This document shows positions 1-64,000 of a stretch of 64,000 nt of DNA, one piece after another. This DNA comes from Betaproteobacteria bacterium (lineage in GTDB: Bacteria; Pseudomonadota; Gammaproteobacteria; Burkholderiales; Usitatibacteraceae). Every line of letters starts with the position of its first letter. The stretch's first letter is position 1. The DNA is taken from assembly GCA_040006575.1 (NCBI GenBank), contig JBDTWS010000002.1, positions 1,380-65,379 of the forward strand. The letters run 5' to 3'. The position numbers were made by a program, and so were the translations under genes. The notes under the pieces are model-generated. The model was not told the origin of the DNA and ran no database searches. It saw only the letters and a list, made by a program, of their open reading frames with translations.

Positions 1-182
1 ACGGCGGGCCCGGATTCGCGCACGTGGCCGTAGGCTGTTTTGCGGCCTTCGCTAAATATGCCAAGCTCATTGAGCTTAAGAACAAAGGTTTGTGAGCCGC
101 TTGGCGCCGCCTCGCCGGATGCGCGCTGGTAAAATAGCCGATTAACGATTGATGCCGCCGAATGCGCGGCCCGGGATTTGTC

Positions 183-1253
183 ATGATCATCGTCACCGGC
201 GGCGCCGGATTTATCGGTTCTAATTTCATTCACGCCTGGCTGGCCGCAGGCCTGGGTCCAGTCGTCAACCTCGACAAGCTGACCTACGCGGGCAACCTCC
301 AGTCACTGGCGGATATCTCGCACCATCCCGACTATCGATTTGTCCACGCCGACATCGGTGATCGCACGCGCATTCACGCGCTGCTGCGGGAAGCGCGACC
401 GACCGCCATCCTCAATTTCGCTGCCGAAAGCCATGTGGATCGCTCAATTCACAGCGCCGGCGATTTCATCCAGACCAACATCGTCAGTACCTTCAACCTG
501 CTGGAGGAGGTGAGGGCGTATTGGGGAGAGCTTGCCGATAGCGAGAAGGCCGATTTTCGTTTCCTGCACGTGTCCACCGATGAGGTTTACGGCTCGCTGG
601 GTGCGGACGATGCGGCGTTCACGGAACAACACCGGTATGAGCCGAACAGCCCGTATTCAGCATCGAAGGCCGCGTCGGATCACCTGGTGCGCGCCTATCA
701 CCACACCTACCATTTGCCGGTGCTGACCACCAATTGTTCAAACAATTACGGGCCCTATCACTTCCCCGAAAAATTGATTCCGCTGGTGATCCTTAACGCG
801 CTGGCCGGCAAGCCGCTGCCGGTCTATGGCGACGGACAAAATGTACGCGACTGGCTGTATGTCAGCGATCATTGCGCGGCTATCCGCATGGTGCTGGCCG
901 GCGGAAAACCGGGTGAGACGTACAACGTGGGCGGGCGCAATGAGCGAACCAATCTTGAGGTGGTCAATGTGATTTGCACATTGCTCGATGAGCTGCAACC
1001 GCGTGTGGATGGCAAGCGTTATGCGGCGCAGATCACTTTCGTTGCCGATCGCCCGGGCCATGACCGCCGTTACGCGATCGACGCATCGCGCCTCGAGTCC
1101 GAGCTGGGCTGGCGCGCGCAGGAAAATTTCGAGAGCGGAATTCGCAAAACAGTCGAGTGGTACCTTGCCAACCCGGAATGGGTGCGGTCCGTGACGAGCG
1201 GCGATTACCGGCAGTGGATGCAGCAACAATATGGAACGAAGGCTGCGGCATGA
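183..1253 (+). CDS. rfbB: dTDP-glucose 4,6-dehydratase
   Basis: ORF 162..1253. The in-frame ATG at 183 gives [15 protein letters not shown] (Rossmann GxxGxxG). YSASKAASD supplies the SDR YxxxK motif. The ORF is RmlB-like along its whole length. Its stop overlaps the rfbA start (ATGA at 1250-1253). Confidence 0.95.
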
Positions 1254-2131
1254 AGCGCAAAGGAATCATCCTGGCTGGTGGCAGCGGCACGCGCCTGTAC
1301 CCGGTAACCCAAGTTGTTTCAAAACAACTGCTGCCGATTTACGACAAGCCGATGGTGTACTACCCGTTGTCCACCCTGATGCTCGCGGGCATACAGGACA
1401 TCCTGATCATCTCGACGCCGCACGATATGCCGCAATTCCAGGAATTGCTCGGTGATGGAAAGAAGTGGGGTCTTTCGCTTTCCTATGCGGTGCAGCCCTC
1501 GCCCGACGGACTCGCGCAGGCATTTCACATCGGCAAGGATTTTGTCGGCAACGCTGATTCAGCGCTGATACTGGGCGACAACATTTTCTATGGCCATGAC
1601 CTCTCCGTATCGCTGCAGCGTGCGCACGAAAAATCAACGGGCGCCACGGTGTTCGCCTATCCCGTCCATGATCCGGAACGCTATGGCGTCGCCGAATTCG
1701 ATGCCGCGGGCAAAGTCATTTCGCTGGAGGAAAAGCCGGCAAAGCCGAAATCGCGCTATGCGGTTACGGGCATTTATTTTTACGATAACCAGGTGTGTGA
1801 CCTCGCGCGTTCGTTGAAACCTTCCACGCGCGGCGAACTGGAAATCACCGACCTGAACCGTCTTTATCTCGAACAAGGTTCGCTGACCTGCGAGGTCATG
1901 GGACGCGGCATGGCGTGGCTGGATACCGGCACGCATGAGTCGCTGCTGGAAGCCTCGCAATACATCGCTACCATCGAGCGGCGCCAGGGCCTCAAGGTCG
2001 CGTGCCCCGAGGAAATCGCATTTCGCCAGGGTTGGATTTCAGCAGAGGACATCCAGGCGCTCGCCAAGCCCATGTTGAAAAACGGTTACGGGCAATACCT
2101 GATGCAGATGCTCGCTGAGCGCGTGTTCTAG
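1250..2131 (+). CDS. rfbA: glucose-1-phosphate thymidylyltransferase
   Basis: Internal ATG at 1250 of ORF 1157..2131 gives [18 protein letters not shown], the nucleotidyltransferase G-rich loop. Length (~293 aa) is typical of RmlA and the gene sits in an rfb operon. Confidence 0.95.
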
Positions 2132-2142
2132 GGTTACGTTGC

Positions 2143-2694
2143 ATGAATGTCATCGACACGGCGATCGCCGATGTAAAGATTCTTGAGCCCAAAGTGTTTG
2201 GCGATGAACGCGGTTTCTTTTTTGAAAGTTTCAACGAACAGAATTTTCGCAATGCAATCGGCACCGATGCTGTTTTTGTCCAGGACAATCATTCGAAGTC
2301 GGTCAAGGGCGTGTTGCGCGGCCTGCACTACCAGATCCAGCAGTCGCAGGGAAAATTGGTGAGGGTCGTCGCGGGCGAAGTGTTCGACGTGGCGGTGGAT
2401 ATTCGACGCAGTTCGCCCACATTTGGCCGGCATGTCGCCCTGCGCCTGTCGGCCGAAAACAAACGCATGCTCTGGGTTCCCGCCGGTTTTGCACACGGCT
2501 TCGTGGTGACGTCCGACAGCGCGGAATTCCTGTACAAAACCACGGACTACTACGCCCCGCAGCACGATCGCAGCCTGCTCTGGAACGACCCGGCGCTGGC
2601 CATCGACTGGCCGATCGCGGAAACAGGCACACCGCAACTCAAGCCCGCGGACATCAACGGCAAGCGGCTCGCCGAGGCTGAGCTGTTCGACTGA
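2143..2694 (+). CDS. rfbC: dTDP-4-dehydrorhamnose 3,5-epimerase
   Basis: 183 aa cupin with FGDERGFFFESF, RGLHYQ and GFAHGF motifs typical of RmlC. Confidence 0.95.
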   Translation: MNVIDTAIADVKILEPKVFGDERGFFFESFNEQNFRNAIGTDAVFVQDNHSKSVKGVLRGLHYQIQQSQGKLVRVVAGEVFDVAVDIRRSSPTFGRHVALRLSAENKRMLWVPAGFAHGFVVTSDSAEFLYKTTDYYAPQHDRSLLWNDPALAIDWPIAETGTPQLKPADINGKRLAEAELFD

Positions 2695-3614
2695 TGGGCA
2701 TTGCAGCAGACACGCCACGCATCTTGATCACGGGAGCCGATGGGCAGCTGGGTTGGGAGCTACAGCGTTCATTCGCATCGGAAGGCGAAATATTTGCCTT
2801 TGACCGTTCGGCGATGGACCTGTCATCACCCGACGCTATCCGTTCCCGTTGCCGTGAAATCCGGCCCACGCTGATCCTGAATGCGGGCGCATATACCGCC
2901 GTGGACAAGGCTGAGTCTGAGCCGGACATGGCCATGCGCATCAATGGTGAAGCGCCCGGAATACTTGCCGAAGAGGCGAACAAACTCAATGCCGTGCTGG
3001 TCCATTACTCAACCGATTATGTTTTCGACGGAACCGCAGGCTCGCCGTACCGGGAGACAGACACTACTGCACCGCAAAACGTTTACGGCCGAACCAAGCT
3101 CGCCGGTGAACAAGCCGTAAGCACAATGGCGAAGCGCTTTGCCACATTCCGCACGAGCTGGCTGTACGGAAACCGTCGTCACAATTTCATGCTCACCATG
3201 TTGCGTCTTGCGCGGGAGCGCGAAGAGCTGCGCGTGGTGGCCGATCAAACCGGTTCGCCAACCTGGGTGCGCGCTGTCGCCGAAGCGACACGAGAATGCG
3301 TGCAGTCAGGCGCGTTGCGCATTGAGCCGGGCATCTATCACCTCACTGCAAACGGCCAAACGACCTGGCACGGTTTTGCGACTGCGATCCTGGATGGGAC
3401 CGCCGGTGAGCCACGCCTCGCGCAGCGCGTGGTGGCCATCAACAGCGGTGAACTCGCGATGCCGGCCAAGCGACCGAGCTACTCGGTTTTGTCACTAAGC
3501 AAACTGGAACTTGCCCTGGGCCATGAAATGACTGACTGGCAAGAGCAACTGCGGCGGTGCATTGCGGAGAGAAAATCGATAGACTCCAGCACCGGGGCGG
3601 CTTCCGTGGCATAA
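2694..3614 (+). CDS. rfbD: dTDP-4-dehydrorhamnose reductase
   Basis: ILITGADGQLG Rossmann loop, STDYVFDG and YGRTKLAGE (YxxxK). The start overlaps the rfbC stop by 1 nt (TGATG). Confidence 0.9.
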   Translation: MGIAADTPRILITGADGQLGWELQRSFASEGEIFAFDRSAMDLSSPDAIRSRCREIRPTLILNAGAYTAVDKAESEPDMAMRINGEAPGILAEEANKLNAVLVHYSTDYVFDGTAGSPYRETDTTAPQNVYGRTKLAGEQAVSTMAKRFATFRTSWLYGNRRHNFMLTMLRLAREREELRVVADQTGSPTWVRAVAEATRECVQSGALRIEPGIYHLTANGQTTWHGFATAILDGTAGEPRLAQRVVAINSGELAMPAKRPSYSVLSLSKLELALGHEMTDWQEQLRRCIAERKSIDSSTGAASVA

Positions 3615-3870
3615 ATGGCCTGCGGGCCGCCATAGTGCTGGAGTTTGACGGAATATTTCGAGTTTGGCTGGAGAATGTTGTAGGACAATCCCCAAAGTAT
3701 CGCTTTTTGCATGCGAATGTAATTGTCGCGAACTCCTTCGCGCCTACGGGAGTCTTTAGTGGGCTCTGTGAGTTCTTATCCATCCGCAGCGCCAATCGAC
3801 CCCGGCCGCCAAGTGCGTCACTGCTATACTCGCTGTCCCGTATTTTGGCTTAATAATCAAAGGCATCGTT

Positions 3871-5646
3871 TTGCTTAACCCTGTTGAAAATCCTGTAGAC
3901 CCGATTGGCGAAAGCGCGCCGGTGCCGATGCTCAAGCTCGGCGAGACGCTCATGTCGCAAGGCAAGCTGGACATCGCCAACCTGGACCGCGCGCTGAAGG
4001 TGCAGGAGTCGGCAAGCATTGCCGGTTCAACGCACGAAAAACTGGGCTCCATCCTGACTCGCATGGGCATGATCTCGGGCCGTGACCTGGCGGAAGCATT
4101 GGCACGCCAGCGCGGCTGGACCATCGTTGAGTCCACCGAATTTCCCGAGCTGCCGATACTGGAAGAAACGGTCTCATCGCGTTTCCTGCAGGAAGCGCGC
4201 GCCATCCCGGTTACCGAAACGGAAAGTGAAGTTGTGCTGGCGATGACCGATCCGGCGGATCAATTCACCTTGCGCGCCCTGGCGGCCGCAACCCGCAAAA
4301 CCATCGTGCCGAAACTGCTTTCCTCCACCGATTTCGATGCGGTGTATGAGCGTTTGTACGGTAGCGGAAAATCATCGATGGGCCAGATCGTCGACAACAT
4401 CGCCACGCGCGATGATGAACAGGATTTTGGCGATATCGAGCAACTGAAAGACCTGGCGTCGGAAGCGCCCGTTATCCGGCTGGTAAACCTGATCATCAAT
4501 CACGCGCTGGAACGGCGCGCGTCTGATATTCATATCGAGCCGTTCGAGAACCGCCTCATCGTGCGCTACCGCATCGACGGCGTATTGCACGAAACCGAAT
4601 CGCCGCCGCGCCGCCTATCCGCGGCCGTGATTTCGCGCATCAAGATCATGGCGACGCTGGATATCGCCGAACGCCGCCTGCCGCAGGACGGACGCATCAA
4701 GCTGCGCATCCAGGGCAAGGAAATCGATTTGCGCGTTTCCACCGTGCCCACCATGCACGGTGAAAGTGTGGTGATGCGTATTCTCGACAAGGGCGGCGTG
4801 GCGCTGGATTTCCATGCGCTTGGATTCGACGAAGACAACCTTAAAGTTTTCATTTCGATCCTCGAGCAGCCGCACGGCATCCTGCTGGTGACCGGCCCGA
4901 CTGGTAGCGGTAAAACCACGACGCTGTACACGGCGCTGGATCGCCTCAACAAGCCCGACGTAAAAATTCTCACCGTCGAGGACCCGGTCGAATACCAGAT
5001 GGCCGGTATCAACCAGATCCAGGTGAAGCCGCAAATCGATCTCACCTTCGCCAACGCGCTTCGCTCCATCGTGCGGCAGGATCCCGACGTCATCATGATC
5101 GGTGAAATTCGCGATCTGGAAACGGCCCAGATTGCGGTGCAGTCCGCCCTCACGGGACATATGGTGCTGTCCACCATCCACACCAACGATGCGGCGGCGA
5201 CGATTAACCGCCTGCTCGACATGGGCGTGGAAGATTACCTGTTGACGTCGACCATCGTCGGCATCCAGGCGCAGCGGCTGGTGCGCACGCTGTGCCCACA
5301 TTGCAAGGAGGCGTATCACCCTGTCGATGAACTGGTGCAACAGCTGAACCTGAAGCGCTTTGTGCGCAAACCCCAGGCGGAATCCGGTAAACCGCTGTCG
5401 CTTTTTCATGCCAAGGGATGCGAGCACTGCGCGCATACCGGCTACTTCGGCCGCCAGTCGATCATGGAAGTTTTGCCGATGACCGATAGTTTGAGGAGCC
5501 TCATCATGCGGCACGCCACGTCGTCTGAATTGCGTTCCGCCGCCATTGCCGAGGGCATGGAGACCATGTACGAAAACGGTCTCAAGCAGGCCGTCGGCGG
5601 CATCACCACGATTGAAGAAGTCTTGCGCGTCACGCGCGAAGACTAG
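3871..5646 (+). CDS. gspE: type II secretion ATPase GspE, with N-terminal T2SSE_N/MshEN-type domain
   Basis: Walker A GPTGSGKTTTLY, Walker B-like VIMIGEIRD, His box GHMVLSTIHTND, and a tetracysteine zinc motif CPHCK...GCEHCAHTGY. The start is uncertain: TTG at 3871 or ATG at 3928 (MLKLGETLMSQGKL). Confidence 0.9.
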   Translation: MLNPVENPVDPIGESAPVPMLKLGETLMSQGKLDIANLDRALKVQESASIAGSTHEKLGSILTRMGMISGRDLAEALARQRGWTIVESTEFPELPILEETVSSRFLQEARAIPVTETESEVVLAMTDPADQFTLRALAAATRKTIVPKLLSSTDFDAVYERLYGSGKSSMGQIVDNIATRDDEQDFGDIEQLKDLASEAPVIRLVNLIINHALERRASDIHIEPFENRLIVRYRIDGVLHETESPPRRLSAAVISRIKIMATLDIAERRLPQDGRIKLRIQGKEIDLRVSTVPTMHGESVVMRILDKGGVALDFHALGFDEDNLKVFISILEQPHGILLVTGPTGSGKTTTLYTALDRLNKPDVKILTVEDPVEYQMAGINQIQVKPQIDLTFANALRSIVRQDPDVIMIGEIRDLETAQIAVQSALTGHMVLSTIHTNDAAATINRLLDMGVEDYLLTSTIVGIQAQRLVRTLCPHCKEAYHPVDELVQQLNLKRFVRKPQAESGKPLSLFHAKGCEHCAHTGYFGRQSIMEVLPMTDSLRSLIMRHATSSELRSAAIAEGMETMYENGLKQAVGGITTIEEVLRVTRED

Positions 5647-5660
5647 GCGCGGAACCCCTC

Positions 5661-6914
5661 ATGCCGATGTACCAGTACAAGGCGGTATCGCCTGCCGGTG
5701 AAATCAAGGAAGGTGTGCTCGAGGGCGTCACGCACTCAGGCGTCATTGCGCACCTGCAATCGCTGGGGCTGATACCGATTCGCGCGGCGGAAGTGGGTGT
5801 GGATGGCGTGGGCGCACCCGCTTTTTCGGCGACAGCGCCTGGAACATCGAAACCAGCATTTACGCTTGGTGGTCGAGGCAAGGTCAGCCAGGGCGATCTG
5901 CGCCTGATTACGCGCGAACTTGCCACGCTGCTGCGTGCCGGACTCGCGCTCGATCGCAGCATGGAAATCCTGATTCGCCTCTCCGAAAAGAAAAATGCCT
6001 CGGAGTTGCTGACTGAAATTCGCAATGACGTTCGCGGTGGTTCTTCGCTGTCGAAAGCGCTCGACAAGCATCGCGACGTGTTTTCACGTTTCTATATCAA
6101 CATGGTGAGAGCGGGCGAAGCGGGTGGATCGCTCGCCAATGTGCTGCTGCGGCTGGCCGACTACATGGAGAGCGCATCGGAGTTGAAAGAGAGTGTGATC
6201 TCGGCGCTGATCTATCCGGCCATCCTTTTTTTCGTGGCGGTGTCTTCCGTTCTCGTGCTGGTTATCTTTGTCGTGCCGCAGTTCAAGCAGATTTTCGATC
6301 AGTCCGGCAAAGCGCTGCCGATCGTGACGGACATGGTGCTGACGACCGGTGTGTTCCTGCGTCACAACTGGCCCATCATTCTCGCCGGTGTAGTGCTGGC
6401 TATCTGGCTGTTTGCACGTTCATTTGCAAAACCGGAAAACCGTGCGCGATGGGATGCGAGATTTTTGGGCTGGCCCGTCGCAGGCAACCTGATTGCCAAG
6501 GTGGAAATGGCGCGCTTCTCGCGTTCACTGGCGACGCTGCTGCAAAACGGCGTGCCATTGCTGACGGGGCTCGCGATTCTCAAGGACACACTGGGCAATG
6601 CGGTGTTTCGCAATGCCGTCGAAATCATCTCGCGCGATCTCAAGGAAGGCCGCGGCATGACCAAGCCGATGATGGAAGCCGGCGTTTTTCCCAAGCTGGC
6701 CGTGCAGATGATCGGCGTGGGTGAAGAAACCGGCAAGCTCGATGAAATGCTTTACCAGGTGGCGGAAGTGTATGACCGCGAAGTCGCGGCCGCCGTAAAG
6801 CGCGCTCTCGCGCTGATCGAGCCGGTGATGATCGTCGGGCTCGCGTTATTGATCGGCGGCATCATCATGTCCCTGCTGGTTGCCATGTTCGGTTTGATGG
6901 ACATACCGCTTTAA
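5661..6914 (+). CDS. gspF: type II secretion inner-membrane platform protein GspF
   Basis: 417 aa with two T2SSF-type repeats and three hydrophobic segments. It lies immediately after gspE. Confidence 0.9.
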   Translation: MPMYQYKAVSPAGEIKEGVLEGVTHSGVIAHLQSLGLIPIRAAEVGVDGVGAPAFSATAPGTSKPAFTLGGRGKVSQGDLRLITRELATLLRAGLALDRSMEILIRLSEKKNASELLTEIRNDVRGGSSLSKALDKHRDVFSRFYINMVRAGEAGGSLANVLLRLADYMESASELKESVISALIYPAILFFVAVSSVLVLVIFVVPQFKQIFDQSGKALPIVTDMVLTTGVFLRHNWPIILAGVVLAIWLFARSFAKPENRARWDARFLGWPVAGNLIAKVEMARFSRSLATLLQNGVPLLTGLAILKDTLGNAVFRNAVEIISRDLKEGRGMTKPMMEAGVFPKLAVQMIGVGEETGKLDEMLYQVAEVYDREVAAAVKRALALIEPVMIVGLALLIGGIIMSLLVAMFGLMDIPL

Positions 6915-6944
6915 TCGTTTCCTTTTTTTGCCGGAGTAATCGTC

Positions 6945-7379
6945 ATGAAAAAAACTATGCATCGCAAGGGCTCGCAGGGTTTTTCCCTGATCGAAATCAT
7001 CGTTGTCATCACCATCATCGGTCTGATCGTCGGCTGGGCTGCGACACAGATTTTTGGCAAGGGCGATATGGCGCAAGCAAGAATCGCCAAAAGCAAAATC
7101 GTCGGGATGAGTGGCCCACTGGACTTGTACAAACTCGATACTGGCAAATTTCCAAATACGAGCGATGGTTTGAAGGCGCTGATTACGGCCCCGAGCGGCG
7201 TTACCAACTGGAACGGCCCATACGTGCGCAACGCCGACGAACTGAAGGACCCATGGAAAAACGATCTCATTTATCGTTCACCGGGCGCTGACAACCGCCC
7301 TTGGGAAATCGTTTCGCTGGGCTCCGACGGCCAGGAGGGTGGCGAAGGCGCCGCCCGTGACATCAAGTCCTGGGAATAA
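6945..7379 (+). CDS. gspG: major pseudopilin GspG
   Basis: Prepilin leader ending G|FSLIEIIVVITIIGLI with Glu at +5. 144 aa with GspG-like C-terminal motifs (DPWKNDLIYRSPG, GSDGQEGG). Confidence 0.9.
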   Translation: MKKTMHRKGSQGFSLIEIIVVITIIGLIVGWAATQIFGKGDMAQARIAKSKIVGMSGPLDLYKLDTGKFPNTSDGLKALITAPSGVTNWNGPYVRNADELKDPWKNDLIYRSPGADNRPWEIVSLGSDGQEGGEGAARDIKSWE

Positions 7380-7391
7380 ATAGTCCTCTCG

Positions 7392-7862
7392 ATGCAAATC
7401 ATGCGCCAACGCGGTTTCTCCCTGCTCGAAATGGTCGTGGTGATCGTTATCATCGGCCTTTCGTACACCTTGCTGCCCAAGATGGTTTTCTCGGGCGTTT
7501 CGGGTGCGGACCTGCGTTCAAATGCGCGCGCCGTTGCGAGTGGGTTGAGGATCACACGCGATACCGCGATCAACACACGGCGCGAAGCAGTAATGTCGCT
7601 TGATCTTGAAAACCGCCAGTTCACAGTGCAAAACGACACGACCGTTCACAAGCTGCATGAACTGCTGGATGTAAAGCTCTACACCTCACAAGCTGATCTG
7701 ATCACCGACAAGATGGGCAGCATTCGCTTCTACCCGGATGGGTCCTCGAACGGGGGACGCGTGACCGTGGCCGCTGGCGGGCGCGGTTTTGAAGTGGATG
7801 TTGATTGGCTGACAGGACGCGTCACCATTAAAGATGCTGCACCCGGAGATGGCCGTGGATAG
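7392..7862 (+). CDS. gspH: minor pseudopilin GspH
   Basis: Leader MQIMRQRG|FSLLEMVVVIVIIGL with Glu+5. Size and position after gspG fit GspH. Confidence 0.75.
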   Translation: MQIMRQRGFSLLEMVVVIVIIGLSYTLLPKMVFSGVSGADLRSNARAVASGLRITRDTAINTRREAVMSLDLENRQFTVQNDTTVHKLHELLDVKLYTSQADLITDKMGSIRFYPDGSSNGGRVTVAAGGRGFEVDVDWLTGRVTIKDAAPGDGRG

Positions 7863-7883
7863 GGCGTCTCGGAGGCATTTCGC

Positions 7884-8375
7884 TTGAAGAAGCGCGTAAA
7901 CAGTGCGTCTTGGCATCGCCGCCCAGCACGGGCGGGAATTTCTGCGCGCGTGCGTGGCGCGCACGGATTCTCGTTGCTGGAAGTGCTGGTGGCGTTCACG
8001 CTTTTTTCCGTCGCGCTGGGTGTGCTGATGCAAATATTTTCCCGCGGCGTAAATGGCGCGTCGATCGCAGACCATTACGCGAAGGCAACCATGTACGCGG
8101 AATCCAAACTCGCTGCGGTGGGTCTGGAAGAAGTAATCAAGGAAGGTACAACAAGCGGAAAGTTCGATGACGAAACTTATGCCTGGCAGGTGACGGTCAA
8201 GGCGTACACCGACCCCGCTCCGCGTGACCAGCTGGCGCTGGATTTTGAGAAACAGTATTACGCACAGTTGTACGAGATCGAAGCGAAGGTCACGTTCGCC
8301 ACTGATGACAGGAAAGAACGTGTCGTAAGTTTGTCCACGCTGCAGTTCGGGCCGCGAAGCAGTAATCCATCATGA
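7884..8375 (+). CDS. gspI: minor pseudopilin GspI
   Basis: G|FSLLEVLVAFTLFSV prepilin motif. Assigned by gene order. The start is uncertain because TTG at 7884 gives a long leader. Confidence 0.7.
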   Translation: MKKRVNSASWHRRPARAGISARVRGAHGFSLLEVLVAFTLFSVALGVLMQIFSRGVNGASIADHYAKATMYAESKLAAVGLEEVIKEGTTSGKFDDETYAWQVTVKAYTDPAPRDQLALDFEKQYYAQLYEIEAKVTFATDDRKERVVSLSTLQFGPRSSNPS

Positions 8376-9088
8376 AGAACCTGTTCCGCGTCCGTCGCGA
8401 TCATTGCGTTCAAGGATTTACGCTGCTGGAACTGCTGGTCGGGCTGACGCTGCTGGGCGTCTTGCTGATCCTGATTTATTCCGCACTCAATGTCGGCTTG
8501 CGCGCGTGGGACACGGGAGAGCATCGTGCCGGTGAGGCGAGTCACCAGCGCATCGTGCAGAGTTTTTTGAGGCGCGAGCTGGGACAGGTTTTTCCGGTTC
8601 GCTGGCGCGGAATCGCGGAATCGAAAATCGCCTTTGAGGGCGCAAAAAGTGAAATCAAATTTGTTACTGCATTGAATCTCGGGGCTTCAATCAAGGAGGG
8701 CGGCCTGCAGTGGGGCCATCTGTATGTGGCTGACGATCCCGAGCAAGGTCCCGATGGCAAAAGGCGGCAGTCACTGTTCCTGAAGCGGGAGGTGTTTGAT
8801 CTTCAGGCAAAGGACTGGGGCGGGCTGGATGAAGCAAAACCGACGCGCCTGATCGCCGGTGTGAAGGAAATTGAAATCTCGTATTTTGGTTCGGAAAACG
8901 ACAACACCGATCCGAAGTGGGCAAGCGAATGGGCGTTTCCACTTCGCGTGCCGACGCTTATCAAATTCGTTGTAAAGACCGACACGGGTCGGGAAGTCCC
9001 CGACCTGGTAGTGGCGCTGAAGCTGGGTGAAGAGGCCGGCTGCTATGACAATGCTTTCCAGCGCCAGTGCGCCCCGCGGAGAGCGTGA
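8372..9088 (+). CDS. gspJ: minor pseudopilin GspJ
   Basis: QG|FTLLELLVGLTLLGVL prepilin motif. ATGA overlap with gspI. The 238-aa size fits GspJ. Confidence 0.75.
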   Translation: MKNLFRVRRDHCVQGFTLLELLVGLTLLGVLLILIYSALNVGLRAWDTGEHRAGEASHQRIVQSFLRRELGQVFPVRWRGIAESKIAFEGAKSEIKFVTALNLGASIKEGGLQWGHLYVADDPEQGPDGKRRQSLFLKREVFDLQAKDWGGLDEAKPTRLIAGVKEIEISYFGSENDNTDPKWASEWAFPLRVPTLIKFVVKTDTGREVPDLVVALKLGEEAGCYDNAFQRQCAPRRA

Positions 9089-10095
9089 TGTCGATTTCAC
9101 TGCGCCCACGCCCGCGAATGCTGCACATTGCCAAACGCCAGTCGGGCATCGCATTGATCATTGTGCTGTGGATCATGACGCTGCTGATGTTGATCGCATC
9201 TTCATTCATACAGTCCATGCGCACGGAAATTAATATTGTCGGCAACTCGGTCACGCGGGCGAAGCTGGAAGCGGTGGCCAATGCCGGCGTCCAACGCGCC
9301 ATTCTTGAAATGGTGAAACCGCCGCAAATGACCGACCGCTGGAATGTTTATGGCGTGCCGCAGGAATGGAACTTCCAGGGCCAAACGGTGAAAGTCAGCA
9401 TGCTGGATGAATCGGGCAAGATCGATATCAATGTCGGCAACGAAGGGTTGCTGCGCGGCTTGTTTCGTTCGCAAGGTCTATCTGAAGAGGAGGCGGCCGC
9501 ATTGATGGATGCGATCCTCGACTGGCGCGACCTGGATACAATCAAACGCCTGCATGGCGCCGAGGAAGAGGAATACAAGGCCGCCGGCCTCACGTACAAG
9601 CCGGCGAACGCAGCCTTCCAGTCGATCGAGGAACTGCGCCTGGTCCTGGGAATGACGCCGGCACTTTTTCAGCGCATTGCGCCACTGATAACAATTTATT
9701 CCCGCCAGCCTGGCATCAATTCCCAGATAGCCTCCCGTGAAGTGCTGCGGGCGATTCCAGGCGTTTTGGAAGAGCAGATCGATGAATACATCAAGCAACG
9801 TGAGCTGGCCCGTGCCAGCAAACTTCCTGTTCCCGCGTTCGGGCCTGCAGCGCTGTTACCCAGTTTCGGGAACGGTGTCATGAATGTAAGGGTCGAAGCC
9901 AGCAGCGAAGATGGAACGACATTCGTTCGGGAAGCGGTAGTGCTGCGCTTGCCCTTTCCCAAGCGTTCCTATACCTTCCTGCGCTGGCAGGAAGGCGCTC
10001 CCCTCGATAACTCAATCATCCCCTCTACCGCTATCCCGCCGGCAACGGCGTCCGGGATTGGCAAGGTTGCTGTCAATGACGGCAAGAGCCGGTAA
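9088..10095 (+). CDS. gspK: minor pseudopilin GspK
   Basis: RQSG|IALIIVLWIMTLLML lacks Glu+5, as expected for GspK. Large periplasmic domain of about 335 aa. ATG at 9088 overlaps the gspJ stop (TGATG); an alternative ATG lies at 9121. Confidence 0.8.
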   Translation: MSISLRPRPRMLHIAKRQSGIALIIVLWIMTLLMLIASSFIQSMRTEINIVGNSVTRAKLEAVANAGVQRAILEMVKPPQMTDRWNVYGVPQEWNFQGQTVKVSMLDESGKIDINVGNEGLLRGLFRSQGLSEEEAAALMDAILDWRDLDTIKRLHGAEEEEYKAAGLTYKPANAAFQSIEELRLVLGMTPALFQRIAPLITIYSRQPGINSQIASREVLRAIPGVLEEQIDEYIKQRELARASKLPVPAFGPAALLPSFGNGVMNVRVEASSEDGTTFVREAVVLRLPFPKRSYTFLRWQEGAPLDNSIIPSTAIPPATASGIGKVAVNDGKSR

Positions 10096-10113
10096 TCCCG
10101 CAGCCCATTTCCT

Positions 10114-11526
10114 ATGAACGATTCCATGACAGCAAGCAGTACCGTCGTCCCCGCGCCACGCACCGCACGGCTCAATGAATTCTGGCGCTGGTGGACGGGA
10201 GAATTGCGCGCACTGGTGCCCTCGCGCGTAGTTGGCTGGGTGGTCGGCGAAGTCGCTGTGACCGACGTCGTCGTCGACGATGTGTCGATCAGGCTACTTG
10301 GCGTGGAATCCGGCAAGCCCAGGGTATTTGCCGAGGTGCCGATTGCAGAAATCGCGGCGCATCCACGCTTTCGTGAAATGCGCGCGAAGGGAAATGACCA
10401 CGTCAGGGTAATTCTTTCGAGCGGGCAGGTATTGCTCAAGACCATTACGCTGCCGGCGGCGATTGAAGAGAATCTGCGCGAGGTTATGGGCTTTGAACTG
10501 GACAAGCACACGCCGTTTACGGCAAGCCAAGCCTATTACGACGTGAAATTACTGCGCCGGGACGCCCAACGTGAATCGATCGATGTGATTCTCGCTGCGG
10601 CGGCACGCGCAACGGTTGATCCATTGCTGGTCACGCTTCGCCAGGCAGGTTTGTCGGTGGATGCGATTACCGTGGCCGATATTGACGCTGGCGGTCAATC
10701 AATGGAGTTGTTGCCCGCATCGGAAAAGCCCGCGCGAAAATGGGGTCAGTTGCTAAAGCTCAATCTGGCGTTGCTGGGGTTGGCGGTGGCGCTCGGTTTG
10801 CTGGCCCTGTTGCTGCCAATCTGGCAAAAACGCGAACAAGTCATCGAGCTCAGTCCGCTGGTCGGCAAGGCCAGTGCCGAGTTTGAGATCAACCAGCGTG
10901 TGTTTGACGAGTACACGAAGCTGGCCAACGAATACAACTACATCACGGGCAAGAAAGAAAGCCAACATCCGTCGCTGGCGATCCTTGAAGAACTGACCAG
11001 GATTTCGCCCGATACGACCTTCGTGCAATCGCTGGAAATGAAGAGCAGTCCCAAGACGCGCGAGATTACGCTGACCGGTGAGGCGCAAGCGGCTTCGCGG
11101 GTGATCGAAGTTCTGGAACAATCGCCGATGTTTCAGAACGCTTCGCAGAAATCCCCTACGCGCCGCGGCAGCCTTGGCACCAACGAATGGTTCAACATAG
11201 CAACCGAACTGAAACCCAAGGCTTTGCCGGCCGCTGTCGTACAGGATGGGAAAATCCCGGAAGTCGTTCCTCCTGCGCCCGCTTTAGTAGCGCCGCCGGT
11301 GTCCGTACCCGCGCCCATTCCTGTACAAACGCCAGCGCTTCCCGTCGCACCGCAAACCATGCCCGGAAAAATGGCGCCGGCCAACGCAGCGTCGCCAGTG
11401 GGCGCACTTGACAAGCCCCAGCAACCCGCTCCGCAACCTACAGCCACGGTCACCGTACCTGCGCCCAAGCCAGCACCTGTCGACGTGCCGCCAAAAGCCG
11501 CATCCACGCCGGGGAAACAGCCATGA
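10114..11526 (+). CDS. gspL: T2SS assembly protein, GspL-position, PilM/PilN-fusion-like, with Pro-rich C-terminal tail
   Basis: Occupies the GspL position. Cytoplasmic N-domain, a single TM segment (LKLNLALLGLAVALGLLALLLPIW), a PilN-like periplasmic domain, then a ~100-aa Pro/Ala/Val tail. Confidence 0.65.
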   Translation: MNDSMTASSTVVPAPRTARLNEFWRWWTGELRALVPSRVVGWVVGEVAVTDVVVDDVSIRLLGVESGKPRVFAEVPIAEIAAHPRFREMRAKGNDHVRVILSSGQVLLKTITLPAAIEENLREVMGFELDKHTPFTASQAYYDVKLLRRDAQRESIDVILAAAARATVDPLLVTLRQAGLSVDAITVADIDAGGQSMELLPASEKPARKWGQLLKLNLALLGLAVALGLLALLLPIWQKREQVIELSPLVGKASAEFEINQRVFDEYTKLANEYNYITGKKESQHPSLAILEELTRISPDTTFVQSLEMKSSPKTREITLTGEAQAASRVIEVLEQSPMFQNASQKSPTRRGSLGTNEWFNIATELKPKALPAAVVQDGKIPEVVPPAPALVAPPVSVPAPIPVQTPALPVAPQTMPGKMAPANAASPVGALDKPQQPAPQPTATVTVPAPKPAPVDVPPKAASTPGKQP

Positions 11527-12185
11527 CCAAGACGAGCACCCGGTCGTGGATCCCCAATAACCCGCGCGATCGCCGGATCATGGCGGTGACAATTTTGGCG
11601 CTGGTTGTTGCGCTGATTGTTGCCGCGATCGTCGTCCCCGTCGTGATGCTGAATCGCCACTACGATCAAAACATTGCCAGGATGACCCGGCAATGGAAAA
11701 ACCAATCCGCGTTCAATGAGTTGCGCCCGCAAGTCACGCGCGCACTGGATCAGCTCAAATCCAGGGATGTACGAAAACTCTTTCTGAAGGGCACCACCGT
11801 TGCATTGGGCTCCGCTGAATTGCAGGATCATGTTGCGCAGGTGATCGAAGGAAATGGTGGCCGGCTCATCGCGCGCAACGTGAGTCCCCACAAGGATGAC
11901 GGCCCATATCGCTTGGTCTCAGCGAATTTTGCCTTCAACATCAGCAATGTGAATCTGCGCCGGATGATGCATGCCCTTGAGACGAGGGAACCCTATTTGT
12001 TCAATGACAATCTGATGATCCGCTCACAGATAGCCCCGGGCTATCGGTTGCCTGTCGGTGCTGTCGAACCTGATTTGTATGTGTCGATGGACGTATCAAG
12101 CGTTGCATATGTCGGCTCAGAGTCAGCGCCCGCGACGGCCGGTGTACCGGCGTCAGCAAAGCCGGTAGCAGGTGGAAAATCATGA
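11523..12185 (+). CDS. gspM: T2SS protein GspM (subtype-b-like)
   Basis: ATGA overlap with the upstream gene. N-terminal TM segment (IMAVTILALVVALIVAAIVVPVV) followed by a ~150-aa periplasmic domain. Assigned by position and architecture. Confidence 0.6.
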   Translation: MTKTSTRSWIPNNPRDRRIMAVTILALVVALIVAAIVVPVVMLNRHYDQNIARMTRQWKNQSAFNELRPQVTRALDQLKSRDVRKLFLKGTTVALGSAELQDHVAQVIEGNGGRLIARNVSPHKDDGPYRLVSANFAFNISNVNLRRMMHALETREPYLFNDNLMIRSQIAPGYRLPVGAVEPDLYVSMDVSSVAYVGSESAPATAGVPASAKPVAGGKS

Positions 12186-12970
12186 AGATGACCCCGCGCG
12201 TTTTTTGGCAACGTCACGGCTTGACCGCATTATTGATTTTGATTTCCCTTGGATGCCTAGCTGCTCTCGGACTTGAGACGGGATGGGGGCGGTCGTTGCG
12301 AACAACCTTGCCCGTTGCCAACAATTCATCGCGTGCAGGAGAAATTGTCCCGACATTGCCGCCGTTTTCATTGCAACCGCTGGAAGTCGCCTTCAAGGAA
12401 ACGGGTGAACGCCCACTGTTTACGCCGACACGCCGTCCCCAGGCGCTGGCCGCAGCGACCGTTCCCACCATGAAAAAAGGCCAATTCAAATTGAGCGGTA
12501 CGTCGGTCAGCGGTGAACTCACCGTGGCATTCCTCGTCGAACTTTCGTCGGGCAAGACCGTGCGCGTAACGAAGGGCAAGGAAATAAATGGCATTACGCT
12601 CGATACCGTCGAAGGTAATCGCGTAGTCCTGAAGCAGGGCGATGAGACCGAGGAACTGGTGCTGCGTACCGCCGCATCTCCTCCAGTAAGAACACCTCCA
12701 CCTGCCCCGCCTGGTCCCGTTCCGGCATTTTCACCTGTGCCGGGACAACCGGGCATGCAACGGCCGCCCCCCGTTGCCAGCGTAGTTCCCGTGCCACCAG
12801 GTGTGATGCCGCCTGCACCGACAGTGCCAAATCCGGGCTCGTCCCAGTTGCCAGGATTTGTCATGCCTTCCGCTGCGGCAGGTCAAGCACCAGGTGCGGC
12901 GCCGACTGTGGATCCGGCAAACGCCGCGCAGCAACGACGCAGGAGAATCCAGGCTCAACCGCAACAGTGA
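12182..12970 (+). CDS. GspC/XpsN-like secretin-interacting protein (HR/PilP-like domain, no PDZ, Pro-rich tail)
   Basis: N-terminal TM segment. A beta-rich segment FKLSGTSVSGELTVAFLVELSSGKTVRVTKGKEINGITLDTVEGNRVVLKQGDETEELVL resembles the GspC HR / PilP fold pattern. It lies between gspM and gspD, as xpsN does in Xanthomonas. Confidence 0.5.
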   Translation: MKMTPRVFWQRHGLTALLILISLGCLAALGLETGWGRSLRTTLPVANNSSRAGEIVPTLPPFSLQPLEVAFKETGERPLFTPTRRPQALAAATVPTMKKGQFKLSGTSVSGELTVAFLVELSSGKTVRVTKGKEINGITLDTVEGNRVVLKQGDETEELVLRTAASPPVRTPPPAPPGPVPAFSPVPGQPGMQRPPPVASVVPVPPGVMPPAPTVPNPGSSQLPGFVMPSAAAGQAPGAAPTVDPANAAQQRRRRIQAQPQQ

Positions 12971-13086
12971 TCCCGATAGTCGATGACTGATTGCATGAAG
13001 TGAAAGACAGAATCGCGGCCGCGTTTTAGGTTGGCAGAAGTCCACTTTATGAAATGAATGCAGTGAAACTTTTTTGAATTGAAAAC

Positions 13087-15282
13087 ATGATGCCTATCCA
13101 GACCAAACTAATTTCCGCCATGCTAGTGACGGTGGCCGCGCTCAGTGCGTGCTCAACTTTGCCAGGCGGGGGGGAACAACAGCCGCTTCCCGCACCGGGA
13201 ACCGGGACGACTGCGGCAGGACGCATCCTAGCGGGACCTGTGCCGCCATTCCCGCAGCAGTCCCAGGTCGTGCAGCCGAAAGATGCACCCACCCCAAAAA
13301 CAGGTGATGCTTTTGTTGTTCAGGGCTCTGGCAATTTCGTCAAGACGACTCCCACCGCGCCAGTACTTCCATCGGGTCCGGAGGAATTCAGCCTGAATTT
13401 TGAAGCGACCGATATTCGCGCCATCGTCCAATCGATCATGGGCGATTATTTGCGCGAAGCATTCACTATTCATCCCCTAACTACCGGAACCGGCACCATC
13501 CGGTTGTCGAAGCCGGTCTCACGAAAAGACCTTATTCCAATACTTGAAATGATGCTTCGCCAGAACGGCCAGATCATGGTGCGGGAAGAAGGGCTCTATA
13601 AAATCATGCCGGCGACGTTGGGAACGCGCGGCTCAGTAACGCCACAGGTCGGTACAACGGCGGCGCCGTTGCCGGCGGGATTTTCAGTGCAAATCGTACA
13701 GCTCAAATTTGTTGGCGCGTTGGACATGCAACGAATCCTCGCGCCGTATGTAACTGATCCGGCAGCGTCGGTGCAGATCGATCCAATAAGAAACCTGGTT
13801 ATCGTTTCCGGCACGCAGCGCGAGCTTAGGCATTTGTTCGACATCATTGATTTGTTCGATGTTGACTTCCTGTCAGGTTATTCGGTTGGGCTCTTCCAGA
13901 TGTCCACGGATGTGAAAGCGCTTAGTGCCGACCTGGACAAGATTTTTGGAACCGCCGCGCAAAGTCCGCTTGCCGGAATTGTCCGCATTATTCCGATTGA
14001 GCGCATGAATGGACTGTTGGTTGTGACCACGCAACCTAAATACCTGGAAGAGGCGAAGAAGTGGATTGAACGCCTTGACCGCGCCGGGGGAGTCTCCGGG
14101 GGGATGCGGCTGAATGTCTACGCTGTCCAGCATGGGAAGGCAGAGAAGTTGGCACAGTTGCTGAGTGAAATTTATGGCAAGCAGCAGTCTTCTACCGGGC
14201 CGACGTTGGCGCCGGGTCAGCGTCCGGCGCAGATCGGTACGACCCCGGGCACACCGTTGCCCGGCCAGAACGCCGTATCGCCGGCGCAGTCCGCTATACA
14301 GGCCCTGGTGGCGTTTGCAGGCAGCGGCGGCGCGGTTTCAAAGGACGTCCGCATCATTGCGGACAATGACAATAATGCCCTCTTGATACTGGCATCGCCG
14401 TCCGACTACGAGACGATACAAAATGCACTGCGCCAGTTGGACGTACCGCGACGCCAGGTTTCTGTTGAGGTACTTGTTGCTGAAGTTGTGTTGGATGATT
14501 CGCTGAAATTCGGTATCGAATGGTTCGTCAATGCGAGGAACAACACGGTGGGCGCGATGCGCAGCAGCATAAACGCGTTGCCTACGTTGCCCGGCCTGGC
14601 TACAACGGGAGGTGTCGCTGTTACAGATCCACGGGCACTCATCGCGCCGTCGTCCGGTTTGCAACTGATCAATCTAGGTCCCGGTGGTGACATTCGTGCC
14701 GTGCTGCAAGCGCTTGGCACGGACGGCCGCTCGAAAGTAATTTCCACGCCCAGGGTAATGGTGCTCGATAACGAAAAGGCGACGATCAATGTGGGCGACC
14801 AGATATCGGTCGACACGGGCTCATCTACAGGAACCGGCACTGGCGGAAACGTCGTCACAACGCGTCAATACCTTAGTACCGGGATTATCCTCACCGTGAC
14901 ACCTCGAATCAACGCAGGTGGCCGCGTGACACTGGATGTGAATCAGGAAGTCAGCAGCCCGATCGGCGATGGCACGAATCCAAACATTGCTACCCGCAAA
15001 GCGCAGACTGTCGTAACTGTCAGCTCGGGTGAGACTATGGTTTTGGCTGGGCTAATAAGGGATGTCAACAATACCGTTTCGTCCGGCTTGCCGTTGCTAT
15101 CCAAAATTCCTATCGTCGGCGCATTGTTCGGTTCACAAAGCTTGATCAAGCAGCGCACGGAGCTTGTCTTGCTGATCACACCAACAGTGGTAACCAGCCC
15201 TGAGGACTCGCGCGCGGTGACCGAAGAAATCCGGAAGAAGCTACCTTCACTCCAAGAGTTCCTGCCAAAACCCACAAAGTGA
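13087..15282 (+). CDS. gspD: T2SS outer-membrane secretin GspD, predicted lipoprotein (liposecretin)
   Basis: Lipobox LSAC (Cys codon at 13150), a Pro-rich linker, N-domains, and a secretin core (TPRINAGGRVTLDVNQEVSS, SGLPLLSKIPIVGALFGS). Confidence 0.9.
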   Translation: MMPIQTKLISAMLVTVAALSACSTLPGGGEQQPLPAPGTGTTAAGRILAGPVPPFPQQSQVVQPKDAPTPKTGDAFVVQGSGNFVKTTPTAPVLPSGPEEFSLNFEATDIRAIVQSIMGDYLREAFTIHPLTTGTGTIRLSKPVSRKDLIPILEMMLRQNGQIMVREEGLYKIMPATLGTRGSVTPQVGTTAAPLPAGFSVQIVQLKFVGALDMQRILAPYVTDPAASVQIDPIRNLVIVSGTQRELRHLFDIIDLFDVDFLSGYSVGLFQMSTDVKALSADLDKIFGTAAQSPLAGIVRIIPIERMNGLLVVTTQPKYLEEAKKWIERLDRAGGVSGGMRLNVYAVQHGKAEKLAQLLSEIYGKQQSSTGPTLAPGQRPAQIGTTPGTPLPGQNAVSPAQSAIQALVAFAGSGGAVSKDVRIIADNDNNALLILASPSDYETIQNALRQLDVPRRQVSVEVLVAEVVLDDSLKFGIEWFVNARNNTVGAMRSSINALPTLPGLATTGGVAVTDPRALIAPSSGLQLINLGPGGDIRAVLQALGTDGRSKVISTPRVMVLDNEKATINVGDQISVDTGSSTGTGTGGNVVTTRQYLSTGIILTVTPRINAGGRVTLDVNQEVSSPIGDGTNPNIATRKAQTVVTVSSGETMVLAGLIRDVNNTVSSGLPLLSKIPIVGALFGSQSLIKQRTELVLLITPTVVTSPEDSRAVTEEIRKKLPSLQEFLPKPTK

Positions 15283-15446
15283 TACCGTCGGTATCAATAA
15301 TGGATAACAAATGTGGTGAAAACGACACATACGCCGACTATCAAGTTTAAATTATTGACGCAAGAATAGGAATTCTCTACGCTTTGGATGTAAACTTTCA
15401 ACTTAATGCTTTACATTAACTGCTTCTTGGAAGAATTGGATTTGTT

Positions 15447-15857
15447 GTGCAATTTGCTTTTGTAATTCGGACGTTGGTCTTTGTGATTCTGGTTGTCACA
15501 GCGGGGTGCGCTAACCAGGCGCCTTCAAGTTCAGCTGCAGCTCAGACGCCGGAACAACTCGTTGCTTCGCGGGCTCAAGCGCGCTGGGACGCACTAAGGG
15601 CCGCGCAGTTTGACAAGGCATACGCATTCGTTTCACCCACTACCCGTCAAACGCTTACGATGGAAATTTATCGCGGGAGACTGGGTGGCGCCAGCTGGCT
15701 GGGGGCGCAAGTGGTGAAAGCGGTTTGCGAGCCCGAAATTTGTGATGTGTCTATCAAGTTGGAGTATTACGTTTTGCCAAATTTGAAAGACACACAGGTA
15801 GTTGAGGAAAAATGGATTTTGGACGGCGGAAACTGGTGGTTCGTCTACCGGGGCTAG
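15447..15857 (+). CDS. small lipoprotein of unknown function
   Basis: GTG start. Signal peptide with lipobox VTAG|C (Cys codon at 15507). The ~115-aa mature domain contains two further Cys. Confidence 0.6.
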   Translation: MQFAFVIRTLVFVILVVTAGCANQAPSSSAAAQTPEQLVASRAQARWDALRAAQFDKAYAFVSPTTRQTLTMEIYRGRLGGASWLGAQVVKAVCEPEICDVSIKLEYYVLPNLKDTQVVEEKWILDGGNWWFVYRG

Positions 15858-15931
15858 TCCTACAGGTGTTGGTAACAGTACGAAAATGCAGAAAGTAATA
15901 CTAAAGTAGCAATAAAAAGACACCGAGCAAA

Positions 15932-15962
15932 TTGATTGAAAAACGGTGTTGGCTGGTATAAA
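15932..15962 (+). promoter_or_regulatory. candidate sigma70 promoter for the 547-aa secreted protein gene
   Basis: TTGATT (15932-15937) and an extended -10 TGgTATAAA (15954-15962). The 19-nt spacing is non-ideal. The region is an AT-rich intergenic stretch. Visual match only. Confidence 0.25.
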
Positions 15963-16022
15963 CTTGATTTGTTGTAGCTTCTAAAGTGATCACTTTATTC
16001 TCTAAAAGGAGTAACCTAAAAA

Positions 16023-17666
16023 ATGAATACGTTTAAAATGAAGTCAATGCACGTTGCAGTGCTCGCGGGTTTGGCGGCTATCGGAGCTGCTGGAACTGCT
16101 GAAGCCGTGCACATCAATCCTGATGGCACCGGCCAGGTTTTGGTATACCCGTACTACACGGCGCGTGCTGGTCAAGCAACTTTGATCACCATCATCAACG
16201 TCCAGAACAACACCAAGATCGTTAAAGTCCGCTTCCTGGAAGGCAAGAACAGCCGCGAAGTACTTGACTTTAACTTGTTCCTCTCCCCAAGCGACGTTTG
16301 GACCGGTGCTATCGTTGGAACGACCAACGGTGCCCGTGTTGTCACCAATGACAACTCCTGCGTAACGCCTAGCGACTTGTTCGTTGAAACCCGTACCGAC
16401 GGCGCAAACCCGTTGAACGATTTCAAGAACTACACGTACACCGGCGCGTTTGTTGATTCCGCATCGTTCGCTTCGCTGGATCGTACCCGTGAAGGCTATT
16501 TCGAAGTTATCGAAATGGGCGTAGTGGATGACGACACAATCGACGGCAATCCTATCGTTGGTGCTACTGCAGTCGCTGTGACCGGATTCATCCGTCACAA
16601 CACCGCTGGCGTTCCTGCCAACTGTCGCGCTCTGGACAGCTTCGACAACTTCGCTGGCAACCCTGCAACGACGAAATTCCCGAACCAAGGGACGTCGCCT
16701 GTAAGCGTGCCGCCCGCTGGTACCCTGACACAGCCGCCGCGCGGTGGTTTGACTGGTCGCGCCAGCATTATCAGCTCGACAACTGGTTCAAACTACACGT
16801 ACAGCCCGACCGCATTTGATGCATGGTCTGTCACGCAACAGTATTCGGAATCCGGTAACCTGGCTCCGTCGATCACCGCAGTTGATTCGGGCAATGCAGC
16901 TCTGGTTGGCCCGACCAGCAACGTGTTCACCTCCGCTGGTATCGTTACAACCGTCTGGCCAATTAGCGCGGCTGGTTCGCGTGACGCTATGTCGGCAACG
17001 ATGATGCGCAACAGCGTGATCAACGAGTACATCCTTGACGCAGCTACTGCATCGCAAACCGACTGGGTTGTTACCTTCCCAACGAAGCGTGCCTATGTGT
17101 CAGTTGGTGGCGGAGCAGCTATTGCACCGTTCGCACAAAACTTCCCGAACTCGACAGCCGGCTCTTGCGATCCTTATGGCTTCTCGGTGCTGAATCGTGA
17201 AGAAGGCGTACCTGGTTCGATCACCCTGATCCCGAATCCTTCACCGCTGCCCCCGGGCGTAACGGTGGCTGGTGCAACCCTGTGTTGGGAAGCTAACGTT
17301 GTACCGTTCGCTGGTACAAGCTTGCTGTCCTCGCAGAACACCAACCCACTGATCACGTCGCTGCAACAGTTCGTGAACGGTGCAACCACCACACCGGCCA
17401 GCCTGACAACGCCGACCCTGCGCGCAACACAAGGCCCGAACGGCTTCATGTCCATGTTCTTCAACAGCGGTACGCAAGTTTTGGCCACCACCGGTGCCAC
17501 GACAACCCGTACACCGTTGGGTCAAGCTCCAGTTGCAGTTGTCAACGCTGTGTATAACGGTCTGCCAGTTATCGGCACGATGATGCATAACTACCAAAAC
17601 ACCGGTGTTGTGTCACGCTTCGGCGGTACGGTTGATCACAAGTTCACACGTAGCATCACACCGTAA
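16023..17666 (+). CDS. secreted protein of unknown family, probably very highly expressed (candidate surface-array / T2SS cargo protein)
   Basis: Sec signal peptide MNTFKMKSMHVAVLAGLAAIGAAGTAEA|VH. Consensus SD AAGGAG at 16006-16011. Codon usage and GC differ from neighbouring genes. A strong terminator follows directly. Confidence 0.85.
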   Translation: MNTFKMKSMHVAVLAGLAAIGAAGTAEAVHINPDGTGQVLVYPYYTARAGQATLITIINVQNNTKIVKVRFLEGKNSREVLDFNLFLSPSDVWTGAIVGTTNGARVVTNDNSCVTPSDLFVETRTDGANPLNDFKNYTYTGAFVDSASFASLDRTREGYFEVIEMGVVDDDTIDGNPIVGATAVAVTGFIRHNTAGVPANCRALDSFDNFAGNPATTKFPNQGTSPVSVPPAGTLTQPPRGGLTGRASIISSTTGSNYTYSPTAFDAWSVTQQYSESGNLAPSITAVDSGNAALVGPTSNVFTSAGIVTTVWPISAAGSRDAMSATMMRNSVINEYILDAATASQTDWVVTFPTKRAYVSVGGGAAIAPFAQNFPNSTAGSCDPYGFSVLNREEGVPGSITLIPNPSPLPPGVTVAGATLCWEANVVPFAGTSLLSSQNTNPLITSLQQFVNGATTTPASLTTPTLRATQGPNGFMSMFFNSGTQVLATTGATTTRTPLGQAPVAVVNAVYNGLPVIGTMMHNYQNTGVVSRFGGTVDHKFTRSITP

Positions 17667-17694
17667 TCGATTCAAATTGCCACACGCAACAAAC

Positions 17695-17723
17695 AAAAAG
17701 GGGTGCAGTTGCACCCCTTTTTG
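17695..17723 (+). terminator. rho-independent terminator
   Basis: aaaaaGGGGTGCAgtTGCACCCCtttttg: GC-rich 8-bp stem followed by a T-tract, 30 nt after the stop codon. Confidence 0.8.
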
Positions 17724-17864
17724 TCGTTTGAAGATGCAATCTGTATGCAAGAGTTTACATTCTTGGGTGGCCTCGCCTGCTAGCATCGGTTGCACTAATA
17801 AGAAAAAATATCTTCACTCTGCCGGGACCATTACGTGATTTATGTTGGACTTAAGAGGAACAAA

Positions 17865-19526
17865 ATGAATATTCAAAATTTAAAGATAGTGCTGGCATCA
17901 GCGCTACTCTCAATCTGTACTTTTAGCAGCGTGCAAGCGCAAACGGCCGTATCCATAAATGGCACAGTGTGCGCCGGCGCCACGATTGTTTTCGGTGCGG
18001 GTGGAATCAATGTGAACGCAGCCGCGAATTGCGTCGGCACGACGGGACAAGTTCCATCGATCAACAACAGCACGCCAGCGAACGCCGACCAAGGGGCCTT
18101 CTATAGCCATTCCTTCTCGGCTAACGGATCTACGCCACTTTCCTGGGCCGTTACAAGTGGCGCTCTACCTGCCGGAATGGGAATCAACGCAACAACGGGG
18201 GTCGTAAGCGGGACACCGACGACAATCCAGACATACTCATTTTCTGTAACAGCATCCAACACCTTCGGTACCAGTGCGCCGCTCTCGACGTCCATCAATG
18301 TTGTCGCCCCAAGTGGCCCGCCCGTATTTGGAAATTCTCCACCTACAACTGCCAGCATCGGCACAGCGTATAGTCATCAGTACACGGCAACCGGCGCCGC
18401 TCCCATTGCGTACTCCATAGTCTCTGGAGTTCCTCCATCTGGAATAACGTTGAGCCCCACAGGTCTGCTGGCGGGAGCGCCACTTGCAGGTGCGGTCACT
18501 TCAGCGTTTACAGTGCAAGCGTCGAATAGTGTTTCCACAACGACGCAAGCCGTCAACATCGCAATCATTGCTTTGGTGGGACCGACGATTACCAGCTTTG
18601 CACCGCCCGCGGGAACTGTGAATGCCGCCTACACGTACACATTTGCAGCGAGTGGTTCTGCACCAATTACGTGGGACAAGGCCACTGGCACATTGCCCCC
18701 TGGCTTGACGATCTCGGCAGCTGGAGTACTTAGCGGGACGCCCACGACAGCAGGTACTTACACCTTCACAGCAAGGGCCACAAATTCGGTAACAAATGCG
18801 GTGTCTGCGAACATTAGCATTACAATTTCCCCACCAATTAGCAGCGGTGGGTTCGGCTCAGCCGACATTAACGGCAACCCGATCCCAGCGCCAGTGTCAC
18901 GCGTAGCCAAAGCGATTCTGGCGCCTCACGCAGGACCTAACGGCGGTGGCGGACAAGGCGGGCTTGATGCCAATACAATCAATGCTTGGTCTGTCGATCC
19001 AACGGTATGCTCCAACGCGACACCCGGCATCAGCACACTGTGGTATCACAATGTTAGCCTGCTTGACTACGGCAGCCAATCCGCAATCGAATACTTTGAC
19101 TTCCAACCCAATCAGGCGATTACCTACGCATTTATGTCGCCACAACCCACGACAACCCAGGAAGCCGCAAACGGGCAGGTCGGACGTCTCTTTATCACGC
19201 AAGGTCCTAGCGGTACACCTGCATCTTCGTTTGTATCTGTGTCAACCTCTCCATGCGATTTTGATGTCACAAAGATCGCATCCGGAAACAAATGCTACGC
19301 AACCGGGTCAAACGAGAATGGCTTTACATTCCAGGTTACCGGCGGTGTTGGCGTTGGCACGGTGTGCAAAATGGCGCCGAACACCAAGTACTATTTGAAT
19401 ATTCGCTTCCAGGATGCGCGTCCCGCACCAACAGGAACACCAACGCTAGATGCATGTACGACGCAACTGTCGACGCGGCCGGGTTCAAGTACCTGCGGAG
19501 TATTGCTGCAAATCCAAACTTACTAA
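17865..19526 (+). CDS. secreted protein with three He_PIG (putative Ig) repeats and an unknown Cys-containing C-terminal domain
   Basis: ATG at 17865 preceded by SD AAGAGGA. Signal peptide MNIQNLKIVLASALLSICTFSSVQA|Q. The repeats carry the LPxGxxxxxxTGxxSGTPT signature. Confidence 0.8.
   Translation: MNIQNLKIVLASALLSICTFSSVQAQTAVSINGTVCAGATIVFGAGGINVNAAANCVGTTGQVPSINNSTPANADQGAFYSHSFSANGSTPLSWAVTSGALPAGMGINATTGVVSGTPTTIQTYSFSVTASNTFGTSAPLSTSINVVAPSGPPVFGNSPPTTASIGTAYSHQYTATGAAPIAYSIVSGVPPSGITLSPTGLLAGAPLAGAVTSAFTVQASNSVSTTTQAVNIAIIALVGPTITSFAPPAGTVNAAYTYTFAASGSAPITWDKATGTLPPGLTISAAGVLSGTPTTAGTYTFTARATNSVTNAVSANISITISPPISSGGFGSADINGNPIPAPVSRVAKAILAPHAGPNGGGGQGGLDANTINAWSVDPTVCSNATPGISTLWYHNVSLLDYGSQSAIEYFDFQPNQAITYAFMSPQPTTTQEAANGQVGRLFITQGPSGTPASSFVSVSTSPCDFDVTKIASGNKCYATGSNENGFTFQVTGGVGVGTVCKMAPNTKYYLNIRFQDARPAPTGTPTLDACTTQLSTRPGSSTCGVLLQIQTY
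18075..18836 (+). repeat. three tandem ~85-aa He_PIG-type Ig-like repeats (protein level)
   Basis: The repeat cores are YSHSFSANGSTPLSWAVTSGALPAGMGINATTGVVSGTPTT, YSHQYTATGAAPIAYSIVSGVPPSGITLSPTGLLAGAPL and YTYTFAASGSAPITWDKATGTLPPGLTISAAGVLSGTPTT. Confidence 0.75.
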
Positions 19527-19549
19527 TACTGCCGTAAGTTTTACAAACT

Positions 19550-19582
19550 CGCAGGCGGAATTTATTTCCGCCTGCGTTTTTT
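19550..19582 (+). terminator. rho-independent terminator
   Basis: CGCAGGCGGAAtttatTTCCGCCTGCGtttttt: 11-bp stem followed by a T6 tract. It ends 14 nt before the PPIase start codon. Confidence 0.75.
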
Positions 19583-19595
19583 CATAAAGACGTCC

Positions 19596-20537
19596 ATGAA
19601 ACTCGCAAAAAAAATTCTGTTCCTCGCATTTACCACATTGCTGCCAATTGCCGCATATTCACAGACCCCCCTTCCCAGGGACAAGGTGCTCGCATCAAAC
19701 CCGCGCGCCACAGTGACATACGCTGATTTTGAAGCGGAGATGGCTCGCATTCCGCAAAGGGATCAATACGAATTCATGATGGACAAGGATCGCATCGCGA
19801 CCCTGGTCGACAATATTCTGATCAACAAGACACTGGCAATTGAGGCTCGCGAAAACAAGCTCGAAAACAATGTGCAGGCCCAGGCTGAAATTAGCAATCA
19901 CACTGACAAGGTGCTGGCTAAATATCGCGGCCTGCAAATCCAGAACTCCGCTCCAAAGATCGATTACCTGCCACGCGCCCGCGAAATATATCTCGCTAAC
20001 CCGGAGCGATTCACGTCTGCGCCGCTATATGACGTTTGGCATGTCCTGGTCAATTTCACCGGACGGACCAAGGAGCAGGCAAAAGTTCGGGCTGATGAAC
20101 TGCGCGCCAGACTCGTCGCTGGAGAGTCTCCCGAAAAAATAGCAGCCGAGAACTCGGACGATGGCTTCGCAAAAACCGACAAGGGCAATCTCGGACCTTC
20201 CGACCTGAAGACCTATGACGTGAGATTTGCCGCGGCCGTCCGTAAGCTGAAACCAGGTGAGTTTTCCCCGGTTTTTGAATCGGAGTTTGGGTTTCATGTC
20301 GCCAAGCTCCGCGCTTACAAAGCAGCGGTAAAGCTCCCGTTTGAAACGGTAAAAGCAGCGCTTATTAATGAGGCAGAGGACCAGTATCTCAACTCCGTTT
20401 GGGAAGCGCACCTGCGAAAGATCCGGAACGATCCCAAGCTTTTTGTAGACGTCGAAGCGCTTGAACAGTTGCGCCCGAAGGTCGCGCCCGTACCATCCGC
20501 CCTGCCGTTGCCCGGCGCGTCGCCAAAATCGAAGTGA
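19596..20537 (+). CDS. periplasmic parvulin-type peptidyl-prolyl cis-trans isomerase (SurA/PpiD/EpsD-like)
   Basis: Signal peptide MKLAKKILFLAFTTLLPIAAYS. PpiC/rotamase domain (VWHVLVNF...GNLGPSDL...FESEFGFHVAKL). Confidence 0.85.
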   Translation: MKLAKKILFLAFTTLLPIAAYSQTPLPRDKVLASNPRATVTYADFEAEMARIPQRDQYEFMMDKDRIATLVDNILINKTLAIEARENKLENNVQAQAEISNHTDKVLAKYRGLQIQNSAPKIDYLPRAREIYLANPERFTSAPLYDVWHVLVNFTGRTKEQAKVRADELRARLVAGESPEKIAAENSDDGFAKTDKGNLGPSDLKTYDVRFAAAVRKLKPGEFSPVFESEFGFHVAKLRAYKAAVKLPFETVKAALINEAEDQYLNSVWEAHLRKIRNDPKLFVDVEALEQLRPKVAPVPSALPLPGASPKSK

Positions 20538-20544
20538 CCCACAA

Positions 20545-21321
20545 TTGCTCGCAAAGGGAAACTCACTGCTGCTGGCGCGCTTCACCGAGCGTGAAATCTT
20601 CACGCGCTTCGCCGGCAGCACCCTAGGGTTTCTCTGGGCGCTGCTGGGCCCTTTGCTGCTGCTCGGAATCTATTCGTTCGTATTCGGTCAGTTATTCCAG
20701 CAACGCCAAGGTGACCTGGCCACGGACAGCTACACGCTTTTCGTAGCCATTGCACTCTGGCCGTGGATGATGTTTTCCGATGGCGTGCTGCGCTGCATGC
20801 AGAGTATCCACACCAACGCAGCGTTGGTGAAGAAAGTAGCATTTCCGCACTTGCTGCTCGTCCTTGCAGCCAATAACAGCGTGTTTCTAGTCCATCTGGC
20901 CGGCTACGTCGCCGTACTGGCGGTGCTGGCTCTTGCAGGTTCCAGCATCGATCTGGCCGGCATCCCCGTCGTCCTGATGTCAATCATCACGCTATACCTT
21001 TTCTCGCTTGCGTTGGGCGCGATACTCGCCGCCATGCAAACGCTGTTGAGGGATGTTGAACAGGCTATAGCGCCCGCAATGATGATGCTCTATTACCTGA
21101 CGCCAGTTTTGTATCCGATAACTTTGATTCCGATGCAATATCGCCACTGGCTAACCTGGAATCCATTGGCATACGTCATTCAGCGCATGCGTGATGGCCT
21201 TCTATTGGGACAAGGGTTGCAAATGGGTGACTTCGGCATGCTTTTCGCCGGCGTTGTCGCAGCGATCCTGGGCGTTGCATTCTTCATCCGACTCTCACCG
21301 TACTTCGAAGATTTCCTGTAG
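20545..21321 (+). CDS. wzm: ABC-2 type polysaccharide export permease
   Basis: Six hydrophobic segments. The N-terminus RFTEREIFTRFAGSTLGFLWALLGPLL is typical of Wzm/KpsM/TagG. The start is uncertain: TTG at 20545 avoids overlap with the PPIase gene, whereas the ORF track extends to 20461. Confidence 0.8.
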   Translation: MLAKGNSLLLARFTEREIFTRFAGSTLGFLWALLGPLLLLGIYSFVFGQLFQQRQGDLATDSYTLFVAIALWPWMMFSDGVLRCMQSIHTNAALVKKVAFPHLLLVLAANNSVFLVHLAGYVAVLAVLALAGSSIDLAGIPVVLMSIITLYLFSLALGAILAAMQTLLRDVEQAIAPAMMMLYYLTPVLYPITLIPMQYRHWLTWNPLAYVIQRMRDGLLLGQGLQMGDFGMLFAGVVAAILGVAFFIRLSPYFEDFL

Positions 21322-21470
21322 CGCGAGCATCGAAGCGCCATCAAACACGCTGACGTAGCACCAGGGCTCAACGCCAGCCAACGTAGGCCCTCGTTTATAA
21401 TTGCGGCCACAGCACTACTCCCAATCCCGCCAATCCCGCCAGGGCATTTTCACTATTTCCGTTTGTTACA

Positions 21471-22691
21471 TTGTCAACCTCAACCACAGACAAACTTGTC
21501 CGGATAGTCGGCATCGGCAAGGACTATCCCATCATCCGTACCGGTTCCGGCCGGCTGCAAACGATATTTGAGCTGCTCAGCGGTCGCGCAGTCCATGAGT
21601 ACTACCGCGCGCTAAACGACGTCTCACTCACGATTGTGCGAGGAGAGTCGTGGGGCATCATCGGCGAAAACGGAGCGGGGAAATCGACGCTCATGAAAAT
21701 CATCGCGGGCGTCGTCAAGCCATCGCGAGGCACCGTCGAAGTGCGCGGTCGGATCAGCGCCTTGCTAGAACTGGGAACCGGCTTCCACCCTGAATATACC
21801 GGGCGCGACAATATATTCCTTGCCTCAGCCCTGATGGGTTGGAGCCGGGCAGAAACCAGCGCTCGCATTGAAGAAATTCTCGAGTTCGCCGATATCGGCA
21901 CGCACGTGGACCAGCCTGTGAAAACCTATTCCTCCGGGATGGTCGTGCGACTCGGATTTGCGGTCGCCACCGCGCTTACGCCGGAGCTGCTTGTTACCGA
22001 CGAAGTCCTCGCAGTGGGCGACGAATCGTTCCAGAAAAAATGCCTTCGATGGATGGAAAATTTCCGTGCGCGCGGCGGCACGCTGCTGCTGTGCTCACAC
22101 AGCATGTATCACATCCAGTCGCTTTGCCAGAACGCCATCTGGATCCATGAAGGTCGCGTTCACATGCAGGGCGAGTCTTTCGCCGTCACACAGGCATATC
22201 TCGCGTACCACGAAGCAAAGAATCGCCGAGAAGCTACTCCCGTCGCCAGCGAGCTCGCCCAAGGCTCACCCTATCCCATGCTGGAATCGGTCTGGGTGGA
22301 AGATGCCAACGTGGCGGAACGCAACATTTTTGAAATGGGTGAAAACATTTCACTGTGTGGAATTTTCACCAACCCGGATGACCAGGCCACAGTCATCATG
22401 ACTGGAATCACCCGAATGGATGGCACGCCCGTGTTCGGTACGTTTTCCAACGATGCCGGGTTTGCCGCCAATCGACTGTCGGCCGGCCGCTTTGGTTTCC
22501 GTTTAACCCTCGATGCGCAGACCCTGCTGCCGGGTGTGTACCAGCTTCGCGCGCACACGCTGGATGAACATGGTCTCCGTCTCTTCGATACGCGGGAAGT
22601 CCAGATCACGGTGAGTGGCAAGACTCGCGATCATGGCCTCGTTCGACTTTCACATCAATGGTGCCCAGGGCACGAACGCAAATCCGCATGA
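21471..22691 (+). CDS. wzt: polysaccharide export ABC ATPase with C-terminal glycan-binding-type domain
   Basis: Walker A GENGAGKSTL, signature YSSGM, Walker B LLVTDEVLAVGD. An extra ~150-aa beta-rich C-terminal domain (nt ~22233-22691) resembles Wzt_C. TTG start. Confidence 0.9.
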   Translation: MSTSTTDKLVRIVGIGKDYPIIRTGSGRLQTIFELLSGRAVHEYYRALNDVSLTIVRGESWGIIGENGAGKSTLMKIIAGVVKPSRGTVEVRGRISALLELGTGFHPEYTGRDNIFLASALMGWSRAETSARIEEILEFADIGTHVDQPVKTYSSGMVVRLGFAVATALTPELLVTDEVLAVGDESFQKKCLRWMENFRARGGTLLLCSHSMYHIQSLCQNAIWIHEGRVHMQGESFAVTQAYLAYHEAKNRREATPVASELAQGSPYPMLESVWVEDANVAERNIFEMGENISLCGIFTNPDDQATVIMTGITRMDGTPVFGTFSNDAGFAANRLSAGRFGFRLTLDAQTLLPGVYQLRAHTLDEHGLRLFDTREVQITVSGKTRDHGLVRLSHQWCPGHERKSA

Positions 22692-25600
22692 GCAGCAACC
22701 CGCTGACATTCGAACAAAAGCAACTCGCCAATGGCGCACTGGCACACCAGAATGCCGGACGCTACGCCGATGCAGCCCAGGCGTACGCGGCGCTGCTATC
22801 CCAGGTGCCACACCTGTGGCCAGCCTGTTACAACCTCGGGCTCGTATACCAGCATCTCGGCCGGCTACCCGAAGCAGCCGAAATGTACGCCCGTGCCGTA
22901 CAACTGAATCCCAATCTGGCCGAAGGCTACAACAACCTGGGAAACGTCCTCAAGTCGCTCAAGAACACGGATGCAGCCATCGAGGCCTATCGCCAGGCAC
23001 TCGCCCTTAATGCCGGGCTGTCGGAGGCCGCATATAACCTCGCGACAATGTTGCAGGCCGGCGGAGAACACCAGCAAGCCATCGACTCACTGCGACAGGC
23101 GACCGCCGTCAATCCCGCGCACGGAAATGCGTGGGATGCGCTATACCGGGGCCTCCTGGCCGGCGGGCGCACAGACGATGCGGTACTGGCATTCCTCGAA
23201 TGGGAAAAGTCGGCGGAACTGTCGCCGGAAATGGTCGTGGCGGGCCTGGCGCTATGCCGTCCGATGGGGGACACGGAACGGGAGACAAAATACGTCGAAC
23301 TCGCCCTGGCGTGGCCGTTTGCTGAATTCACGCCGGACCAGTACGCGCCGATCGTCGGCATGATCCAATACTTCGACGTCACGCGGGAATCCATCCTGCT
23401 GTGCTATCGCCGTTTCGACAGTGCCGTTAATGAACAGCATGTCCCGGTCGTGCCGTTGCTTCCGCGCCGTAGCGCGGATACTCGCTTGCGAGTGGGCTAC
23501 GTCTCAGGTGATTTCCGCCAGCATGTGATGGGACGCATGATGCTGGATGTCATCGCGCGACATGATCGCTCGCGTTTCGGCGTGCTTCTCATTTCAACTT
23601 GCGCACCGGCGCAGCACGATGCCACAACGACGCAGTTTCGCTCGATGGTCGACGGTTTTGCCGACATCAGCCACCTTGATGATTTTTCGGCCGCCAAAAT
23701 CATTGCCGAAGCAGACATCGACGTCCTGGTGGACCTGGGAGGTCAAACGAACAGCGCCCGCCCTGGCATCTACGCATACCGCCCCGCGCGATCCATCGTT
23801 ACGCACCTCGGCTATCACGGTTGCCTGGGAATGAGCTCGGTCGATTACAAATTTACCGACCGCATCGCCGATTTGCCCGATGCGGCAATTTTCCAGATCG
23901 AAAAACCCTACGCCCTTCAGTCCTGCATTTTTCCGTTTGTGCGTGTTCCACCATTGCGCCAGGCGCCCGAACTGGTGCCGGACAAAGACCTTGATGGAAA
24001 ATTTGTTTTTGCGGCGTTCCTGAATGTATTGAAACTCTCGCCGCGCTGCCTGCGCATGTGGCGGCGCGTACTGGATGCCGTGCCTGAAGCAATGCTCCTT
24101 TTTTCGCCGCTGGATGCGGCCGAGAAAAATTCAATTGCACGCGTTACCGACAGTGCCGGCATTGATGCAAACAGGATCGCCGTTCTTGAGCCAGTACGGG
24201 GCGATGCAGCACTGCGCTCACGCTATCGTATCGCCAACGCGGTGATGGATACATCGCCCTACGCTGGTGGCGACACCACACTGGCTGCGCTGGACATGGG
24301 CGTGCCGGTCGTTACGTTGGCCGGACAGCGGCAGAGCGAAAGGGTCGGCGCCAGCATTCTCGGCCACCTGAATTTGCAGGAACTGGTTGCCGCGTCCGAA
24401 GACGATTTCGTCGCACTCGCCGTGAAACTTGCACGCGACACGCAGTTCATGGAAGCGTGCCGGAAAAAAATCGCACAGGAATTCGAAACCGCACTAGCAA
24501 GGGCGGACGATCATACGCGCGCACTTGAGGCCGCCTTCATCGACATCGCGTCGCGTAGCCCGGTAACCGCATCGATGTCACTCACAGCACGACAGTTTTT
24601 CACCACGCTTCACGACGCCATGCGCCGCCAGGAAAAAGCGTCCGGCGATACTGAAAAACGTGCAATCGCGGCCGTATTTGCTGCGTTACGCGTCGAGCAA
24701 CCCGACTATCCGCCTTTGCTGCGAGCACAGGGGCAGCTCGCGCAAGACATGAGGGATCTTGCGCTGGCTTCCGACTGCCTTGGCACGCTGCTCAAGTATT
24801 TGCCGGGAGATGTCGACACACGTCTCACGCTGGCCGGATTCCTGATCGACCGGGGAAACGCAAAAGATGCACTGGACATCCTCGAGGATGCATCCACCGT
24901 GGGCAGCAATGTTCGTAGCCTGCTGCTGCAGACACGCGCATACAGCCAGTTGCGGCAATGGGAGAGTGCACTCAAATGCAGTGAACCCGCAATTGCCCTG
25001 GAACCTGCAAATACCCAGGCACTGTTCTGGCACGGCACCGTTCTCTCGCACGTTGGCGAAGTCAATGCCGCACTCACTTACCTGAACCAGGCGCTCATTC
25101 TTGCGCCATCTCATACCGACGTGGCCTCTGCGGCTTACAACGCAGGTGTCCTGCTAAGCGAATCAGGAAACCACGTCGATGCAGAAAAAGTATTCCGTCG
25201 TGCGATGGCCGCCGACCCATCGCCGCCTGTACAGCTGCGACTGCTGCAAACCCTCAACATGCAAAAGCGCCATGACGATTGGCTCGTTGAAGCGCAGCGG
25301 TTTGTCGCGGCATTTCCAGGCCTGGAATACGCGACGCTGCTGGAAAGCCGGATTGCCCGGCGCCAGGGCAACCTGAAACGCGAGGCGGAACTTCTCTATC
25401 CGCTGGCCGAGCAGGTAGCGCAGATGAAAGATGATGTGACCGCATTCGAGCTGGCTGCTGAATTATCCGGTCTCCTGCCGTTTCACGATGTTTCACCCCG
25501 CTTGTTGGACCGGTTGCAGGACAGATTTGCCAGTGCGTCAAAAGCGCTGCACCCAGCGCGCGCCGATGTAGCGAGGGCGAACACCGTCCCGGAACGCGAG

Positions 25601-26707
25601 AAGACCCGGCTGGGATATCTGGTTGACCTGAGCATTCCCTTTGCGCAAGAAACCATCGCGTCGCTCGTGCGGCTGCACGATCGTGATCTATTTACCACTG
25701 CGGTTTTCACCGTAAGCCCGCCACACGTAAAAATGATGCCGGACGCTGGAATAGAGGCAACGGACTGGGTGTCGTTGGCAGGGCTCGATGAAGATCGTTG
25801 CGCAGTCGCGATCGGGGCGCACAAAATTGACGTCTTGATTGACGCGTCCGCTTTTGGCGACTTCTCCAGGCCCGGTCTGCTGTCTCTTCGCCCGGCGCTA
25901 TTGCAAATCGCGATGCCGGCGATGGCCAGGCCTGCCGCCATCGGCGAACATGATTTCGTGCTGACGGATCGGCACTTGCAACTGGTGAGCGACAAAGCCG
26001 AATCGCTGCGCCGAAACTTGTTCGTCGAAGGGTGCGCCCTGCCAATCTCTGCACCGGCGCAGGGTGACAGCGATGCACAATCGAATTTATCGACCAGGGA
26101 ATCACTCGGCATCAAAGCGGGTGCCACGGTATTCGGCGTGCTCGCCACCGCAGAGCAACTGTCTTCCCGCTGTGTGGCGCTGTGGCAATCACTGCTCGCG
26201 CGCGCCCCAAACGCGGTGCTATTGCTGGCGCCGCCAGATACCGGGGACGTCGCGATCATGCGAAATATTCTGCGGACAGCCGGGATAGACGCAGCGCGGA
26301 TCATCTCGCACCCCTACAGCAACGGTGCAGCGACGCGAGCCCCGGGCCTGGTGGATATCATCCTCGACACGGTTCCCGGCAGTGATTATTCAAGTGTGCG
26401 GGCATCGTTGCTGGAATCCATTCCCCTTGTTACCGCGGCGGGGAAAACCATCGCAGAGCGCGTTGCACTCAGTGTCCTCACCAGCCTTGGAGAAAAATCC
26501 ACCATTGCCGAGAGTGGCCGCGAATACGTCGACATTGCGGTGGACCTCGCAACACATGCCGACAAACGAAACGCGCTGGCGTCAAGGCTGAACTCCCTGT
26601 GGTCGGCCGCATCTCAACCCGGCATGCCCTTCGCCATGGACGCTTACGTGAAGCGCATCGAAGCCGCGATCAGCCACGCGGCCAATTTGAATTCCATGCA
26701 GCAGTGA
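22688..26707 (+). CDS. two-module TPR + GT41 (OGT/SPINDLY-like) glycosyltransferase protein
   Basis: ATG at 22688 overlaps the wzt stop (ATGA). It has a TPR block, a GT41-like module (RLRVGYVSGDFRQHV; DTSPYAGGDTTLAALDMGVPVVTLAG), a second TPR block, and a second, degenerate GT41-like module. Confidence 0.8.
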   Translation: MSSNPLTFEQKQLANGALAHQNAGRYADAAQAYAALLSQVPHLWPACYNLGLVYQHLGRLPEAAEMYARAVQLNPNLAEGYNNLGNVLKSLKNTDAAIEAYRQALALNAGLSEAAYNLATMLQAGGEHQQAIDSLRQATAVNPAHGNAWDALYRGLLAGGRTDDAVLAFLEWEKSAELSPEMVVAGLALCRPMGDTERETKYVELALAWPFAEFTPDQYAPIVGMIQYFDVTRESILLCYRRFDSAVNEQHVPVVPLLPRRSADTRLRVGYVSGDFRQHVMGRMMLDVIARHDRSRFGVLLISTCAPAQHDATTTQFRSMVDGFADISHLDDFSAAKIIAEADIDVLVDLGGQTNSARPGIYAYRPARSIVTHLGYHGCLGMSSVDYKFTDRIADLPDAAIFQIEKPYALQSCIFPFVRVPPLRQAPELVPDKDLDGKFVFAAFLNVLKLSPRCLRMWRRVLDAVPEAMLLFSPLDAAEKNSIARVTDSAGIDANRIAVLEPVRGDAALRSRYRIANAVMDTSPYAGGDTTLAALDMGVPVVTLAGQRQSERVGASILGHLNLQELVAASEDDFVALAVKLARDTQFMEACRKKIAQEFETALARADDHTRALEAAFIDIASRSPVTASMSLTARQFFTTLHDAMRRQEKASGDTEKRAIAAVFAALRVEQPDYPPLLRAQGQLAQDMRDLALASDCLGTLLKYLPGDVDTRLTLAGFLIDRGNAKDALDILEDASTVGSNVRSLLLQTRAYSQLRQWESALKCSEPAIALEPANTQALFWHGTVLSHVGEVNAALTYLNQALILAPSHTDVASAAYNAGVLLSESGNHVDAEKVFRRAMAADPSPPVQLRLLQTLNMQKRHDDWLVEAQRFVAAFPGLEYATLLESRIARRQGNLKREAELLYPLAEQVAQMKDDVTAFELAAELSGLLPFHDVSPRLLDRLQDRFASASKALHPARADVARANTVPEREKTRLGYLVDLSIPFAQETIASLVRLHDRDLFTTAVFTVSPPHVKMMPDAGIEATDWVSLAGLDEDRCAVAIGAHKIDVLIDASAFGDFSRPGLLSLRPALLQIAMPAMARPAAIGEHDFVLTDRHLQLVSDKAESLRRNLFVEGCALPISAPAQGDSDAQSNLSTRESLGIKAGATVFGVLATAEQLSSRCVALWQSLLARAPNAVLLLAPPDTGDVAIMRNILRTAGIDAARIISHPYSNGAATRAPGLVDIILDTVPGSDYSSVRASLLESIPLVTAAGKTIAERVALSVLTSLGEKSTIAESGREYVDIAVDLATHADKRNALASRLNSLWSAASQPGMPFAMDAYVKRIEAAISHAANLNSMQQ

Positions 26708-26714
26708 TCCGCCC

Positions 26715-28916
26715 ATGACGCTTCAGCAGGCAGTGGCATCGCTCCAGGCCGGGAATGTCGACAACGCGTTGGCGCAGTTGACGACGCTCGCATCGCAACC
26801 CGCGGCGCCCGTGGAAACCTTCAGCTGGCTGGCTATCGCAAACGTACGTGCGCAACGATTACCGGACGCGGCACGCGCCATCCAGCGTGCTATTGCACTG
26901 GCGCCGGGCAATGCAAATTTCTACCTCACTGCCGCCAATATCCAGCAGGACCTGGGCGATCTTTCATCTGCGGTCGACTTGCTCACACAGTCGATTCGCG
27001 TAGACCCTGCCTTCGCGCAGGGTCACAACAATCTTGGCATCGTCCTCACCGATCTCGGCCGCATTGAAGAAGCAATACCGGCTTTCCGGGAAGCCATCCG
27101 GCTCAATCCTGCGTATGCGCGAGCGTACGCAAACCTGGCTGCTGCACAAGTGCGATCGCTACAGTTTGCAGACGCATTGTCATCTGCACAACGCGCCACC
27201 GAGCTGCAACCCGACTACGCACACGCACACCACCTCCTGGGCAATGCGCTGGTGATGACTGGAAATACCGCCGCTGCAGAGGCCGCGCTCAGGACCGCTA
27301 TCCGGCTGAGGCCCGACTTCGCGGAGGCTTCATTGTTGCTCGTCAAGACACTTACAAAACTGAAGCGCGCCGACGAAGCGGAGCAGGTGTGCCGACAGGC
27401 GTTGTCGCTGACGCCGGGACGGCATGATCTTTGGGCTGCACTGGGTGATATAGCGGCCGAACGCGACGACCTTGCCGAAGCGTTGGGCGCCTACCAGCGC
27501 GCGCTTGAATTGCGTCCGAATGACCTGTCCACCACGACGCGCGCCGCACTGCTGTTGCCCAACATCTACATCAATGAAGCGCACGTCGATGCATGCCGTG
27601 ACCGCATCACCCAAGGCATTGCGCACCTTCACGCCAACGTGGAGGCGCTGACCAAATCGTTTCAGCCGCAGCGCTTCGGCGACGCTATCGCGAATAGTTT
27701 CCTGCTGGCCTACCAGGGACGTGACGACAAGCTGTTGCAACGCGACTACGCCGACTTTGTAGCCAAGGTCGCGGCCCATGCGTTGCCCATGGAAAGTCGG
27801 GCGTCGTTGCACAGCGCCACACAGCGCGCACCTCGCATCCGCATCGGGTTCTGCAGCCGTTTTTTCTATCGCAGCACAGCGGGAAATTACTTCGCCAGCT
27901 GGATCACCGACCTTGATCGCAGCATCTTCGAAATTTTCCTGTATCACTCGCATATTGTTGACGACGATCTCACACGCCGCTTGCGCGGTGCGTCCGACCA
28001 TTTTTTCCAGGCCGAGGAAAATTTTTCCGTGTTGCTGGGGCAGATCCGCAACGACGAACTCGATATCCTGGTCTATCCCGAGATCGGCATGGACAGGACG
28101 GTTTACCTGCTGTCGAGCATGCGACTGGCGCCGGTACAAGTGTGCGGCTGGGGCCATCCCGTGACGCCGGGCCACCGCGCCATCGATTACTATTTTTCCT
28201 GCGAAGCCATGGAGCCGGCGGGTGCGCAGGCACATTACAACGAACAGTTGCGACTGCTGCCCGGCATCGGTACGCGCTATGAGCGCCCGCAGATTTCGCC
28301 GGAAGCATCAGCCAAGACGCGGGCCGATTACCAGCTGCCCGAAGATGCCACGCTGTACCTTTTTCCCCAGTCATTGTTCAAGGTACATCCGGCCAATGAC
28401 CGCCTGCTGGTCACGGCAATTGCCAACGATCCGCGCGGCGTGCTGGTGATGTTCGCCGGGCAGAACGCTGCCGTCACGCAAAAATTCGTCACGCGACTTT
28501 CAGCCGCCTTCGCCGAGTTGGGCCTTGCGGCTCAGGGCCGCGTGAAAATCCTGCCCGGCGTGGGGCACGATGATTACAAACGCATCAACCAGCTGTGCGA
28601 TCTCATGCTGGATACGCTGCACTGGTCAGGCGGCAATACTTCGCTGGATGCGCTTGCAATGGGCCTGCCCATCGTGACGCTGCCGGGTGCTTATATGCGC
28701 GGGCGCCAGACCATGGCGATGCTTAAGCTGATGGGCATCGAAGAACTGATTGCGCAGTCGCCGGAAGAATACCTGGCCATCGCGCTCCGCCTGGGAACTG
28801 ACCGGGAATATCACAATGATATTTCGCGGCGCATCCTGCAGCGTGCTGATCGAATATTCGATGACCCCGAACCCCCGCAAGCGTTGGGCCGGTTACTCGC
28901 TGAACTGCTGCGTTAG
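26715..28916 (+). CDS. TPR + GT41 (OGT/SPINDLY-like) glycosyltransferase
   Basis: ~8 TPRs followed by a GT41-like domain. The stretch MLDTLHWSGGNTSLDALAMGLPIVTLPGAYMRGRQTMAMLKLMGIEELIAQSPEEYLAIALRLGTDREY aligns by eye to the C-terminal catalytic lobe of human OGT. Confidence 0.8.
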   Translation: MTLQQAVASLQAGNVDNALAQLTTLASQPAAPVETFSWLAIANVRAQRLPDAARAIQRAIALAPGNANFYLTAANIQQDLGDLSSAVDLLTQSIRVDPAFAQGHNNLGIVLTDLGRIEEAIPAFREAIRLNPAYARAYANLAAAQVRSLQFADALSSAQRATELQPDYAHAHHLLGNALVMTGNTAAAEAALRTAIRLRPDFAEASLLLVKTLTKLKRADEAEQVCRQALSLTPGRHDLWAALGDIAAERDDLAEALGAYQRALELRPNDLSTTTRAALLLPNIYINEAHVDACRDRITQGIAHLHANVEALTKSFQPQRFGDAIANSFLLAYQGRDDKLLQRDYADFVAKVAAHALPMESRASLHSATQRAPRIRIGFCSRFFYRSTAGNYFASWITDLDRSIFEIFLYHSHIVDDDLTRRLRGASDHFFQAEENFSVLLGQIRNDELDILVYPEIGMDRTVYLLSSMRLAPVQVCGWGHPVTPGHRAIDYYFSCEAMEPAGAQAHYNEQLRLLPGIGTRYERPQISPEASAKTRADYQLPEDATLYLFPQSLFKVHPANDRLLVTAIANDPRGVLVMFAGQNAAVTQKFVTRLSAAFAELGLAAQGRVKILPGVGHDDYKRINQLCDLMLDTLHWSGGNTSLDALAMGLPIVTLPGAYMRGRQTMAMLKLMGIEELIAQSPEEYLAIALRLGTDREYHNDISRRILQRADRIFDDPEPPQALGRLLAELLR

Positions 28917-28920
28917 AAAA

Positions 28921-30078
28921 TTATTTTCGCAATTGCGCGAGGTAAAATTCTTTCAGCAGGCCGTACAGGCGCTCCGCAGAAAACCGGGCTTCAATGCGTT
29001 GGCGCGCCGCTGCCCCCATGTCCTTGGCACGCTGCGGATTCTCCAGCAGGGCTTGCATCGCGTTGACCAGTTCGTCCACCGCGCCCGCAGCGAATAGCAC
29101 GCCGGTCTTGCCGTCCTCGATGGAATCCACCAGTCCCACAATGCGTGAGCCGATAGCAGGAACGCCGGATGCCGCGGCATCGATCACGATCGAACCGAAT
29201 CCTTCACGGAAACTGGGCAGGCACAACACGTCGGTGACCGCGAGATACGCTTCATGGTCTACCACGCGCTCGACCTCGATCACACGTTCGAAAAGCTGTG
29301 GCGAACGCGCTTTCAACGCCAACAATTCGCCTGCGGACTCGTCGGGGCCGACGAACAACAGTCGCGCCCGCGGATGTGATGCGGCCAGTGGTGCAAACGC
29401 CCGCACCATGTCGAGTGCACCCTTATCGCGGCTCTTGCGCGCGATAAAAGCAAAAACAAAATCTTGTTCACCAAGCCCAAATTTCTTGCGCAGGCGTTCG
29501 ACCACCAATGGGTCACGTGGAAAAGAAAATCGCGTCAAGTCCACGCCCGACAGCGAACCCTCGCCGAGGACAGGCAGGGCTTTCGCGTCATGTGCGAAAC
29601 CGTGCTCAAGGAGAAATTCGGATTGCGACCGGCTGTCGGTCAGGCAGACGCTGTTCAGCGCATTGATCAACCTGTCGAGCCCATAAAGCAGGAAGCCGCC
29701 GACGGGATGCTGGTTGACCCAGGTCTGCCCCGTAAATGTGTGCATGCGGACGGGCACCCTGGCGGCAAAGCCGGCGAAGGCAGCGAGCAAACCCGCCTTG
29801 GGCATGATCGAATGAACAACATCGGGCCGGTTCTTTTGAAAAAAGCGATATAACGCCCACAGTGACGACACATCCGCGAGCGGGCTGAACTTGCGGTTCA
29901 GGTTGATATCCACCCACTGCACGCCGGGATAGTTTTCACGATTGGTCGAAACATCCTGGCCGATAACGGTCACCTCAAAATCATCGGTCATGCGCAGCAG
30001 CGTGTTGTGAAGATGCCACGGCACCACATAGGAGGCGGTGACCACGCGAACGATCTGGGGTTTGCGATTATTCTCCAC
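28921..30078 (-). CDS. glycosyltransferase family 4 (GT-B)
   Basis: C-terminal EGFGSIVIDAAASGVPAIGS (E-x7-E-type GT4 motif). The likely GTG start at 30078 overlaps the upstream epimerase stop. The ORF track extension to 30204 would overlap that gene. Confidence 0.85.
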   Translation of the reverse strand: MENNRKPQIVRVVTASYVVPWHLHNTLLRMTDDFEVTVIGQDVSTNRENYPGVQWVDINLNRKFSPLADVSSLWALYRFFQKNRPDVVHSIMPKAGLLAAFAGFAARVPVRMHTFTGQTWVNQHPVGGFLLYGLDRLINALNSVCLTDSRSQSEFLLEHGFAHDAKALPVLGEGSLSGVDLTRFSFPRDPLVVERLRKKFGLGEQDFVFAFIARKSRDKGALDMVRAFAPLAASHPRARLLFVGPDESAGELLALKARSPQLFERVIEVERVVDHEAYLAVTDVLCLPSFREGFGSIVIDAAASGVPAIGSRIVGLVDSIEDGKTGVLFAAGAVDELVNAMQALLENPQRAKDMGAAARQRIEARFSAERLYGLLKEFYLAQLRK

Positions 30079-31057
30079 GGGACAATCCAGTGCGCCATTG
30101 ATGTACGAGTTCAGCGATGCCGTTCTCCATGCTGGTCCTGTTCTTGAAGCCCAGCTCTGTTTCGATCCTGCCTGTGCGGTAGATCGTTGGATCAGTGAGC
30201 GCATCGATACGCGACGCAGTCAGCGGAAATCCTGGAACGATACCGCCCAACAGTGCCGCAAGCCGGGCCAACGACTCCGGAACGGTGACACGTGGCGGCG
30301 CCTTCTCCAATGCGCCGGAAATGATGCCGACGAAATCACGCAATCTTCGGAAGTCCGAGACGATATAGGCCTTCGCGTTGCCGGGCAGGTTTGCTGTTCC
30401 GCAATGCGCCAGCGCGTCCACTACATTGTCGACGTGCACGTAGTTCGCGACGGCGTCTTTCGCATTGCCTTTTGAGCCGATAAAAAAGAACATTCCCCTG
30501 TCGATCATCCGGATCAGCTGGAACAGAGACTGATTGGACATGTCTGTGCCGTACACATTTGAGGGGCGCACGATAACGCATGACAGGTTGTGCCGCCCGG
30601 CAAAATCGACAACTTGCCGGTCCGCCGCTTCCTTGGAAATTTCATATGCATTTTCAGGATGTACCGTCGTTTCCTCAGTGACTTCAAAAGACGTTTGCGT
30701 GTCCTGTCCGTTACGTGCGCGACGCCCATACACGCCAGTGCTGCTCAACTGAACCCAGCGCCCAACGTTGCCCTGTGCAGCCGCGAGCAAATTTTCCGTA
30801 CCGCGCAGATTGGTGTCGTGCATTTTTTTTTCATCACGCAACTCTGCGGCGCAGTGATACACGATGTCTGCACCTTCGACGAACTCGCGAAGTGACACCG
30901 AGGGCAACGCGAGGTCGCCGGTAAATGTGCGGATACCCGGCGCGCTGGCGGTCGGCTGGCCGCGCGAGAGTACACGAACCGTATCTCCCCTGTTGACGTG
31001 ATGGGCAAGCAGGCGTTTGCCGATAAATCCCGTGCCACCGGTTACGGCGACGATCAC
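30068..31057 (-). CDS. NAD-dependent epimerase/dehydratase (extended SDR)
   Basis: MIVAVTGGTGFIGKRL Rossmann loop; YEISK (YxxxK). Confidence 0.85.
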   Translation of the reverse strand: MIVAVTGGTGFIGKRLLAHHVNRGDTVRVLSRGQPTASAPGIRTFTGDLALPSVSLREFVEGADIVYHCAAELRDEKKMHDTNLRGTENLLAAAQGNVGRWVQLSSTGVYGRRARNGQDTQTSFEVTEETTVHPENAYEISKEAADRQVVDFAGRHNLSCVIVRPSNVYGTDMSNQSLFQLIRMIDRGMFFFIGSKGNAKDAVANYVHVDNVVDALAHCGTANLPGNAKAYIVSDFRRLRDFVGIISGALEKAPPRVTVPESLARLAALLGGIVPGFPLTASRIDALTDPTIYRTGRIETELGFKNRTSMENGIAELVHQWRTGLSRGE

Positions 31058-31098
31058 GATTTCAATCCGGTGTTTATTACGCGGCTACGCATGAACGC

Positions 31099-32049
31099 TC
31101 AATAGCGATTCAGCAGGATCAACATGCGCTGCGCAAAATCATCCAGCGGTTTCTGGCGCCAGACTTTGCCGCTCATCGCCAGCGACAGGCGTTGCCTGAA
31201 CGCCGATCGAGCGCCTGTGAATTTCTCGACCAGCCTGCGCGGTGCGACGGGCATGCGATCACGAAACGTTTCAAGGAAAGTGATTGCCTGATCGCTTTGC
31301 CAATGCAGCCCGGGCCCGCGCCCTGAAAACCGCCGCAGTTTACGGGCCCACGCGTGCGAGCCCGCTGCGTCCGCGCCGAAGGCATTGCTGCCGTGTTGGC
31401 GGTATTGGATGGTGGGCTGTTCGTCGTACAAAACGCTGCCGAAACACGACACCACCGCATAGCACCACCAGTCATGAATCAGCACGCGCGCGGGAAGATT
31501 TGTCGCCACCAGTTCAGACGCCGCGCGATTGAGCATGATCGTACAACCGACCGCAATATTCTCGACCAGTGCATTGCCGAATCCTGTCTTGCCGGGCAGG
31601 GGCGTGAGTCCCAGCGGATTCAGGTCGGCATCCACCAGTGCGAGCCGGCTGCAGTACATGACGGGTGCTTCGACCGTGGAAGATGAGAGCACCGCGACCG
31701 CGCGCGCTATTTTGTCCGGCGACCAGATATCGTCCTGATCGCAAAACGCGATGTAGCCGGCGCTGTCCGCAACGGCTAGGCGAAGTAATTCGAGGAAGCT
31801 GCGAGCCGCACCCAGGTTGGGTCCGCTCGCGAGGATTTCGATGCGGCCGGCCGCTCGCGCCTTTTCAAGAATCTCCGCAGTGCCGTCGGATGATCCATCG
31901 TCACGCACCAGGATTCGCGCGGGTGCATGGGTCTGCGCATACAGCGAATCGAGCTGTGCCTGCAGAAAATCCTCGCCATTGAACGTCGACAGCAGAACCG
32001 TCACGTCGTCGACAGGGGCTTCAGTGGCGAGGGGCCGGCGTGTGTTCAT
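31099..32049 (-). CDS. glycosyltransferase family 2
   Basis: VTVLLSTFNGEDFL, VRDDGSSDGT and a CDQDD motif: GT-A DxD architecture, rhamnosyltransferase-like. Confidence 0.85.
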   Translation of the reverse strand: MNTRRPLATEAPVDDVTVLLSTFNGEDFLQAQLDSLYAQTHAPARILVRDDGSSDGTAEILEKARAAGRIEILASGPNLGAARSFLELLRLAVADSAGYIAFCDQDDIWSPDKIARAVAVLSSSTVEAPVMYCSRLALVDADLNPLGLTPLPGKTGFGNALVENIAVGCTIMLNRAASELVATNLPARVLIHDWWCYAVVSCFGSVLYDEQPTIQYRQHGSNAFGADAAGSHAWARKLRRFSGRGPGLHWQSDQAITFLETFRDRMPVAPRRLVEKFTGARSAFRQRLSLAMSGKVWRQKPLDDFAQRMLILLNRY

Positions 32050-32328
32050 TTCGCTTTTTCAGGCAGGGTTTTCCGGACGTGCGCGGCAGCGGCGGCAACG
32101 CGCACCGTGACGCGCACCGTGACCATTACGCGCGAGGATAGCATGGGGGTTTCGCCTGTATTGAACGTGCGCCAGACAGTAACCCGCTTGCTGAAAACTC
32201 AATAATTTTAGTCTAAACTCTAGCGCTGGCGCACTTTGCAGGTCACAAATGCCCGGAAAGGTGCGCCAATGCTAGACTTTGAGTTTCGATTTTGGCGACC
32301 AGTCACATTTTGCCGATAGCGAGAACGG

Positions 32329-33177
32329 CTACGGATGCGGCGCGTTTTCCCCGACCAGTCGTTTCAGGTAACGAACCGCATGATTGCCGCCGATTCGCCG
32401 GTCGAGCGCAGCAAGGACGACGAGCGCCAGGTCGTGCGACGCAAGCACATCGTGTGCGAGCACCGCGTATTTCCGCAGCTTGGTCACATCGAGACTATCC
32501 AGTTGCATCCAGTCGCGCACATAAAACGCGTCCGACCAGAGCATCTGCCGTACGCCCTGGTTGACGTCGTTGTTCAGGATGAGCGGCTTGAACGCGCGGC
32601 CGCCAAAACCGTTAAAGGTATGGAATTGGAATTGCCGCCCGCGCAGGAACGTATCAACATCGGCAAACAGCGGCTGCCCTTCATACATCTGCACGAATTC
32701 AACTTCGGTCTCTATCAGCAGAGTGCCGGAAAGTGCGCGCAGCGCATTGCGGAATATCGACAGCTCGGCGCCCTGCACATCGATCTTGATGTAATCGACG
32801 TCGGTGATGTCGGCAATGTCGTCGAGGCGAACCGTATTGACCGGATGTTCGGCGACCGGAGTCATCAGTTCGGCAAGGTTCTGGAATTTTGACAGCAGCG
32901 GCATGTTGGGTTTGTAGAGCGAACCCGTCAGCACCCAGTTGGTTTCGTGGAAAGTGCCGGCCTGGCCATCGCCCACCCAATACGGAAAGAAGCGGTGGGG
33001 TTCGCCGTAACGCCGGTTGAGTTTTTCGCACTCTGTGGCGTTGGGTTCAAAGCCGATGATGCGCGCCCGGCCTGCATCCACCAGCGATTGATAGGATGGG
33101 CGCTCATCCAGCGCCGCGCCAATATCGACGATATTGATCTGAAATGGTTCGGGAAAAAACTCAAGCAAACTCCACAT
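32329..33177 (-). CDS. FkbM-family SAM-dependent methyltransferase
   Basis: INIVDIGAAL...IIGFEPNATECEKL...IDYIKIDVQGAEL, the pattern typical of the FkbM family. Confidence 0.8.
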   Translation of the reverse strand: MWSLLEFFPEPFQINIVDIGAALDERPSYQSLVDAGRARIIGFEPNATECEKLNRRYGEPHRFFPYWVGDGQAGTFHETNWVLTGSLYKPNMPLLSKFQNLAELMTPVAEHPVNTVRLDDIADITDVDYIKIDVQGAELSIFRNALRALSGTLLIETEVEFVQMYEGQPLFADVDTFLRGRQFQFHTFNGFGGRAFKPLILNNDVNQGVRQMLWSDAFYVRDWMQLDSLDVTKLRKYAVLAHDVLASHDLALVVLAALDRRIGGNHAVRYLKRLVGENAPHP

Positions 33178-33283
33178 CGGTCTCGCCTCGACAGACTAAT
33201 AATTCATGAGCGGTGATGTTGTGAGCAACACATGAACCTGTGGCCGCAATGACTTCGCTTGCCCGTGGCCTGCACGCCGGCGA

Positions 33284-35029
33284 TCACGCCCCCGCAAACT
33301 GCATCCGCTGCAACACCGAATACGTGCCGTTCCGCGCCAGCAGCTCGGCGTGCGAACCGATCTCCGCGATGCGGCCATTCTCCATCACCACAATGCGATC
33401 CGCGTTTTCGATGGTGGACAGGCGATGCGCCACGACCAGTGTGGTGCGCCCCTTCATCAAGGTGTCCAGCGCACTTTGCACCGCACGTTCCGATTCGCTG
33501 TCCAGCGCAGACGTCGCTTCATCGAGCAGCAGGATCGGCGCGTCCTTGAAAATGGCGCGCGCGATGGCCAGGCGCTGGCGCTGGCCGCCGGAAAGACGCG
33601 AGCCGTTGTCGCCGATATTGGTATCAAATCCATCGGGCAGGGCGTTGATGAAATCGATGCAGTGCGCGGCTTCGGCGGCGCGGCGGATTTTGTCCTTGTC
33701 GGCTGCCGCATCTGCGCTCACGCCGTAGGCAATATTGGCTGCGACCGAATCATTGAACAGCACCACATCCTGGCTCACCAGCGCGATCTGCCGCCGCAGG
33801 TCGGTCAGTTTGATATCCGCCAGCGCGTGCCCGTCCAGCGTAATGCCGCCGGCAGTGGGCGTGAAGAAGCGCGGCAGCAGATTGATAAGGCTGGTCTTCC
33901 CACCCCCTGATGGGCCGACCAGTGCGACAGTCTCACCGGGTGAAATGGTCAACGTGACGTCGTGCAATGCGGGTGCGGTCTGGTTTTCGTATTGCAGGCC
34001 CACGCCGCTGAAATCGATGCGCCCCTGTGCGCGATCGAGTGAAATGCTGCCGGTGTCCACTTCAGTCTGCGTGTCGATCAGGGCGAACACGCTCTCTGCT
34101 GAAGCCAGTCCCTTTTGAATCTGCTCACCCACACCGGTGAGGCCCTTCAATTGCGGAATAAGGCCCGCCGCCGCGACGATGTAGGTGATGAAGTCCGGCA
34201 GTTCAAGGCCCGTGCCCAGTGTGCGGCTCGCGGCGAGATACACAATCGAGGCGATGGCGATCGACACCACCAGGTGCGTGAACGGCGTGCCCGCAGCCGC
34301 AGCCGCGCCGTGCTTCACGTTCAGGCTGCGAATCCGGTTGGCGGCCGCATCGAAGCGCTTCGCTTCATACGCTTCACCGCCGAACACCTTGATCACCTTG
34401 TGGCCGCGAATCGATTCTTCCAGCACGCTGGTGATGGCGCCCTGTGCCACCTGCGCCTCACGGCTGATCTTGCGCAGGCGGCGATTGAACGCGCCGATGA
34501 TGAGCGCCAGTATCGGCACCGCGGCGAAAATAATCAGCGTCAGTTTCCAGCTGATCACAAACATCCACACCAGCGCGCCGACCAGCGTCACGCTGCCGCG
34601 CACCAGCGCGGTCAGGGTGTTGGTGGTCGCCTCAAGAATGCCCAGCACGTCGTAGGTCACTTTCGACATCAGCGCCCCGGTCGAGGTGCCGCTGAAAAAC
34701 GGTTCCGGCAGGCGGATGACGCGCTGGAACATGCGGCTGCGCAAATCCATGATGACGCGATTTCCCACCCACTGCATGCCGTAACCCGACGCAAAATTGG
34801 ATATGCCCGTGATCATGAAAATTACCACAATGCCGAACGAGGCAATGAGCGCATATTGCGACTGGCCCTGTGCGAACAGCATGTCCAGCAGCCAGTTCAG
34901 GAATGGCAGGAACAGCGCCTGTGCCGCACCGCCGACCATCATCGCGAACACCGCCCCCGCAAATACCAGGCGATAGGGTTTCACATGCGTCAGCATGCGG
35001 GCGTACAGCGCGCGATTAGTGGCGTTCAT
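33284..35029 (-). CDS. msbA: lipid A export ATP-binding/permease protein
   Basis: Six-TM domain plus NBD with GPSGGGKTSL, LSGGQRQRLAIARA and ILLLDEATSALD. The ATG at 35029 (MNATNRALYARML) is preferred over the ORF-track start at 35107. Confidence 0.9.
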   Translation of the reverse strand: MNATNRALYARMLTHVKPYRLVFAGAVFAMMVGGAAQALFLPFLNWLLDMLFAQGQSQYALIASFGIVVIFMITGISNFASGYGMQWVGNRVIMDLRSRMFQRVIRLPEPFFSGTSTGALMSKVTYDVLGILEATTNTLTALVRGSVTLVGALVWMFVISWKLTLIIFAAVPILALIIGAFNRRLRKISREAQVAQGAITSVLEESIRGHKVIKVFGGEAYEAKRFDAAANRIRSLNVKHGAAAAAGTPFTHLVVSIAIASIVYLAASRTLGTGLELPDFITYIVAAAGLIPQLKGLTGVGEQIQKGLASAESVFALIDTQTEVDTGSISLDRAQGRIDFSGVGLQYENQTAPALHDVTLTISPGETVALVGPSGGGKTSLINLLPRFFTPTAGGITLDGHALADIKLTDLRRQIALVSQDVVLFNDSVAANIAYGVSADAAADKDKIRRAAEAAHCIDFINALPDGFDTNIGDNGSRLSGGQRQRLAIARAIFKDAPILLLDEATSALDSESERAVQSALDTLMKGRTTLVVAHRLSTIENADRIVVMENGRIAEIGSHAELLARNGTYSVLQRMQFAGA

Positions 35030-36218
35030 GGTGCAATGATATGACGTGATGACCCGGCTGGGAGAAAGCGATATCTTCCGGACGCGGGTTGTCAGACAGC
35101 AGGACATTCACCGCGTCGAGCACCAGTCCTACGCCGAGCTTGTCCAGGCAATCGCTGCGGCTGTTGATATGGCGCTCGCAACCTTCAAGCATGCACGGCA
35201 CGCAATCGCCAGGCCCCTGCAACAGGATCACATTGCCGCGCCGGCCACTGCCGCGCCGCGCCCAAGGGCTGGTGAGTGAAGTCCAACCGTGCGGCCATGG
35301 CCCCCACTTCACCGGGTTTGACGGGCCGAACAACGTCACGACCGGCACGCCGGTAGCTGCCGCAATATGCGTGACGGCGGTGTCGGGTCCCACATACAGC
35401 TTCGACAGGCGAATGATTTCGGCGGTCTCCGCCAGCGATAGCGTGCCGGCCATGTTCAGCACACCCGCGGGCAACTTTGCTGCGATTTCATTTGCATATG
35501 AGACTTCAGCAGGATCTGCGCTGCCGGTCAGCACAATCTGCGATCCGCGCGCCATCAATGCATTGCCCAGCGCAATCCACGCATCCTGTGGCCACATCTT
35601 GTAGCGAAATTTGGGGTAGGGGTGCAGCACCGCGAAAGGTGCGTCCTGAAATCCGTCAAGGCGATTCCTGAGGGCGCCGAGATGATAGGGGCTGATCGAA
35701 GGTGGCACTACTTCAGTCACCGGCGCAATGCCGAGCGCCTCGGCGAGGCGCAATCCGGTGGTGACGGTATGGGTATCGAGGTCATCAAATACCAGCGCCT
35801 CGCTCAACAGCAATTTCTTGAAGCGCTCCTGCAACGTAGGTTTCGTCGCGCTCTTACGCTTTGGTGGCGCGCCCAGATAGCCGATGCGATAGCGGCCCGC
35901 CACCCAGCCGTAAATGCGCGCGCGGTCGGTGGGGATGGGCGCCACGGCGAGGTCGTATTGCCGCCACAGCCGGCGAAACAGCCGCAACTTTTCAGCGAAG
36001 CTGTCGCTGCGCGGCACGGTAATAATTTCCGCGATATCCGCATTGCCTTCGATGGCGCCCTCGGTGCCCTGGAAAACCAGCACGTCGATGCGCGTTTCCG
36101 GCCAGGCGCGTTTCATCGATCGCACCAGCGGTGTCGTCAGCAGCACGTCACCAATGCGTTGCGGGCACGAGACCAGCACGCGCGCAGGAGCGTTTCCGGC
36201 AAAGCGCGGCGATTTCAT
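35016..36218 (-). CDS. glycosyltransferase family 9 (LPS heptosyltransferase-like)
   Basis: RVLVSCPQRIGDVLLTTPLVRSMKRAWPETRIDVLV is the GT9 N-terminal signature. ATG at 36218 overlaps the upstream gene's stop (ATGA). The longer ORF-track N-terminus is probably spurious. Confidence 0.85.
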   Translation of the reverse strand: MKSPRFAGNAPARVLVSCPQRIGDVLLTTPLVRSMKRAWPETRIDVLVFQGTEGAIEGNADIAEIITVPRSDSFAEKLRLFRRLWRQYDLAVAPIPTDRARIYGWVAGRYRIGYLGAPPKRKSATKPTLQERFKKLLLSEALVFDDLDTHTVTTGLRLAEALGIAPVTEVVPPSISPYHLGALRNRLDGFQDAPFAVLHPYPKFRYKMWPQDAWIALGNALMARGSQIVLTGSADPAEVSYANEIAAKLPAGVLNMAGTLSLAETAEIIRLSKLYVGPDTAVTHIAAATGVPVVTLFGPSNPVKWGPWPHGWTSLTSPWARRGSGRRGNVILLQGPGDCVPCMLEGCERHINSRSDCLDKLGVGLVLDAVNVLLSDNPRPEDIAFSQPGHHVISLHHERH

Positions 36219-37225
36219 TGCCGGGTTTCCGACGTGATGCCGAATGCGTGCACGATTTGCCTGTCGAACTCGAGCTGTTCGCGCGAAATGATGTCGCGGT
36301 AGTGATCGAACTCCGCAGAGCAGTGATCGAAGTCTTCGATCAACCGTTGCACCTGCCGGCCGAATTTTTCTACGAACGCCGCATCGTTGGTATCGAACTT
36401 GTAGGCCGCGGGAATCGGCACATCGATGTCGTTTCCGGCCGAACCATTCAGCCCGGTGATCACGCAACAGCCGTGTATCGCCGCTTCACGCGGCAGGCGA
36501 TCCTTGCCCGGATGATGTCCGAAATCCATATACATTTTTGAGCCCAGGAAAATATCGGCAAGCTGTTCGCGGTTGTAGCCGGCCAGGGGCATGAAATCCC
36601 AGTCCGGAAATGCCGCGATCAACTGCTGGGTAATTTTCTTTCCCTTGTGCGGATTGAACAGGATGCGATTGCTGCGCACGGCCATGGCGCGTTTGCCACG
36701 GACTTCCTGCAGATACGCGGGGGTGGTGTAGACCGGAATCGCGTCCGACAACAGCACACCGTCGATGCCGTTGCCGGCCAGGAATTTCATCGCGTAATCG
36801 CTTTGTGCAAAATTTTTCAGGTGCTTCAACGCCTGCACGCCGCCCCACGGCCTCAGGCCCTTCAGTGTGTATTTGAAATAGCGGATCTTGTCGCGCCACG
36901 GATGGCCGTATCGCACGCAGGTGAAATTGTTGACCGACATCCACCAGATCGCTGCCACGGCGTGCCGAACTTTCAGGGCATAGGTGGTCACGATTTCAGG
37001 GAAAACAATCAGCTCCCCGGCGACATCGCGATACGGGACGACGGGCGCATGGTATTTGCGATACGGCACGGCCGTGTCGAACGTGCGGTCAAACGGGAAA
37101 TACACCACCGCGGCCGGCTGGCCCAGGCGAACCAGGTCCGCCACCAGCTGGTGAATCGCTTCGGGACCGGCGGTCATCGCGTTGCCCGGGCACGCCACCA
37201 AAACGGTTTTGTAGTGACCGGCCAT
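36215..37225 (-). CDS. uncharacterised protein, possibly a divergent GT-B glycosyltransferase
   Basis: First gene of the minus-strand LPS operon. The C-terminal GKDRLPREAAIHGCCVITG resembles the GT-B nucleotide-sugar binding loop. I recognise no family confidently. AGGA lies 9-10 nt before the ATG at 37225. Confidence 0.5.
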   Translation of the reverse strand: MAGHYKTVLVACPGNAMTAGPEAIHQLVADLVRLGQPAAVVYFPFDRTFDTAVPYRKYHAPVVPYRDVAGELIVFPEIVTTYALKVRHAVAAIWWMSVNNFTCVRYGHPWRDKIRYFKYTLKGLRPWGGVQALKHLKNFAQSDYAMKFLAGNGIDGVLLSDAIPVYTTPAYLQEVRGKRAMAVRSNRILFNPHKGKKITQQLIAAFPDWDFMPLAGYNREQLADIFLGSKMYMDFGHHPGKDRLPREAAIHGCCVITGLNGSAGNDIDVPIPAAYKFDTNDAAFVEKFGRQVQRLIEDFDHCSAEFDHYRDIISREQLEFDRQIVHAFGITSETRQ

Positions 37226-37342
37226 CTGCATTTTCCTGTACGGCTCCGGTAGCTTCGGCTCCAGGATTGGAGAAGGGATGAGAGTATTGCGGCGGGAGAG
37301 GCAAATAATACTAAAATCCTGCTAAACAATGGATAAATAATC

Positions 37343-38695
37343 GTGGCCTTGCTGACTCGTTTTTTCGACGGTTTCGTCGATCCCAAGGCCCTCTCGTTCG
37401 GCTTGCCGGCGAAGCCGGTGGTATCAGGCAAGCGGCTGGCGGAAACGCCGCTGGAATGGGCCGTGCTGCTGGCGCTGCTGATGGCCCCGGTGGTATATCT
37501 CAGCGTCCGGCACGGCATCCACGCCTGTCTTTACCTGCTCGTCGCGCTGGCCGCATATCAATTCGTTAAATATCCGGACTTGTATCGGCGCGACATGTCG
37601 GAGCCCTGGGTCGGTCCGCTGATGCTGGCGTTTGCAGGATTGTTCCTGGCGACGGCTATCACCCAGATCGCCGGGCAAAATTTCCATCTCGCCTCATTTG
37701 ACAGTCCGTCCAAGATCCTGCTGGGCGGCGCGGTGTTCTTGTTCCTGCGCCGGCGCAGTATTTCCTTTGTCCGCACGCTCGAATGGAGTCTCCCCGCCGG
37801 GCTGTTGCTGACGCGCATGATCATCTGGCTGTATCCCGGTGCGATCGCCAACTGGGACGGGATCCGCTATGCGACCAGTTTTGTCGACCCCAATTCGCTG
37901 GGCAGCCAGAGCCTGATCCTGACCATGCTGTGCCTGTTTTCGATCGGCCTTTTCGGCAAGGAACGCCCTTTGCTGCTGTTACTGAAAATTGCCGGCGTGG
38001 TGGTGGGGTTGGAGATCGCAATCCATGCCGGGTCGCGCGGCGCCTGGATGGCGATGCCGCCCATGTTGGTGTTGTGGGTGGTGCTGTATTTCTGCCGCAC
38101 GAAAGAAACCGGCTTCGCGCGCTACTTTGTTCCACTCAGCCTGTTCACCATTGCGATCCTGGGCATGTCGCTGGGGTATGACGCGATAGGCACCAGCCGC
38201 GGCACCAGCGCCTTTGAGGCGCTGTGCGACTGGGCCACCGGCCGCAACCTGGAAGGGCCGGTGGGACTGCGCCTGTCGATCTGGAAAATCTCATTTGCAC
38301 TCGCGCAGGACAGCCCGTGGATCGGTTATGGCAAGACCAACTTCAGCCTGCTGCTGGCCAACTATCCCGAGAACATCCCGGCGCTTCGCAGTGCGATCGA
38401 CACACTTTCATTTGCGGGACCGCACAGCGATATCCTCGCCAAGCAACTGTCGATGGGCCTGATTGGACTGTTCGCCTATTTCGCCACCTTGCTGGTACCT
38501 GCCCTTTATTTTTGGCGCCATCGCCGCGATGCAGATGTGGACCGCCATGTCGCCGCCCACCTGGGAATGTATTTTGTCGCCGGCATTTTTGTCTGCGGCT
38601 TGTCCAATGAAATGTTGTCCCTCAAGTACCTGTGTTCGTTCTTCGCGCTGATGGTGGCCGGCCTCGCGGCCGACGTGGCGCGGCGCGGAAGGTAG
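37343..38695 (+). CDS. O-antigen ligase family (Wzy_C domain) membrane protein
   Basis: About 10-12 hydrophobic segments. The periplasmic loop HAGSRGAWMAMPP is typical of the WaaL/O-antigen ligase family. GTG start. Confidence 0.8.
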   Translation: MALLTRFFDGFVDPKALSFGLPAKPVVSGKRLAETPLEWAVLLALLMAPVVYLSVRHGIHACLYLLVALAAYQFVKYPDLYRRDMSEPWVGPLMLAFAGLFLATAITQIAGQNFHLASFDSPSKILLGGAVFLFLRRRSISFVRTLEWSLPAGLLLTRMIIWLYPGAIANWDGIRYATSFVDPNSLGSQSLILTMLCLFSIGLFGKERPLLLLLKIAGVVVGLEIAIHAGSRGAWMAMPPMLVLWVVLYFCRTKETGFARYFVPLSLFTIAILGMSLGYDAIGTSRGTSAFEALCDWATGRNLEGPVGLRLSIWKISFALAQDSPWIGYGKTNFSLLLANYPENIPALRSAIDTLSFAGPHSDILAKQLSMGLIGLFAYFATLLVPALYFWRHRRDADVDRHVAAHLGMYFVAGIFVCGLSNEMLSLKYLCSFFALMVAGLAADVARRGR

Positions 38696-38727
38696 CGCTG
38701 ATGTTGCCCCAACGGTAAAGTAGCCCC

Positions 38728-39552
38728 ATGTCCACACCCTCCTATTCGATTACCTTCGCCTGCTACAACGCGGTCAAATACACACGTATGTGCGTCGACA
38801 GCATGCTGAAACATGGCACGCGGCTGGATCGGCTTATCGTCGTGGACAACGGCTCCAGCGACGACACGCGCGCCTACCTGCAATCGCTGCCGGTAGGCGA
38901 GCGTATTTTCAACAAGCAGAACCTGGGCTGCGGCGTGGCATGGAACCAGGGTGTGCTGGCGCAGCAGGCCGAGTGGTCGATCATCATGAACAACGACGTG
39001 CTGGTCTCGCCAGGGTGGGTCGAATCGCTGATCGAGACGGCGCAGCGCAAACAGCTAAAAATCATTTCGCCGTCGTTGATCGAAGGCCCGCTCGACTACG
39101 ATTTCGAGGAATTCGCGCCGCGTGCCGCCGCCACCATGCACGATGTACTGCGCATCGGCAATCCGCATGCGGTCTGCCTCGCGGTTCACGAATCGGTATG
39201 GGCCGAGATCGGCTACTTCCAGCCCACGCCGAAGCTGTGGGGTTTTGAAGACACGATGTTTTTTCACGCCGCGAAAAAAGCCGGCATCCCCATGGCGCTC
39301 ACCGGCGCCAGCTGGCTGCATCATTTCGGTTCCATCACGCAATCGGAAATGAAACGCGAGCGCGGGCTGACCGAAAAACAGGCGCTGGGCGATCGCTACA
39401 ATTATCGCCAGTTGCACCAGGGTTGGCTTGAACGAAAATTGCAGAAGCGCCAGAAAGTGGCCAACCTCAAGGCGTGGCGCAACAGCGAACTGGACAAGTA
39501 CGGCATGACACTGCATGGCATCCGAGAGAACGGGCAATTCAAATGGTTGTGA
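38728..39552 (+). CDS. glycosyltransferase family 2
   Basis: SITFACYN, VVDNGSSDDT, NLGCGVAWNQG, NNDV and FEDTMFF motifs. Confidence 0.85.
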   Translation: MSTPSYSITFACYNAVKYTRMCVDSMLKHGTRLDRLIVVDNGSSDDTRAYLQSLPVGERIFNKQNLGCGVAWNQGVLAQQAEWSIIMNNDVLVSPGWVESLIETAQRKQLKIISPSLIEGPLDYDFEEFAPRAAATMHDVLRIGNPHAVCLAVHESVWAEIGYFQPTPKLWGFEDTMFFHAAKKAGIPMALTGASWLHHFGSITQSEMKRERGLTEKQALGDRYNYRQLHQGWLERKLQKRQKVANLKAWRNSELDKYGMTLHGIRENGQFKWL

Positions 39553-39667
39553 ACTGTTCCCAGCTGCCATCAACTTCCTGATCCCGCATCCAGCCGCAAA
39601 TTGCTACAGTCGCCGTTCCGCTTTCCCGTTATTCTCTCGCAGGCTCAATTTCCCCCCGGAGTTTTCC

Positions 39668-42600
39668 ATGAAATATCACGCCGCCTTGATGGGCGCTTTG
39701 TTGGGCGCAGCAATGATGGGTCACGCACAAACCGCGGGCACGCCGGTGCAACCCGGTTATTTCCGACAGCCCGCCATCAACGCGAACAACATCGTATTTG
39801 TTGCCGAGGGCGACCTGTGGCGCACGGGTGTCAGCGGTGGAACTGCCCAGCGGCTGACGAGCAACTTCGCCGCCGAATCCAATCCGGCGATTTCTCCCGA
39901 TGGAACGCAGCTCGCCTTCACCGGCCGCTATGAAGGACCGGCCGAGGTGTATGTCATGCCACTGTCCGGAGGCACGCCAAAGCGGCTTACGTTCGACGGT
40001 GATACCGCCCTCGTACAAGGGTGGACACAGGACGGCCGCGTGCTCTACAACTCGCCGCGCCAATCGGGCAAGCCTGACCTGCGCCTGTACACCATTCATC
40101 CCGCGACACGCGAGGTCAAACCGGTGCCGCTCAGCGAAGCCGCGGAGGGCTGTTACACCGGCACGTCGCTGTACTTCACGCGGCGGGGCGCGATCTCCGA
40201 CAACGTCAAGGGATACAAAGGCGGCCTCGCGCAGAGCATCTGGAAATTCGATGAGGGCAGGGAAGCAGTGCCGTTGACGAAGTCGCACGGCGGCACCAGC
40301 CGGCAGCCGATGTGCGCGGCGGGAAGGATTTATTTCCTCAGCGATCGCGACGGCACGATGAATATCTGGTCGTTGAATAATGCGGGCGCGGACCTGCAGC
40401 AACACACCGCACACCGCGATTTCGACATTCGCGGCGCATCCATTTCCCCCGATGGAAAGATTGCGTATCAGCGTGGCGCGGATTTGTATTTGTTCGATAC
40501 CACCGCCACCGCTGACAAACGCGACGCTTTGATCACCATTAACCTGCAATCGGATTTCGAACAACTGCGCACGCGCTGGGTGAAAACGCCGTGGGACTTT
40601 GTCACGGCCGTCGAAGTCTCGCCCAACGGCGACCGCGTGGTGCTCACCGCGCGCGGACAGGCATTCGTGGCGCCGGTCGGCGTGGGACGCCGCGTTGAAG
40701 CGACGCGCGTTTCAGATGTGCGCATTCGCAGCGCCGCGTTTTCGGCGGACGGCAAATCCATTCTCGCGTTTGGTGACCGTAGCGGTGAGATGGAGTTGTG
40801 GCGCTATCCCGCCAACGGTGTCGGTGAAGGAAAACAGCTGACCAAAAACGCGACGGTTTTGCGCCAGCGCTTCTGGCCCTCGCCTGATGGAAAGTGGATC
40901 GCGCATGTGGACAAGGACCGTCGCCTGTATCTGCTCAATCCTGCCAATGGCGAGGAGCGTGAAATCGACCGCGCCGCGTTCGGCCTGCATGATGACGTTC
41001 AGTGGTCTTCGGACAGCCGTTGGATCGTGCTGGAAAAAGGCACGCGCAGTGGCTTCCAGAGCCTTACGTTGATGGATGTCGCGGGGCGTAACAAGACGGC
41101 GCTCACCAGTGAGCGCTATCACGCACACGATGCGGCCTTCAGCCCCGACGGAAAATGGCTCTATTTCATGAGCGACCGGCATTTGCAAAGCGTGGTCGGC
41201 AGCCCGTGGGGGCCGCGTAATCCGGAACCGTTCTTTGACCGGCAGACAAAGATCTATGCGCTGGCGCTGGACACCGCTGCGCGCTGGCCGTTCCTGCCGA
41301 AGGATGAATTGCAACGGGCCGACCCGGAGAAGAAACCGGATACCGTGAAGACGATTGAAGTCGAAAAGAAAACGGTCCCCGAGAAAAAACCGGCAACCGA
41401 CAAAAAGCCTGAGCAGGCACAGCCACCAAAGCCAGCGGAGCCGGGTGAACCGGTTCACCCGAAAGGCGACAGCGTGACGGAAGCTACCGCCGACGTAAAG
41501 TCCGATTCAAAACCCGGCAGCGGATCGCCGGGTGCGGCGCCCGCTTCGGCCACCGCCGTCAATATCCGGCTTGAGGGACTCACCACGCGTCTCTACGAAG
41601 TACCCGTCCCGCCCGGCAATTACAACCAGCTCACCACGGACGGCAAACGCCTGTATTTCCTCGTGGCCGATTCAACTTCGGATCAAAAGAAATCGCTGCG
41701 CTCGGTAGCCATCGAGGCGCCGAATCCTGCGCCGCCGGCAATTGACTTGTTTTTCGACGATGTGCGTTCCTACCAGCTGAGCCAGGATCGCAAGAAGATC
41801 CTGATCCGCAGGGCCAATGACCTGTGGGTATTCGACGCCGGCAAATCTCCGCCGCCGCCAGCCGACCAGGGCAAATTCGCGGTGAACCTGCGCGACTGGA
41901 CTTTTCCGGTGGATCCCCGCGAGGAATGGAAACAGATGTTCGTCGATGCATGGCGCATGCATCGCGATTATTTCTACGACAAGAACATGCAGGGCGCGGA
42001 CTGGAAAAAAGTGCGCAGCCATTACGAGCCGCTGGTGGCGCGTGTGACCGAGCGCTCCGAGCTGAATGATGTGTTAGGTCAGATGACTGCCGAGGCCGCT
42101 GCGCTGCACAGCCAGGTGGGTGCGTCCGACGTGCGCAAAGGCGCGGACGCCATCGATGTGGCCGGACTGGCGGCTGATATGGTGATGACCGACACCGGGT
42201 TCCGCGTGACGCGTCTCTACCAGGGCGATCCGGAATTGCTCGACGAGCGCGGTCCGCTGGCAAAGAGCGAAGTTGCCATCGTTCCCGGCGAGACCATCAC
42301 TGCGGTGAACGGCGTGCCGGCAAAATCGGCGCGCGCCATCGGCGAGCTGTTGCGCAACCAGGTGGGCAAACAGGTTTTGCTGGCGGTGACGTCGGCGAAC
42401 GGCCGTAGCCGTGACGTGATCGTCACGCCGGTCACCACCCGCCGCGACCGCGAGCTGCGCTACCTGGCATGGGAGCGCGACCGGCAGGCCATGGTCGACA
42501 AGGGGGGCAACAATCGCATCGGCTATGTGCATCTGCAGGCGATGGGCGCCACCGACATCGCGCGCTGGGCGCGTGAGTTTTACCCGGTGATCCAGCGCGA

Positions 42601-43129
42601 CGGCCTCATCATCGACCTGCGAAACAATCGCGGCGGCAACATCGATTCCTGGATCATCGAAAAACTCCAGCGCCGCACATGGCAGTTCTGGCAATCGCGC
42701 GATACGGATGAGCCGTTCACCAACCAGCAGGCGGTGTTCCGCGGCCACACGGTGGCGCTGATCGATGCCAACACGTATTCCGATGGCGAGACCATGGCGC
42801 AGGGGCTGCGGAGGCTGGGTATCGCACCACTGATCGGCATGACCACGGCCGGGGCGGGGATCTGGCTTTCCGACCAGAACACGTTGCGCGATAACGGGAT
42901 CGCGCGCGTCGCGGAATTCGGCTCGTTTGTCGATGACGGGAAAGAGCGCGCGTGGATCACGGAAGGTATCGGCGTGGCGCCGGATATGGAAGTCGACAAT
43001 CTCCCGCACGCGACTTTCAACGGCGGCGACGCGCAGCTGGAGGCGGCGATTCGCTATCTGTCGGAAAAGATCGCGAAAGAGCCGGTGAGAGCGCCGGTGG
43101 TGCCGGCGTTTCCGGTGAGAAAGAAGTAA
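39668..43129 (+). CDS. tricorn-protease-like periplasmic S41 peptidase (beta-propellers + PDZ + S41)
   Basis: ATG at 39668 gives the signal peptide MKYHAALMGALLGAAMMGHAQT. Repeated PD40/TolB-like segments (SPDG..., FSPDGKW). C-terminal IIDLRNNRGGNID and IDANTYSDGE form the S41 core. Confidence 0.85.
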   Translation: MKYHAALMGALLGAAMMGHAQTAGTPVQPGYFRQPAINANNIVFVAEGDLWRTGVSGGTAQRLTSNFAAESNPAISPDGTQLAFTGRYEGPAEVYVMPLSGGTPKRLTFDGDTALVQGWTQDGRVLYNSPRQSGKPDLRLYTIHPATREVKPVPLSEAAEGCYTGTSLYFTRRGAISDNVKGYKGGLAQSIWKFDEGREAVPLTKSHGGTSRQPMCAAGRIYFLSDRDGTMNIWSLNNAGADLQQHTAHRDFDIRGASISPDGKIAYQRGADLYLFDTTATADKRDALITINLQSDFEQLRTRWVKTPWDFVTAVEVSPNGDRVVLTARGQAFVAPVGVGRRVEATRVSDVRIRSAAFSADGKSILAFGDRSGEMELWRYPANGVGEGKQLTKNATVLRQRFWPSPDGKWIAHVDKDRRLYLLNPANGEEREIDRAAFGLHDDVQWSSDSRWIVLEKGTRSGFQSLTLMDVAGRNKTALTSERYHAHDAAFSPDGKWLYFMSDRHLQSVVGSPWGPRNPEPFFDRQTKIYALALDTAARWPFLPKDELQRADPEKKPDTVKTIEVEKKTVPEKKPATDKKPEQAQPPKPAEPGEPVHPKGDSVTEATADVKSDSKPGSGSPGAAPASATAVNIRLEGLTTRLYEVPVPPGNYNQLTTDGKRLYFLVADSTSDQKKSLRSVAIEAPNPAPPAIDLFFDDVRSYQLSQDRKKILIRRANDLWVFDAGKSPPPPADQGKFAVNLRDWTFPVDPREEWKQMFVDAWRMHRDYFYDKNMQGADWKKVRSHYEPLVARVTERSELNDVLGQMTAEAAALHSQVGASDVRKGADAIDVAGLAADMVMTDTGFRVTRLYQGDPELLDERGPLAKSEVAIVPGETITAVNGVPAKSARAIGELLRNQVGKQVLLAVTSANGRSRDVIVTPVTTRRDRELRYLAWERDRQAMVDKGGNNRIGYVHLQAMGATDIARWAREFYPVIQRDGLIIDLRNNRGGNIDSWIIEKLQRRTWQFWQSRDTDEPFTNQQAVFRGHTVALIDANTYSDGETMAQGLRRLGIAPLIGMTTAGAGIWLSDQNTLRDNGIARVAEFGSFVDDGKERAWITEGIGVAPDMEVDNLPHATFNGGDAQLEAAIRYLSEKIAKEPVRAPVVPAFPVRKK

Positions 43130-43409
43130 AAGTCCAGCATTGGTGCGGCTTTCGGGCCAAAAGTGGCTGAAAAGGCGCCCCAATGCTGGAGTTTGATGCG
43201 TGAAGAAGGATGCGCCCCATGCCGGGTGGAACAGGTTTCTGTATTTCGCGGCTGTTGGTTTGCGGTGGGTCGCGCTTTCGAGATGCCCGTCTTATCTATG
43301 AATTCCATCCGTACATGGGTAATAAATTACGCGGTTCTATCTTACCCAAGACGGCAACATGGCAACGTGCCGAAGCCCTCTCCAACCTGTGCCTACGACC
43401 CCACCCTGA

Positions 43410-43610
43410 TTGCCGTGGGTGAGGCGATTCGCGCTGCGCAAGAAGTTGAGCTTGTCGCAGGAAGGCCTGGCGGCGGAAGCGAAACGGGACCGAGCCTATG
43501 TTTCCGGCATCGAGCGCGGTGAACACAACGTCGCTGTGATAAATCTCAGCAAACTTGCCATAGCCTTGAACATGAGCCTGCAGGACTTGATGCGGCTGGC
43601 GAAGATCTGA
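43410..43610 (+). CDS. XRE-family helix-turn-helix protein (short; possibly N-terminally disrupted)
   Basis: LSLSQEGLAAEAKRDRAYVSGIERGEHNVAVINLSKLAIALNMSLQDLM matches the HTH_3 consensus pattern. TTG start. See the finding on a possible frameshift. Confidence 0.5.
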   Translation: MPWVRRFALRKKLSLSQEGLAAEAKRDRAYVSGIERGEHNVAVINLSKLAIALNMSLQDLMRLAKI

Positions 43611-43673
43611 CCCGCAGCACCGCCTGCTGCCTGTGAGCAGCAGCGTCAAGCCGGTGCAGAAGCCATGCGGCGA

Positions 43674-44333
43674 CTATCGGGATCGCGGAAACAGCAGCGC
43701 AAATAATTCGCGGACGCGCGGCGACAGATTCTCGGGGTCGGGAACGAGCAATTCCTCGTCGGGCACCAGCACCTTGGCATAGAGCGCCTCGTACACACGC
43801 TTGATCACACCTTCACCGACAATCTCCCGGTCGTAGCCCGGGGTCACGCCGACCAGCTGATAACCGGCGCGCTCGAGAGCCAGCTGCATGTGCGGCGTCT
43901 TCAAAGTCGCCAGGTTGTAGATGAACCCCGCACCGATATGACGGCCGATGGCCTCGCCCAGCTCCATGGCGCGCACGGCGAGACGCGCATTGCGATGTGC
44001 TGGCGCGATCATGCCGATTTTTCCATAGAGCGAGAGCGCATCCGGCTCACGCTCCCATGAGCCGAATCCCACCAGTTCATCGCCATGGCGAATGATGATG
44101 GCGAGCACGTTCTTCCCGTCTTCCGATGCCGCGTCCGTTTCGTCGAAGCTCACCTGCGTTTCATAGTAGGTTTCGCGGAGGAAACAACTCGCGACGCCCA
44201 CACCGACGGCGGGAAACCAGGATCGTATCGCGGCAATGGCTTCGGGTATTTCTTGGCGTTGCAGTCGCTGCCAGCGATACCCGTCCGGCAACGGCATCAT
44301 CGCTTGCAATTTGTCTGTGTCTGGCCATCTCAT
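43674..44333 (-). CDS. GNAT-family N-acetyltransferase (putative)
   Basis: Acetyl-CoA-binding-like segment HRNARLAVRAMELGEAIGRHIGAGFIY followed by ALERAGYQLVG. The family-level call is weak. Confidence 0.5.
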   Translation of the reverse strand: MRWPDTDKLQAMMPLPDGYRWQRLQRQEIPEAIAAIRSWFPAVGVGVASCFLRETYYETQVSFDETDAASEDGKNVLAIIIRHGDELVGFGSWEREPDALSLYGKIGMIAPAHRNARLAVRAMELGEAIGRHIGAGFIYNLATLKTPHMQLALERAGYQLVGVTPGYDREIVGEGVIKRVYEALYAKVLVPDEELLVPDPENLSPRVRELFALLFPRSR

Positions 44334-44511
44334 GGCGGTCTCCTGGCTGGGGTTGGTTGATCGGTAGGGCCTGTGCGCGGCAATGTAGCCCGCAGCACCT
44401 TACCGATGCCTTACGTTTCCCAGGTGACGCGACAGGAAATCACTTACGATGCGATGGCGGAGCCGTTGGCGAGTACCCCAATCGAGAATGCATGTGGCGC
44501 GATGCCGGTCG

Positions 44512-45312
44512 TTACAAGTGATTCCTCACCCAGCGTTTCCACTCATCAAACAACGCCGGATGCCGCGCGGCAATGACCGATTTCGACCAGTCGCCTGTGC
44601 CATCGCTGCGCCAGTAATCATCGTGGTGCAACGTGGCGATGCGGCCACCCGATTCCTCCAGGATCAACGCGCCCGCCGCGTAATCCCAAGGCTGTTCGCC
44701 CGCGTGCAGGAACGCGTCCACGCGACCGCACGCCATGTGGCACCACTGCAAGACCGACGCGCCGCTCATGGTGATTTTTCGGCCCGGCTTGTTTTCAAAT
44801 AACGCCACACCCAGCCGGCCCAGCCGCTTGAATCGCCCTACCTCGATCAATGCTTCGGACAAATGTTTGGTCGCCGATTGCTTGATGCGCTTGCCGTCAA
44901 GGCAGGCGCCGCCATGGCGCACGGCGTGGAAAACTTCGCCCGTGTTGGGATCAAGCACCACACCGAATACGCTCATGCGCTTATGCATCAGCGCGACAGA
45001 AATGCCGAAATAACGTTTGCCATTGGCGAAATTGGCGGTGCCGTCCAGCGGGTCCACACACCAGCACCACTCGGCCTCGCGCCAGATGCGGCGCTGTTCC
45101 GCTTCGGGCATTTCCTCGCCCAGCACCGGGCAATCGTAGAGTTTCGGCAGCGCAGCGGCCAGCACGGCTTCGACCGCGCGATCGGCTTCAGTCACGATCG
45201 AGCCATCGTGTTTTTTCTCGGCGTGTACGTGCTTGAAACGCGGCATCAGTTCTTTCGCCGCGACCTCGCGCATCAGCGTGATCACGGCCAGGATGATGGT
45301 GGCCCACTGCAT
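44512..45312 (-). CDS. inositol monophosphatase family protein (SuhB/CysQ-like)
   Basis: GEEMPE, VDPLDGTANF and WDYAAGALILEESGG motifs. ATG at 45312 gives a ~266-aa protein, as for SuhB. Alternative starts at 45378 and 45525 are less likely. Confidence 0.85.
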   Translation of the reverse strand: MQWATIILAVITLMREVAAKELMPRFKHVHAEKKHDGSIVTEADRAVEAVLAAALPKLYDCPVLGEEMPEAEQRRIWREAEWCWCVDPLDGTANFANGKRYFGISVALMHKRMSVFGVVLDPNTGEVFHAVRHGGACLDGKRIKQSATKHLSEALIEVGRFKRLGRLGVALFENKPGRKITMSGASVLQWCHMACGRVDAFLHAGEQPWDYAAGALILEESGGRIATLHHDDYWRSDGTGDWSKSVIAARHPALFDEWKRWVRNHL

Positions 45313-45533
45313 ATCGACATGCGCGGACGGCTCGTACAGGACGCAATTTTCAGGAGAGGCGGAATCGACAAGAGACATGAGGAGGGCGCTGGATTGCGCG
45401 AGTGTGCGCGACGGCGGCGCCGCTATAATACTCCTCCCTGAGACGAGGATTCCCGGCTTTTGTTCCTGCGCACCGGGCAATTCCGAGCCTTGACCGATCC
45501 CGCACATCGCTTTTCTCCACGCCAATATCGCCT

Positions 45534-46286
45534 GTGATTACGCCGCGTTTTTTCCATTCGCACACTTTGCCGCGGCCTGCCGCTGCGGGTGCGGATTTGC
45601 GCGTAGAGATCGAACTGAATGAAGAAATCGCCCGGCACCTGCAGGTGTTGCGCCTCGCGGCGGGCGAACAGATTGCCCTGTTCGACGGGCAGGGCGGCGA
45701 ATGGGCCGCATCCATTTCCGCGATAGGCAAACGCAATGCAACCGTGCAGTTACTGGCGTTCGATGCGGTAGAGCGTGAATCGCCCTTGTCCATCATGCTG
45801 GTGCAGGCATTGGCCACCAGTGACAAGATGGATTTCATTGTGCAGAAAGCGGTCGAGCTGGGTGTGACGAGCATTCAACCGCTCGCCACTGAGCGCGCCA
45901 CCCTGAAGCTCACCGGTGAACGCGAACAAAAGCGCATGGCGCACTGGCAGGCGGTCGCGCAGTCGGCGTGCGAACAGTGCGGGCGCAATCGTGTGCCGGT
46001 GGTGGCGGGATTGATGTCCCTTGAGGCGTGGCTGGCCACGCCGGCCAACAGCCTGCGCCTGATGCTTCATCCCGACGCAGACATTTCATTGACGCAGGCG
46101 GTAGCGCCGCAACAGGCGCTGTCGCTGGTCGTCGGACCCGAGGGTGGATTCTCGCCCAGGGAAATTGCATTGGCGGCGCAGCATGGTGTCCAGACGGCAC
46201 GTTTTGGGTCACGAGTATTGCGAACCGAAACCGCCGCACTCGCGGCCCTCGCAGCGCTGAACGCCCTGCATGGCGACCTTGGGTAA
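45534..46286 (+). CDS. rsmE: 16S rRNA (uracil1498-N3)-methyltransferase
   Basis: GTG start with MITPRFFH. PUA-like N-domain. SPOUT C-terminal motifs LVVGPEGGFSPREI and LGSRVLRTETAALAAL. Confidence 0.85.
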   Translation: MITPRFFHSHTLPRPAAAGADLRVEIELNEEIARHLQVLRLAAGEQIALFDGQGGEWAASISAIGKRNATVQLLAFDAVERESPLSIMLVQALATSDKMDFIVQKAVELGVTSIQPLATERATLKLTGEREQKRMAHWQAVAQSACEQCGRNRVPVVAGLMSLEAWLATPANSLRLMLHPDADISLTQAVAPQQALSLVVGPEGGFSPREIALAAQHGVQTARFGSRVLRTETAALAALAALNALHGDLG

Positions 46287-46400
46287 CGGCGAAGGTAAAA
46301 AACGCTTTTCCGCGTCGATGCCGTAAAATCCGCGTTTAGCATTTCAATGGCGCCGAAGCTACGAGGCGCCGCCACGCTAGCAGGAGAATACAAAACCTCA

Positions 46401-47735
46401 ATGGCCAAGAACGACGTCAAGAAACTCGAAGTATTCGTGAAATGGTTTCGCAGCGCGACGCCCTTCATTCATGAATTCGGCGGACGCACCATCGTCATTG
46501 CGTTTGGTGGCGAAGTGCTGTCGGACGGCGAACTCATGCAGCTCGCTCACGATATCAATGTGCTGGTCAGCCTCGAGATCCGCGTGGTGCTGGTGCACGG
46601 CACGCGCCCGCAGATTGAAGAGCAGCTGAAACAGCATGGTGTGGATTCGAAGGTGATCGACGGCAAGCGCGTGACCGACGACGCAACGCTCAAGTGTGTG
46701 AAAGAGGCCAACGGCATCGTCCGCGTCGAGATCGAGGCGACGCTGTCCACCGAGCTCGCCAATTCACCGATGGCGAACGCAGATATCCGCGTTTCATCCG
46801 GAAATTTCATCACCGCCAAGCCGTTCGGCGTGCGCGACGGCGTCGATTACATGCACACGGGCCAGGTGCGAAAGGTCGATGTCGAGGGCATCAACCGCCG
46901 GCTGGACGACGATGAAGTGGTGCTGATTTCGCCCATCGGCTTTTCGCCGACCGGCGATATTTTCAACTGCACGCTGGAAGATGTGGCGACGTCTGTGGCC
47001 GTTGCGCTCAAGGCCGAAAAACTGATTTTCCTCACGGAAACGCTGGGCGCCACGGACAACAAGGCAAAGCTCCTGACCGAACTGACCGCCCTGCAGGCGC
47101 AGGAAGCGCTGGGCTCGATTCGTTTTGGCGGGCAGACCGAAGACATTCGCCTGTTCCTGCCCTGCGCCATCCGCGCGGTACGCGAAGGTGTGAGCCGCGC
47201 CCACCTCATCAGCCGCCATGTCGACGGCGCGCTGCTGATGGAATTGTTCACCCATCACGGTATCGGCACGATGGTGGTGCTGGAATCGCCGGACCAGTTG
47301 CGCGATGCGAAACTGGGCGATATCGATGGCATCCTTGCCATCATCGACCCGCTGGTCGCGCAGGGAATCCTGGTCAAGCGCGATCGCGCCCTGATCGAAA
47401 AGGAAATCGACCGTTTCGTTGTACTGGAACAGGACGAGGAAATCATCGGTTGCGCGGCGCTTTATCCCTTCCCCAGCGACAAGGCGGTGGAGCTGGCGTG
47501 CCTGGCGGTCAATCCGTTTTATCGCGACGGCGGCCGAGGCGAGCGCATCCTCGCCTTCGCTGAAAAGCGCGCCAAGGAAAAGGGCTTCAAGACCTTGTTT
47601 GTGCTGTCCACGCAAACGACCCAGTGGTTCGTTGAGCGCGGATTTGTCGAGAGCGATGTTTCGAAGTTGCCTGCGGAAAAACAGGCCTTATATAACTATT
47701 CGCGGCGTTCGAAAATCTATTCGAAAGCGATTTAA
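46401..47735 (+). CDS. argA: amino-acid N-acetyltransferase (N-acetylglutamate synthase)
   Basis: Amino-acid-kinase fold N-domain (FVKWFRSATPFIHEFGGRTIVIAFGGE) plus a C-terminal GNAT domain (IGCAALYPF...LACLAVNPFYRDGGRGERIL). About 444 aa from the ATG at 46401. Confidence 0.9.
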   Translation: MAKNDVKKLEVFVKWFRSATPFIHEFGGRTIVIAFGGEVLSDGELMQLAHDINVLVSLEIRVVLVHGTRPQIEEQLKQHGVDSKVIDGKRVTDDATLKCVKEANGIVRVEIEATLSTELANSPMANADIRVSSGNFITAKPFGVRDGVDYMHTGQVRKVDVEGINRRLDDDEVVLISPIGFSPTGDIFNCTLEDVATSVAVALKAEKLIFLTETLGATDNKAKLLTELTALQAQEALGSIRFGGQTEDIRLFLPCAIRAVREGVSRAHLISRHVDGALLMELFTHHGIGTMVVLESPDQLRDAKLGDIDGILAIIDPLVAQGILVKRDRALIEKEIDRFVVLEQDEEIIGCAALYPFPSDKAVELACLAVNPFYRDGGRGERILAFAEKRAKEKGFKTLFVLSTQTTQWFVERGFVESDVSKLPAEKQALYNYSRRSKIYSKAI

Positions 47736-47783
47736 ACACCGTATCCGCCGCAATCGCGGCCGTACTGTAAATGGAGTTTCAAC

Positions 47784-48059
47784 ATGGCAAGAATGATCAA
47801 TTGCGTCAAACTCAAGACCGAGGCCGAAGGCCTGGATTTCCCGCCGTATCCCGGCCCCATCGGCAAGCAGCTTTACGAGCAGGTATCCAAGCAGGCGTGG
47901 AAAGAGTGGCTGGAACACCAGAAACGGCTGGTCAATGAAAACCGCCTGAACCTGGCCGACCAGAAGGCGCGCAAGTACCTGGAAGAGCAGATGATGCGGC
48001 ATTTCTTCGGTGAGGGCGCCGACCAGGCACAGGGTTTTGTGCCGCCGCCACCGGCATAA
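47784..48059 (+). CDS. yggX: Fe(2+)-trafficking / oxidative damage protection protein
   Basis: 91 aa. [24 protein letters not shown]...[18 protein letters not shown] is a full-length YggX pattern. Confidence 0.9.
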
Positions 48060-48074
48060 TTTCGCTGGTCATGC

Positions 48075-48108
48075 AATAAAAAGCCGCTGGGAACCAGCGG
48101 CTTTTTTA
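48075..48108. terminator. bidirectional rho-independent terminator between yggX (+) and phoU (-)
   Basis: aataaaAAGCCGCTGGgaaCCAGCGGCTTttttt: 10-bp stem flanked by an A-tract and a T-tract. Confidence 0.75.
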
Positions 48109-48119
48109 CGTGCTGAACA

Positions 48120-48830
48120 CTAGTCCAGCGACGACGTTTCGCGCTCGAATTCCTCGGCCGTGATGTGGCGCACGTCCTTGCCTTTGACAAGGTAGACCAC
48201 ATACTCGGACATGTTTTTCGCATGGTCACCAATGCGTTCAATGGCCTTGGCGACAAACAATATTTCGATGGCGGCCGAAATGGTGCGCGGATCTTCCATC
48301 ATGAACGTCACCAGCTGCCGCAGCACACCGCGGAATTGTTCATCAACAATCTGGTCCTGCTTCACAACCTTGGCCGCGGCCGCGATATCGAGGCGGGCGA
48401 AAGCATCAAGCGCAGTCTTGAGCATATCCAGCGCCACCGTGCTCGCGTAGCGCACTTCCGAAAAACGCGTCGACAGGCGGCGGTCGTGCTCGTGAATGAG
48501 CTTGGCCATGCGCGCGATTTTCTGCGCTTCGTCGCCGATGCGTTCCAGATCGGTAATGGTTTTGATGATGGCCATGACCATGCGCAAATCACTGGCGGCC
48601 GGCTGGCGCCGGGCGATGATGTGCACGCAGTCTTCGTCGATACCCACTTCAAGCGCATTGACACGGTGATCGTCCGCGATCACCTGGTCGGCCAGGTCCA
48701 TGTCGCCGGCCGCCAGCGCGTCCATGGCCCGGCTGATCTGCTGCTCCACCAGGCCGCCCATCTGCAGCACGCGTGAGCGCACCGCTTCTAGTTCGGCATC
48801 AAATTTTTTGGAAATATGTTCGTTGGCCAT
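48120..48830 (-). CDS. phoU: phosphate signaling complex protein PhoU
   Basis: 236 aa with two PhoU repeats. E(R/I)IGD motifs occur twice (DLERIGDEAQKI, AIERIGDHAKNM). Confidence 0.9.
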   Translation of the reverse strand: MANEHISKKFDAELEAVRSRVLQMGGLVEQQISRAMDALAAGDMDLADQVIADDHRVNALEVGIDEDCVHIIARRQPAASDLRMVMAIIKTITDLERIGDEAQKIARMAKLIHEHDRRLSTRFSEVRYASTVALDMLKTALDAFARLDIAAAAKVVKQDQIVDEQFRGVLRQLVTFMMEDPRTISAAIEILFVAKAIERIGDHAKNMSEYVVYLVKGKDVRHITAEEFERETSSLD

Positions 48831-48910
48831 GGCGCTTTTCGATCGTCCGGGCTAAGCCCAATACTGGAATTGTACGAGTGTAAGGACGCCTTGTGACAGG
48901 AATGTGACTG

Positions 48911-49582
48911 CTATGCCGGCAGTTTGCGCACGCCTTCGGGCGAGGCCAGCAGCGCAACATCGGCGGCGCGGTGGGCAAACAGGCCATTTGTCACCACACC
49001 GGTGATCTGGTTGATGGCTGTTTCCAGCGCAACCGGATCGGTGATGTGCAGGCCGCGAACATCGAGGATCCAGTTGCCGTTGTCGGTCACCACGCTTTTG
49101 CCGTCCCGCACCCGCCACTCGGGATGGCCGCCCAGCGCCACCAGCCGGCGGGCTACATAGCTGCGCGCCATGGGAATGACTTCGACCGGCAGTGGGAAGT
49201 TGCCCAGCACGTCGACCAGCTTGGATTGATCGGCAATGCACACGAATTTGTCCGATGCGGCAGCCACGATCTTTTCACGGGTCAGTGCAGCGCCTCCGCC
49301 CTTGATCATATGCATCTGCGCGTTGATCTCGTCGGCGCCATCGACATATACGGATAAAGTGCCGGCATCATTCAATTCCAGCACGTCGATGCCGGCTTCC
49401 CGCAGCAATGTCGAGCTCGCTTCCGAGCTCGACACCGCACCCTTGATGCGGCCGGCAATTTTCGCCAGTTCGGCGATGAAAAAATTCACCGTCGATCCCG
49501 TGCCTACACCGATGATTGTGTCATCGGGTACGTAGGCGATGGCGGCCCTGGCGGCGGCCTGTTTCAAAGCATTCTGGTCCAT
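48911..49582 (-). CDS. rpiA: ribose-5-phosphate isomerase A
   Basis: [20 protein letters not shown] and [13 protein letters not shown] motifs; 223 aa. Confidence 0.9.
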
Positions 49583-49667
49583 GGGCGTGTCATTCGGGGC
49601 AAGGCAAAAAGAATAGCGGAATTCCTGCTACATTTCCTCTCGAACAGGTCCATAACCGGGAATAAAT

Positions 49668-51179
49668 GTGAAGCATGATTATTTGAAGCGCATCCTGAGC
49701 GCTCACGTGTATGACGTGGCCATCGAGAGTCCGCTGGGACGCAGCGCCGGCATGTCCGAATTGCTGGGCAATGAAATCCTGCTGAAACGGGAAGACCTGC
49801 AGCCGGTGTTCTCATTCAAGCTGCGTGGCGCGTATAACAAGATGGCGCATTTGACGGCCGCCGAATTGAAGCGCGGCGTGATTTGCGCCTCGGCCGGCAA
49901 TCATGCCCAGGGCGTCGCCCTGGCCGCGCAAAAGCTGGGCTGCAAGGCCACCGTCGTCATGCCTGTCACCACACCGGCCATCAAGGTGCTGGCAGTGCAG
50001 CGGCGTGGCGCGGAAGTATTGCTGCATGGCGACAGTTACCACGAGGCAGGCCTGTACGCGAAAACGTTGTCAGCCAGGAAAAAGCTCACCTACGTTCATC
50101 CTTACGATGATCCGCTGGTCATCGCGGGACAGGGCACCATCGGCATGGAGATCCTGCGGCAGTTCCAGCATCCCATCGACGCGATTTTTGTGCCGATTGG
50201 CGGAGGTGGATTGATTGCCGGGATTGCGGCCTATGTGAAGGCGCTCTCGCCCAAAACAAAAATCATCGGCGTCGAGCCGGAAGATTCGAACGCAATGTAT
50301 CAATCGCTGAAAGCTAACAAACGCGTCACGCTTTCGCATGTAAACCTGTTCGCCGACGGTGTTGCCGTCAAGCAGGTCGGCGTTGAAACGTTCAGGCTGG
50401 CGAAGCAGCTGGTGGATGAGGTGGTGCTGGTTGATACCGATGAAATATGCGCGGCCATCAAGGATATTTACCAGGACACACGCTCGATCATGGAGCCTTC
50501 AGGCGCGCTGGCGCTGGCAGGGATCAAGCGTTATGTCGAGCGCGAAAAATGCAAGGGCAAGACGTTCGTCGCCATCTGCTGCGGTGCGAACATGAATTTT
50601 GATCGCCTGCGGTTCGTCGCCGAACGCGCACAGGTGGGTGAGCACCACGAAGCCCTGCTGGCGGCCACTGTGCCCGAAACGCGCGGTAGTTTCCGTAAAT
50701 TTTGCGAGCTGCTGGGGCCGCGCAGCGTGACGGAATTCAATTACCGAATTGCTGATGCAAAACAGGCGCATCTTTTCGTCGGGGTGTCGGTGAGTGGGCG
50801 GGACGAAGCGAAGAAACTGGTCACGCATTTCAGCCGCCGCGGCTTCAAGACAGTGGACCTCACCGACAATGAAATGGCCAAGTTGCACGTGCGTCATCTC
50901 GTCGGCGGCCGTTCTCCCCTCGCGAAGGATGAACGCATCTACCGCTTCGAATTCCCCGAGCGTCCCGGCGCACTGATGAATTTCCTGACCAGCATGAGTC
51001 CCAACTGGAACATCACCTTGTTCCACTATCGTAATCATGGTGCGGACGTCGGCAGGATCCTGGTTGGTCTGCAGGTGCCGAAGAATGAGCGCGCTGGTTT
51101 TGGTAGGTTCCTGAAGACGTTGGGGTACCAATACGTCGATGAAACGGATAATCCTGCGTACCAGCTTTTCCTGGGCTGA
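49668..51179 (+). CDS. ilvA: biosynthetic threonine ammonia-lyase (threonine dehydratase)
   Basis: GTG start. PLP site LQPVFSFKLRGAYN. SAGNHAQGVA. Two C-terminal ACT-like regulatory repeats. 503 aa. Confidence 0.92.
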   Translation: MKHDYLKRILSAHVYDVAIESPLGRSAGMSELLGNEILLKREDLQPVFSFKLRGAYNKMAHLTAAELKRGVICASAGNHAQGVALAAQKLGCKATVVMPVTTPAIKVLAVQRRGAEVLLHGDSYHEAGLYAKTLSARKKLTYVHPYDDPLVIAGQGTIGMEILRQFQHPIDAIFVPIGGGGLIAGIAAYVKALSPKTKIIGVEPEDSNAMYQSLKANKRVTLSHVNLFADGVAVKQVGVETFRLAKQLVDEVVLVDTDEICAAIKDIYQDTRSIMEPSGALALAGIKRYVEREKCKGKTFVAICCGANMNFDRLRFVAERAQVGEHHEALLAATVPETRGSFRKFCELLGPRSVTEFNYRIADAKQAHLFVGVSVSGRDEAKKLVTHFSRRGFKTVDLTDNEMAKLHVRHLVGGRSPLAKDERIYRFEFPERPGALMNFLTSMSPNWNITLFHYRNHGADVGRILVGLQVPKNERAGFGRFLKTLGYQYVDETDNPAYQLFLG

Positions 51180-51227
51180 TGCCGCAGGAAATTTCGCGCC
51201 TGCGTTTGGCCGTCAAGGAAAGTCGAT

Positions 51228-54227
51228 TTGGAGTTGCGTTTGGAGCCGAAAAGAAATGAGGCCTGCCCTTGTGGCAGCGGAAAGCGGTACAAGCATTGTT
51301 GTGGACTTGAAGCGTCCACTGCATCTGTGCTTGTGCAAAATCCCGCGCCGGCCGCCGCGCCGCATAGCGCCCCGGCTGGCGATGCACCGACGGCCGTCGA
51401 AAAAGACCAGGCTATTGCCCTGTTCAACGCCGGGCGCCATGCAGAATTGGAGAGCCGGGCGCGCGCCCTGGTCGAGCGATACCCGGTGTCCGGCTGGGCC
51501 TGGAAAGTGCTGGGGATTTCGCTTCAGCTGCAGGGCAAGGATACGTTGGCCGCGTTGCAGAAAACCGTCGAATTCCTGCCGGACGATGCCGGCGCGCATG
51601 CCATGTTGGGAGCTACCCTTGTCGACCGGGGTCAATTCGAGAGTGCTGCGACAAGCTGCCGCCGCGCGCTGACGCTTGATCCGGATTACGCAGAGGCACA
51701 CGGTAACCTGGGCGTTGCGTTGCACGGCATGGGGCAATTCGAAAAGGCCGTGGCAAGCTGTCGTCGCGCACTGGCGATCGATCCCGATTTTGTCCAGGCA
51801 CATGGCGCGATGGGGGCGTCCCTCCAATCCCTGGGGCGGTTCGAAGACGCAGTCGCCAGCTATCGCCGGGCGGTGGAGCTGAACGCGGATTTCGCCCCCA
51901 CGCATTGCAACCTGGGTGCGGGCCTTATCGACTTGAAGCAGTTCGAAGAGGCGGCGGCGAGTTGCCGTCGGGCACTGGCAATTGATCCGGCGTATATCGA
52001 AGCGCACTGTAACCTCGGCATCGCGTTGCAAGGACTGGGGCAATTTGATGCCGCTGTGGAAAGCTGTCGCCGGGCGCTGGCCATCAATCCCGATTATGCC
52101 GAGGCGCACAACAGCCTGGCCACTGCCCTGCAAGCACTCGGCCATCTCGATGAAGCGCTGGTGAGCTATCAGCGGGCGTTGGTCCTCAGGCCCCAGTACG
52201 CTGAGGCGCATAACAACATGGGCAACGTGTTGCGAGATCTCCGGCAAATGACTGAAGCGGTAACGAGCTATCGGCACGCGCTGGCAATCAATCCTCATTT
52301 TGCCGAGGCGCACAATAATCTCGGTGTTGCCCTCCAAGTCCTCGAGCAACTCGATGAGTCGGCGGCCTGCTTCAGGCGGGCCCTGGCCATTAAACCCCGT
52401 TACGCCGAGGCGTACAGCAACCTCGGCAGTACGCTGCAAGACCTCGGGCTATTGGATGAGGCCGTGGCATGTTGCCGCCAGGCGCTTGCGATCAATCCTG
52501 GGCTCGCCGGCGCGCACAATAACCTGGGCAATGCGCTGAGGGACCAGCGGCAATTTGACGCCGCGATCGAAAGCTATCGCAAGGCATTGGCCATTAATCC
52601 GGATTTTGCCGAGGCGCATTACAACCTGGGCATTGCGCTGCGAGACTGCGAGCAATTTGATGACGCGGTGGCAAGCCTTCGCCGGGCCCTTGAGATCAAT
52701 CCCGATTTCGGGGAAGCGCACAGCAGCCTGGGATCGATATACGGAAGCATGGGCAAGATGAGTGAGGCCCGTGCCAGTTATGCAAAAGCACAGGCATTGG
52801 GCTTTGAAAGCGCCTGGGTACTGGATGCGCTGATGTTGCCCCCCATCATGGGCACAAAGGCGGAAATGCTGGAAAGCCGTGCGGCATTTGAACGCAATCT
52901 GGAACAGCTGATGAGGAAGGCTGTGCCCCAGCGCAACCCGTTTCGGAACGTAGCGCTTACCAACTTTTACCTGGCCTACCATGCCTTGAATGACCGGGAT
53001 CTGCAAATCGAGGTAGCGAAATACTATGAGCAGGCATGCCCGTCGTTGCTATATACCGCACCCCACTGTCTTCGGCCGAAGGTCCGTGCCGGGCAAAAGA
53101 TCCGTGTCGGCTTCTTTTCCAAATATTTGTATGAACATTCCGTTTCGCTTTGCTATAGCGAAATTGTCGAGTCACTTTCGTCGAACGATCAATTTGACGT
53201 GACGTTGATTTCCGATCGTCCTGCCGATGAAAAAACCTATTCGAAATTCGCCGGCAGGCGCGTGCAGGTGCCGCACAATATTGATCGCGCCAGGGAGCTG
53301 ATTGCCGCGCAGGAGCTGGACATCCTCGTATACCTTGATATCGGCATGGAACCCCTGAGTTATTTCCTGGCGTTCGCGAGATTGGCGCGCGTGCAGTGCG
53401 TTCTCAGTGGCCATCCGGTGACGACGGGCATCACCAACGTGGACTACTTCCTGTCGAATGACCCGATGGAACCGCCCGGCGCGGAGGCCCATTACAGCGA
53501 GAAATTGGGCAAGTTGCCGAAGCCGCTGTTTTATCTTGCGCGACCGGCCATACCTGCCAGGCTCAAGACGCGGACAGAACTCGGATTGCCTGAGGGACAG
53601 CACCTTTATATGTGCCCGATGCGGCTGCAGAAAATGCATCCGGATTTCGATGAGGCGATCACACGGATTTTGCAGATCGATGACACGGGCGTCGTCGTGT
53701 TGTTTGAAGACGTTGAACTGAAATTTGGCAAGAAGCTGCTTCTCCAGCGCTTTGAAAAGACCGTACCCGCAGATGTTCGCGAGCGCGTCGTATTCCTGCC
53801 ATGGTTAAAAAACCAAACCGATTTCATGAGCGCCATTGCGGCAGCCGACGTCATCCTGGATCCCTTCCACTTCGGTATCGGCTCAACGGCGATGACCACC
53901 ATCGCAATAGGTACGCCCATGGTGACGAAGGCCGGAGAATTCATGCGCGGGCGGGTGGGCATGTGGCTGTGCGAATTGATGGAGCTGCCTGAATGCATTA
54001 CCCACGATACCGAGGCCTACGCACAAAAGGCCGTGCAGCTTGCCGGCAATCCGGCGCTGCGGGAAAGCGTCGTCGCGAAGATGCGCAAGAACAGTCATCG
54101 CTTGTATGAAAACCTTCAACCTGTCGATGATTTTGCGAACTTCCTGCGTTCGGTGGCAGGGGAATCGACTAATCAGGCAGCGCATCACGTTACGCCACAT
54201 TCATCTTTGAGTCGCGCGCAGCATTGA
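51228..54227 (+). CDS. SEC-C zinc motif + ~14 TPR + GT41 (OGT/SPINDLY-like) glycosyltransferase
   Basis: N-terminal ACPCGSGKRYKHCCG (SecA C-terminal type SEC-C motif, nt 51261-51305). A TPR array. The C-terminal domain is paralogous to the GT41 domain of ORF 26715 (RVQCVLSGHPVTTGITNVDYFLSNDPMEPPGAEAHYSEKL). TTG start, exact codon uncertain. Confidence 0.8.
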   Translation: MELRLEPKRNEACPCGSGKRYKHCCGLEASTASVLVQNPAPAAAPHSAPAGDAPTAVEKDQAIALFNAGRHAELESRARALVERYPVSGWAWKVLGISLQLQGKDTLAALQKTVEFLPDDAGAHAMLGATLVDRGQFESAATSCRRALTLDPDYAEAHGNLGVALHGMGQFEKAVASCRRALAIDPDFVQAHGAMGASLQSLGRFEDAVASYRRAVELNADFAPTHCNLGAGLIDLKQFEEAAASCRRALAIDPAYIEAHCNLGIALQGLGQFDAAVESCRRALAINPDYAEAHNSLATALQALGHLDEALVSYQRALVLRPQYAEAHNNMGNVLRDLRQMTEAVTSYRHALAINPHFAEAHNNLGVALQVLEQLDESAACFRRALAIKPRYAEAYSNLGSTLQDLGLLDEAVACCRQALAINPGLAGAHNNLGNALRDQRQFDAAIESYRKALAINPDFAEAHYNLGIALRDCEQFDDAVASLRRALEINPDFGEAHSSLGSIYGSMGKMSEARASYAKAQALGFESAWVLDALMLPPIMGTKAEMLESRAAFERNLEQLMRKAVPQRNPFRNVALTNFYLAYHALNDRDLQIEVAKYYEQACPSLLYTAPHCLRPKVRAGQKIRVGFFSKYLYEHSVSLCYSEIVESLSSNDQFDVTLISDRPADEKTYSKFAGRRVQVPHNIDRARELIAAQELDILVYLDIGMEPLSYFLAFARLARVQCVLSGHPVTTGITNVDYFLSNDPMEPPGAEAHYSEKLGKLPKPLFYLARPAIPARLKTRTELGLPEGQHLYMCPMRLQKMHPDFDEAITRILQIDDTGVVVLFEDVELKFGKKLLLQRFEKTVPADVRERVVFLPWLKNQTDFMSAIAAADVILDPFHFGIGSTAMTTIAIGTPMVTKAGEFMRGRVGMWLCELMELPECITHDTEAYAQKAVQLAGNPALRESVVAKMRKNSHRLYENLQPVDDFANFLRSVAGESTNQAAHHVTPHSSLSRAQH
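51594..52817 (+). repeat. 12 uninterrupted tandem 34-aa (102-bp) TPR units
   Basis: Units begin AH(x)NLG and end ...CRRALAI(D/N)P(D)(F/Y)AE. The periodicity is visible at DNA level (recurrent gcgctggc.atc.atcc.ga.t). Two looser TPRs lie upstream, from about 51408. Confidence 0.85.
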
Positions 54228-54306
54228 TCCACTAATTGGAGTGAACGCCGTTTGAAGAACCGTGCCCGCAGGAAAACAGAAAACAGACAGGCCCACCAGC
54301 AAAGCC

Positions 54307-55428
54307 ATGACCGCACCCCGCGATAAGCCACCTATCTATGTGACACAGCCGCAACTTCCCCCGCTGGAAGAATTTGTCCCCTATCTGGCGAAAATCTGGG
54401 ACAGCAAGATCCTGACCAACTGCGGTCCGTTTCATGAGCAGCTGGAGACGGCGTTGTGCGAATACCTGGGGGTCAAGCAGATCTCCCTGTTTACCAATGG
54501 CACGATTGCGCTGGTCACTGCACTGCAAGCCTTGCGGATCACCGGCGAAGTCATTACTACGCCGTATTCGTTTGTAGCGACGGCGCATTCGCTGCTGTGG
54601 AATGGCATCAAGCCGGTGTTTGTGGACATTGATCCCATCACACTTAATCTCGATCCGGACAAGATCGAGGCCGCCATTACACCGCAAACCACCGCCATCA
54701 TGCCGGTGCATTGCTATGGGAAACCCTGCGATACGTCACGTATTCAAGCCATTGCCGACAAGCACGGGCTAAAAGTGATTTACGATGCGGCGCATGCTTT
54801 TGGCGTTAAGGACTCTGGTGGAAGTGTGCTCAATGACGGCGACCTTTCCGTGCTGAGTTTTCACGCGACCAAGCCGTTCAACACGTTTGAGGGCGGAGCC
54901 ATCGTATCCCCGGATGCTGAAACCAAACAGCATATCGACCACCTGAAAAACTTCGGATTCGTCGATGAAGTGACGGTCGTGGACCCCGGTATCAATGGCA
55001 AGATGAGTGAGATCAATGCCGCGTTCGGTCTGTTGCAATTGAAGGGTATCGATGCCGCCCTTGAAGCGCGCAAAGTCATTGACGCGCGTTATCGGCAACA
55101 CTTTGTCGCGGCAAAGGGCATTCAATGCCTCGCCGAGCCCGCAGGTATCCAGGCCAACTACGCTTACTTTCCGATCCTGGTGCAGCCGGCCCATCCGCTC
55201 AGCCGCGATGGCTTGTATGAAAAATTGCGCGCCCACGGAATTTATTCGCGGCGTTATTTCTATCCCTTGATCAGCGATTTTCCGATGTATAGCGCGATGC
55301 CGTCGGCAGCACATGCCAACTTGCCCGTGGCAAGGAAGGTGGCGAGTGAGGTGATTTGCCTGCCGATATATCCGGCGCTGTCGATTGAACAGGTCGACTT
55401 CATTGCCGAACTCATCGTTTCGCCATGA
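54307..55428 (+). CDS. DegT/DnrJ/EryC1/StrS-family NDP-sugar aminotransferase
   Basis: PLP-dependent fold. LSFHATKPF contains the Schiff-base Lys. DAAHAFG. WecE/FdtB-like overall. The ATG at 54307 is preferred over the ORF-track start at 54262. Confidence 0.88.
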   Translation: MTAPRDKPPIYVTQPQLPPLEEFVPYLAKIWDSKILTNCGPFHEQLETALCEYLGVKQISLFTNGTIALVTALQALRITGEVITTPYSFVATAHSLLWNGIKPVFVDIDPITLNLDPDKIEAAITPQTTAIMPVHCYGKPCDTSRIQAIADKHGLKVIYDAAHAFGVKDSGGSVLNDGDLSVLSFHATKPFNTFEGGAIVSPDAETKQHIDHLKNFGFVDEVTVVDPGINGKMSEINAAFGLLQLKGIDAALEARKVIDARYRQHFVAAKGIQCLAEPAGIQANYAYFPILVQPAHPLSRDGLYEKLRAHGIYSRRYFYPLISDFPMYSAMPSAAHANLPVARKVASEVICLPIYPALSIEQVDFIAELIVSP

Positions 55429-56186
55429 AACGTGTTGCCATCATGCAGCCGTATTTCTTCCCGTATATCGGCTATTTCCAGCTGATCGCCGCAGTGGATC
55501 TGTTCATCGTGTACGACAATATCAAGTACACCAAGAAGGGCTGGATTAATCGCAACCGCATGCTGCAGGGCGGCAGGGATGTGATGTTCTCGCTGCCGCT
55601 GAAAAGCGATTCGGACTCCCTGGATGTAGGCGAACGGGAGCTGGCGAAGGATTTCAAACGTGACAAATTGTTGAACCAGATTACCGAGGCGTACCGGCAC
55701 GCACCCTATTTTTCCGAAACGTTTTTCCTGGTTGAGGAAATCGTTAAGCATGACGACGCGAACCTTTTTGGGTATTTGCATCATTCCATTGCCAGGACCT
55801 GTGAACACCTGGGAGTCTTGACGGAGATAAAAATTTCTTCCGGTATCGCCATCGACCATGCGCTGAAGAACCAGGAAAAGGTGCTCGCCCTGTGCGCGGC
55901 TGTCGGCGCGACTGACTATGTCAATGCTATCGGTGGCATGGAACTCTATGCGGATGACGCCTTCCAGAAAAGGGGAATCGAGTTGAAATTCCTGCGTTCG
56001 CACCCGTTCGAGTATGTGCAGCTCGGCGACACGTTTGTTCCGTGGTTGTCTATCATCGACGTGATGATGTTCAACCCGGTTGAGGCCATCAAAACTTACC
56101 TCGGCTCGGGTTACGAATTGATTGCGGGCGGACAGATGCCCGCTAAGATGCCGGATTCACAATTGATGTCGGGTTTGCACCTGTAA
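55425..56186 (+). CDS. WbqC-family protein
   Basis: MKRVAIMQPYFFPYIGYFQLIAAVDLFIVYDNIKYTKKGWINRN is the characteristic WbqC-like N-terminus. ATGA overlap with the aminotransferase gene. Confidence 0.75.
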   Translation: MKRVAIMQPYFFPYIGYFQLIAAVDLFIVYDNIKYTKKGWINRNRMLQGGRDVMFSLPLKSDSDSLDVGERELAKDFKRDKLLNQITEAYRHAPYFSETFFLVEEIVKHDDANLFGYLHHSIARTCEHLGVLTEIKISSGIAIDHALKNQEKVLALCAAVGATDYVNAIGGMELYADDAFQKRGIELKFLRSHPFEYVQLGDTFVPWLSIIDVMMFNPVEAIKTYLGSGYELIAGGQMPAKMPDSQLMSGLHL

Positions 56187-56927
56187 ATGATTTTTCAGGA
56201 GAACGCTGTGGGCAATAAGGAAATTGAACACCTGGAATCAATTAGTGCCTTTTATGAAAAAGGCGACTACATGGATGAGCTGATGATTGATCGGGAAATC
56301 GACATAATCAAGCGATATGCAACCGCCGGCAAAAGCGCGCTGGAAGTGGGGTGTGGCAGCGGTTCCTCCACCGAAAAGCTGTGCGGGCTGTTCGAAGATA
56401 TTGAGGTCATCGAGCCGTCAAGGAAGAACATTGCCTTGCTGAAGGGGAGAGTGCCGGGCGTCGTTTGCCATGAGGCGCTGCTGGAGGATTTTTCGCCTTC
56501 CCGGAAATTCGACTTCATTTTTTTCCTGAACGTCATTGAGCACGTGGAGGATCCGGTTGCATCCCTCAAGATCCTCGCCGGCCTGGTCAAGCACGAGGGG
56601 CTGATCTTTATTTCGGGTCCAAATTGCATGTCCCTGAATCGACGTGCTGGGTACAAGATGGGTCTGTTGGAAGACTACGAAAAAATGGCGCCAAAGGACA
56701 TTGAGGTCGGCCATCGCCGGCTTTATACGGTGGCGATGTTGCAGGATCATTGCGATCAGGCGGGATTGAGGGTGCTCGACATGAAGGGGATGTACCTGAA
56801 ACCGCTTTCGGAAAAGCAGATGATTGCCCTGGGTGATGAAGCCGTGCGAGCCTTTTATGCGATCGGGGAGGACATCCCGGAATATTGCGCAAGCCTCCTC
56901 GCGGTAGCGACCCGTAAATACTATTGA
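56187..56927 (+). CDS. class I SAM-dependent methyltransferase
   Basis: SAM motif I ALEVGCGSGSST. FFLNVIEHVEDP. Paralogous to ORF 59521..60273. Confidence 0.8.
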   Translation: MIFQENAVGNKEIEHLESISAFYEKGDYMDELMIDREIDIIKRYATAGKSALEVGCGSGSSTEKLCGLFEDIEVIEPSRKNIALLKGRVPGVVCHEALLEDFSPSRKFDFIFFLNVIEHVEDPVASLKILAGLVKHEGLIFISGPNCMSLNRRAGYKMGLLEDYEKMAPKDIEVGHRRLYTVAMLQDHCDQAGLRVLDMKGMYLKPLSEKQMIALGDEAVRAFYAIGEDIPEYCASLLAVATRKYY

Positions 56928-56990
56928 TTGCCCGGAGGGTTTCCAGAGCCAAGTATTGGCGGGCGGCAATTTCAAGAATGGTGGGTAAAC

Positions 56991-57953
56991 GTGTTTCGAT
57001 GGAAAAAACAGGGGCTGGTCTTCAAGCCCCAGGCAATTGAAGGCAGGCCTTGGCTAAGGGAGTTTGCGCAAGCGCCTTCGGTATTGATCTTCGATGATTT
57101 TGTGCGGGTCTATTTTTCCTGCAGGCCGGCGCCGGATGCGCGCGGGCAATATACAAGTTATTCCGCCTACGTCGATTTGAACCGGCGCAATCTGTTTGAG
57201 ATCGTAAATATTGCCAAAGCGCCCATCCTGGAATTGGGCGAACTGGGAACGTTCGACGAGTTTGGAACCTACCCGGTATCGGTGATCAGGAATGGCGTCG
57301 ATGTACTCGCCTACTATGGCGGCTGGACAAGGTGCGAATCGATTCCCTTTACCGTATCCATCGGCGCTGCGGTCAGTCGCGACAATGGTGAGAGCTTCAC
57401 GAAGCTCGGGCGCGGGCCGCTTTTGACGTGCAACATCGATGATCCGTTTGTACTCAGCGGACCCAAAATCAGGCGATTCAATGATCAGTGGTGCCTGTGG
57501 TATGTCGCCGGGACGGCGTGGCTGGAAAATGACGGCAAGCCGGAAGCGGTCTACAAGATTCGCATGGCAACTTCAGACGACGGCCTTAACTGGGCAAGAA
57601 GCGGCAAAAATCTGGTTGAGAACAAATTGGAGGAAAACGAATGCCAGGCGAGTCCGGACGTCTTCTTCCACAACAATAAATACCACATGTTTTTTTGCTA
57701 CAAGTACTGCCTCGATTTCAGGAATAACGACCGGGGCTATCGTATTGGCTATGCCGTTTCCGACGACATGGTGAACTGGATTCGGGACGACACAAAAGCG
57801 GGTATCGATATCTCGCCGGAGGGATGGGATGATCAATCCATCTCCTATCCACATGTGTTTGCGCTGGATGGTGACATTTACATGTTCTATTTAGGAAATG
57901 CGGTTGGCCGATATGGATTTGGGCTCGCGCAACTGGAAGGTCATCTTTCATGA
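56991..57953 (+). CDS. uncharacterised protein, predicted beta-propeller glycosidase/phosphorylase-like fold (paralog 1)
   Basis: The GTG at 56991 aligns its N-terminus (FRWKKQGLVF) with the paralog's MKWKKLGKIF. There are repeated W/D/G-rich blade-like segments (WCLWYVAG, YHMFFCY, IYMFYLGN). The fold call rests on pattern only. Confidence 0.5.
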   Translation: MFRWKKQGLVFKPQAIEGRPWLREFAQAPSVLIFDDFVRVYFSCRPAPDARGQYTSYSAYVDLNRRNLFEIVNIAKAPILELGELGTFDEFGTYPVSVIRNGVDVLAYYGGWTRCESIPFTVSIGAAVSRDNGESFTKLGRGPLLTCNIDDPFVLSGPKIRRFNDQWCLWYVAGTAWLENDGKPEAVYKIRMATSDDGLNWARSGKNLVENKLEENECQASPDVFFHNNKYHMFFCYKYCLDFRNNDRGYRIGYAVSDDMVNWIRDDTKAGIDISPEGWDDQSISYPHVFALDGDIYMFYLGNAVGRYGFGLAQLEGHLS

Positions 57954-57972
57954 TCCTGGTCCCGACACCGCT

Positions 57973-58926
57973 ATGAAATGGAAGAAACTGGGAAAGATAT
58001 TCGACCCGACGGAACATCGCCTGTCGAACAACTGCAAGGAATTCGCCCAATCACCCCAGGCATTGGTATTTGACGACTTCGTCCGTATCTATTTCTCAAC
58101 GCGGGAAAGGGATGCGATGGGGAAATACCTGAGTCATATTTCATTTGTCGATATGGACAAAGACTTCAGGACAGTGATCAGGGTATCGACGGAGACGGTC
58201 ATCAGCCTGGGTGCGTTGGGCAGCTTTGACGAACACGGCATATTTCCGATGAACGTCTGCAAGGTCAATGACAAGGTACTTGCCTACACCACGGGCTGGA
58301 ATAGAAGGGCATCGGTGTCCACCGATGCCGCAATCGGCTTGGCCATCAGCGATGACGACGGCGTGACGTTTCGCAAGGTCGGCAAAGGGCCGGTATTGAC
58401 GCCTTCACTGAATGAACCTTTCCTGGTCGGCGACGCGTTCGTTGCCGTATACGGCGGCACGTATCACATGTGGTATGTCTTCGGCACGAAGTGGGCGCGC
58501 CAGTCACCGGAGGGCGTACCCGAGAGAGTCTATAAAATTGCCCACGCCACTTCCGGCGATGGCATCTCCTGGATCAAGGAGGGCCGGCTGTTGATCACCG
58601 ATAAACTGGATGCCGACGAGTGCCAGGCGCTTCCCACGGTGACGTTTGTAGATGGCCGTTATCACATGTTTTTTTGTTATCGGCATGCGACAGACTTCAG
58701 AAAAAACCGGGACAGGGGGTATCGAATCGGCTACGCCGTTTCCGAAGACCTGGTGAGCTGGACTCGGGACGATGACAACGTCGGGATCGATGTGACGGAC
58801 GGCAGTTGGGATTCGGACATGTTGTGCTACCCGCATGTTTTTCAAATGGATGGCGGCGTGTATTTGCTGTACAACGGAAACGAGTTTGGCCGCCATGGTT
58901 TCGGCCTGGCGAAGCTGGAAAATTAG
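57973..58926 (+). CDS. uncharacterised protein, predicted beta-propeller glycosidase/phosphorylase-like fold (paralog 2)
   Basis: ATG at 57973. Collinear with the preceding gene over its whole length, for example EFAQSPQALVFDDFVRIYFS versus EFAQAPSVLIFDDFVRVYFS, and RGYRIGYAVSEDLVSWTRDD versus RGYRIGYAVSDDMVNWIRDD. Confidence 0.5.
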   Translation: MKWKKLGKIFDPTEHRLSNNCKEFAQSPQALVFDDFVRIYFSTRERDAMGKYLSHISFVDMDKDFRTVIRVSTETVISLGALGSFDEHGIFPMNVCKVNDKVLAYTTGWNRRASVSTDAAIGLAISDDDGVTFRKVGKGPVLTPSLNEPFLVGDAFVAVYGGTYHMWYVFGTKWARQSPEGVPERVYKIAHATSGDGISWIKEGRLLITDKLDADECQALPTVTFVDGRYHMFFCYRHATDFRKNRDRGYRIGYAVSEDLVSWTRDDDNVGIDVTDGSWDSDMLCYPHVFQMDGGVYLLYNGNEFGRHGFGLAKLEN

Positions 58927-58954
58927 CCGCGCGCATATATCGGGAGACAGCCAA

Positions 58955-59515
58955 ATGAATATCAGGGGAAAAGTGCTGACGTTAAGGGCCATTGAGGAAC
59001 GTGACCTTGCGTTGTTGCACAAATGGGCAAACGATCCCGTGACCCAGGACGGAATTGGTGAATTGCACTTTCCGAGCTCCATGGATTTCCATAGTGCGTG
59101 GTTCCAGAATTTGAAACAGGACCGGCTGAACCAGCGGTTTGTGGTCGACGTGCCGGAGGTGGGGATCATCGGCATTTCCAGTATCGTCAATATTGATTGG
59201 CGCAATAGCCATGCCTGGCATGGCTTGGTGCTGGGTGAGGCCCAGCATCGAGGCAAAGGCTATGGCGTAGACGCGATCATGGCGACGATGCGATACGCCT
59301 TTGAAGAAATGAATCTTGAGCGGCTTGACGGGTCGATGATCGAATATAACGAACAGTCGATCGCTACCTACTGCGGAAAAAAACTGGGTTGGAAAGAGGA
59401 GGGGCGAAAGAAGAATTACTTCTTCAGGAAGGGCCGGTACTGGGACCAGGTCATTGTGGGTATTACCAAACAGGATTACCTCAATTTGGTAAAAGAAACG
59501 AAGTACTGGGCATAG
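58955..59515 (+). CDS. GNAT-family N-acetyltransferase (RimJ/RimL/PseH-like)
   Basis: ATG at 58955. LRAIEERDLALLHKWANDP; HRGKGYGVDAIMATMRYAFEEMNLERL (acetyl-CoA motif A). Confidence 0.8.
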   Translation: MNIRGKVLTLRAIEERDLALLHKWANDPVTQDGIGELHFPSSMDFHSAWFQNLKQDRLNQRFVVDVPEVGIIGISSIVNIDWRNSHAWHGLVLGEAQHRGKGYGVDAIMATMRYAFEEMNLERLDGSMIEYNEQSIATYCGKKLGWKEEGRKKNYFFRKGRYWDQVIVGITKQDYLNLVKETKYWA

Positions 59516-59520
59516 CGACG

Positions 59521-60273
59521 ATGGAGACGATGAAATCACCACCCGACAATCATCAGGAGTCGTCGGCCGCCGCCCAACCAAGGTATGCATACGCCTTTGA
59601 TATCGACGTGATGCACCCTTTCATGCTGCGATCGTTCGAGCCGTTCTTTAACAAGGGCAGCCTGCTTGAACTTGGCAGTCACAAGGGCGATTTCACCCGG
59701 CGATTTCTGTCCCGTTTCGATGATGTGACCTGCGTCGAAGCGTCGGAACCCGCACTGGCAGAGGCGAAGCAGGCGCTGGGAAACAAAGTGACGTTGATCC
59801 ATTCGACGTTTGAGACGGTCACGCTTCCCCGACGCTACGACAACATTATCCTGACCCACGTATTGGAACACCTGGACGACCCGGTGCTGGTGCTGAAGCG
59901 CATAAACGATGAGTGGCTGACGGACAACGGCAGGCTCTTCCTGGTTTGTCCGAATGCAAACGCGCCATCGCGGCAGATCGCCGTGAAAATGGGACTGATA
60001 TCCCACAATGAAGCGGTCACGCCGGCGGAGGCCGAACATGGTCACCACGTCACCTACACATCGCACACGCTTGAACGCGACGCCGTTGCCGCAGGATTGC
60101 GTGTAGTCCATCGATCAGGAGTCTTTTTCAAGGCATTGGCAAATTTCCAATGGGATCGCCTGCTCGCCACGGATATTATTTCAAAAGAGTATCTGGACGG
60201 TTGCTACCAACTTGGGCTGGCGTATCCCGACTTGTGCGCCAGCATTTTCCTGGTATGCGAGAAGGGCGAATGA
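59521..60273 (+). CDS. class I SAM-dependent methyltransferase
   Basis: ATG at 59521. LLELGSHKGDFT (degenerate motif I). ILTHVLEHLDDP. Paralog of 56187..56927. Confidence 0.8.
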   Translation: METMKSPPDNHQESSAAAQPRYAYAFDIDVMHPFMLRSFEPFFNKGSLLELGSHKGDFTRRFLSRFDDVTCVEASEPALAEAKQALGNKVTLIHSTFETVTLPRRYDNIILTHVLEHLDDPVLVLKRINDEWLTDNGRLFLVCPNANAPSRQIAVKMGLISHNEAVTPAEAEHGHHVTYTSHTLERDAVAAGLRVVHRSGVFFKALANFQWDRLLATDIISKEYLDGCYQLGLAYPDLCASIFLVCEKGE

Positions 60274-61413
60274 GTGGCGACTGACACTGGCAACATGAGT
60301 CATCGCGAACAGCTGGGTAGTGCCGAACGGCCCATCCTGATTTTCCCCGGTGGCATGCCGCGTTCGCTTGAATACTTGCAAAAGTGCCTGCGTGACGAGC
60401 AGGCTGTCATTGGCGCATCGTCGCTCGACTACGATGTATCGCGGGAGCAATACCCCCAATGGCTCTATCTCCCGTATATCACCCAGCACGACTTCAATGA
60501 CGCGTTAAAGCAACGCATCCAGGAGTTCAACATCGGCGGCATTTTTTCACCCAATCCGGTGGTCTGGAACTACCTGAGCCAGATACTGAATGAGCTGGCC
60601 CCCGGGGTTGTACTGGTCAACGACTCCCCGGTGAATACCGAGCTGGCCGGATATCGCACGGCGCGCGAACGCGCGCGCGTGTTGCTTGAAAATCCCATTC
60701 CATTGGCGTCTGCAGTCGAGTGCAAGGCGTCCGTATCCGCCATCGAACTTGCTGCCTTGTTCCGGCACACGGCAACGATACCGGGCATGTGCGACGACGA
60801 AAAACTCAACGCCTTGTGCGAAATCGCCCGCTTTTGCCCGCCCGGTGACATAGTGGAAATCGGCAGCTGGTGGGGGAAATCAGCGTTCGTGTTTTCACGA
60901 TTGGCACATTGCTACGACATCGGAAAGTTGTTGTGCGTTGATCCGTGGTCAAACGAGCATTTGGTCCAGCATGACGACAAGGGTCTCGTCGATGGCGGAT
61001 CCGCGCAGGTAGATGCAAGCGAAGCGCTGCTTGTTTTTGAAATGAACCTGCTTCCCTATAATTTGAATCATGTGAATTACTTGCGCATGCCGTCGACAGA
61101 GGGGGCGAATTACTATCGTGAGAACCAGGTTGTCACCACACCATCATTTGGGACGACGAATTATCGCGGCCAGGTCGCGATACTGCACGTCGACGGCAAT
61201 CACAGCTACGCCGCCGCGAAAGGCGACGTTAGCGCGTGGAGCGCCTTTGTTATCGATGGCGGCTGGATAATTGTTGACGACTATCTTTGGCCGTATGGCG
61301 ATGGTCCGCAACGGACTGGCGATGAATTCATCGCTGACAATTTCGAGAGAATTGATGTTGCGTTTGTGATGGGTGGCGCGCTGTTCATTCAGCTGTCATC
61401 TCGCCTCGTCTAG
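60274..61413 (+). CDS. fusion protein: N-terminal domain of unknown function + Methyltransf_24-like class I methyltransferase
   Basis: The C-terminal half contains DIVEIGSWWGKSAFV ... LHVDGNHSYAAAKGDVSAWSAFVIDGGWIIVDDY, typical of the O-methyltransferase/CmcI-like family. GTG at 60274 directly follows the previous stop; an alternative ATG lies at 60295. Confidence 0.65.
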   Translation: MATDTGNMSHREQLGSAERPILIFPGGMPRSLEYLQKCLRDEQAVIGASSLDYDVSREQYPQWLYLPYITQHDFNDALKQRIQEFNIGGIFSPNPVVWNYLSQILNELAPGVVLVNDSPVNTELAGYRTARERARVLLENPIPLASAVECKASVSAIELAALFRHTATIPGMCDDEKLNALCEIARFCPPGDIVEIGSWWGKSAFVFSRLAHCYDIGKLLCVDPWSNEHLVQHDDKGLVDGGSAQVDASEALLVFEMNLLPYNLNHVNYLRMPSTEGANYYRENQVVTTPSFGTTNYRGQVAILHVDGNHSYAAAKGDVSAWSAFVIDGGWIIVDDYLWPYGDGPQRTGDEFIADNFERIDVAFVMGGALFIQLSSRLV

Positions 61414-61680
61414 GGGCCGAATGGGCGCCGCGTCGTCGTATCGTGTAGCCCGCGAGACCTGACTTTTAGTGTCCCGGGTATATTTCGCCATCGACCAATC
61501 GGCGAATAACAGCCAACTCATTCCGCGTTATGCATTTTATTTCCGGTAAGTCATGCGTAAGCGCGTGATCGTTACGCTGACGACCAGTTAGCCCACCGCC
61601 AAGGCCGCAACATGAAGGGTAGCGGCCGAAAGTGCCGGCAGCTCTGGCGCAGGCCAGTGCTGAAAACCCGAACAGAATTG

Positions 61681-64000
61681 ATGAAGACCATGAAATTTCT
61701 TCGCGAGTGTTTTGTGTCCTGCCTGGTGCTTTCGTCCGGCCAAATATTTGCGCAGGCCGGTGTCGCCGATCCACTAAGTTTGCCGACGCCGCGGCCCGCA
61801 TCAAAGGGGGCGTACCAATGGGGAATCGAAATGCTCAAATTCGATCGTGCACGGGCGTTGACCAAGGGTCGCGCGCACATCTCGATCGTGGACACAGGCT
61901 ACGTCGACCACCCCGAGTTGCAACCCGGGCTTGATGGAAACCTGCGGCTGCATATTTCTCAACCGCTATCCGAAGCTCCTTCGCCGCCGCCAAATTATCA
62001 CGCGACCATGGTCGCGAGCGTTATGGCGGCACGTGGATTTGACGGGAAAGGTATCTCCGGTGGCTGTCCATATTGTTCGCTTTCGCTCCACAACCTGGTC
62101 GACAGCCCGGCCTATTTCGCCCCCATCCGCGCAGGCGCCTCCGTAATCAATTTCAGCGTCGGCTATGGCGGCAATGCCACCGATGAACCACTGTCCTGCA
62201 ATGTGCCTGGACAGGTATTTGGTTGTGATGCGATGGCCCGTGCGGCGGAACGTGAAATTGTCATGGTCGCCATTGCACAAAATCAGGCGAACTATGGCGC
62301 CGCGCCGACCAGCAACCGCGTTCCTTTCCCGGCAAATTATCCCAGCGTCATCGCGGTGGGGGGACTTGAACCGGACGGATCATTCTGGACGCACGGCTAC
62401 GAATTGACTGGTAACGCGGGCTCCAACTGGGGGCCAAAAATCCGCCTGGTGGCACCGGCGAAAGACGTGCTGGTCGCACAGAAGTCCAATACATATCTTT
62501 ACGGCATTACCAGCCTGCGCTGTGGCGACCGCGTCGATTCGACGCTGGGTGAAGCGGTCTCGCTGCCAGCCGCCTATGCCGGCTATGGCGACTGTACCGG
62601 CACCTCGTTTTCTGCACCCTTTGTCAGTGCTTTGGCCGGCTTGATCCGCTCAGCCAATCCGTTGCTAAGCGCGGTGGAAGTGCGCGAAATAATGTACCAG
62701 ACAGCCACCCAACCGGTGCTGGGTCCGACAGGCTCGGGCCTGGTCTTCTATATTCCCAATGCCGAGAGCGCGGTACAGGCGGCCCTGGGCGGCACCGCCA
62801 CCAACCGCGTTACGCCGATGTTCACGCTGTACAGCACGCCCAGCCAGGAACATCTCTACACAAGCAGTCCACAAACCGCGTTGGCCGCGATCGCCGGTGA
62901 GTTCAAGTTGCAGAGCCAGGCATCGGCGGCCGTCTACCAGAGTTTCGGCAACGCCATTCCCGACTATGCGCTATTGACCGGGAAGCTGTGCGACACCAAC
63001 GGCGCCAATTGCAACCAGCCGGTGGCGCGTTCATTTTTCAATGTGTTCACAACGGAGAACAGCCCCGTTGGCGGCACAGCGCTGGCGCCTCTCTATCGAA
63101 TGAGCCAAGTGTGCCTGGCGGGTGCAGCAGGCTGCAAGACAGTGCGCGCATTCGCCTACGCGACAGATCGCACACAAGTCCAGGCATTGGAAGCAAAGGG
63201 CTATGTGGTCGATGGTGTTGAAGGCTTTGTCTATTCCGGCAGCGCTGCCAAGCCTGCCAATAGTTTGAGTCTCTGTTCGGCATTTGATCCGGCACGCGTC
63301 GATACCATTCTTTATGCGTCACCCACCTGTACGCAATCGCAACTCGTCAATGCCAATGGCGAATCGACCGGCGGCACTTACCAGTCGAACACGCTGATCG
63401 GCTATGTCCCGGCGGCTGGGGCAATCGCCAGCGTCAACTACACAGATCTTTGGTTCAATGCGGCTGAATCCGGCTGGGGGATCCACATCACCCAGCACGG
63501 ACAGCAATTGTTTGGCGCCTGGTTCACCTACGATGAACAGGGCAACCAATTGTTCCTGACGATCTCCGGCTGCAACATCCAGGCCTTTGACGGTACGACC
63601 TGTTCAGGCGACCTGTATCGCACCACCGGCCCATCGTACAAGGCGCCGCAGTTTGATCCCGCCGCCGTGGGCGTCACCAAAATCGGATCGGCCACGCTGA
63701 CCTTTACCGGCCAGGACACGGCGAACTTCAACTATCGAATCGGCAATACCAACATTACCAAATCTATCCAGCGCCAGCCTTACGGCAGCACATTGCGGTC
63801 GGCGTTTCCGAGTGATCTCTCGGATCATTTCTTTAAATCCGATGCTGCGGGCTGGGGCGTGGCGATTGCGCAGCATGGCACCAAGCTATTTGCGGTGATC
63901 TATCACTACGATATCGACGGCAAACCGATGTTCATCACGCTGCCGGACAGCCAGGCCGCAGGCGATGTCACTTCGGGCAAGCTCTATCGCACGCGTTCAA
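61681..64000 (+). CDS. secreted subtilisin-like serine protease (peptidase S8) with long C-terminal extension; 3' end lies beyond the window
   Basis: Not in the supplied ORF track because it has no in-window stop. My own translation from ATG 61681 is open to nt 64000. Signal peptide MKTMKFLRECFVSCLVLSSGQIFAQA. Catalytic triad contexts are HISIVDTGY (Asp codon 61891), NYHATMVAS (His codon 61999) and GTSFSAPFVSALAG (Ser codon 62605). Confidence 0.85.
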   Translation, partial: MKTMKFLRECFVSCLVLSSGQIFAQAGVADPLSLPTPRPASKGAYQWGIEMLKFDRARALTKGRAHISIVDTGYVDHPELQPGLDGNLRLHISQPLSEAPSPPPNYHATMVASVMAARGFDGKGISGGCPYCSLSLHNLVDSPAYFAPIRAGASVINFSVGYGGNATDEPLSCNVPGQVFGCDAMARAAEREIVMVAIAQNQANYGAAPTSNRVPFPANYPSVIAVGGLEPDGSFWTHGYELTGNAGSNWGPKIRLVAPAKDVLVAQKSNTYLYGITSLRCGDRVDSTLGEAVSLPAAYAGYGDCTGTSFSAPFVSALAGLIRSANPLLSAVEVREIMYQTATQPVLGPTGSGLVFYIPNAESAVQAALGGTATNRVTPMFTLYSTPSQEHLYTSSPQTALAAIAGEFKLQSQASAAVYQSFGNAIPDYALLTGKLCDTNGANCNQPVARSFFNVFTTENSPVGGTALAPLYRMSQVCLAGAAGCKTVRAFAYATDRTQVQALEAKGYVVDGVEGFVYSGSAAKPANSLSLCSAFDPARVDTILYASPTCTQSQLVNANGESTGGTYQSNTLIGYVPAAGAIASVNYTDLWFNAAESGWGIHITQHGQQLFGAWFTYDEQGNQLFLTISGCNIQAFDGTTCSGDLYRTTGPSYKAPQFDPAAVGVTKIGSATLTFTGQDTANFNYRIGNTNITKSIQRQPYGSTLRSAFPSDLSDHFFKSDAAGWGVAIAQHGTKLFAVIYHYDIDGKPMFITLPDSQAAGDVTSGKLYRTRS

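Follow-up and report, generated by a model that had tools for sequence, protein, structure and literature searches.

What joins rhamnose synthesis, type II secretion, a secreted protein and polysaccharide export on one stretch of DNA? The 64,000-nucleotide window analyzed here comes from an uncultured, Usitatibacteraceae-like soil betaproteobacterium represented solely by a metagenome-assembled genome. It carries, in this order, rmlBACD, an 11-gene type II secretion system (T2SS) in Xps order, a lipoprotein, a secreted protein of 547 aa, a He_PIG protein, a parvulin, wzm/wzt and TPR-GT41 genes. An earlier note had read this as a possible secretion, anchoring and glycosylation locus for a surface array. 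The gene order it gave is real, with every listed gene found on the + strand at the positions in Table 1 (open reading frame list, Pfam, NCBIfam). The order is also not chance; it recurs in dozens of species. The locus is very probably an NpdA-type S-layer biogenesis module.

Table 1. Features of the locus, in window coordinates.
Feature	Position	Strand	Basis or remark
rmlB	162-1253	+	Pfam GDP_Man_Dehyd/Epimerase
rmlA	end at 2131	+	Pfam NTP_transferase
rmlC	2143-2694	+	Pfam dTDP_sugar_isom
rmlD	2694-3614	+	Pfam RmlD_sub_bind
gspE	3871-5646	+	Pfam T2SSE
gspF	5661-6914	+	Pfam T2SSF
gspG	6945-7379	+	Pfam T2SSG
gspH	7392-7862	+	Pfam GspH
gspI	7884-8375	+	best match XpsI (NCBIfam, below cutoff)
gspJ	8372-9088	+	weak or below-cutoff match
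gspK	9067-10095	+	Pfam T2SSK_1st
gspL	10114-11526	+	PilM/PilN-like (Pfam PilN/PilM_2)
gspM	11523-12185	+	Pfam T2SSM_b; NCBIfam GspM_XpsM 108 bits vs cutoff 60
gspC/N-like	12182-12970	+	weak GspC match (NCBIfam GspC_delta)
gspD secretin	13087-15282	+	TIGR02517 type_II_gspD 439 bits vs cutoff 351; Pfam Secretin, Secretin_N, N0
136-aa lipoprotein	15447-15857	+	lipobox TAGC; between gspD and npdA
promoter-like site	15936-15964	+	TTGAAA, 17 nt, TAAACT; consensus match only
npdA ortholog, 547 aa	16023-17666	+	BLASTP to NpdA proteins
intrinsic terminator after npdA	17693-17724	+	14-bp hairpin then T run
He_PIG protein	17835-19526	+	Pfam He_PIG; probable start ATG 17866
terminator after He_PIG gene	19550-19576		
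PpiC/PrsA-like parvulin	19596-20537	+	Pfam Rotamase families; NCBIfam PrsA/SurA-like below cutoff
wzm	20461-21321	+	Pfam ABC2_membrane (ABC-2 permease)
wzt	21471-22691	+	Pfam ABC_tran; weak Wzt_C domain
double TPR-GT41, 1349 aa	22658-26707	+	Pfam Glyco_transf_41 + TPR
single TPR-GT41, 733 aa	26715-28916	+	Pfam Glyco_transf_41 + TPR
adjacent LPS genes	28921..39552	.	GT4, epimerase, GT2, FkbM methyltransferase, MsbA-like ABC, GT9 heptosyltransferase, 338-aa ORF, WaaL-like Wzy_C, GT2 (Pfam)
WaaL-like Wzy_C protein	37343-38695	+	Pfam

NpdA is the S-layer of Delftia Cs1-4 (PMC3110197, 2011), and deletion, proteomics and cryo-EM have shown that Paracidovorax citrulli NpdA forms one as well (PMC10765051, 2023). 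Judged by its sequence, the 547-aa protein is a clear member of this family. It aligns over its full length with the Usitatibacter palustris ortholog WP_171164597 listed in the 2023 paper (36% identity, E 9e-75), and over 362 aa with the verified P. citrulli protein WP_011797163 (27% identity, E 1e-24; both BLASTP). That paper lists orthologs in Usitatibacter, Nitrotoga and Neptunomonas, and the same taxa were recovered here. Typical of the family are a Sec signal peptide (about 25 aa), a mature mass near 52 kDa and the lack of any annotated conserved domain. The window protein likewise has a signal peptide, here 28 aa with cleavage between MNTFKMKSMHVAVLAGLAAIGAAGTAEA and VH (N-terminus read by eye), and a gsp cluster lies upstream of its gene. 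The mature protein (519 aa, 54.2 kDa, pI 5.1, rich in Thr, Ala, Val, Gly and Ser) has the size, pI and composition typical of S-layer proteins. What had been a guess at a surface protein thus falls, by homology, in an experimentally established S-layer family. The gene had also been said to look highly expressed and to have its own terminator, and both signals were found: a strong ribosome-binding site, with the canonical Shine-Dalgarno motif AAGGAG lying 8 nt upstream of the ATG within an AT-rich leader, and a hairpin-plus-T-run terminator (dG -23.7 kcal/mol, z -4.9).

This family membership and the conserved gene order are both established here. The order was examined in 80 loci from GTDB genomes that encode homologs of the 547-aa protein (L001-L080), with the P. 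citrulli locus as L081 and flanks of up to 10 kb compared around the other loci. The same Xps gsp order is found across L001-L080 and again in P. citrulli. Of the 65 loci with enough flank, 54 have gspD directly upstream of the npdA homolog; 57 loci could be scored downstream, where the parvulin follows on the same strand in 52 and wzm in 47. Comparative genomics, the check proposed in the earlier note, thus bears out the link of the 547-aa gene with this T2SS subtype and with wzm/wzt. The npdA gene and the T2SS need not be neighbors, since about 10 of the 65 npdA homologs are found elsewhere, at unrelated loci that have no T2SS, and npdA is missing from T2SS relatives whose GspD is 30-37% identical. 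The 136-aa lipoprotein has no Pfam or NCBIfam match. Its homologs occupy the same position at 61 loci, 57 of them with a lipobox, and it is 38% identical to a 139-aa protein of P. citrulli. It is a candidate pilotin or assembly/anchor factor.

The T2SS itself has a complete core set: the E ATPase, F platform, G major pseudopilin, H-K minor pseudopilins, L, M, C and the D secretin (Pfam and NCBIfam; N_methyl is also among the Pfam matches of the cluster). GspD and GspM score above curated cutoffs, while GspC/N, I and J match only weakly or below cutoff. The GspD N-terminus carries the lipobox LSAC and the protein is therefore a liposecretin, a feature absent from the earlier description. No prepilin peptidase (GspO/PilD) was found with Pfam among the 11 genes of the cluster (3871-15282), which stops 741 nt upstream of npdA. 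These gsp genes are ordinary in content and order, and related clusters with GspE at about 55% identity run into unrelated genes, as would be expected if this were the cell's general T2SS, exporting many unrelated proteins, with npdA, the parvulin and wzm/wzt merely adjoining it in an envelope-gene neighborhood. We consider that reading unlikely, as the arrangement gspD-lipoprotein-npdA-parvulin-wzm-wzt persists all the way from Comamonadaceae to Gammaproteobacteria, with NpdA proteins 27-38% identical. Furthermore, of the two gsp clusters in P. citrulli only one adjoins npdA, and in Aeromonas the T2SS beside the S-layer gene is regarded in the literature as dedicated to export of the S-layer protein.

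Not every neighbor belongs to the module. By their domains, wzm and wzt are an O-polysaccharide ABC exporter, and P. citrulli has the same pair, with Wzt_C; in the window the Wzt_C match is below the Pfam cutoff, which corrects the earlier description. The linkage of this exporter to npdA suggests an O-polysaccharide anchor, though this pair may just be the general O-antigen exporter of the cell. The parvulin, also present in P. citrulli, is a candidate periplasmic foldase for NpdA. An optional accessory is the He_PIG protein, which is secreted and has Ig-like repeats. Its C-terminal domain (about 220 aa) also occurs in the second secreted protein of other npdA loci (L002-L016, L071, L079, L054). 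About 14 loci, and P. citrulli too, lack the He_PIG protein. The genes rmlB-rmlA-rmlC-rmlD (162..3614) make up the dTDP-L-rhamnose pathway. Among 80 GspE-related metagenome loci, only L102 has rml genes directly before gspE, and L124 has them nearby. They are a lineage-specific neighborhood and not a conserved part of the module. Of 38 loci whose flank extends 3 kb or more past wzt, 21 have GT41-like genes, and P. citrulli has methyltransferase/GT2 genes there instead. The two TPR-GT41 genes are probably part of a serotype-specific set of O-polysaccharide genes. The LPS genes that follow them, outside the coordinates given in the earlier note, had no homologs in the flanks (up to 10 kb) of other loci, except an MsbA-like gene in L021 and a distant GT2 in six loci. 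A WaaL-like gene and LPS core genes nearby provide supporting context for the S-layer module. The earlier proposal that rml and TPR-GT41 genes are partners in the module thus fails on conservation. The dedicated glycosylation role proposed for GT41 is left without support, because these genes occur in only 21 of the 38 loci scored and are absent from P. citrulli.

The same distribution bears on the idea that NpdA is itself glycosylated, by a Wzm/Wzt-exported glycan or by the TPR-GT41 enzymes, and so forms an S-layer of glycoprotein instead of one anchored to LPS. Protein glycosyltransferases are known among TPR-GT41 and related enzymes (HMW1C, FlmG-type), the Wzy_C protein might conceivably act as a PglL-type oligosaccharyltransferase, and NpdA is rich in Thr and Ser. 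Nevertheless, we find this quite unlikely. GT41 genes do not track the S-layer gene, the Wzy_C gene lies among heptosyltransferase and MsbA-like LPS core genes in a typical WaaL setting, and a word search for "glycosyl" in the NpdA papers (PMC3110197, PMC10765051) returned nothing.

The protein is strongly conserved across the family. A joint alignment (A2) of 106 sequences has 37 invariant columns, with four invariant Cys and other invariant residues that include DRTREGY and NREE motifs. Sequence searches with the 547-aa protein gave no match in Pfam, NCBIfam or the PDB. Its AF2 model (pLDDT 86) is beta-rich and has no fold match in the PDB, the sole matches being weak and to galectin-like beta-sandwiches. 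Such invariant residues and galectin-like matches might point to a secreted enzyme or lectin that forms no lattice in this lineage, but this is very improbable given that no catalytic family was matched in Pfam, NCBIfam or PDB and that the same motifs occur in the verified P. citrulli S-layer protein. The NpdA family is far larger than the 111 species previously reported, with 4334 clusters found here at 50% identity. With neither a Pfam or NCBIfam model nor a solved structure for the family, abundant surface proteins are still annotated as "hypothetical".

For the NpdA-type S-layer module, we infer secretion by this particular T2SS, roles for the parvulin and lipoprotein, and anchoring on O-polysaccharide, and the following model is suggested. 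The npdA ortholog would be a transcription unit with a promoter and a terminator of its own, and NpdA would be exported by Sec via its signal peptide. In the periplasm it would fold, probably with two disulfides, helped by the co-encoded PrsA-like parvulin. The adjacent Xps-order T2SS, with its lipidated secretin and the conserved small lipoprotein, would then move NpdA across the outer membrane, where it would assemble into a paracrystalline surface lattice. The lattice would most likely be held on O-polysaccharide, which the neighboring glycosyltransferases would make, Wzm/Wzt would export and the nearby WaaL-like protein would join to lipid A-core. Anchoring of this kind would parallel that of Aeromonas VapA/AhsA and Caulobacter RsaA.

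The 2023 NpdA paper (PMC10765051) never mentions LPS, and the 2011 paper (PMC3110197) gives only LPS profiles in cells and nanopods and does not address anchoring of NpdA to LPS or O-antigen. We found no discussion in these papers of the conserved linkage to the lipoprotein, parvulin and Wzm/Wzt. It is tempting to speculate, though with the balance somewhat against it, that the NpdA module is larger than published, with the lipoprotein, parvulin and Wzm/Wzt integral and co-inherited and O-polysaccharide as the anchor, and that the Aeromonas design is shared through common ancestry, NpdA and VapA/AhsA being distant homologs. If true, there would be one widespread proteobacterial S-layer biogenesis system. 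On sequence grounds, an S-layer can be assigned to this uncultured soil bacterium, and the extended neighborhood of lipoprotein, parvulin and Wzm/Wzt offers concrete candidates for the folding, secretion and tethering of NpdA lattices.

There are several known systems with which the locus can be compared. In Caulobacter crescentus the S-layer gene rsaA is also clustered with its own secretion system, and the RsaA lattice is anchored to LPS O-antigen; however, secretion is type I rather than type II, and the fold is unrelated. The Slr4 gene of Pseudoalteromonas tunicata (PMC7821379) directly adjoins a T2SS operon, an arrangement kept across species. Slr4 is a separate S-layer family according to the NpdA paper, and it threads onto Caulobacter RsaA, whereas the NpdA model has no PDB relative. 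The Slr4 paper makes no mention of O-antigen linkage.

Aeromonas, the precedent named in the earlier note, is a valid one, but its closeness was understated. As the A-layer locus of A. salmonicida is laid out in the gene table of PMC4483657, it runs rmlBDAC-wzm-(spsE..L, hypothetical genes, vapA)-wzt-glycosyltransferases, which is much closer in organization. The S-layer gene comes right after a T2SS, inside an rml and ABC-2 (Wzm/Wzt) O-antigen cluster, and the window matches this in gene content and order. In contrast to the window, where the T2SS and npdA precede both exporter genes, that layout places the T2SS-vapA block between wzm and wzt, and no parvulin was found in the rows of the table that were compared. 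In A. veronii, avsA sits between pulD and rfbD (bioRxiv 10.1101/2025.04.15.648961). The same preprint reports BLAST matches of AvsA in Usitatibacter and Rubrivivax, which is a lead only.

The closest relatives are the NpdA loci themselves, and they show that the gene set is not undescribed, as had been thought. The locus is not a new kind of system; such a system was described in 2011 and 2023. A conserved cluster of 12 gsp genes upstream of npdA is already on record in PMC10765051, a paper that builds on PMC3110197, in which NpdA was discovered; the window has 11 gsp genes and the small lipoprotein. The surface-array reading therefore stands in its S-layer family membership and conserved linkage, with export by this T2SS as a proposal, and loses its novelty and the rml/GT41 partnership. 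Compared to P. citrulli, the window adds a He_PIG gene after npdA, the TPR-GT41 genes, and rmlBACD directly upstream of gspE. Its protein falls in the Usitatibacter/Nitrotoga/gammaproteobacterial branch (36% identity to U. palustris NpdA) rather than with Comamonadaceae NpdA (27%). In P. citrulli AAC00-1 (gsp1) and Delftia acidovorans Cs1-4, the S-layer protein is homologous; it shares motifs with the window protein and, like it, has a cleaved signal peptide and lacks annotated domains, the mature mass being about 52-54 kDa. From gspF to wzt, the genes of the P. citrulli locus come in the same order as in the window (gspF-G-H-I-J-K-L-M-C-D, small lipoprotein, npdA, parvulin, wzm, wzt), and every protein they encode is detectably homologous to its counterpart there.

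The 547-aa protein very probably belongs to the NpdA family of S-layer proteins, judging from its sequence. This identification was reached through the literature (PMC10765051) and not via a profile library: the protein gave no match in Pfam, in NCBIfam (up to E = 10) or in PDB sequence searches, and its homologs, at least 3980 in number, are all unnamed, the closest, encoded in a betaproteobacterial MAG, being 100% identical. Measured against sequences taken from the supplement of PMC10765051, it is 36% identical to the Usitatibacter palustris ortholog over the full length (E 9e-75), and 27% identical to the verified P. citrulli NpdA over 362 residues (E 1e-24). The window protein and NpdA have in common the motifs PYY/PYF, KVRF, LSPxDVWT, TREGY, TDW...PT[KR]R, [DN]REE, C.E, NGW, LP.xG and H[KR].T, and 37 columns, four Cys among them, are invariant when 106 members of the two branches are aligned together. 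Thr, Ala, Val, Gly and Ser are abundant in the mature product (519 aa, 54.2 kDa, pI 5.1); P. citrulli NpdA has a mass of 52.4 kDa (PMC10765051). The assignment follows from these identities, the motif series, the invariant columns and the properties of the mature protein.

NpdA was discovered in Delftia Cs1-4, where it makes up the S-layer and nanopods (PMC3110197). In Paracidovorax citrulli AAC00-1 it was established as the S-layer protein through deletion, proteomics and cryo-EM (Gajbhiye et al. 2023, PMC10765051). Orthologs were listed from 62 betaproteobacterial and 49 gammaproteobacterial species, including Usitatibacter palustris, Candidatus Nitrotoga and Neptunomonas. Upstream of npdA the authors describe 12 gsp genes in a conserved cluster; in P. 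citrulli, which has two gsp clusters, npdA adjoins gsp1 (PMC10765051).

The family is large. When 1.84 billion cluster representatives were searched with a profile, 4334 proteins matched at E <= 1e-3, 1991 of them at E <= 1e-30. Some members of about 930-975 aa hold two complete tandem modules, and one of 1647 aa holds three; these proteins (P0241, P0244, P0246-P0248, P0252 and P0277) look like fused-duplicate S-layer proteins. An alignment of 23 sequences yielded a mediocre model of the 547-aa protein (pLDDT 68), and one of 106 sequences yielded a confident, beta-rich model (pLDDT 86.1, pTM 0.88). With neither model did Foldseek find a match in the PDB at E <= 1e-3. The best matches were galectin-like beta-sandwiches over ~150 residues (E 5.7e-3, TM ~0.12 on the query), too weak for a lectin function to be assigned. 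By these PDB searches, the NpdA family has no solved structural relative.

The genes that the earlier note had listed for window positions 162-28916 are all present on the + strand in the order it gave, by ORFs, Pfam and NCBIfam (table below). Within the T2SS, GspM matched an XpsM-type model above cutoff and the best match of GspI was XpsI (both NCBIfam), while GspL is PilM/PilN-like. GspD passes TIGR02517 (NCBIfam) and its sequence has a lipobox, LSAC, of its own. npdA has separate predicted expression signals: a promoter-like site, the ribosome-binding site AAGGAG, and a hairpin terminator that was spotted by eye and then confirmed by folding. GC content falls to 0.53 in window 14000-20000, a stretch that takes in the end of gspD, npdA and the He_PIG gene; elsewhere it is 0.56-0.62, except for another dip at 54-60 kb.

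Features of the window, with amino acid identity to the P. citrulli counterpart
Feature	Position	Strand	Basis or content	Identity
rmlB, rmlA, rmlC, rmlD	start of 162-28916	+	Pfam	
T2SS, 11 genes	after rml	+	order E-F-G-H-I-J-K-L-M-C/N-D; Pfam, NCBIfam	GspD 32-41%
136-aa lipoprotein	15447-15857	+	after gspD	38%
Promoter-like site	15936-15964	+	consensus match	
547-aa signal-peptide protein (NpdA ortholog)	16023-17666	+		27%
Hairpin terminator after npdA	17693-17724	+	dG -23.7 kcal/mol, z -4.9	
He_PIG protein	17835-19526	+		
C-terminal ~220-aa domain of He_PIG protein	18855-19526	+	residues 341-563	
Parvulin	19596-20537	+		24%
wzm	20461-21321	+		31%
wzt	21471-22691	+		36%
TPR-GT41 genes	22658-28916, last in 162-28916	+	1349-aa double TPR-GT41, 733-aa TPR-GT41	
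LPS genes	28.9-39.5 kb		GT4, epimerase, GT2, FkbM methyltransferase, MsbA-like ABC, GT9 heptosyltransferase, WaaL-like Wzy_C protein, GT2; Pfam	
Tricorn-like protease, 1204 aa	39515-43129		immediately beyond the LPS genes; PD40 beta-propeller, Tricorn C1, PDZ, Peptidase_S41	
Second glycan-type cluster	51228-61413	+	999-aa TPR protein with SEC-C motif and GT41 domain, DegT aminotransferase, WbqC, several methyltransferases, two ORFs with weak GH32N-like matches	

The P. citrulli locus of the verified protein (P0121) has a closely similar layout: gspF-G-H-I-J-K-L(PilN)-M(T2SSM_b)-C-D, a 139-aa protein, npdA and parvulin, followed by wzm, wzt (with Wzt_C), methyltransferase and glycosyltransferase genes and a WecA-like gene. 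The window proteins from GspF to Wzt have position-matched homologs there by tblastn, except GspL, GspM and GspC, which tblastn did not detect in P. citrulli and which were matched by position and Pfam family. Between the window and this locus (L081, lipoprotein gene at 9041-9460), the lipoprotein is better conserved than NpdA. Unlike the window, P. citrulli has no GT41 genes.

Conservation of the neighborhood was scored by tblastn with the window proteins in 80 homolog loci (33-71% identity) from GTDB species representatives, spanning Usitatibacteraceae, Casimicrobiaceae, Nitrotoga, Sterolibacterium, Rhodocyclaceae, Lysobacterales, Halioglobus and the cultured Neptunomonas marina. Of the 65 loci whose upstream flank is 3.5 kb or longer, 54 have gspD as the immediate upstream neighbor on the same strand, and two more apparent negatives are tandem or masked cases. 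Where the downstream flank reaches at least 6 kb (57 loci), parvulin is present in 52 and wzm in 47. In 61 loci gspD and npdA flank a small lipoprotein, which has a lipobox in 57. It matches no Pfam or NCBIfam family, and may be the 12th "gsp" gene in the count of the 2023 paper (PMC10765051). The earlier note had proposed looking for homologs beside a T2SS and wzm/wzt; the gspD and wzm counts and the P. citrulli order bear that association out. The order T2SS-lipoprotein-npdA-parvulin-wzm-wzt is conserved.

About ten homologs of the 547-aa protein lie at unrelated loci. Candidatus Nitrotoga sp. 1052 has three tandem npdA paralogs (L073, 9575-14199), 32-33% identical to the window protein, which fits the paralogs already described in 2011 (PMC3110197); a T2SS-linked copy (L024) lies ~20 kb away on that contig. 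Another locus (L076, 8103-18713) keeps the lipoprotein, npdA, parvulin, wzm and GT41, with a topoisomerase gene and rmlC upstream in place of the T2SS; the secretion genes are therefore separable from the remaining module. In T2SS relatives with GspD at 30-37% identity, the lipoprotein and npdA do not follow. In the converse comparison, starting from this T2SS clade, the nearest relatives retrieved with 10-kb gspE flanks that barely reach npdA included four loci with npdA and four or five distant loci without it. One distant T2SS relative (L148, 13565-14161) is followed by a non-NpdA secreted protein with a high content of Thr, Ser and Ala, cut at the contig end, which could be another type of T2SS-linked S-layer protein.

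The rml, GT41 and He_PIG genes, which the earlier note had listed in its possible surface-array locus, are lineage-specific, and on conservation they are set aside as core components. GspE as query recovered 80 metagenome loci, and L102 is the only one of them in which rml immediately precedes gspE. GT41 genes are found in 21 of 38 loci and not in P. citrulli, and the He_PIG gene is limited to the closest relatives. Other npdA loci have a different second secreted protein, or none, in its place. Several accessory secreted proteins have in common a C-terminal domain of ~220 aa without a Pfam match, seen in the He_PIG protein and also in L016 (Lysobacter), L071, L079 and L054. It may serve in the targeting or attachment of S-layer-associated proteins. 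The LPS core genes (29-39.5 kb) were not found in other loci within the fetched flanks, except for an MsbA-like gene (L021) and a distant GT2 (six loci).

The mechanism suggested earlier was largely right, with rml, GT41 and He_PIG as lineage-specific elements. In our model, the NpdA ortholog would be exported via Sec and would fold in the periplasm with the aid of the PrsA-like parvulin, forming two disulfides. It would then cross the outer membrane through the adjacent T2SS, with the lipoprotein as a putative pilotin or assembly factor. Finally, the lattice may be tethered to O-polysaccharide for which Wzm/Wzt would be the exporter and the nearby WaaL-like protein the ligase. Such a tether is suggested by co-conservation and by analogy with Aeromonas salmonicida, where a T2SS-vapA block lies inside an rml/wzm/wzt O-antigen cluster (PMC4483657).

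The 2023 NpdA paper (PMC10765051) makes no mention of LPS, an anchor, a lipoprotein or a prolyl isomerase, and a combined search of the literature likewise yielded nothing on this. The incremental addition made here is that the lipoprotein, parvulin and wzm/wzt accompany npdA in two proteobacterial classes. The system itself had been thought undescribed, a claim that does not stand: the T2SS-linked NpdA S-layer is already known (PMC10765051), and what is new is a member from an uncultured betaproteobacterium. S-layer genes adjoining a T2SS have also been published for Aeromonas and for Slr4 of Pseudoalteromonas (PMC7821379).

Follow-up and report, generated by a model that had tools for sequence, protein, structure and literature searches.

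A gene within a 64-kb window, by which we mean the whole stretch of DNA analyzed here, very probably encodes a surface-layer (S-layer) protein of the NpdA family. The gene, which we refer to as npdA, occupies positions 16023-17666 on the + strand and specifies 547 amino acids. Judged by homology, its product is an unannotated new member of an S-layer family that has already been published, while the database entry for the protein reads hypothetical protein and the source genome is a MAG. The one new item of the analysis is a conserved palindrome, TAAAGTGATCACTTTA, located in the leader of the gene and considered here a putative operator.

Identity of the npdA Product

A first-pass annotation of the window had proposed the 547-residue ORF, which the ORF list of the window bears out, and had assigned its product to no recognizable family. 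The latter statement is correct for Pfam and NCBIfam, where scans of the npdA product and of distant members returned no family, but not for the literature, where the NpdA family matches. NCBIfam likewise yielded no matching model for Paracidovorax citrulli NpdA or for a "surface layer protein NpdA".

The assignment is based on sequence and profile comparisons with published NpdA proteins. BLASTP aligned the product with NpdA of P. citrulli AAC00-1 (WP_011797163) over residues 35-356 with 27% identity (E 1e-24), and hhalign of the family profile against the same protein gave a probability of 100% and an E-value of 6.5e-49 over 435 aligned columns, which run from position 7 to 490 of the 512-position profile and from residue 1 to 531 of the 534-residue protein, for a reference sequence taken from the PMC10765051 supplement as PDF text, in which small transcription errors are possible. 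The profile also aligned with NpdA of Congregibacter litoralis (probability 99.8%, E 1.5e-28), a species in which the S-layer of the culture was observed by cryo-EM (PMC10765051), and BLASTP against the published Usitatibacter palustris ortholog WP_171164597 gave a full-length match with 36% identity (E 9e-75). Identity to the experimentally studied Comamonadaceae NpdA is just 27%, and the nearest relatives among database matches, at 63-88% identity, are MAGs alone. Recovered in a genome scan were Nitrotoga fabula, Nitrincola alkalilacustris, Neptunomonas, Halioglobus, and Lysobacter, all of which are present in the tables of PMC10765051. At 50% identity, the family divides into at least 4066 clusters, and it is present in 558 or more species-level genomes; the published npdA survey comprised 111 species.

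Shared motifs agree with this assignment. The four motifs singled out by the first-pass annotation (VLVYPYYT, GYFEVIEMG, TDWVVTFPTKR, and GLPVIGTMM) all occur in the translated ORF, and the motifs PYYT/PYF, KVRF, LDF..SP.DVW, REGY.E, TDW..(S/T).PT(K/R)R, (N/D)REE, and GLP(V/I).G are common to NpdA proteins. The mature protein contains four Cys, as had been counted, and these are common to the window protein and NpdA proteins and invariant across the family. The proposed Sec signal peptide is recognizable by inspection from the n/h/c layout of the N-terminus, MNTFKMKSMHVAVLAGLAAIGAAGTAEA|VH, and corresponds to codons 1-28 (16023-16106), or 28 residues. Its removal would leave a mature protein of 519 residues with a computed mass of 54.2 kDa and a pI of 5.14, rich, as claimed, in T, A, V, G, S, and N (12.7, 9.8, 9.6, 9.2, 8.3, and 7.3%, respectively) and low in K (1.3%) and H (0.8%). 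With a Sec signal peptide, this mature size, and no other domain, the product has the features expected of an NpdA protein (~52-61 kDa). For comparison, P. citrulli NpdA has a 25-residue signal peptide and a mature mass of 52,394 Da (52.4 kDa), and is without conserved domains (PMC10765051).

The function of the family is known from genetic and microscopic work. Knock-out of npdA resulted in loss of the S-layer in Delftia sp. Cs1-4 (PMC3110197) and in P. citrulli (PMC10765051), and NpdA forms SDS-stable oligomers (PMC3110197, PMC10765051). An S-layer was present in 15 of 16 further npdA-carrying cultures, and no clear S-layer was seen in the npdA-bearing culture of P. valerianellae (PMC10765051).

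The AlphaFold model of the npdA product (pLDDT 80.9, pTM 0.86) is a compact, beta-rich body. Searches of the PDB by sequence, with the single sequence and with a profile, found nothing, and Foldseek of the model against PDB and BFVD returned nothing at E <= 1e-3. The best Foldseek matches were small galectin-like beta-sandwiches (E 5e-3, query-normalized TM-score 0.13) covering a fraction of the model; these weak matches were not taken as homology. The predicted fold is without a solved relative, and structure therefore lends no independent support to the assignment.

Gene Neighborhood

The npdA gene lies within a cluster transcribed from the + strand. At its head are rmlB, rmlA, rmlC, and rmlD, for dTDP-L-rhamnose synthesis (162-3614; Pfam GDP_Man_Dehyd/Epimerase, NTP_transferase, dTDP_sugar_isom, and RmlD_sub_bind). 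These are followed by a complete, dedicated type II secretion system (T2SS; 3871-15282), identified by the Pfam families T2SSE, T2SSF, GspH, N_methyl, T2SSK_1st, PilN/PilM_2, T2SSM_b, and Secretin/Secretin_N/GspD_N0. It consists of gspE (3871-5646), gspF (5661-6914), gspG (6945-7379, identified as an ORF), gspH (7392-7862), two pseudopilin genes (gspI and gspJ, 7884-9088), gspK (9067-10095), a gspL-like gene of the PilM/PilN type (10114-11526), gspM (11523-12185), an unassigned gene encoding 262 amino acids (12182-12970), and the secretin gene gspD (13087-15282). Between gspD and npdA, an ORF (15447-15857) encodes a small lipoprotein of 136 amino acids with the lipobox VTAG|C, which has no significant Pfam match and, by its position, may be pilotin-like; a homolog occupies the same slot in most related loci, and in Comamonas the slot holds a 122-residue hypothetical protein.

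Downstream of npdA lie genes for a secreted Ig-like repeat protein (17835-19526; Pfam He_PIG, 4.6e-26) and an exported parvulin-type peptidyl-prolyl isomerase (PPIase; 19596-20537; Pfam Rotamase families), followed by Wzm, an ABC-2 permease (Pfam ABC2_membrane), whose listed ORF starts at 20461, with the true start probably further downstream, and Wzt, an ATPase (21471-22691; Pfam ABC_tran and Wzt_C), which together constitute an O-polysaccharide ABC exporter. Two large TPR-GT41 glycosyltransferase genes (22658-28916; Pfam Glyco_transf_41 and TPR) follow wzt and are syntenic in many loci.

The first-pass annotation had noted that npdA directly follows the T2SS, and this arrangement recurs among homologs: gspD is directly upstream of npdA in 67 of 85 related loci, with PPIase, Wzm, and Wzt downstream in most. 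The conserved order is rmlBADC, gspE-M/D, small lipoprotein, npdA, PPIase, Wzm/Wzt, and glycosyltransferases. An identical order is found around the Comamonas odontotermitis "cell surface protein" gene, annotated npdA, where rfbBDAC occupies the position matching the rml genes and the positions of the PPIase and of Wzm/Wzt are kept. The He_PIG slot is variable: the gene is present in close relatives only, one locus (L005) has a TIG protein instead, and Comamonas has neither. In published npdA loci, a cluster of ~12 gsp genes immediately precedes npdA (PMC10765051).

This position supports the earlier suggestion that the npdA product is the cargo of the T2SS, although we still infer, from gene order, its export by the system encoded in the window. 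Known T2SS substrates are mostly enzymes, and the product might instead be a soluble exoprotein, an enzyme or carbohydrate-binding protein released to the medium rather than a lattice coat. The many invariant charged residues of NpdA-type proteins (D110, R154, E157, E161, R246, D347, R392, and E393) would suit such a function, and the sole Foldseek matches are the weak galectin-like beta-sandwiches. However, full-length homology and identical gene order link the product to proven S-layer proteins, its composition and codon bias suit a very abundant structural protein, and no enzyme or lectin family was found in Pfam, NCBIfam, or PDB. We therefore consider a soluble exoprotein improbable and an S-layer protein the better reading.

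Codon Usage

The codon choice of npdA differs sharply from that of its neighbors, as had been claimed. CGT accounts for 11 of its 19 Arg codons (58%, against 14% in other window genes), and CGG is absent, as are CGA, AGA, and AGG. Compared with other window genes, npdA is also enriched in GCT (42% versus 8%), GGT (47% versus 19%), and GTT (46% versus 16%); AAC, TTC, and ATC reach 82, 85, and 88%, respectively, and the effective number of codons is 41.8. The accompanying estimates of base composition were less accurate: the GC content of npdA is 55.5% rather than ~52%, and that of the GT41 genes 59.5-60.1% rather than ~65%, with 57.6% for the whole window. Given this small contrast, the signal resides in codon choice and not in base composition.

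Such a bias could reflect either high expression or recent acquisition from a foreign source. Acquisition would account for the difference from neighboring genes and for two observations on relatives, namely the location of the Comamonas cluster on a 373-kb plasmid and the published tree (PMC10765051), where Nitrotoga NpdA clusters with sequences from Gammaproteobacteria, the second of which indicates that the cluster moves between lineages. Against this, the GC content of npdA is close to that of the window, and codon usage is ordinary in the adjoining T2SS genes, which would be expected to have been acquired together with npdA. Moreover, the shift to U-ending four-fold codons (CGT, GCT, GGT, and GTT) relative to adjacent T2SS genes is repeated across different genomes, in 51-61 of 63 homologous loci, which favors high expression. 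In Proteobacteria, preferred codons of this type are classically the translationally optimal ones. Horizontal transfer was accordingly rejected as the cause of the bias and is, in our estimate, very improbable.

The npdA Leader and Terminator

The region upstream of npdA (15858-16022) is AT-rich, as first noted, with a GC content of 33.9%. A consensus scan identified a promoter-like site on the + strand, TTGAAA and TAAACT separated by 17 nt (15936-15964), whose function as a promoter is inferred; the block can alternatively be read as containing an extended -10 element, TGGTATAAA (15954-15962). In an alignment of leaders from seven relatives with protein identities of 49-83%, this block is nearly invariant, and the GGAG of the Shine-Dalgarno sequence, AAGGAG (16006-16011, + strand; 11 nt before the ATG), is invariant.

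Between these two elements lies the perfect 16-bp palindrome TAAAGTGATCACTTTA (15982-15997), a candidate operator. It occurs once in the window, where 0.07 copies are expected by chance, and its core, AGTGATCACT, is found at the same leader position in 49 related loci. The leader RNA folds no more stably than shuffled sequences (z 0.39), and an RNA hairpin is therefore disfavored as an explanation of the palindrome. A literature search for the palindrome returned unrelated primer sequences only.

The strong intrinsic terminator predicted after the gene is a 14-bp hairpin (17693-17724, + strand; GC core 17700-17717) followed by a T-run. Its folding energy is -28 kcal/mol (z -5.4), and none of 200 shuffles folds equally well, although a consensus terminator scan reported no sites. 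An Rfam scan of 15200-18000 gave just one sub-threshold sRNA match, overlying the terminator.

The conservation of this leader bears on whether the window copy is the lattice protein itself. Paralogs, tandem duplications, and fusions exist within the NpdA family, and three loci (L004, L020, and L077) carry extra paralogs distant from any T2SS, so that some members need not be lattice proteins; Simplicispira has two different S-layers (PMC10765051), and a gene for an Ig-like secreted protein lies next door in the window. That the window gene is such a paralog, with another surface role (sheath, adhesin, or second-layer component) and the main lattice made from another protein, is nevertheless hardly probable, as this copy is T2SS-linked, occupies the conserved slot of proven genes with a conserved promoter and leader, and has no second copy within the 64-kb window.

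Returning to the S-layer reading, we propose more tentatively, and with less than even confidence, that the rml genes, private T2SS, lipoprotein, npdA, PPIase, and Wzm/Wzt form a co-inherited, laterally mobile envelope module, whose expression in a large betaproteobacterial clade may be controlled through binding of a regulator to the deeply conserved putative operator TAAAGTGATCACTTTA.

Comparison with Known S-Layer Systems

The window protein resembles NpdA of Delftia acidovorans Cs1-4 and P. citrulli in full-length homology, Sec signal peptide, mature size (~52-54 kDa), four conserved Cys, and freedom from Pfam domains, and its locus in the order of rml, gsp cluster, small gene, npdA, PPIase, and Wzm/Wzt. 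It differs in several respects: Comamonadaceae NpdA proteins have a longer N-terminal extension ahead of their first conserved strand as well as another signal peptide (MKKNVLALSIAAMIGG...), the GTGATCAC palindrome is missing from their leaders (no match in locus L206), and at the window locus an additional He_PIG gene separates npdA from the PPIase gene. The U. palustris protein WP_171164597 (PMC10765051 supplement) is closer, with a near-identical signal peptide, MNTFKRKALTSAVLAGLGAAGTAQA. Judging by the organisms to which the closest database matches are attributed, U. palustris belongs to the same family-level lineage as the window, but its protein is distinct from the window protein at the species level.

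The resemblance to the A-layer of Aeromonas salmonicida and A. hydrophila is organizational only. There, the S-layer protein (VapA/AhsA) has a dedicated Sps T2SS located inside a Wzm/Wzt O-antigen cluster, and LPS tethers the layer (PMC4483657). On paper the two systems work alike, with a Sec-dependent S-layer protein of ~50 kDa encoded by the final gene of a private T2SS cluster that is surrounded by rml and Wzm/Wzt O-antigen genes. In Aeromonas, however, the T2SS-vapA block lies between wzm and wzt, whereas in the window T2SS-npdA is upstream of both, and a PPIase is not among the listed genes of the A-layer cluster. A search of metagenome contigs for Aeromonas vapA with the published forward primer gave 120 chance matches, none with the reverse primer.

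As with RsaA of Caulobacter and Slr4 of Pseudoalteromonas tunicata, a Gram-negative S-layer gene here adjoins secretion genes. RsaA, which anchors to O-antigen LPS, leaves the cell through a type I system, while npdA adjoins a T2SS. Unlike proteins of the RsaA/Slr4 type, the window protein has a cleavable Sec signal peptide, and Pfam finds in it neither RTX nor other repeats. For Slr4, an RsaA-like beta-helix is predicted, which the compact, beta-rich model of the window protein does not match; Slr4 was considered as the identity of marine members and rejected because of this predicted fold.

Proposed Export and Assembly

The reading of the npdA product as an S-layer or major exoprotein, first proposed from composition and expression signals, is supported by NpdA homology, gene context, and codon usage, and suggests the following pathway. 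The NpdA precursor would be made in bulk under a strong promoter and terminator of its own and cross the inner membrane by Sec, with cleavage of the signal peptide after AEA. The protein would fold in the periplasm, probably with formation of two disulfides from the four invariant Cys (candidate pairs C113-C201 and C382-C421) and probably assisted by the co-encoded parvulin PPIase, and be exported via the secretin of the dedicated T2SS whose genes lie just upstream. On the outer membrane it would assemble as an LPS-dependent paracrystalline coat, anchored to a rhamnose-containing O-polysaccharide presumably made and exported by the products of the rml, Wzm/Wzt, and glycosyltransferase genes on either side. 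In Delftia, NpdA assembly is LPS-dependent (PMC3110197), and the LPS of strain Cs1-4 is 49% rhamnose (PMC4572682). The uncultured betaproteobacterium of the window would thus be a maker of an S-layer lattice.

Implications

These findings leave current knowledge intact. Thousands of "hypothetical proteins", for which Pfam and NCBIfam have no model, become nameable as NpdA-family S-layer proteins, and an S-layer is suggested for many uncultured Beta- and Gammaproteobacteria of soil and freshwater, including Usitatibacteraceae, Casimicrobiaceae, and Nitrotoga groups. The results further suggest that the genes for the private T2SS, the PPIase, and the O-polysaccharide, serving S-layer export, folding, and anchoring, respectively, travel together, and the conserved leader palindrome provides a concrete handle on the regulation of this abundant protein.

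The target gene and its product

The open reading frame at 16023-17666 (+) encodes a protein of 547 aa that opens with MNTFKMKSMHVAVLAGLAAIGAAGTAEA/VH, arranged like a Sec signal peptide. It is preceded by a leader of 165 nt with a GC content of 33.9% and a Shine-Dalgarno sequence, AAGGAG (16006-16011, +), and thirty-odd nucleotides 3' of the stop codon lies an intrinsic terminator (17693-17724, +), a 14-bp hairpin plus T-run folding at −28 kcal/mol (z −5.4), which a consensus terminator scan did not pick up. The mature protein (519 aa, 54.2 kDa, pI 5.14) has a high content of T/A/V/G/S/N, little K/H and four Cys. The signal peptide, AT-rich upstream region, Shine-Dalgarno sequence, nearby strong terminator and composition had all been read by eye in the first-pass annotation, and computation bears them out. 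The signal peptide MNTFKKKSLHAAVLAGLGALGAAGTANA is strikingly conserved among homologs about 50% identical overall (columns 56-83 of A1, an alignment of target homologs); such strong conservation is uncommon for Sec signal peptides.

No family had been recognised at first pass. This holds for Pfam and NCBIfam, scans of which gave no match, but not for the literature, where the NpdA family fits. A PDB sequence search was likewise negative. At least 3980 homologs are present in the protein database; no functional name occurs among those listed, the source-named ones are all "hypothetical protein", and this is also the name of the 100% match, which comes from a Betaproteobacteria MAG. When 1.84 billion cluster representatives were searched with a profile, at least 4066 clusters scored E ≤ 1e-3, of which 1719 reached E ≤ 1e-30; tandem duplications of about 960 aa and fusions with DUF285 repeats are among them.

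NpdA reference sequences were taken from the supplement of Gajbhiye et al. 2023 (PMC10765051). BLASTP aligned the target at full length with the Usitatibacter palustris ortholog (36% identity, E 9e-75); with Paracidovorax citrulli NpdA it gave 27% identity (E 1e-24). The first-pass annotation had proposed profile comparison, structure prediction and inspection of homolog neighbourhoods as checks. In the first of these, hhalign matched the family profile with P. citrulli NpdA (end to end, 435 columns, probability 100%, E 6.5e-49) and also with Congregibacter litoralis NpdA (probability 99.8%, E 1.5e-28); the target shares its four Cys and main motifs with the references. NpdA was first described from Delftia sp. 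Cs1-4 as its S-layer and nanopod protein; npdA disruption there abolishes the S-layer, NpdA oligomers are SDS-stable, and assembly of the Delftia protein requires LPS (PMC3110197). In P. citrulli, knock-out, proteomics and cryo-EM confirm it as the S-layer protein. Published npdA follows a run of about 12 gsp genes, and an S-layer was visible in 15 of 16 further cultures (PMC10765051). Judged by homology, the target is a new, so far unannotated member of this published S-layer family, and the earlier reading of an S-layer or major exoprotein is supported both by this relationship and by a gene order shared with a Comamonas locus.

An AlphaFold model built with 37 homologs as input was confident and mostly beta (pLDDT 80.9, pTM 0.86), and Foldseek against PDB and BFVD returned nothing at E ≤ 1e-3. 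This lack of a solved structural relative of the predicted NpdA fold is a modest addition.

Organization of the locus

The window is an envelope-glycan locus. It is headed by rmlB/A/C/D (162-3614, +), followed by a complete type II secretion system (T2SS; 3871-15282, +) comprising gspE, F, G, H, two pseudopilins, K, L-like, M, a 262-aa gene and the secretin. Between gspD and the target lies a 136-aa lipoprotein without a family match (15447-15857, +; lipobox VTAG/C), which by its location may be a secretin pilotin or an S-layer anchor. Downstream are a He_PIG Ig-repeat protein (17835-19526, +), an exported parvulin-type peptidyl-prolyl isomerase (PPIase; 19596-20537, +), Wzm/Wzt and TPR-GT41 glycosyltransferases, and farther on more glycosyltransferases, an FkbM methyltransferase, an MsbA-like transporter, a heptosyltransferase and an O-antigen-ligase-family protein. 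This Wzy_C protein (37343-38695) could be WaaL or a protein O-oligosaccharyltransferase. Three very large OGT-like TPR + GT41 enzymes are encoded, two at 22658-28916, directly after wzt and syntenic in many related loci, and one at 51228-54227; their substrate may be O-polysaccharide or protein. The window also encodes a 1204-aa tricorn-type protease (39515-43129) and a DegT aminotransferase with a WbqC-like protein (54262-56186).

Inspection of homolog neighbourhoods showed gspD as the immediate 5' neighbour in 67 of 85 related loci, and the positions of the small lipoprotein, PPIase, Wzm and Wzt are kept in most of them, down to 32-38% target identity. A tblastn match on a Comamonas odontotermitis plasmid, annotated "cell surface protein", belongs to a species in the published ortholog list (PMC10765051), and its locus follows the window order: rfbBDAC, gspE-M, a hypothetical, gspD, a 122-aa hypothetical in the lipoprotein slot (occupied in most loci), the cell surface protein, PPIase, ABC permease, ABC ATPase, methyltransferases and glycosyltransferases. 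What separates npdA from the PPIase varies: a secreted Ig-like protein of the He_PIG type in the window and close relatives, a TIG protein in L005, a related locus (11785-13596), and no such gene in Comamonas; an "Ig family protein", similar by name, is also among the Delftia nanopod proteins (PMC3110197). Of the genes flanking npdA, the NpdA papers covered describe only the gsp genes upstream. The parvulin PPIase just 3' of npdA, followed by Wzm/Wzt, recurs in most loci from Comamonadaceae (L206, a comparison locus, 18607-19506) to Gammaproteobacteria; this conserved downstream linkage is a modest addition to knowledge of NpdA, and the PPIase may be a dedicated periplasmic folding helper of the S-layer protein.

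Proposed export and assembly

The best-supported route is one in which the precursor would be exported by Sec, fold in the periplasm, pass through the private T2SS encoded upstream, and assemble on the outer membrane in an LPS-dependent manner. The four invariant Cys and the conserved exported PPIase are in keeping with folding in the periplasm. The first-pass proposal of a T2SS cargo is favored by gene context, npdA lying just 3' of the gsp cluster; T2SS dependence of NpdA is an inference in the literature as well (PMC10765051). The LPS of Delftia Cs1-4 contains 49% rhamnose (PMC4572682), which fits the rml genes heading the cluster. In organization, the closest functional analogue is the LPS-tethered A-layer of Aeromonas, where vapA is last in a private T2SS cluster that sits between wzm and wzt, inside an rml-containing O-antigen cluster (PMC4483657).

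Codon usage and expression

The target departs from the other window genes in CGT among Arg codons (58% versus 14%), GCT among Ala (42% versus 8%), GGT among Gly (47% versus 19%) and GTT among Val (46% versus 16%), and its whole reading frame contains no CGG, CGA, AGA or AGG. The codon contrast noted at first pass thus stands, but the accompanying GC estimate (about 52% against 65% in the GT41 genes) was too wide, the values being 55.5% and 59.5-60.1%. Such bias could be read as a sign of foreign origin, which is very improbable: target GC is close to the window mean (57.6%), the adjacent T2SS genes have normal codon usage, and the same shift relative to T2SS neighbours appears in most of 63 homologous loci (CGT in 51, GCT and GGT in 61 each, GTT in 57). 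These four are classical optimal codons. Because the shift towards them recurs independent of lineage, the bias points to translational selection, and hence to probable high expression.

A conserved palindrome in the npdA leader

The npdA leader is more conserved than the NpdA protein. It contains a perfect 16-bp palindrome, TAAAGTGATCACTTTA (15982-15997), present once in the window against a chance expectation of 0.07. Across seven relatives (49-83% protein identity) a putative promoter block is almost unchanged, and the palindrome AAAGTGATCACTTT and the Shine-Dalgarno sequence are shared as well. The core AGTGATCACT lies 28-45 nt upstream of the start codon in 49 related loci (among L001-L085), even where protein identity is as low as 34-40%, and its outer flanks vary symmetrically (TAAA..TTTA to GAAA..TTTC, CAA..TTG or AAAA..TTTT). 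The palindrome was not found in T2SS-less paralogs, Nitrotoga, gammaproteobacterial loci or Comamonas. Since the folded leader RNA is not unusually stable, a candidate DNA operator is likelier than an RNA element. A literature search found no mention of the palindrome, and its conservation is a modest addition to knowledge of NpdA. Lysobacterales/Xanthomonadales leaders carry another conserved motif, AAGCCCTGTG...TTAGGAGTGTTGTGATG (L045, L068, L073, L078, L083, L084), suggesting a separate, putative lineage-specific control element.

Paralogs and distribution of the family

About ten of the 85 loci contain NpdA paralogs without a T2SS, often in tandem, and extra paralogs away from the T2SS lack the conserved leader (L004 8383-11524, L020, L034, L077). 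Contig JBFULN010000007.1 encodes two family members, P0030 and P0100, the latter in tandem with another paralog and with no T2SS nearby. Within one protein set (P0126, P0130-P0140, P0149, P0160, P0211), some members of about 930-975 aa are internal tandem duplications with two NpdA-like halves, and others, up to 1647 aa, carry fused DUF285/BspA-type leucine-rich repeats or are otherwise extended at the C-terminus. Hypothetical proteins of small Nitratiruptor (Campylobacterota) plasmids (H2-H4) match only the N-terminal 85-145 residues of the target at 31-40% identity, so that an N-terminal module may occur outside Beta- and Gammaproteobacteria.

When one genome per species was scanned, the encoded relatives numbered at least 558; their sources are betaproteobacterial (Usitatibacteraceae, Casimicrobiaceae, Nitrotoga, Gallionella, Sulfuricellaceae) and gammaproteobacterial (Lysobacterales, Xanthomonadales, Nitrincola, Neptunomonas, Halioglobus). 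The published survey lists orthologs for 62 beta- and 49 gammaproteobacterial species, including Usitatibacter palustris, Nitrotoga, Nitrincola alkalilacustris, Neptunomonas, Halioglobus and Lysobacter (PMC10765051). The NpdA family is thus far more widespread than that survey recorded, a modest addition to what is known of it.

Follow-up and report, generated by a model that had tools for sequence, protein, structure and literature searches.

A tandem TPR-GT41 protein with a degenerate second module, encoded directly behind an O-antigen-type exporter ATPase in uncultured Betaproteobacteria

Described GT41 enzymes and exporter-linked glycan systems

GT41 enzymes (OGT, SPINDLY, HMW1C) are regarded as acting on proteins alone, and TPR-GT41 genes with no assigned function number in the thousands across bacterial genomes. 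The characterised enzymes (OGT, SPY, HMW1C/NGT) all modify proteins, and the GT41s of flagellin glycosylation islands, which lie alongside methyltransferases and rml genes (PMC4875605), are predicted to do the same (PMC3983070; PMC4875605). HMW1C modifies an adhesin exported by Sec (PMC3983070), and the Synechococcus pilin PilA depends on Ogt for its glycosylation (10.1101/2021.07.06.449578). The protein described here, GT41x2, shares with OGT, SPINDLY, XcOGT, Thermobaculum OGT and HMW1C/NGT an N-terminal TPR superhelix followed by a GT-B domain. Unlike known GT41s, however, it fuses two TPR-GT41 units, the second without the His and Lys, and its gene is translationally coupled to that of an O-antigen-type ABC exporter ATPase. 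We know of no GT41 with a link to the export of lipid-linked glycans, and a search of the literature for any such enzyme, GT41 or OGT-like, in connection with O-antigen, polysaccharide, ABC transporters or wzm/wzt returned nothing relevant, in keeping with the original prediction made from this DNA, which had called the coupling unexpected.

Systems whose Wzt has a carbohydrate-binding module export glycans only after termination and leave assembly to multi-module glycosyltransferase/terminator proteins (PMC11231755). GT41x2 resembles WbdD/WbdA, WbbB, Klebsiella pneumoniae O4 ORF7 and O7 ORF6 in being a large multi-domain cytoplasmic protein encoded beside wzm/wzt, and here, as in those O-polysaccharide systems, Wzt has a possibly CBD-like C-terminus and the operons of relatives hold methyltransferases and dual-glycosyltransferase enzymes; a TPR-like bundle is likewise part of the K. 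pneumoniae O4 terminator (PMC11231755). Its modules, in contrast, belong to GT41 and not to GT1/2/4/99/137, TPR arrays stand in place of a coiled coil, and one module is a putative pseudo-enzyme. The Aeromonas salmonicida wb(salmo)/A-layer cluster, which comprises rml genes, wzm, a dedicated T2SS with the S-layer gene vapA, then wzt and a gene for WbbB, a large multidomain protein (PMC4483657), is similar in gene content to our locus, which has rml, wzm, a T2SS, a secreted protein of ~50 kDa, wzt and a large glycosyltransferase. Gene order differs, since the Aeromonas T2SS and vapA sit between wzm and wzt; the large Aeromonas enzyme is WbbB-like rather than GT41, and the PPIase and Ig-repeat protein are extra in the present locus. 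GtfA/GtfB, the O-GlcNAc transferase pair for serine-rich repeat adhesins, likewise joins an active GT-B enzyme to a dead paralogue, GtfB, that is kept for substrate binding/activation, but these are separate GT4-type chains of Gram-positive bacteria with accessory Sec, whereas GT41x2 is fused, GT41-type and Wzm/Wzt-linked.

An intact and a degenerate GT41 module in one protein

The window analysed here is a 64,000-nt stretch of a Betaproteobacteria bacterium assembly (GCA_040006575.1 JBDTWS010000002.1:1380-65379). GT41x2, a cytoplasmic protein of 1339 aa, is encoded on its plus strand at 22688..26707 and was defined by ORF translation, Pfam, PDB matches to SPY/OGT, and AF2 with Foldseek. The TPR/GT41/TPR/GT41 order proposed earlier was borne out by Pfam domain matches, with which the coordinates first given for the two GT41 modules (~23480-24547 and ~25595-26692) also agree, and all motifs quoted at that time are found in the translation. 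Both halves had been taken for GT41, and a search of each with PF13844 (Glyco_transf_41, gathering cutoff 25 bits) gave 151.1 bits for the first (E 4.4e-44, aa 231-640) and 78 bits for the second (E 6e-22, aa 901-1339). NCBIfam offered no specific family for the protein, returning TPR noise alone.

An AF2 model of aa 140-1339 (pLDDT 87.7) has a pTM of 0.61, so domain placement is unreliable and we conclude nothing on module-module contacts. Foldseek comparison of the model with the PDB matched SPY (E 4e-27), Thermobaculum terrenum OGT (TM 0.80) and XcOGT (TM 0.75-0.82); the best 50 matches were all GT41, and SPY and OGT come out as the nearest solved relatives by sequence and structure alike. 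The modelled helices are short (~9-20 residues) and of the paired TPR type; there is no long helix and no coiled-coil ruler.

TPR1 (aa ~10-180; 22715..23227, Pfam TPR matches at aa ~17-170) contains three OGT-like repeats with Asn at position 6 (N49, N83 and N117, spaced 34 residues apart), each conserved at 90-95% across 21 homologues; in OGT, the corresponding Asn ladder contacts peptide backbones. Module 1 (aa ~262-600; 23471..24487), delimited by PF13844, its invariant residues and the SPY alignment, carries the motifs DFRQHV (275-280), LNVLKLS (445-451) and GGDTT (527-531). Among 21-28 homologues H279, K449 and G527-G528-D529-T530-T531 are invariant; H279, K449 and T530-T531 align with H495, K665 and the TTT motif of SPY, their OGT counterparts being H498, K842 and T921-T922. 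Module 1, in which 91 of 339 columns are at least 90% conserved, surpasses the rest of the protein in conservation and is predicted from these residues to be catalytically active.

The second unit presents a different picture. TPR2 (aa ~677-900; 24716..25387, from Pfam TPR matches on aa 641-900, at ~680-880, and continuous helix pairs in the AF2 model) is a helical repeat array without the Asn ladder, in which N818 alone is conserved at position 6. In module 2 (aa ~971-1310; 25598..26617, from PF13844, SPY/OGT alignments and AF2), the motifs read DLSIPFAQ (980-987) and SDYSS (1232-1236), placing P984 at the His position, Q1157 at the Lys position and S1235-S1236 at Thr-Thr. Ser-Ser for Thr-Thr is a conservative change and thus weak evidence by itself; the most telling loss, absent from the original prediction of a degenerate module, is Q1157, which replaces the donor-phosphate lysine (OGT K842/SPY K665). 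The degeneracy now extends beyond this one sequence to the family, the clade having P, T, S, R, N or E at the His position and R, Q, H, L, E, D or A at the Lys position. Only 27 columns of module 2 reach 90% conservation, and its identity to module 1 is 24%, as against 51-55% between the modules of relatives in which both are intact. The module is nevertheless in frame and conserved in length, and most of its 10-residue blocks are modelled at pLDDT 83-96, with several low-confidence loops. Judged by its residues and modelled fold, module 2 appears to be a pseudo-glycosyltransferase that has kept the GT-B fold and lost its catalytic residues, still under selection but evolving faster.

Operon structure and synteny with wzt

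Besides GT41x2, the operon encodes a PPIase, Wzm, Wzt and a second TPR-GT41 protein, all on the plus strand. The first gene (19596..20537) specifies a periplasmic parvulin-type PPIase (Rotamase families, signal peptide), followed by the ABC-2 permease gene wzm (20461..21321; ABC2_membrane, with KpsM and Wzm NCBIfam matches), whose listed TTG start falls inside the PPIase gene and gives a 77-nt overlap, the real start probably lying downstream. The ATPase gene wzt (21471..22691) encodes 406 aa with a putatively CBD-like C-terminal extension, as judged from Pfam and PDB matches. Wzt scores 81 bits against ABC_tran, matches TagH and Wzt in NCBIfam, and has as its best PDB matches the O-antigen Wzt of Aquifex aeolicus (8dku/7k2t, E 1.4e-59), residues 10-359 aligning to 3-346 of the 404-residue Aquifex chain, over the NBD and ~110 residues of the Aquifex CBD. 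Wzt_C matches the tail at 25.4 bits (E 1.5e-5), below the Pfam cutoff of 30.4, and tail identity across loci is 41-69%.

At the wzt junction the stop TGA (22689-22691) shares bases with the GT41x2 ATG (22688-22690), confirming the predicted ATGA overlap at 22688-22691. Starting instead from the in-frame ATG at 22658 would lengthen the protein by 10 aa, but 22688 is the better start because homologues begin at the wzt stop or no more than 3 nt from it. About 18 of the species loci listed have the stop and start either overlapping (ATGA) or separated by 2 nt (TGAnnATG), and in a few further ones the start falls within 20 nt of the stop. This arrangement supports coupled translation, not the 1:1 ratio implied by the earlier claim that GT41x2 is made stoichiometrically with the ATPase. 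ORF3 (26715..28916, 733 aa; PF13844, 107 bits), which begins 7 nt downstream of GT41x2, adds a third TPR-GT41 that had gone unmentioned; it keeps the Lys (K556) and a GGNTS motif, lacks the His, and matches T. terrenum OGT (6.5e-29) and HMW1C (3e-16) in the PDB.

Upstream on the same strand lie rmlB-rmlA-rmlC-rmlD for dTDP-L-rhamnose synthesis (162..3614; NCBIfam equivalogs above cutoffs), a possible supply of donor sugar, and a T2SS operon (3871..15857; domain matches, synteny) running from gspE to gspD, together with a candidate pilotin, the small lipoprotein encoded at 15447-15857. Two secreted, Ser/Thr-rich proteins follow, both plus-strand, with signal peptides and conserved synteny: sec547 (ORF 16023, 16023-17666) and a He_PIG Ig-repeat protein (17835-19526, He_PIG domains), which may serve as T2SS cargo or in a surface layer. 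The AF2 model of sec547 reaches pTM 0.85 and has no PDB neighbour; across Pfam, NCBIfam, PDB sequence, and AF2 with Foldseek, nothing fell below E 1e-3, the best match being a galectin-like sandwich at 7.6e-3. An intrinsic terminator-like hairpin on the plus strand (19550..19576; 11-bp stem with 8 GC pairs, T6 tail) parts the sec547/He_PIG unit from the PPIase-wzm-wzt-GT41 operon.

How often GT41 genes adjoin wzt, a point raised with the original prediction, proved to depend on the class of gene. With each species represented by one genome, wzt lay directly upstream in 20 of 20 loci with a degenerate module 2, in 6 of 20 with an intact module 2 (26 of the 40 tandem-GT41 loci overall), and in 3 of 23 single-module GT41 controls. 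A dead module 2 is thus tied to direct wzt coupling in about twenty uncultured betaproteobacterial species. The order PPIase-wzm-wzt-GT41x2-GT41 is conserved, usually after the T2SS operon and two secreted proteins, with the PPIase gene upstream of wzm in 18 of 19 loci with a degenerate module 2 and an ORF3-type GT41 beside the tandem gene in 38 of 39. The same T2SS subtype adjoins the tandem GT41 in many loci, in one of them in convergent orientation, and the coupling of wzt to GT41x2 persists down to 33-38% GT41x2 identity, through rearrangements and gene insertions.

Relatives with an intact module 2 carry PPIase-wzm-wzt-methyltransferase(s)-GT2+GT4 dual enzyme-GT41x2-GT41, and the methyltransferase, GT2+GT4 and GT41x2 genes stay grouped even where wzm/wzt are not nearby. 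Loci of Nitrotoga, Gallionella and Sulfuricellaceae read GT41-GT41x2-GT41, with no wzm/wzt within 10 kb. At one locus (L084) a third GT41 closes the block, a restriction-modification system comes next, and the only glycosyltransferases adjacent to the exporter are GT41s.

Proposed role, alternatives and flanking genes

The position of GT41x2 behind the exporter ATPase in about twenty species suggests a role for GT41 in surface-glycan assembly. Our preferred reading, to which we give about even odds (roughly 0.5), is that a surface-glycan pathway dependent on an ABC transporter has GT41x2 as its large multi-module glycosyltransferase/scaffold. In its favour are the overlapping or near-overlapping junction with wzt, the survey counts, the homology of Wzt to the Aquifex O-antigen ATPase, the glycan-pathway genes beside GT41x2 in relatives, the GT41-only block of L084, the window's rmlBACD genes upstream and MsbA, heptosyltransferase, Wzy_C, GT4 and GT2 genes downstream, and the Aeromonas precedent. 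The five genes would be co-transcribed, with translation of GT41x2 coupled to wzt termination. At the inner membrane face, module 1 (through His279, Lys449 and Thr530-Thr531) and the single GT41 would add sugars from nucleotide donors to a lipid-linked glycan, in extension, decoration or capping. Both TPR arrays may hold the complex together and perhaps space active sites as the coiled coils of WbdD/WbbB do, while module 2, non-catalytic with its fold kept, would be a scaffold or ligand-binding domain. The finished chain would be bound by the Wzt C-terminal domain, exported by Wzm/Wzt, and either joined to lipid A-core or used by T2SS-secreted surface proteins, as O-antigen is by the Aeromonas A-layer. 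If correct, this would widen the GT41 acceptor range through the coupled O-antigen-type exporter, bring a new module type and a TPR alternative to coiled-coil rulers into ABC-transporter-dependent glycan assembly, and provide a natural enzyme/pseudo-enzyme fusion in which catalytic loss tracks operon change.

A broader version, which we regard as speculative, takes the whole ~20-kb block (T2SS with pilotin-like lipoprotein, sec547, Ig-repeat protein, PPIase, Wzm/Wzt and GT41 enzymes) as one machine making a protein surface layer, anchored or decorated by glycan, in uncultured soil and freshwater Betaproteobacteria. In it the GT41s would use a lipid-linked glycan as acceptor, the family's first that is not a protein, with TPR arrays replacing the coiled-coil ruler and the dead module serving as a glycan- or partner-binding scaffold.

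The most serious alternative, possible though we consider it the less probable, is that GT41x2 and ORF3 are cytoplasmic protein glycosyltransferases akin to OGT, SPY, HMW1C or the flagellin GT41s, with the Wzm/Wzt glycan made by other enzymes. Module 1 would then work with the dead module in the manner of GtfA/GtfB, on sec547 or the Ig-repeat protein before Sec export, or on T2SS pseudopilins. Membership of GT41 by sequence and fold, the conserved three-rung Asn ladder of TPR1, the conserved proximity of the T2SS operon and Ser/Thr-rich secreted proteins, the Nitrotoga-type loci without a nearby exporter, and the precedents of Synechococcus Ogt/PilA (10.1101/2021.07.06.449578) and the HMW1C adhesin (PMC3983070) are all consistent with this, and the methyltransferase and rml genes are not polysaccharide-specific, since they also accompany GT41s in flagellin glycosylation islands. 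The partner of coupling, however, is wzt and not any candidate acceptor gene; the exporter of L084 would be left without a glycosyltransferase partner in its block; and in relatives, wzt and GT41x2 are separated by methyltransferase and classical polysaccharide GT2+GT4 genes. The two secreted proteins, named as acceptors in the original prediction, belong to a separate transcription unit closed by the terminator and are not enriched in NxS/T sequons (4 vs 7.5 expected in sec547, 8 vs 7.9 in the He_PIG protein), and the Ig-type neighbour, which differs from locus to locus (He_PIG, TIG, PKD, NHL), makes a poor fixed acceptor. The premise that GT41 implies a protein acceptor sits poorly with the conserved neighbours (wzm, wzt with its CBD-like tail, methyltransferases, GT2+GT4), and a polysaccharide glycosyltransferase, first listed as an outcome that would refute the prediction, is on context the more likely. 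Were the acceptor a protein after all, the locus would represent a cytoplasmic glycosylation system of a new kind, linked to a T2SS of its own.

It is unlikely that the adjacency merely reflects inherited gene order, with GT41x2 and ORF3 acting on an unrelated cytoplasmic target, as in regulatory glycosylation. The loci are indeed all from related Betaproteobacteria, MAGs for the most part, the tandem family is also met without wzm/wzt, and the genome holds several GT41 paralogues, but set against this are the coupling kept at such low GT41x2 identity despite rearrangements and insertions, the 20/20 association of a degenerate module 2 with wzt, and the maintained start-stop overlap. Least probable by far is a GT41x2 that is wholly non-catalytic in this clade, a TPR/GT-B scaffold or nucleotide-sugar sensor regulating export or chain length with sugar transfer left to ORF3 or other enzymes, for while the degenerate module 2, extensive TPR arrays and flexible multi-domain body (pTM 0.61) would fit, every tested catalytic or donor-binding position of module 1 is invariant and that module is the best conserved part of the protein.

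No initiating polyprenyl-phosphate transferase of the WecA or WbaP type was found among the window ORFs scanned; genes for such enzymes are often located elsewhere. Like the missing coiled-coil ruler and the Wzt_C match below the cutoff, this counts against the preferred reading. Downstream, the window encodes MsbA, a heptosyltransferase, a ligase-type Wzy_C protein (37343-38695, kept in the closest relatives only), a GT4 and a GT2. We considered an origin in LPS O-antigen diversity, but the GT4, epimerase, GT2, MsbA, GT9 and WaaL genes lie outside the conserved unit, since they follow the block only in the closest relatives (L004, L012, L024). A fourth TPR-GT41 of the window lies at 51228-54227.

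Catalytic sites of the two GT41 modules

The start codon of the tandem GT41 gene GT41x2 (22688-26707, + strand; ATG at 22688-22690) overlaps the TGA stop of wzt at 22689-22691 (CGCATGAGC), as originally predicted; it lies within the listed ORF 22658..26707, and translation from it gives 1339 residues without a signal peptide. Each half was scanned alone against Pfam, and both matched Glyco_transf_41 (PF13844, cutoff 25 bits), module 1 at 151.1 bits (E 4.4e-44) and module 2 at 78 bits (E 6e-22), confirming that both are GT41 domains; the module coordinates and motifs first read from the sequence were likewise correct. TPR families cover residues ~17-170 and ~680-880. Arabidopsis SPINDLY (SPY) was the top PDB sequence match for both modules (5.6e-48 for module 1, 1.1e-17 for module 2), followed by the Thermobaculum OGT homologue, animal OGTs and Xanthomonas XcOGT. 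An AlphaFold2 model of residues 140-1339, with 28 homologues as input, has helical repeats ahead of each of its two GT-B domains (mean pLDDT 87.7), and the best 50 Foldseek matches listed were GT41 structures without exception, among them SPY (4e-27) and, at TM 0.75-0.82, T. terrenum OGT and XcOGT. At a pTM of 0.61, the packing of the domains in the model is unreliable.

Alignment with SPY places module 1 H279 at SPY H495 and OGT H498, K449 at SPY K665 and OGT K842, and G527-G528-D529-T530-T531 at the phosphate-binding loop, and these columns are invariant across 21 and across 28 homologues. The module 2 equivalents are P984 (His), Q1157 (Lys) and S1235-S1236 (Thr-Thr), bearing out the claim that this module is degenerate. 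The Lys-to-Gln change, missing from the original list of losses, is the most diagnostic, and TT-to-SS is conservative. Module 2 is the fastest-evolving part of the protein, being 47% identical to its nearest relative versus 73% for module 1, with 27 versus 91 columns at least 90% conserved. It is nevertheless in frame and of conserved length, with a mostly confident model containing several low-confidence loops, a pattern that fits a retained pseudo-enzyme and not a decaying remnant.

The tandem family, ~1320-1350 residues long and found in Betaproteobacteria, comprises >100 clusters with identity down to ~31%, from lineages that include Usitatibacteraceae, other Burkholderiales MAGs, Candidatus Nitrotoga, Gallionella, Sulfuricellaceae and Sterolibacterium. 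In the Nitrotoga/Gallionella/Sulfuricellaceae branch, Asp-His-Lys is retained in both modules, and the two modules are 51-55% identical in the proteins compared (Nitrotoga P0096 and uncultured betaproteobacterium P0061), so the tandem protein arose when one TPR-GT41 unit was duplicated internally. In the branch of the window, the modules are only 24% identical, and both His and Lys are gone from module 2, with replacements that differ between sub-branches.

Gene neighbourhood and its conservation

On the + strand, rmlB, rmlA, rmlC and rmlD (162-3614) are followed by a T2SS operon from gspE to gspD (3871-15282), a 136-aa lipoprotein gene (15447-15857), and genes for two secreted proteins: sec547 (16023-17666), with no family match, and the Ig-repeat protein He_PIG (17835-19526). 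A periplasmic PPIase (19596-20537), wzm (20461-21321), wzt (21471-22691), GT41x2 and ORF3, a third TPR-GT41 gene 7 nt 3' of it (26715-28916), complete the series. Genes for a GT4, an epimerase-like SDR, a GT2, an FkbM methyltransferase, MsbA and a heptosyltransferase lie on the - strand (28921-36467), and a Wzy_C protein is encoded at 37343-38695 (+). The window's Wzt aligns over residues 10-359 with full-length Aquifex aeolicus O-antigen Wzt (8dku/7k2t; E 1.4e-59), ~110 residues into the carbohydrate-binding domain, and its tail scores 25.4 bits against Pfam Wzt_C, below the cutoff of 30.4.

Several smaller features accompany these genes. GspE (3871-5646) carries an N-terminal MshEN-type c-di-GMP-binding motif (NF053729, 39 bits), and the T2SS has an XpsM/T2SSM_b-type GspM and a PilM/PilN-like GspL, a subtype that also accompanies tandem GT41 at other loci. 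The lipoprotein has a lipobox-like ...TAGC motif, and its gene keeps a conserved position immediately behind that of the secretin; it is a candidate pilotin for the T2SS. A promoter-like site lies upstream of sec547 (15936-15964) and a strong terminator-like hairpin between the He_PIG and PPIase genes (19550-19576, +; 11-bp stem, 8 GC pairs, T6 tail), both from a scan whose site total was no higher than in shuffled sequence. Just downstream of the LPS-core genes is a 1204-aa tricorn-type protease with PD40 repeats, Tricorn C1/PDZ and S41 (39515-43129).

Relatives were surveyed using one genome per species, with 80 loci kept and flanks of up to 10 kb on each side; ORFs called in these loci were compared with the window's proteins, and denominators are loci whose flank suffices to show the gene. 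Where module 2 is degenerate, wzt lay upstream at 20/20 loci, with wzm at 19/19, PPIase at 18/19, sec547 at 14/15, gspD at 9/12 and an ORF3-type GT41 nearby at 18/18, though the species are related and the wzt count may reflect just a few evolutionary events. The corresponding counts were 6/20, 6/20, 5/20, 1/16, 2/14 and 20/21 where module 2 is intact, and 3/23, 3/21, 3/20, 2/19, 1/15 and 5/22 for single-module GT41 controls. In about 18 of the listed loci, wzt and GT41x2 meet at an ATGA/GTGA or TGAnnATG junction. LPS-core genes 3' of the block recur only in the window's three closest relatives, and after the block at locus L084 a third GT41 comes next, with a restriction-modification system beyond it, so the conserved unit is the block itself; the GT41s are the sole glycosyltransferases in the L084 block.

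In wzt-linked operons with an intact module 2, a secreted PKD or NHL protein, PPIase, wzm and wzt are followed by a single methyltransferase or a pair of them (in some cases an acetyltransferase), then a dual GT2+GT4 enzyme of ~750 residues, GT41x2 and GT41. At L088, the methyltransferase, the GT2+GT4 enzyme and GT41x2 are convergent to a T2SS operon of the window's subtype, with wzm/wzt not found within 10 kb, and Nitrotoga loci have GT41-GT41x2-GT41 plus a methyltransferase and a GT2-like gene, with no exporter nearby. Upstream of this trio, Nitrotoga locus L001 encodes a membrane-anchored protein of 988 aa whose extracytoplasmic domain is large (3269-6235) and for which the precomputed annotation records no Pfam family, accompanied by a 181-aa ORF. 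Loci L005, L009/L084, L013 and L015 have, after the ORF3-type gene (about 16.2-18.0 kb in each), a gene missing from the window for a ~580-residue TPR-less GT41 with W-C-K at the Asp/His/Lys positions.

Proposed role: surface-glycan assembly versus protein glycosylation

The genes that keep company with the tandem GT41 across loci belong to glycan pathways. In Aeromonas, O-polysaccharide tethers the A-layer, and such tethering would account for the continued linkage of a T2SS, its cargo and a glycan exporter, with no need for protein glycosylation. A close parallel to the window's wider arrangement is the Aeromonas salmonicida cluster, in which rml genes and wzm/wzt accompany a dedicated T2SS, the secreted A-layer subunit VapA of ~50 kDa and, near wzt, a large multidomain transferase (PMC4483657). 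In prototype pathways, a Wzt with a carbohydrate-binding module exports terminated chains only, and assembly falls to complexes in which single- and multi-module proteins combine, one of them bearing a spacer; a TPR-like bundle is even present in the O4 terminator of K. pneumoniae (PMC11231755). Given these partners and parallels, we favor, with a probability of about one-half, a role for GT41x2 and ORF3 in building, decorating or capping a lipid-linked glycan exported by Wzm/Wzt. The TPR arrays would organise the assembly complex, module 2 would serve as a retained non-catalytic domain, and the same-branch loss of the methyltransferases, the GT2+GT4 enzyme and module 2 catalysis would mean that the glycan was simplified. 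Counting against this reading, no initiating transferase was found among the scanned window ORFs and no coiled-coil protein among the operon proteins.

That GT41x2 and ORF3 instead glycosylate proteins is the main rival reading and seems less likely. Proteins are the acceptors of all characterised GT41s and are predicted to be so for GT41s of flagellin islands, which also contain rml and methyltransferase genes (PMC3983070, PMC4875605). Position-6 Asn residues of TPR1 (N49, N83 and N117, 90-95% conserved) have the geometry of the OGT peptide-binding ladder, a Synechococcus pilin requires Ogt for its glycosylation (10.1101/2021.07.06.449578), pilins depending on machinery related to the T2SS, and the lack of a nearby exporter at Nitrotoga-type loci also suits a protein acceptor. 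The secreted neighbours proposed as acceptors in the original prediction, sec547 and He_PIG, do not bear this out: sequons are enriched in neither, their genes are in a separate transcription unit from GT41x2, and the Ig-type neighbour is a different protein from locus to locus.

Composed of 20% Ser+Thr, sec547 is reminiscent of VapA in size, composition and gene context. None of its roughly 4000 homologues in the database has a name or a Pfam family, and a paralogue lies outside the block. Its conservation exceeds that of its neighbours, with 88% identity to the nearest relative versus 62% for GT41x2. Its AlphaFold2 model is confident (pTM 0.85), with no significant neighbour in the PDB.

Relation to earlier work and a second glycosylation island

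The GT41 fold and family and pseudo-glycosyltransferase partners are already known. New are a GT41 tandem in which an active and a dead module are fused, the conserved coupling of its translation to that of a Wzt ATPase, and the association of catalytic loss with operon structure. In a full-text literature search, no paper tied wzm/wzt or the assembly of O-polysaccharide to GT41, OGT-like or SPINDLY-family enzymes.

A second glycosylation island is present at 51228-61413, with a GC content of 52-54% versus ~59% elsewhere. Its first gene encodes a fourth TPR-GT41 (999 aa; SEC-C motif at residues 9-26, many TPRs, GT41 at 49 bits), and the remainder comprises a DegT aminotransferase, WbqC, three SAM methyltransferases and two GH32N-like ORFs of ~340 aa.
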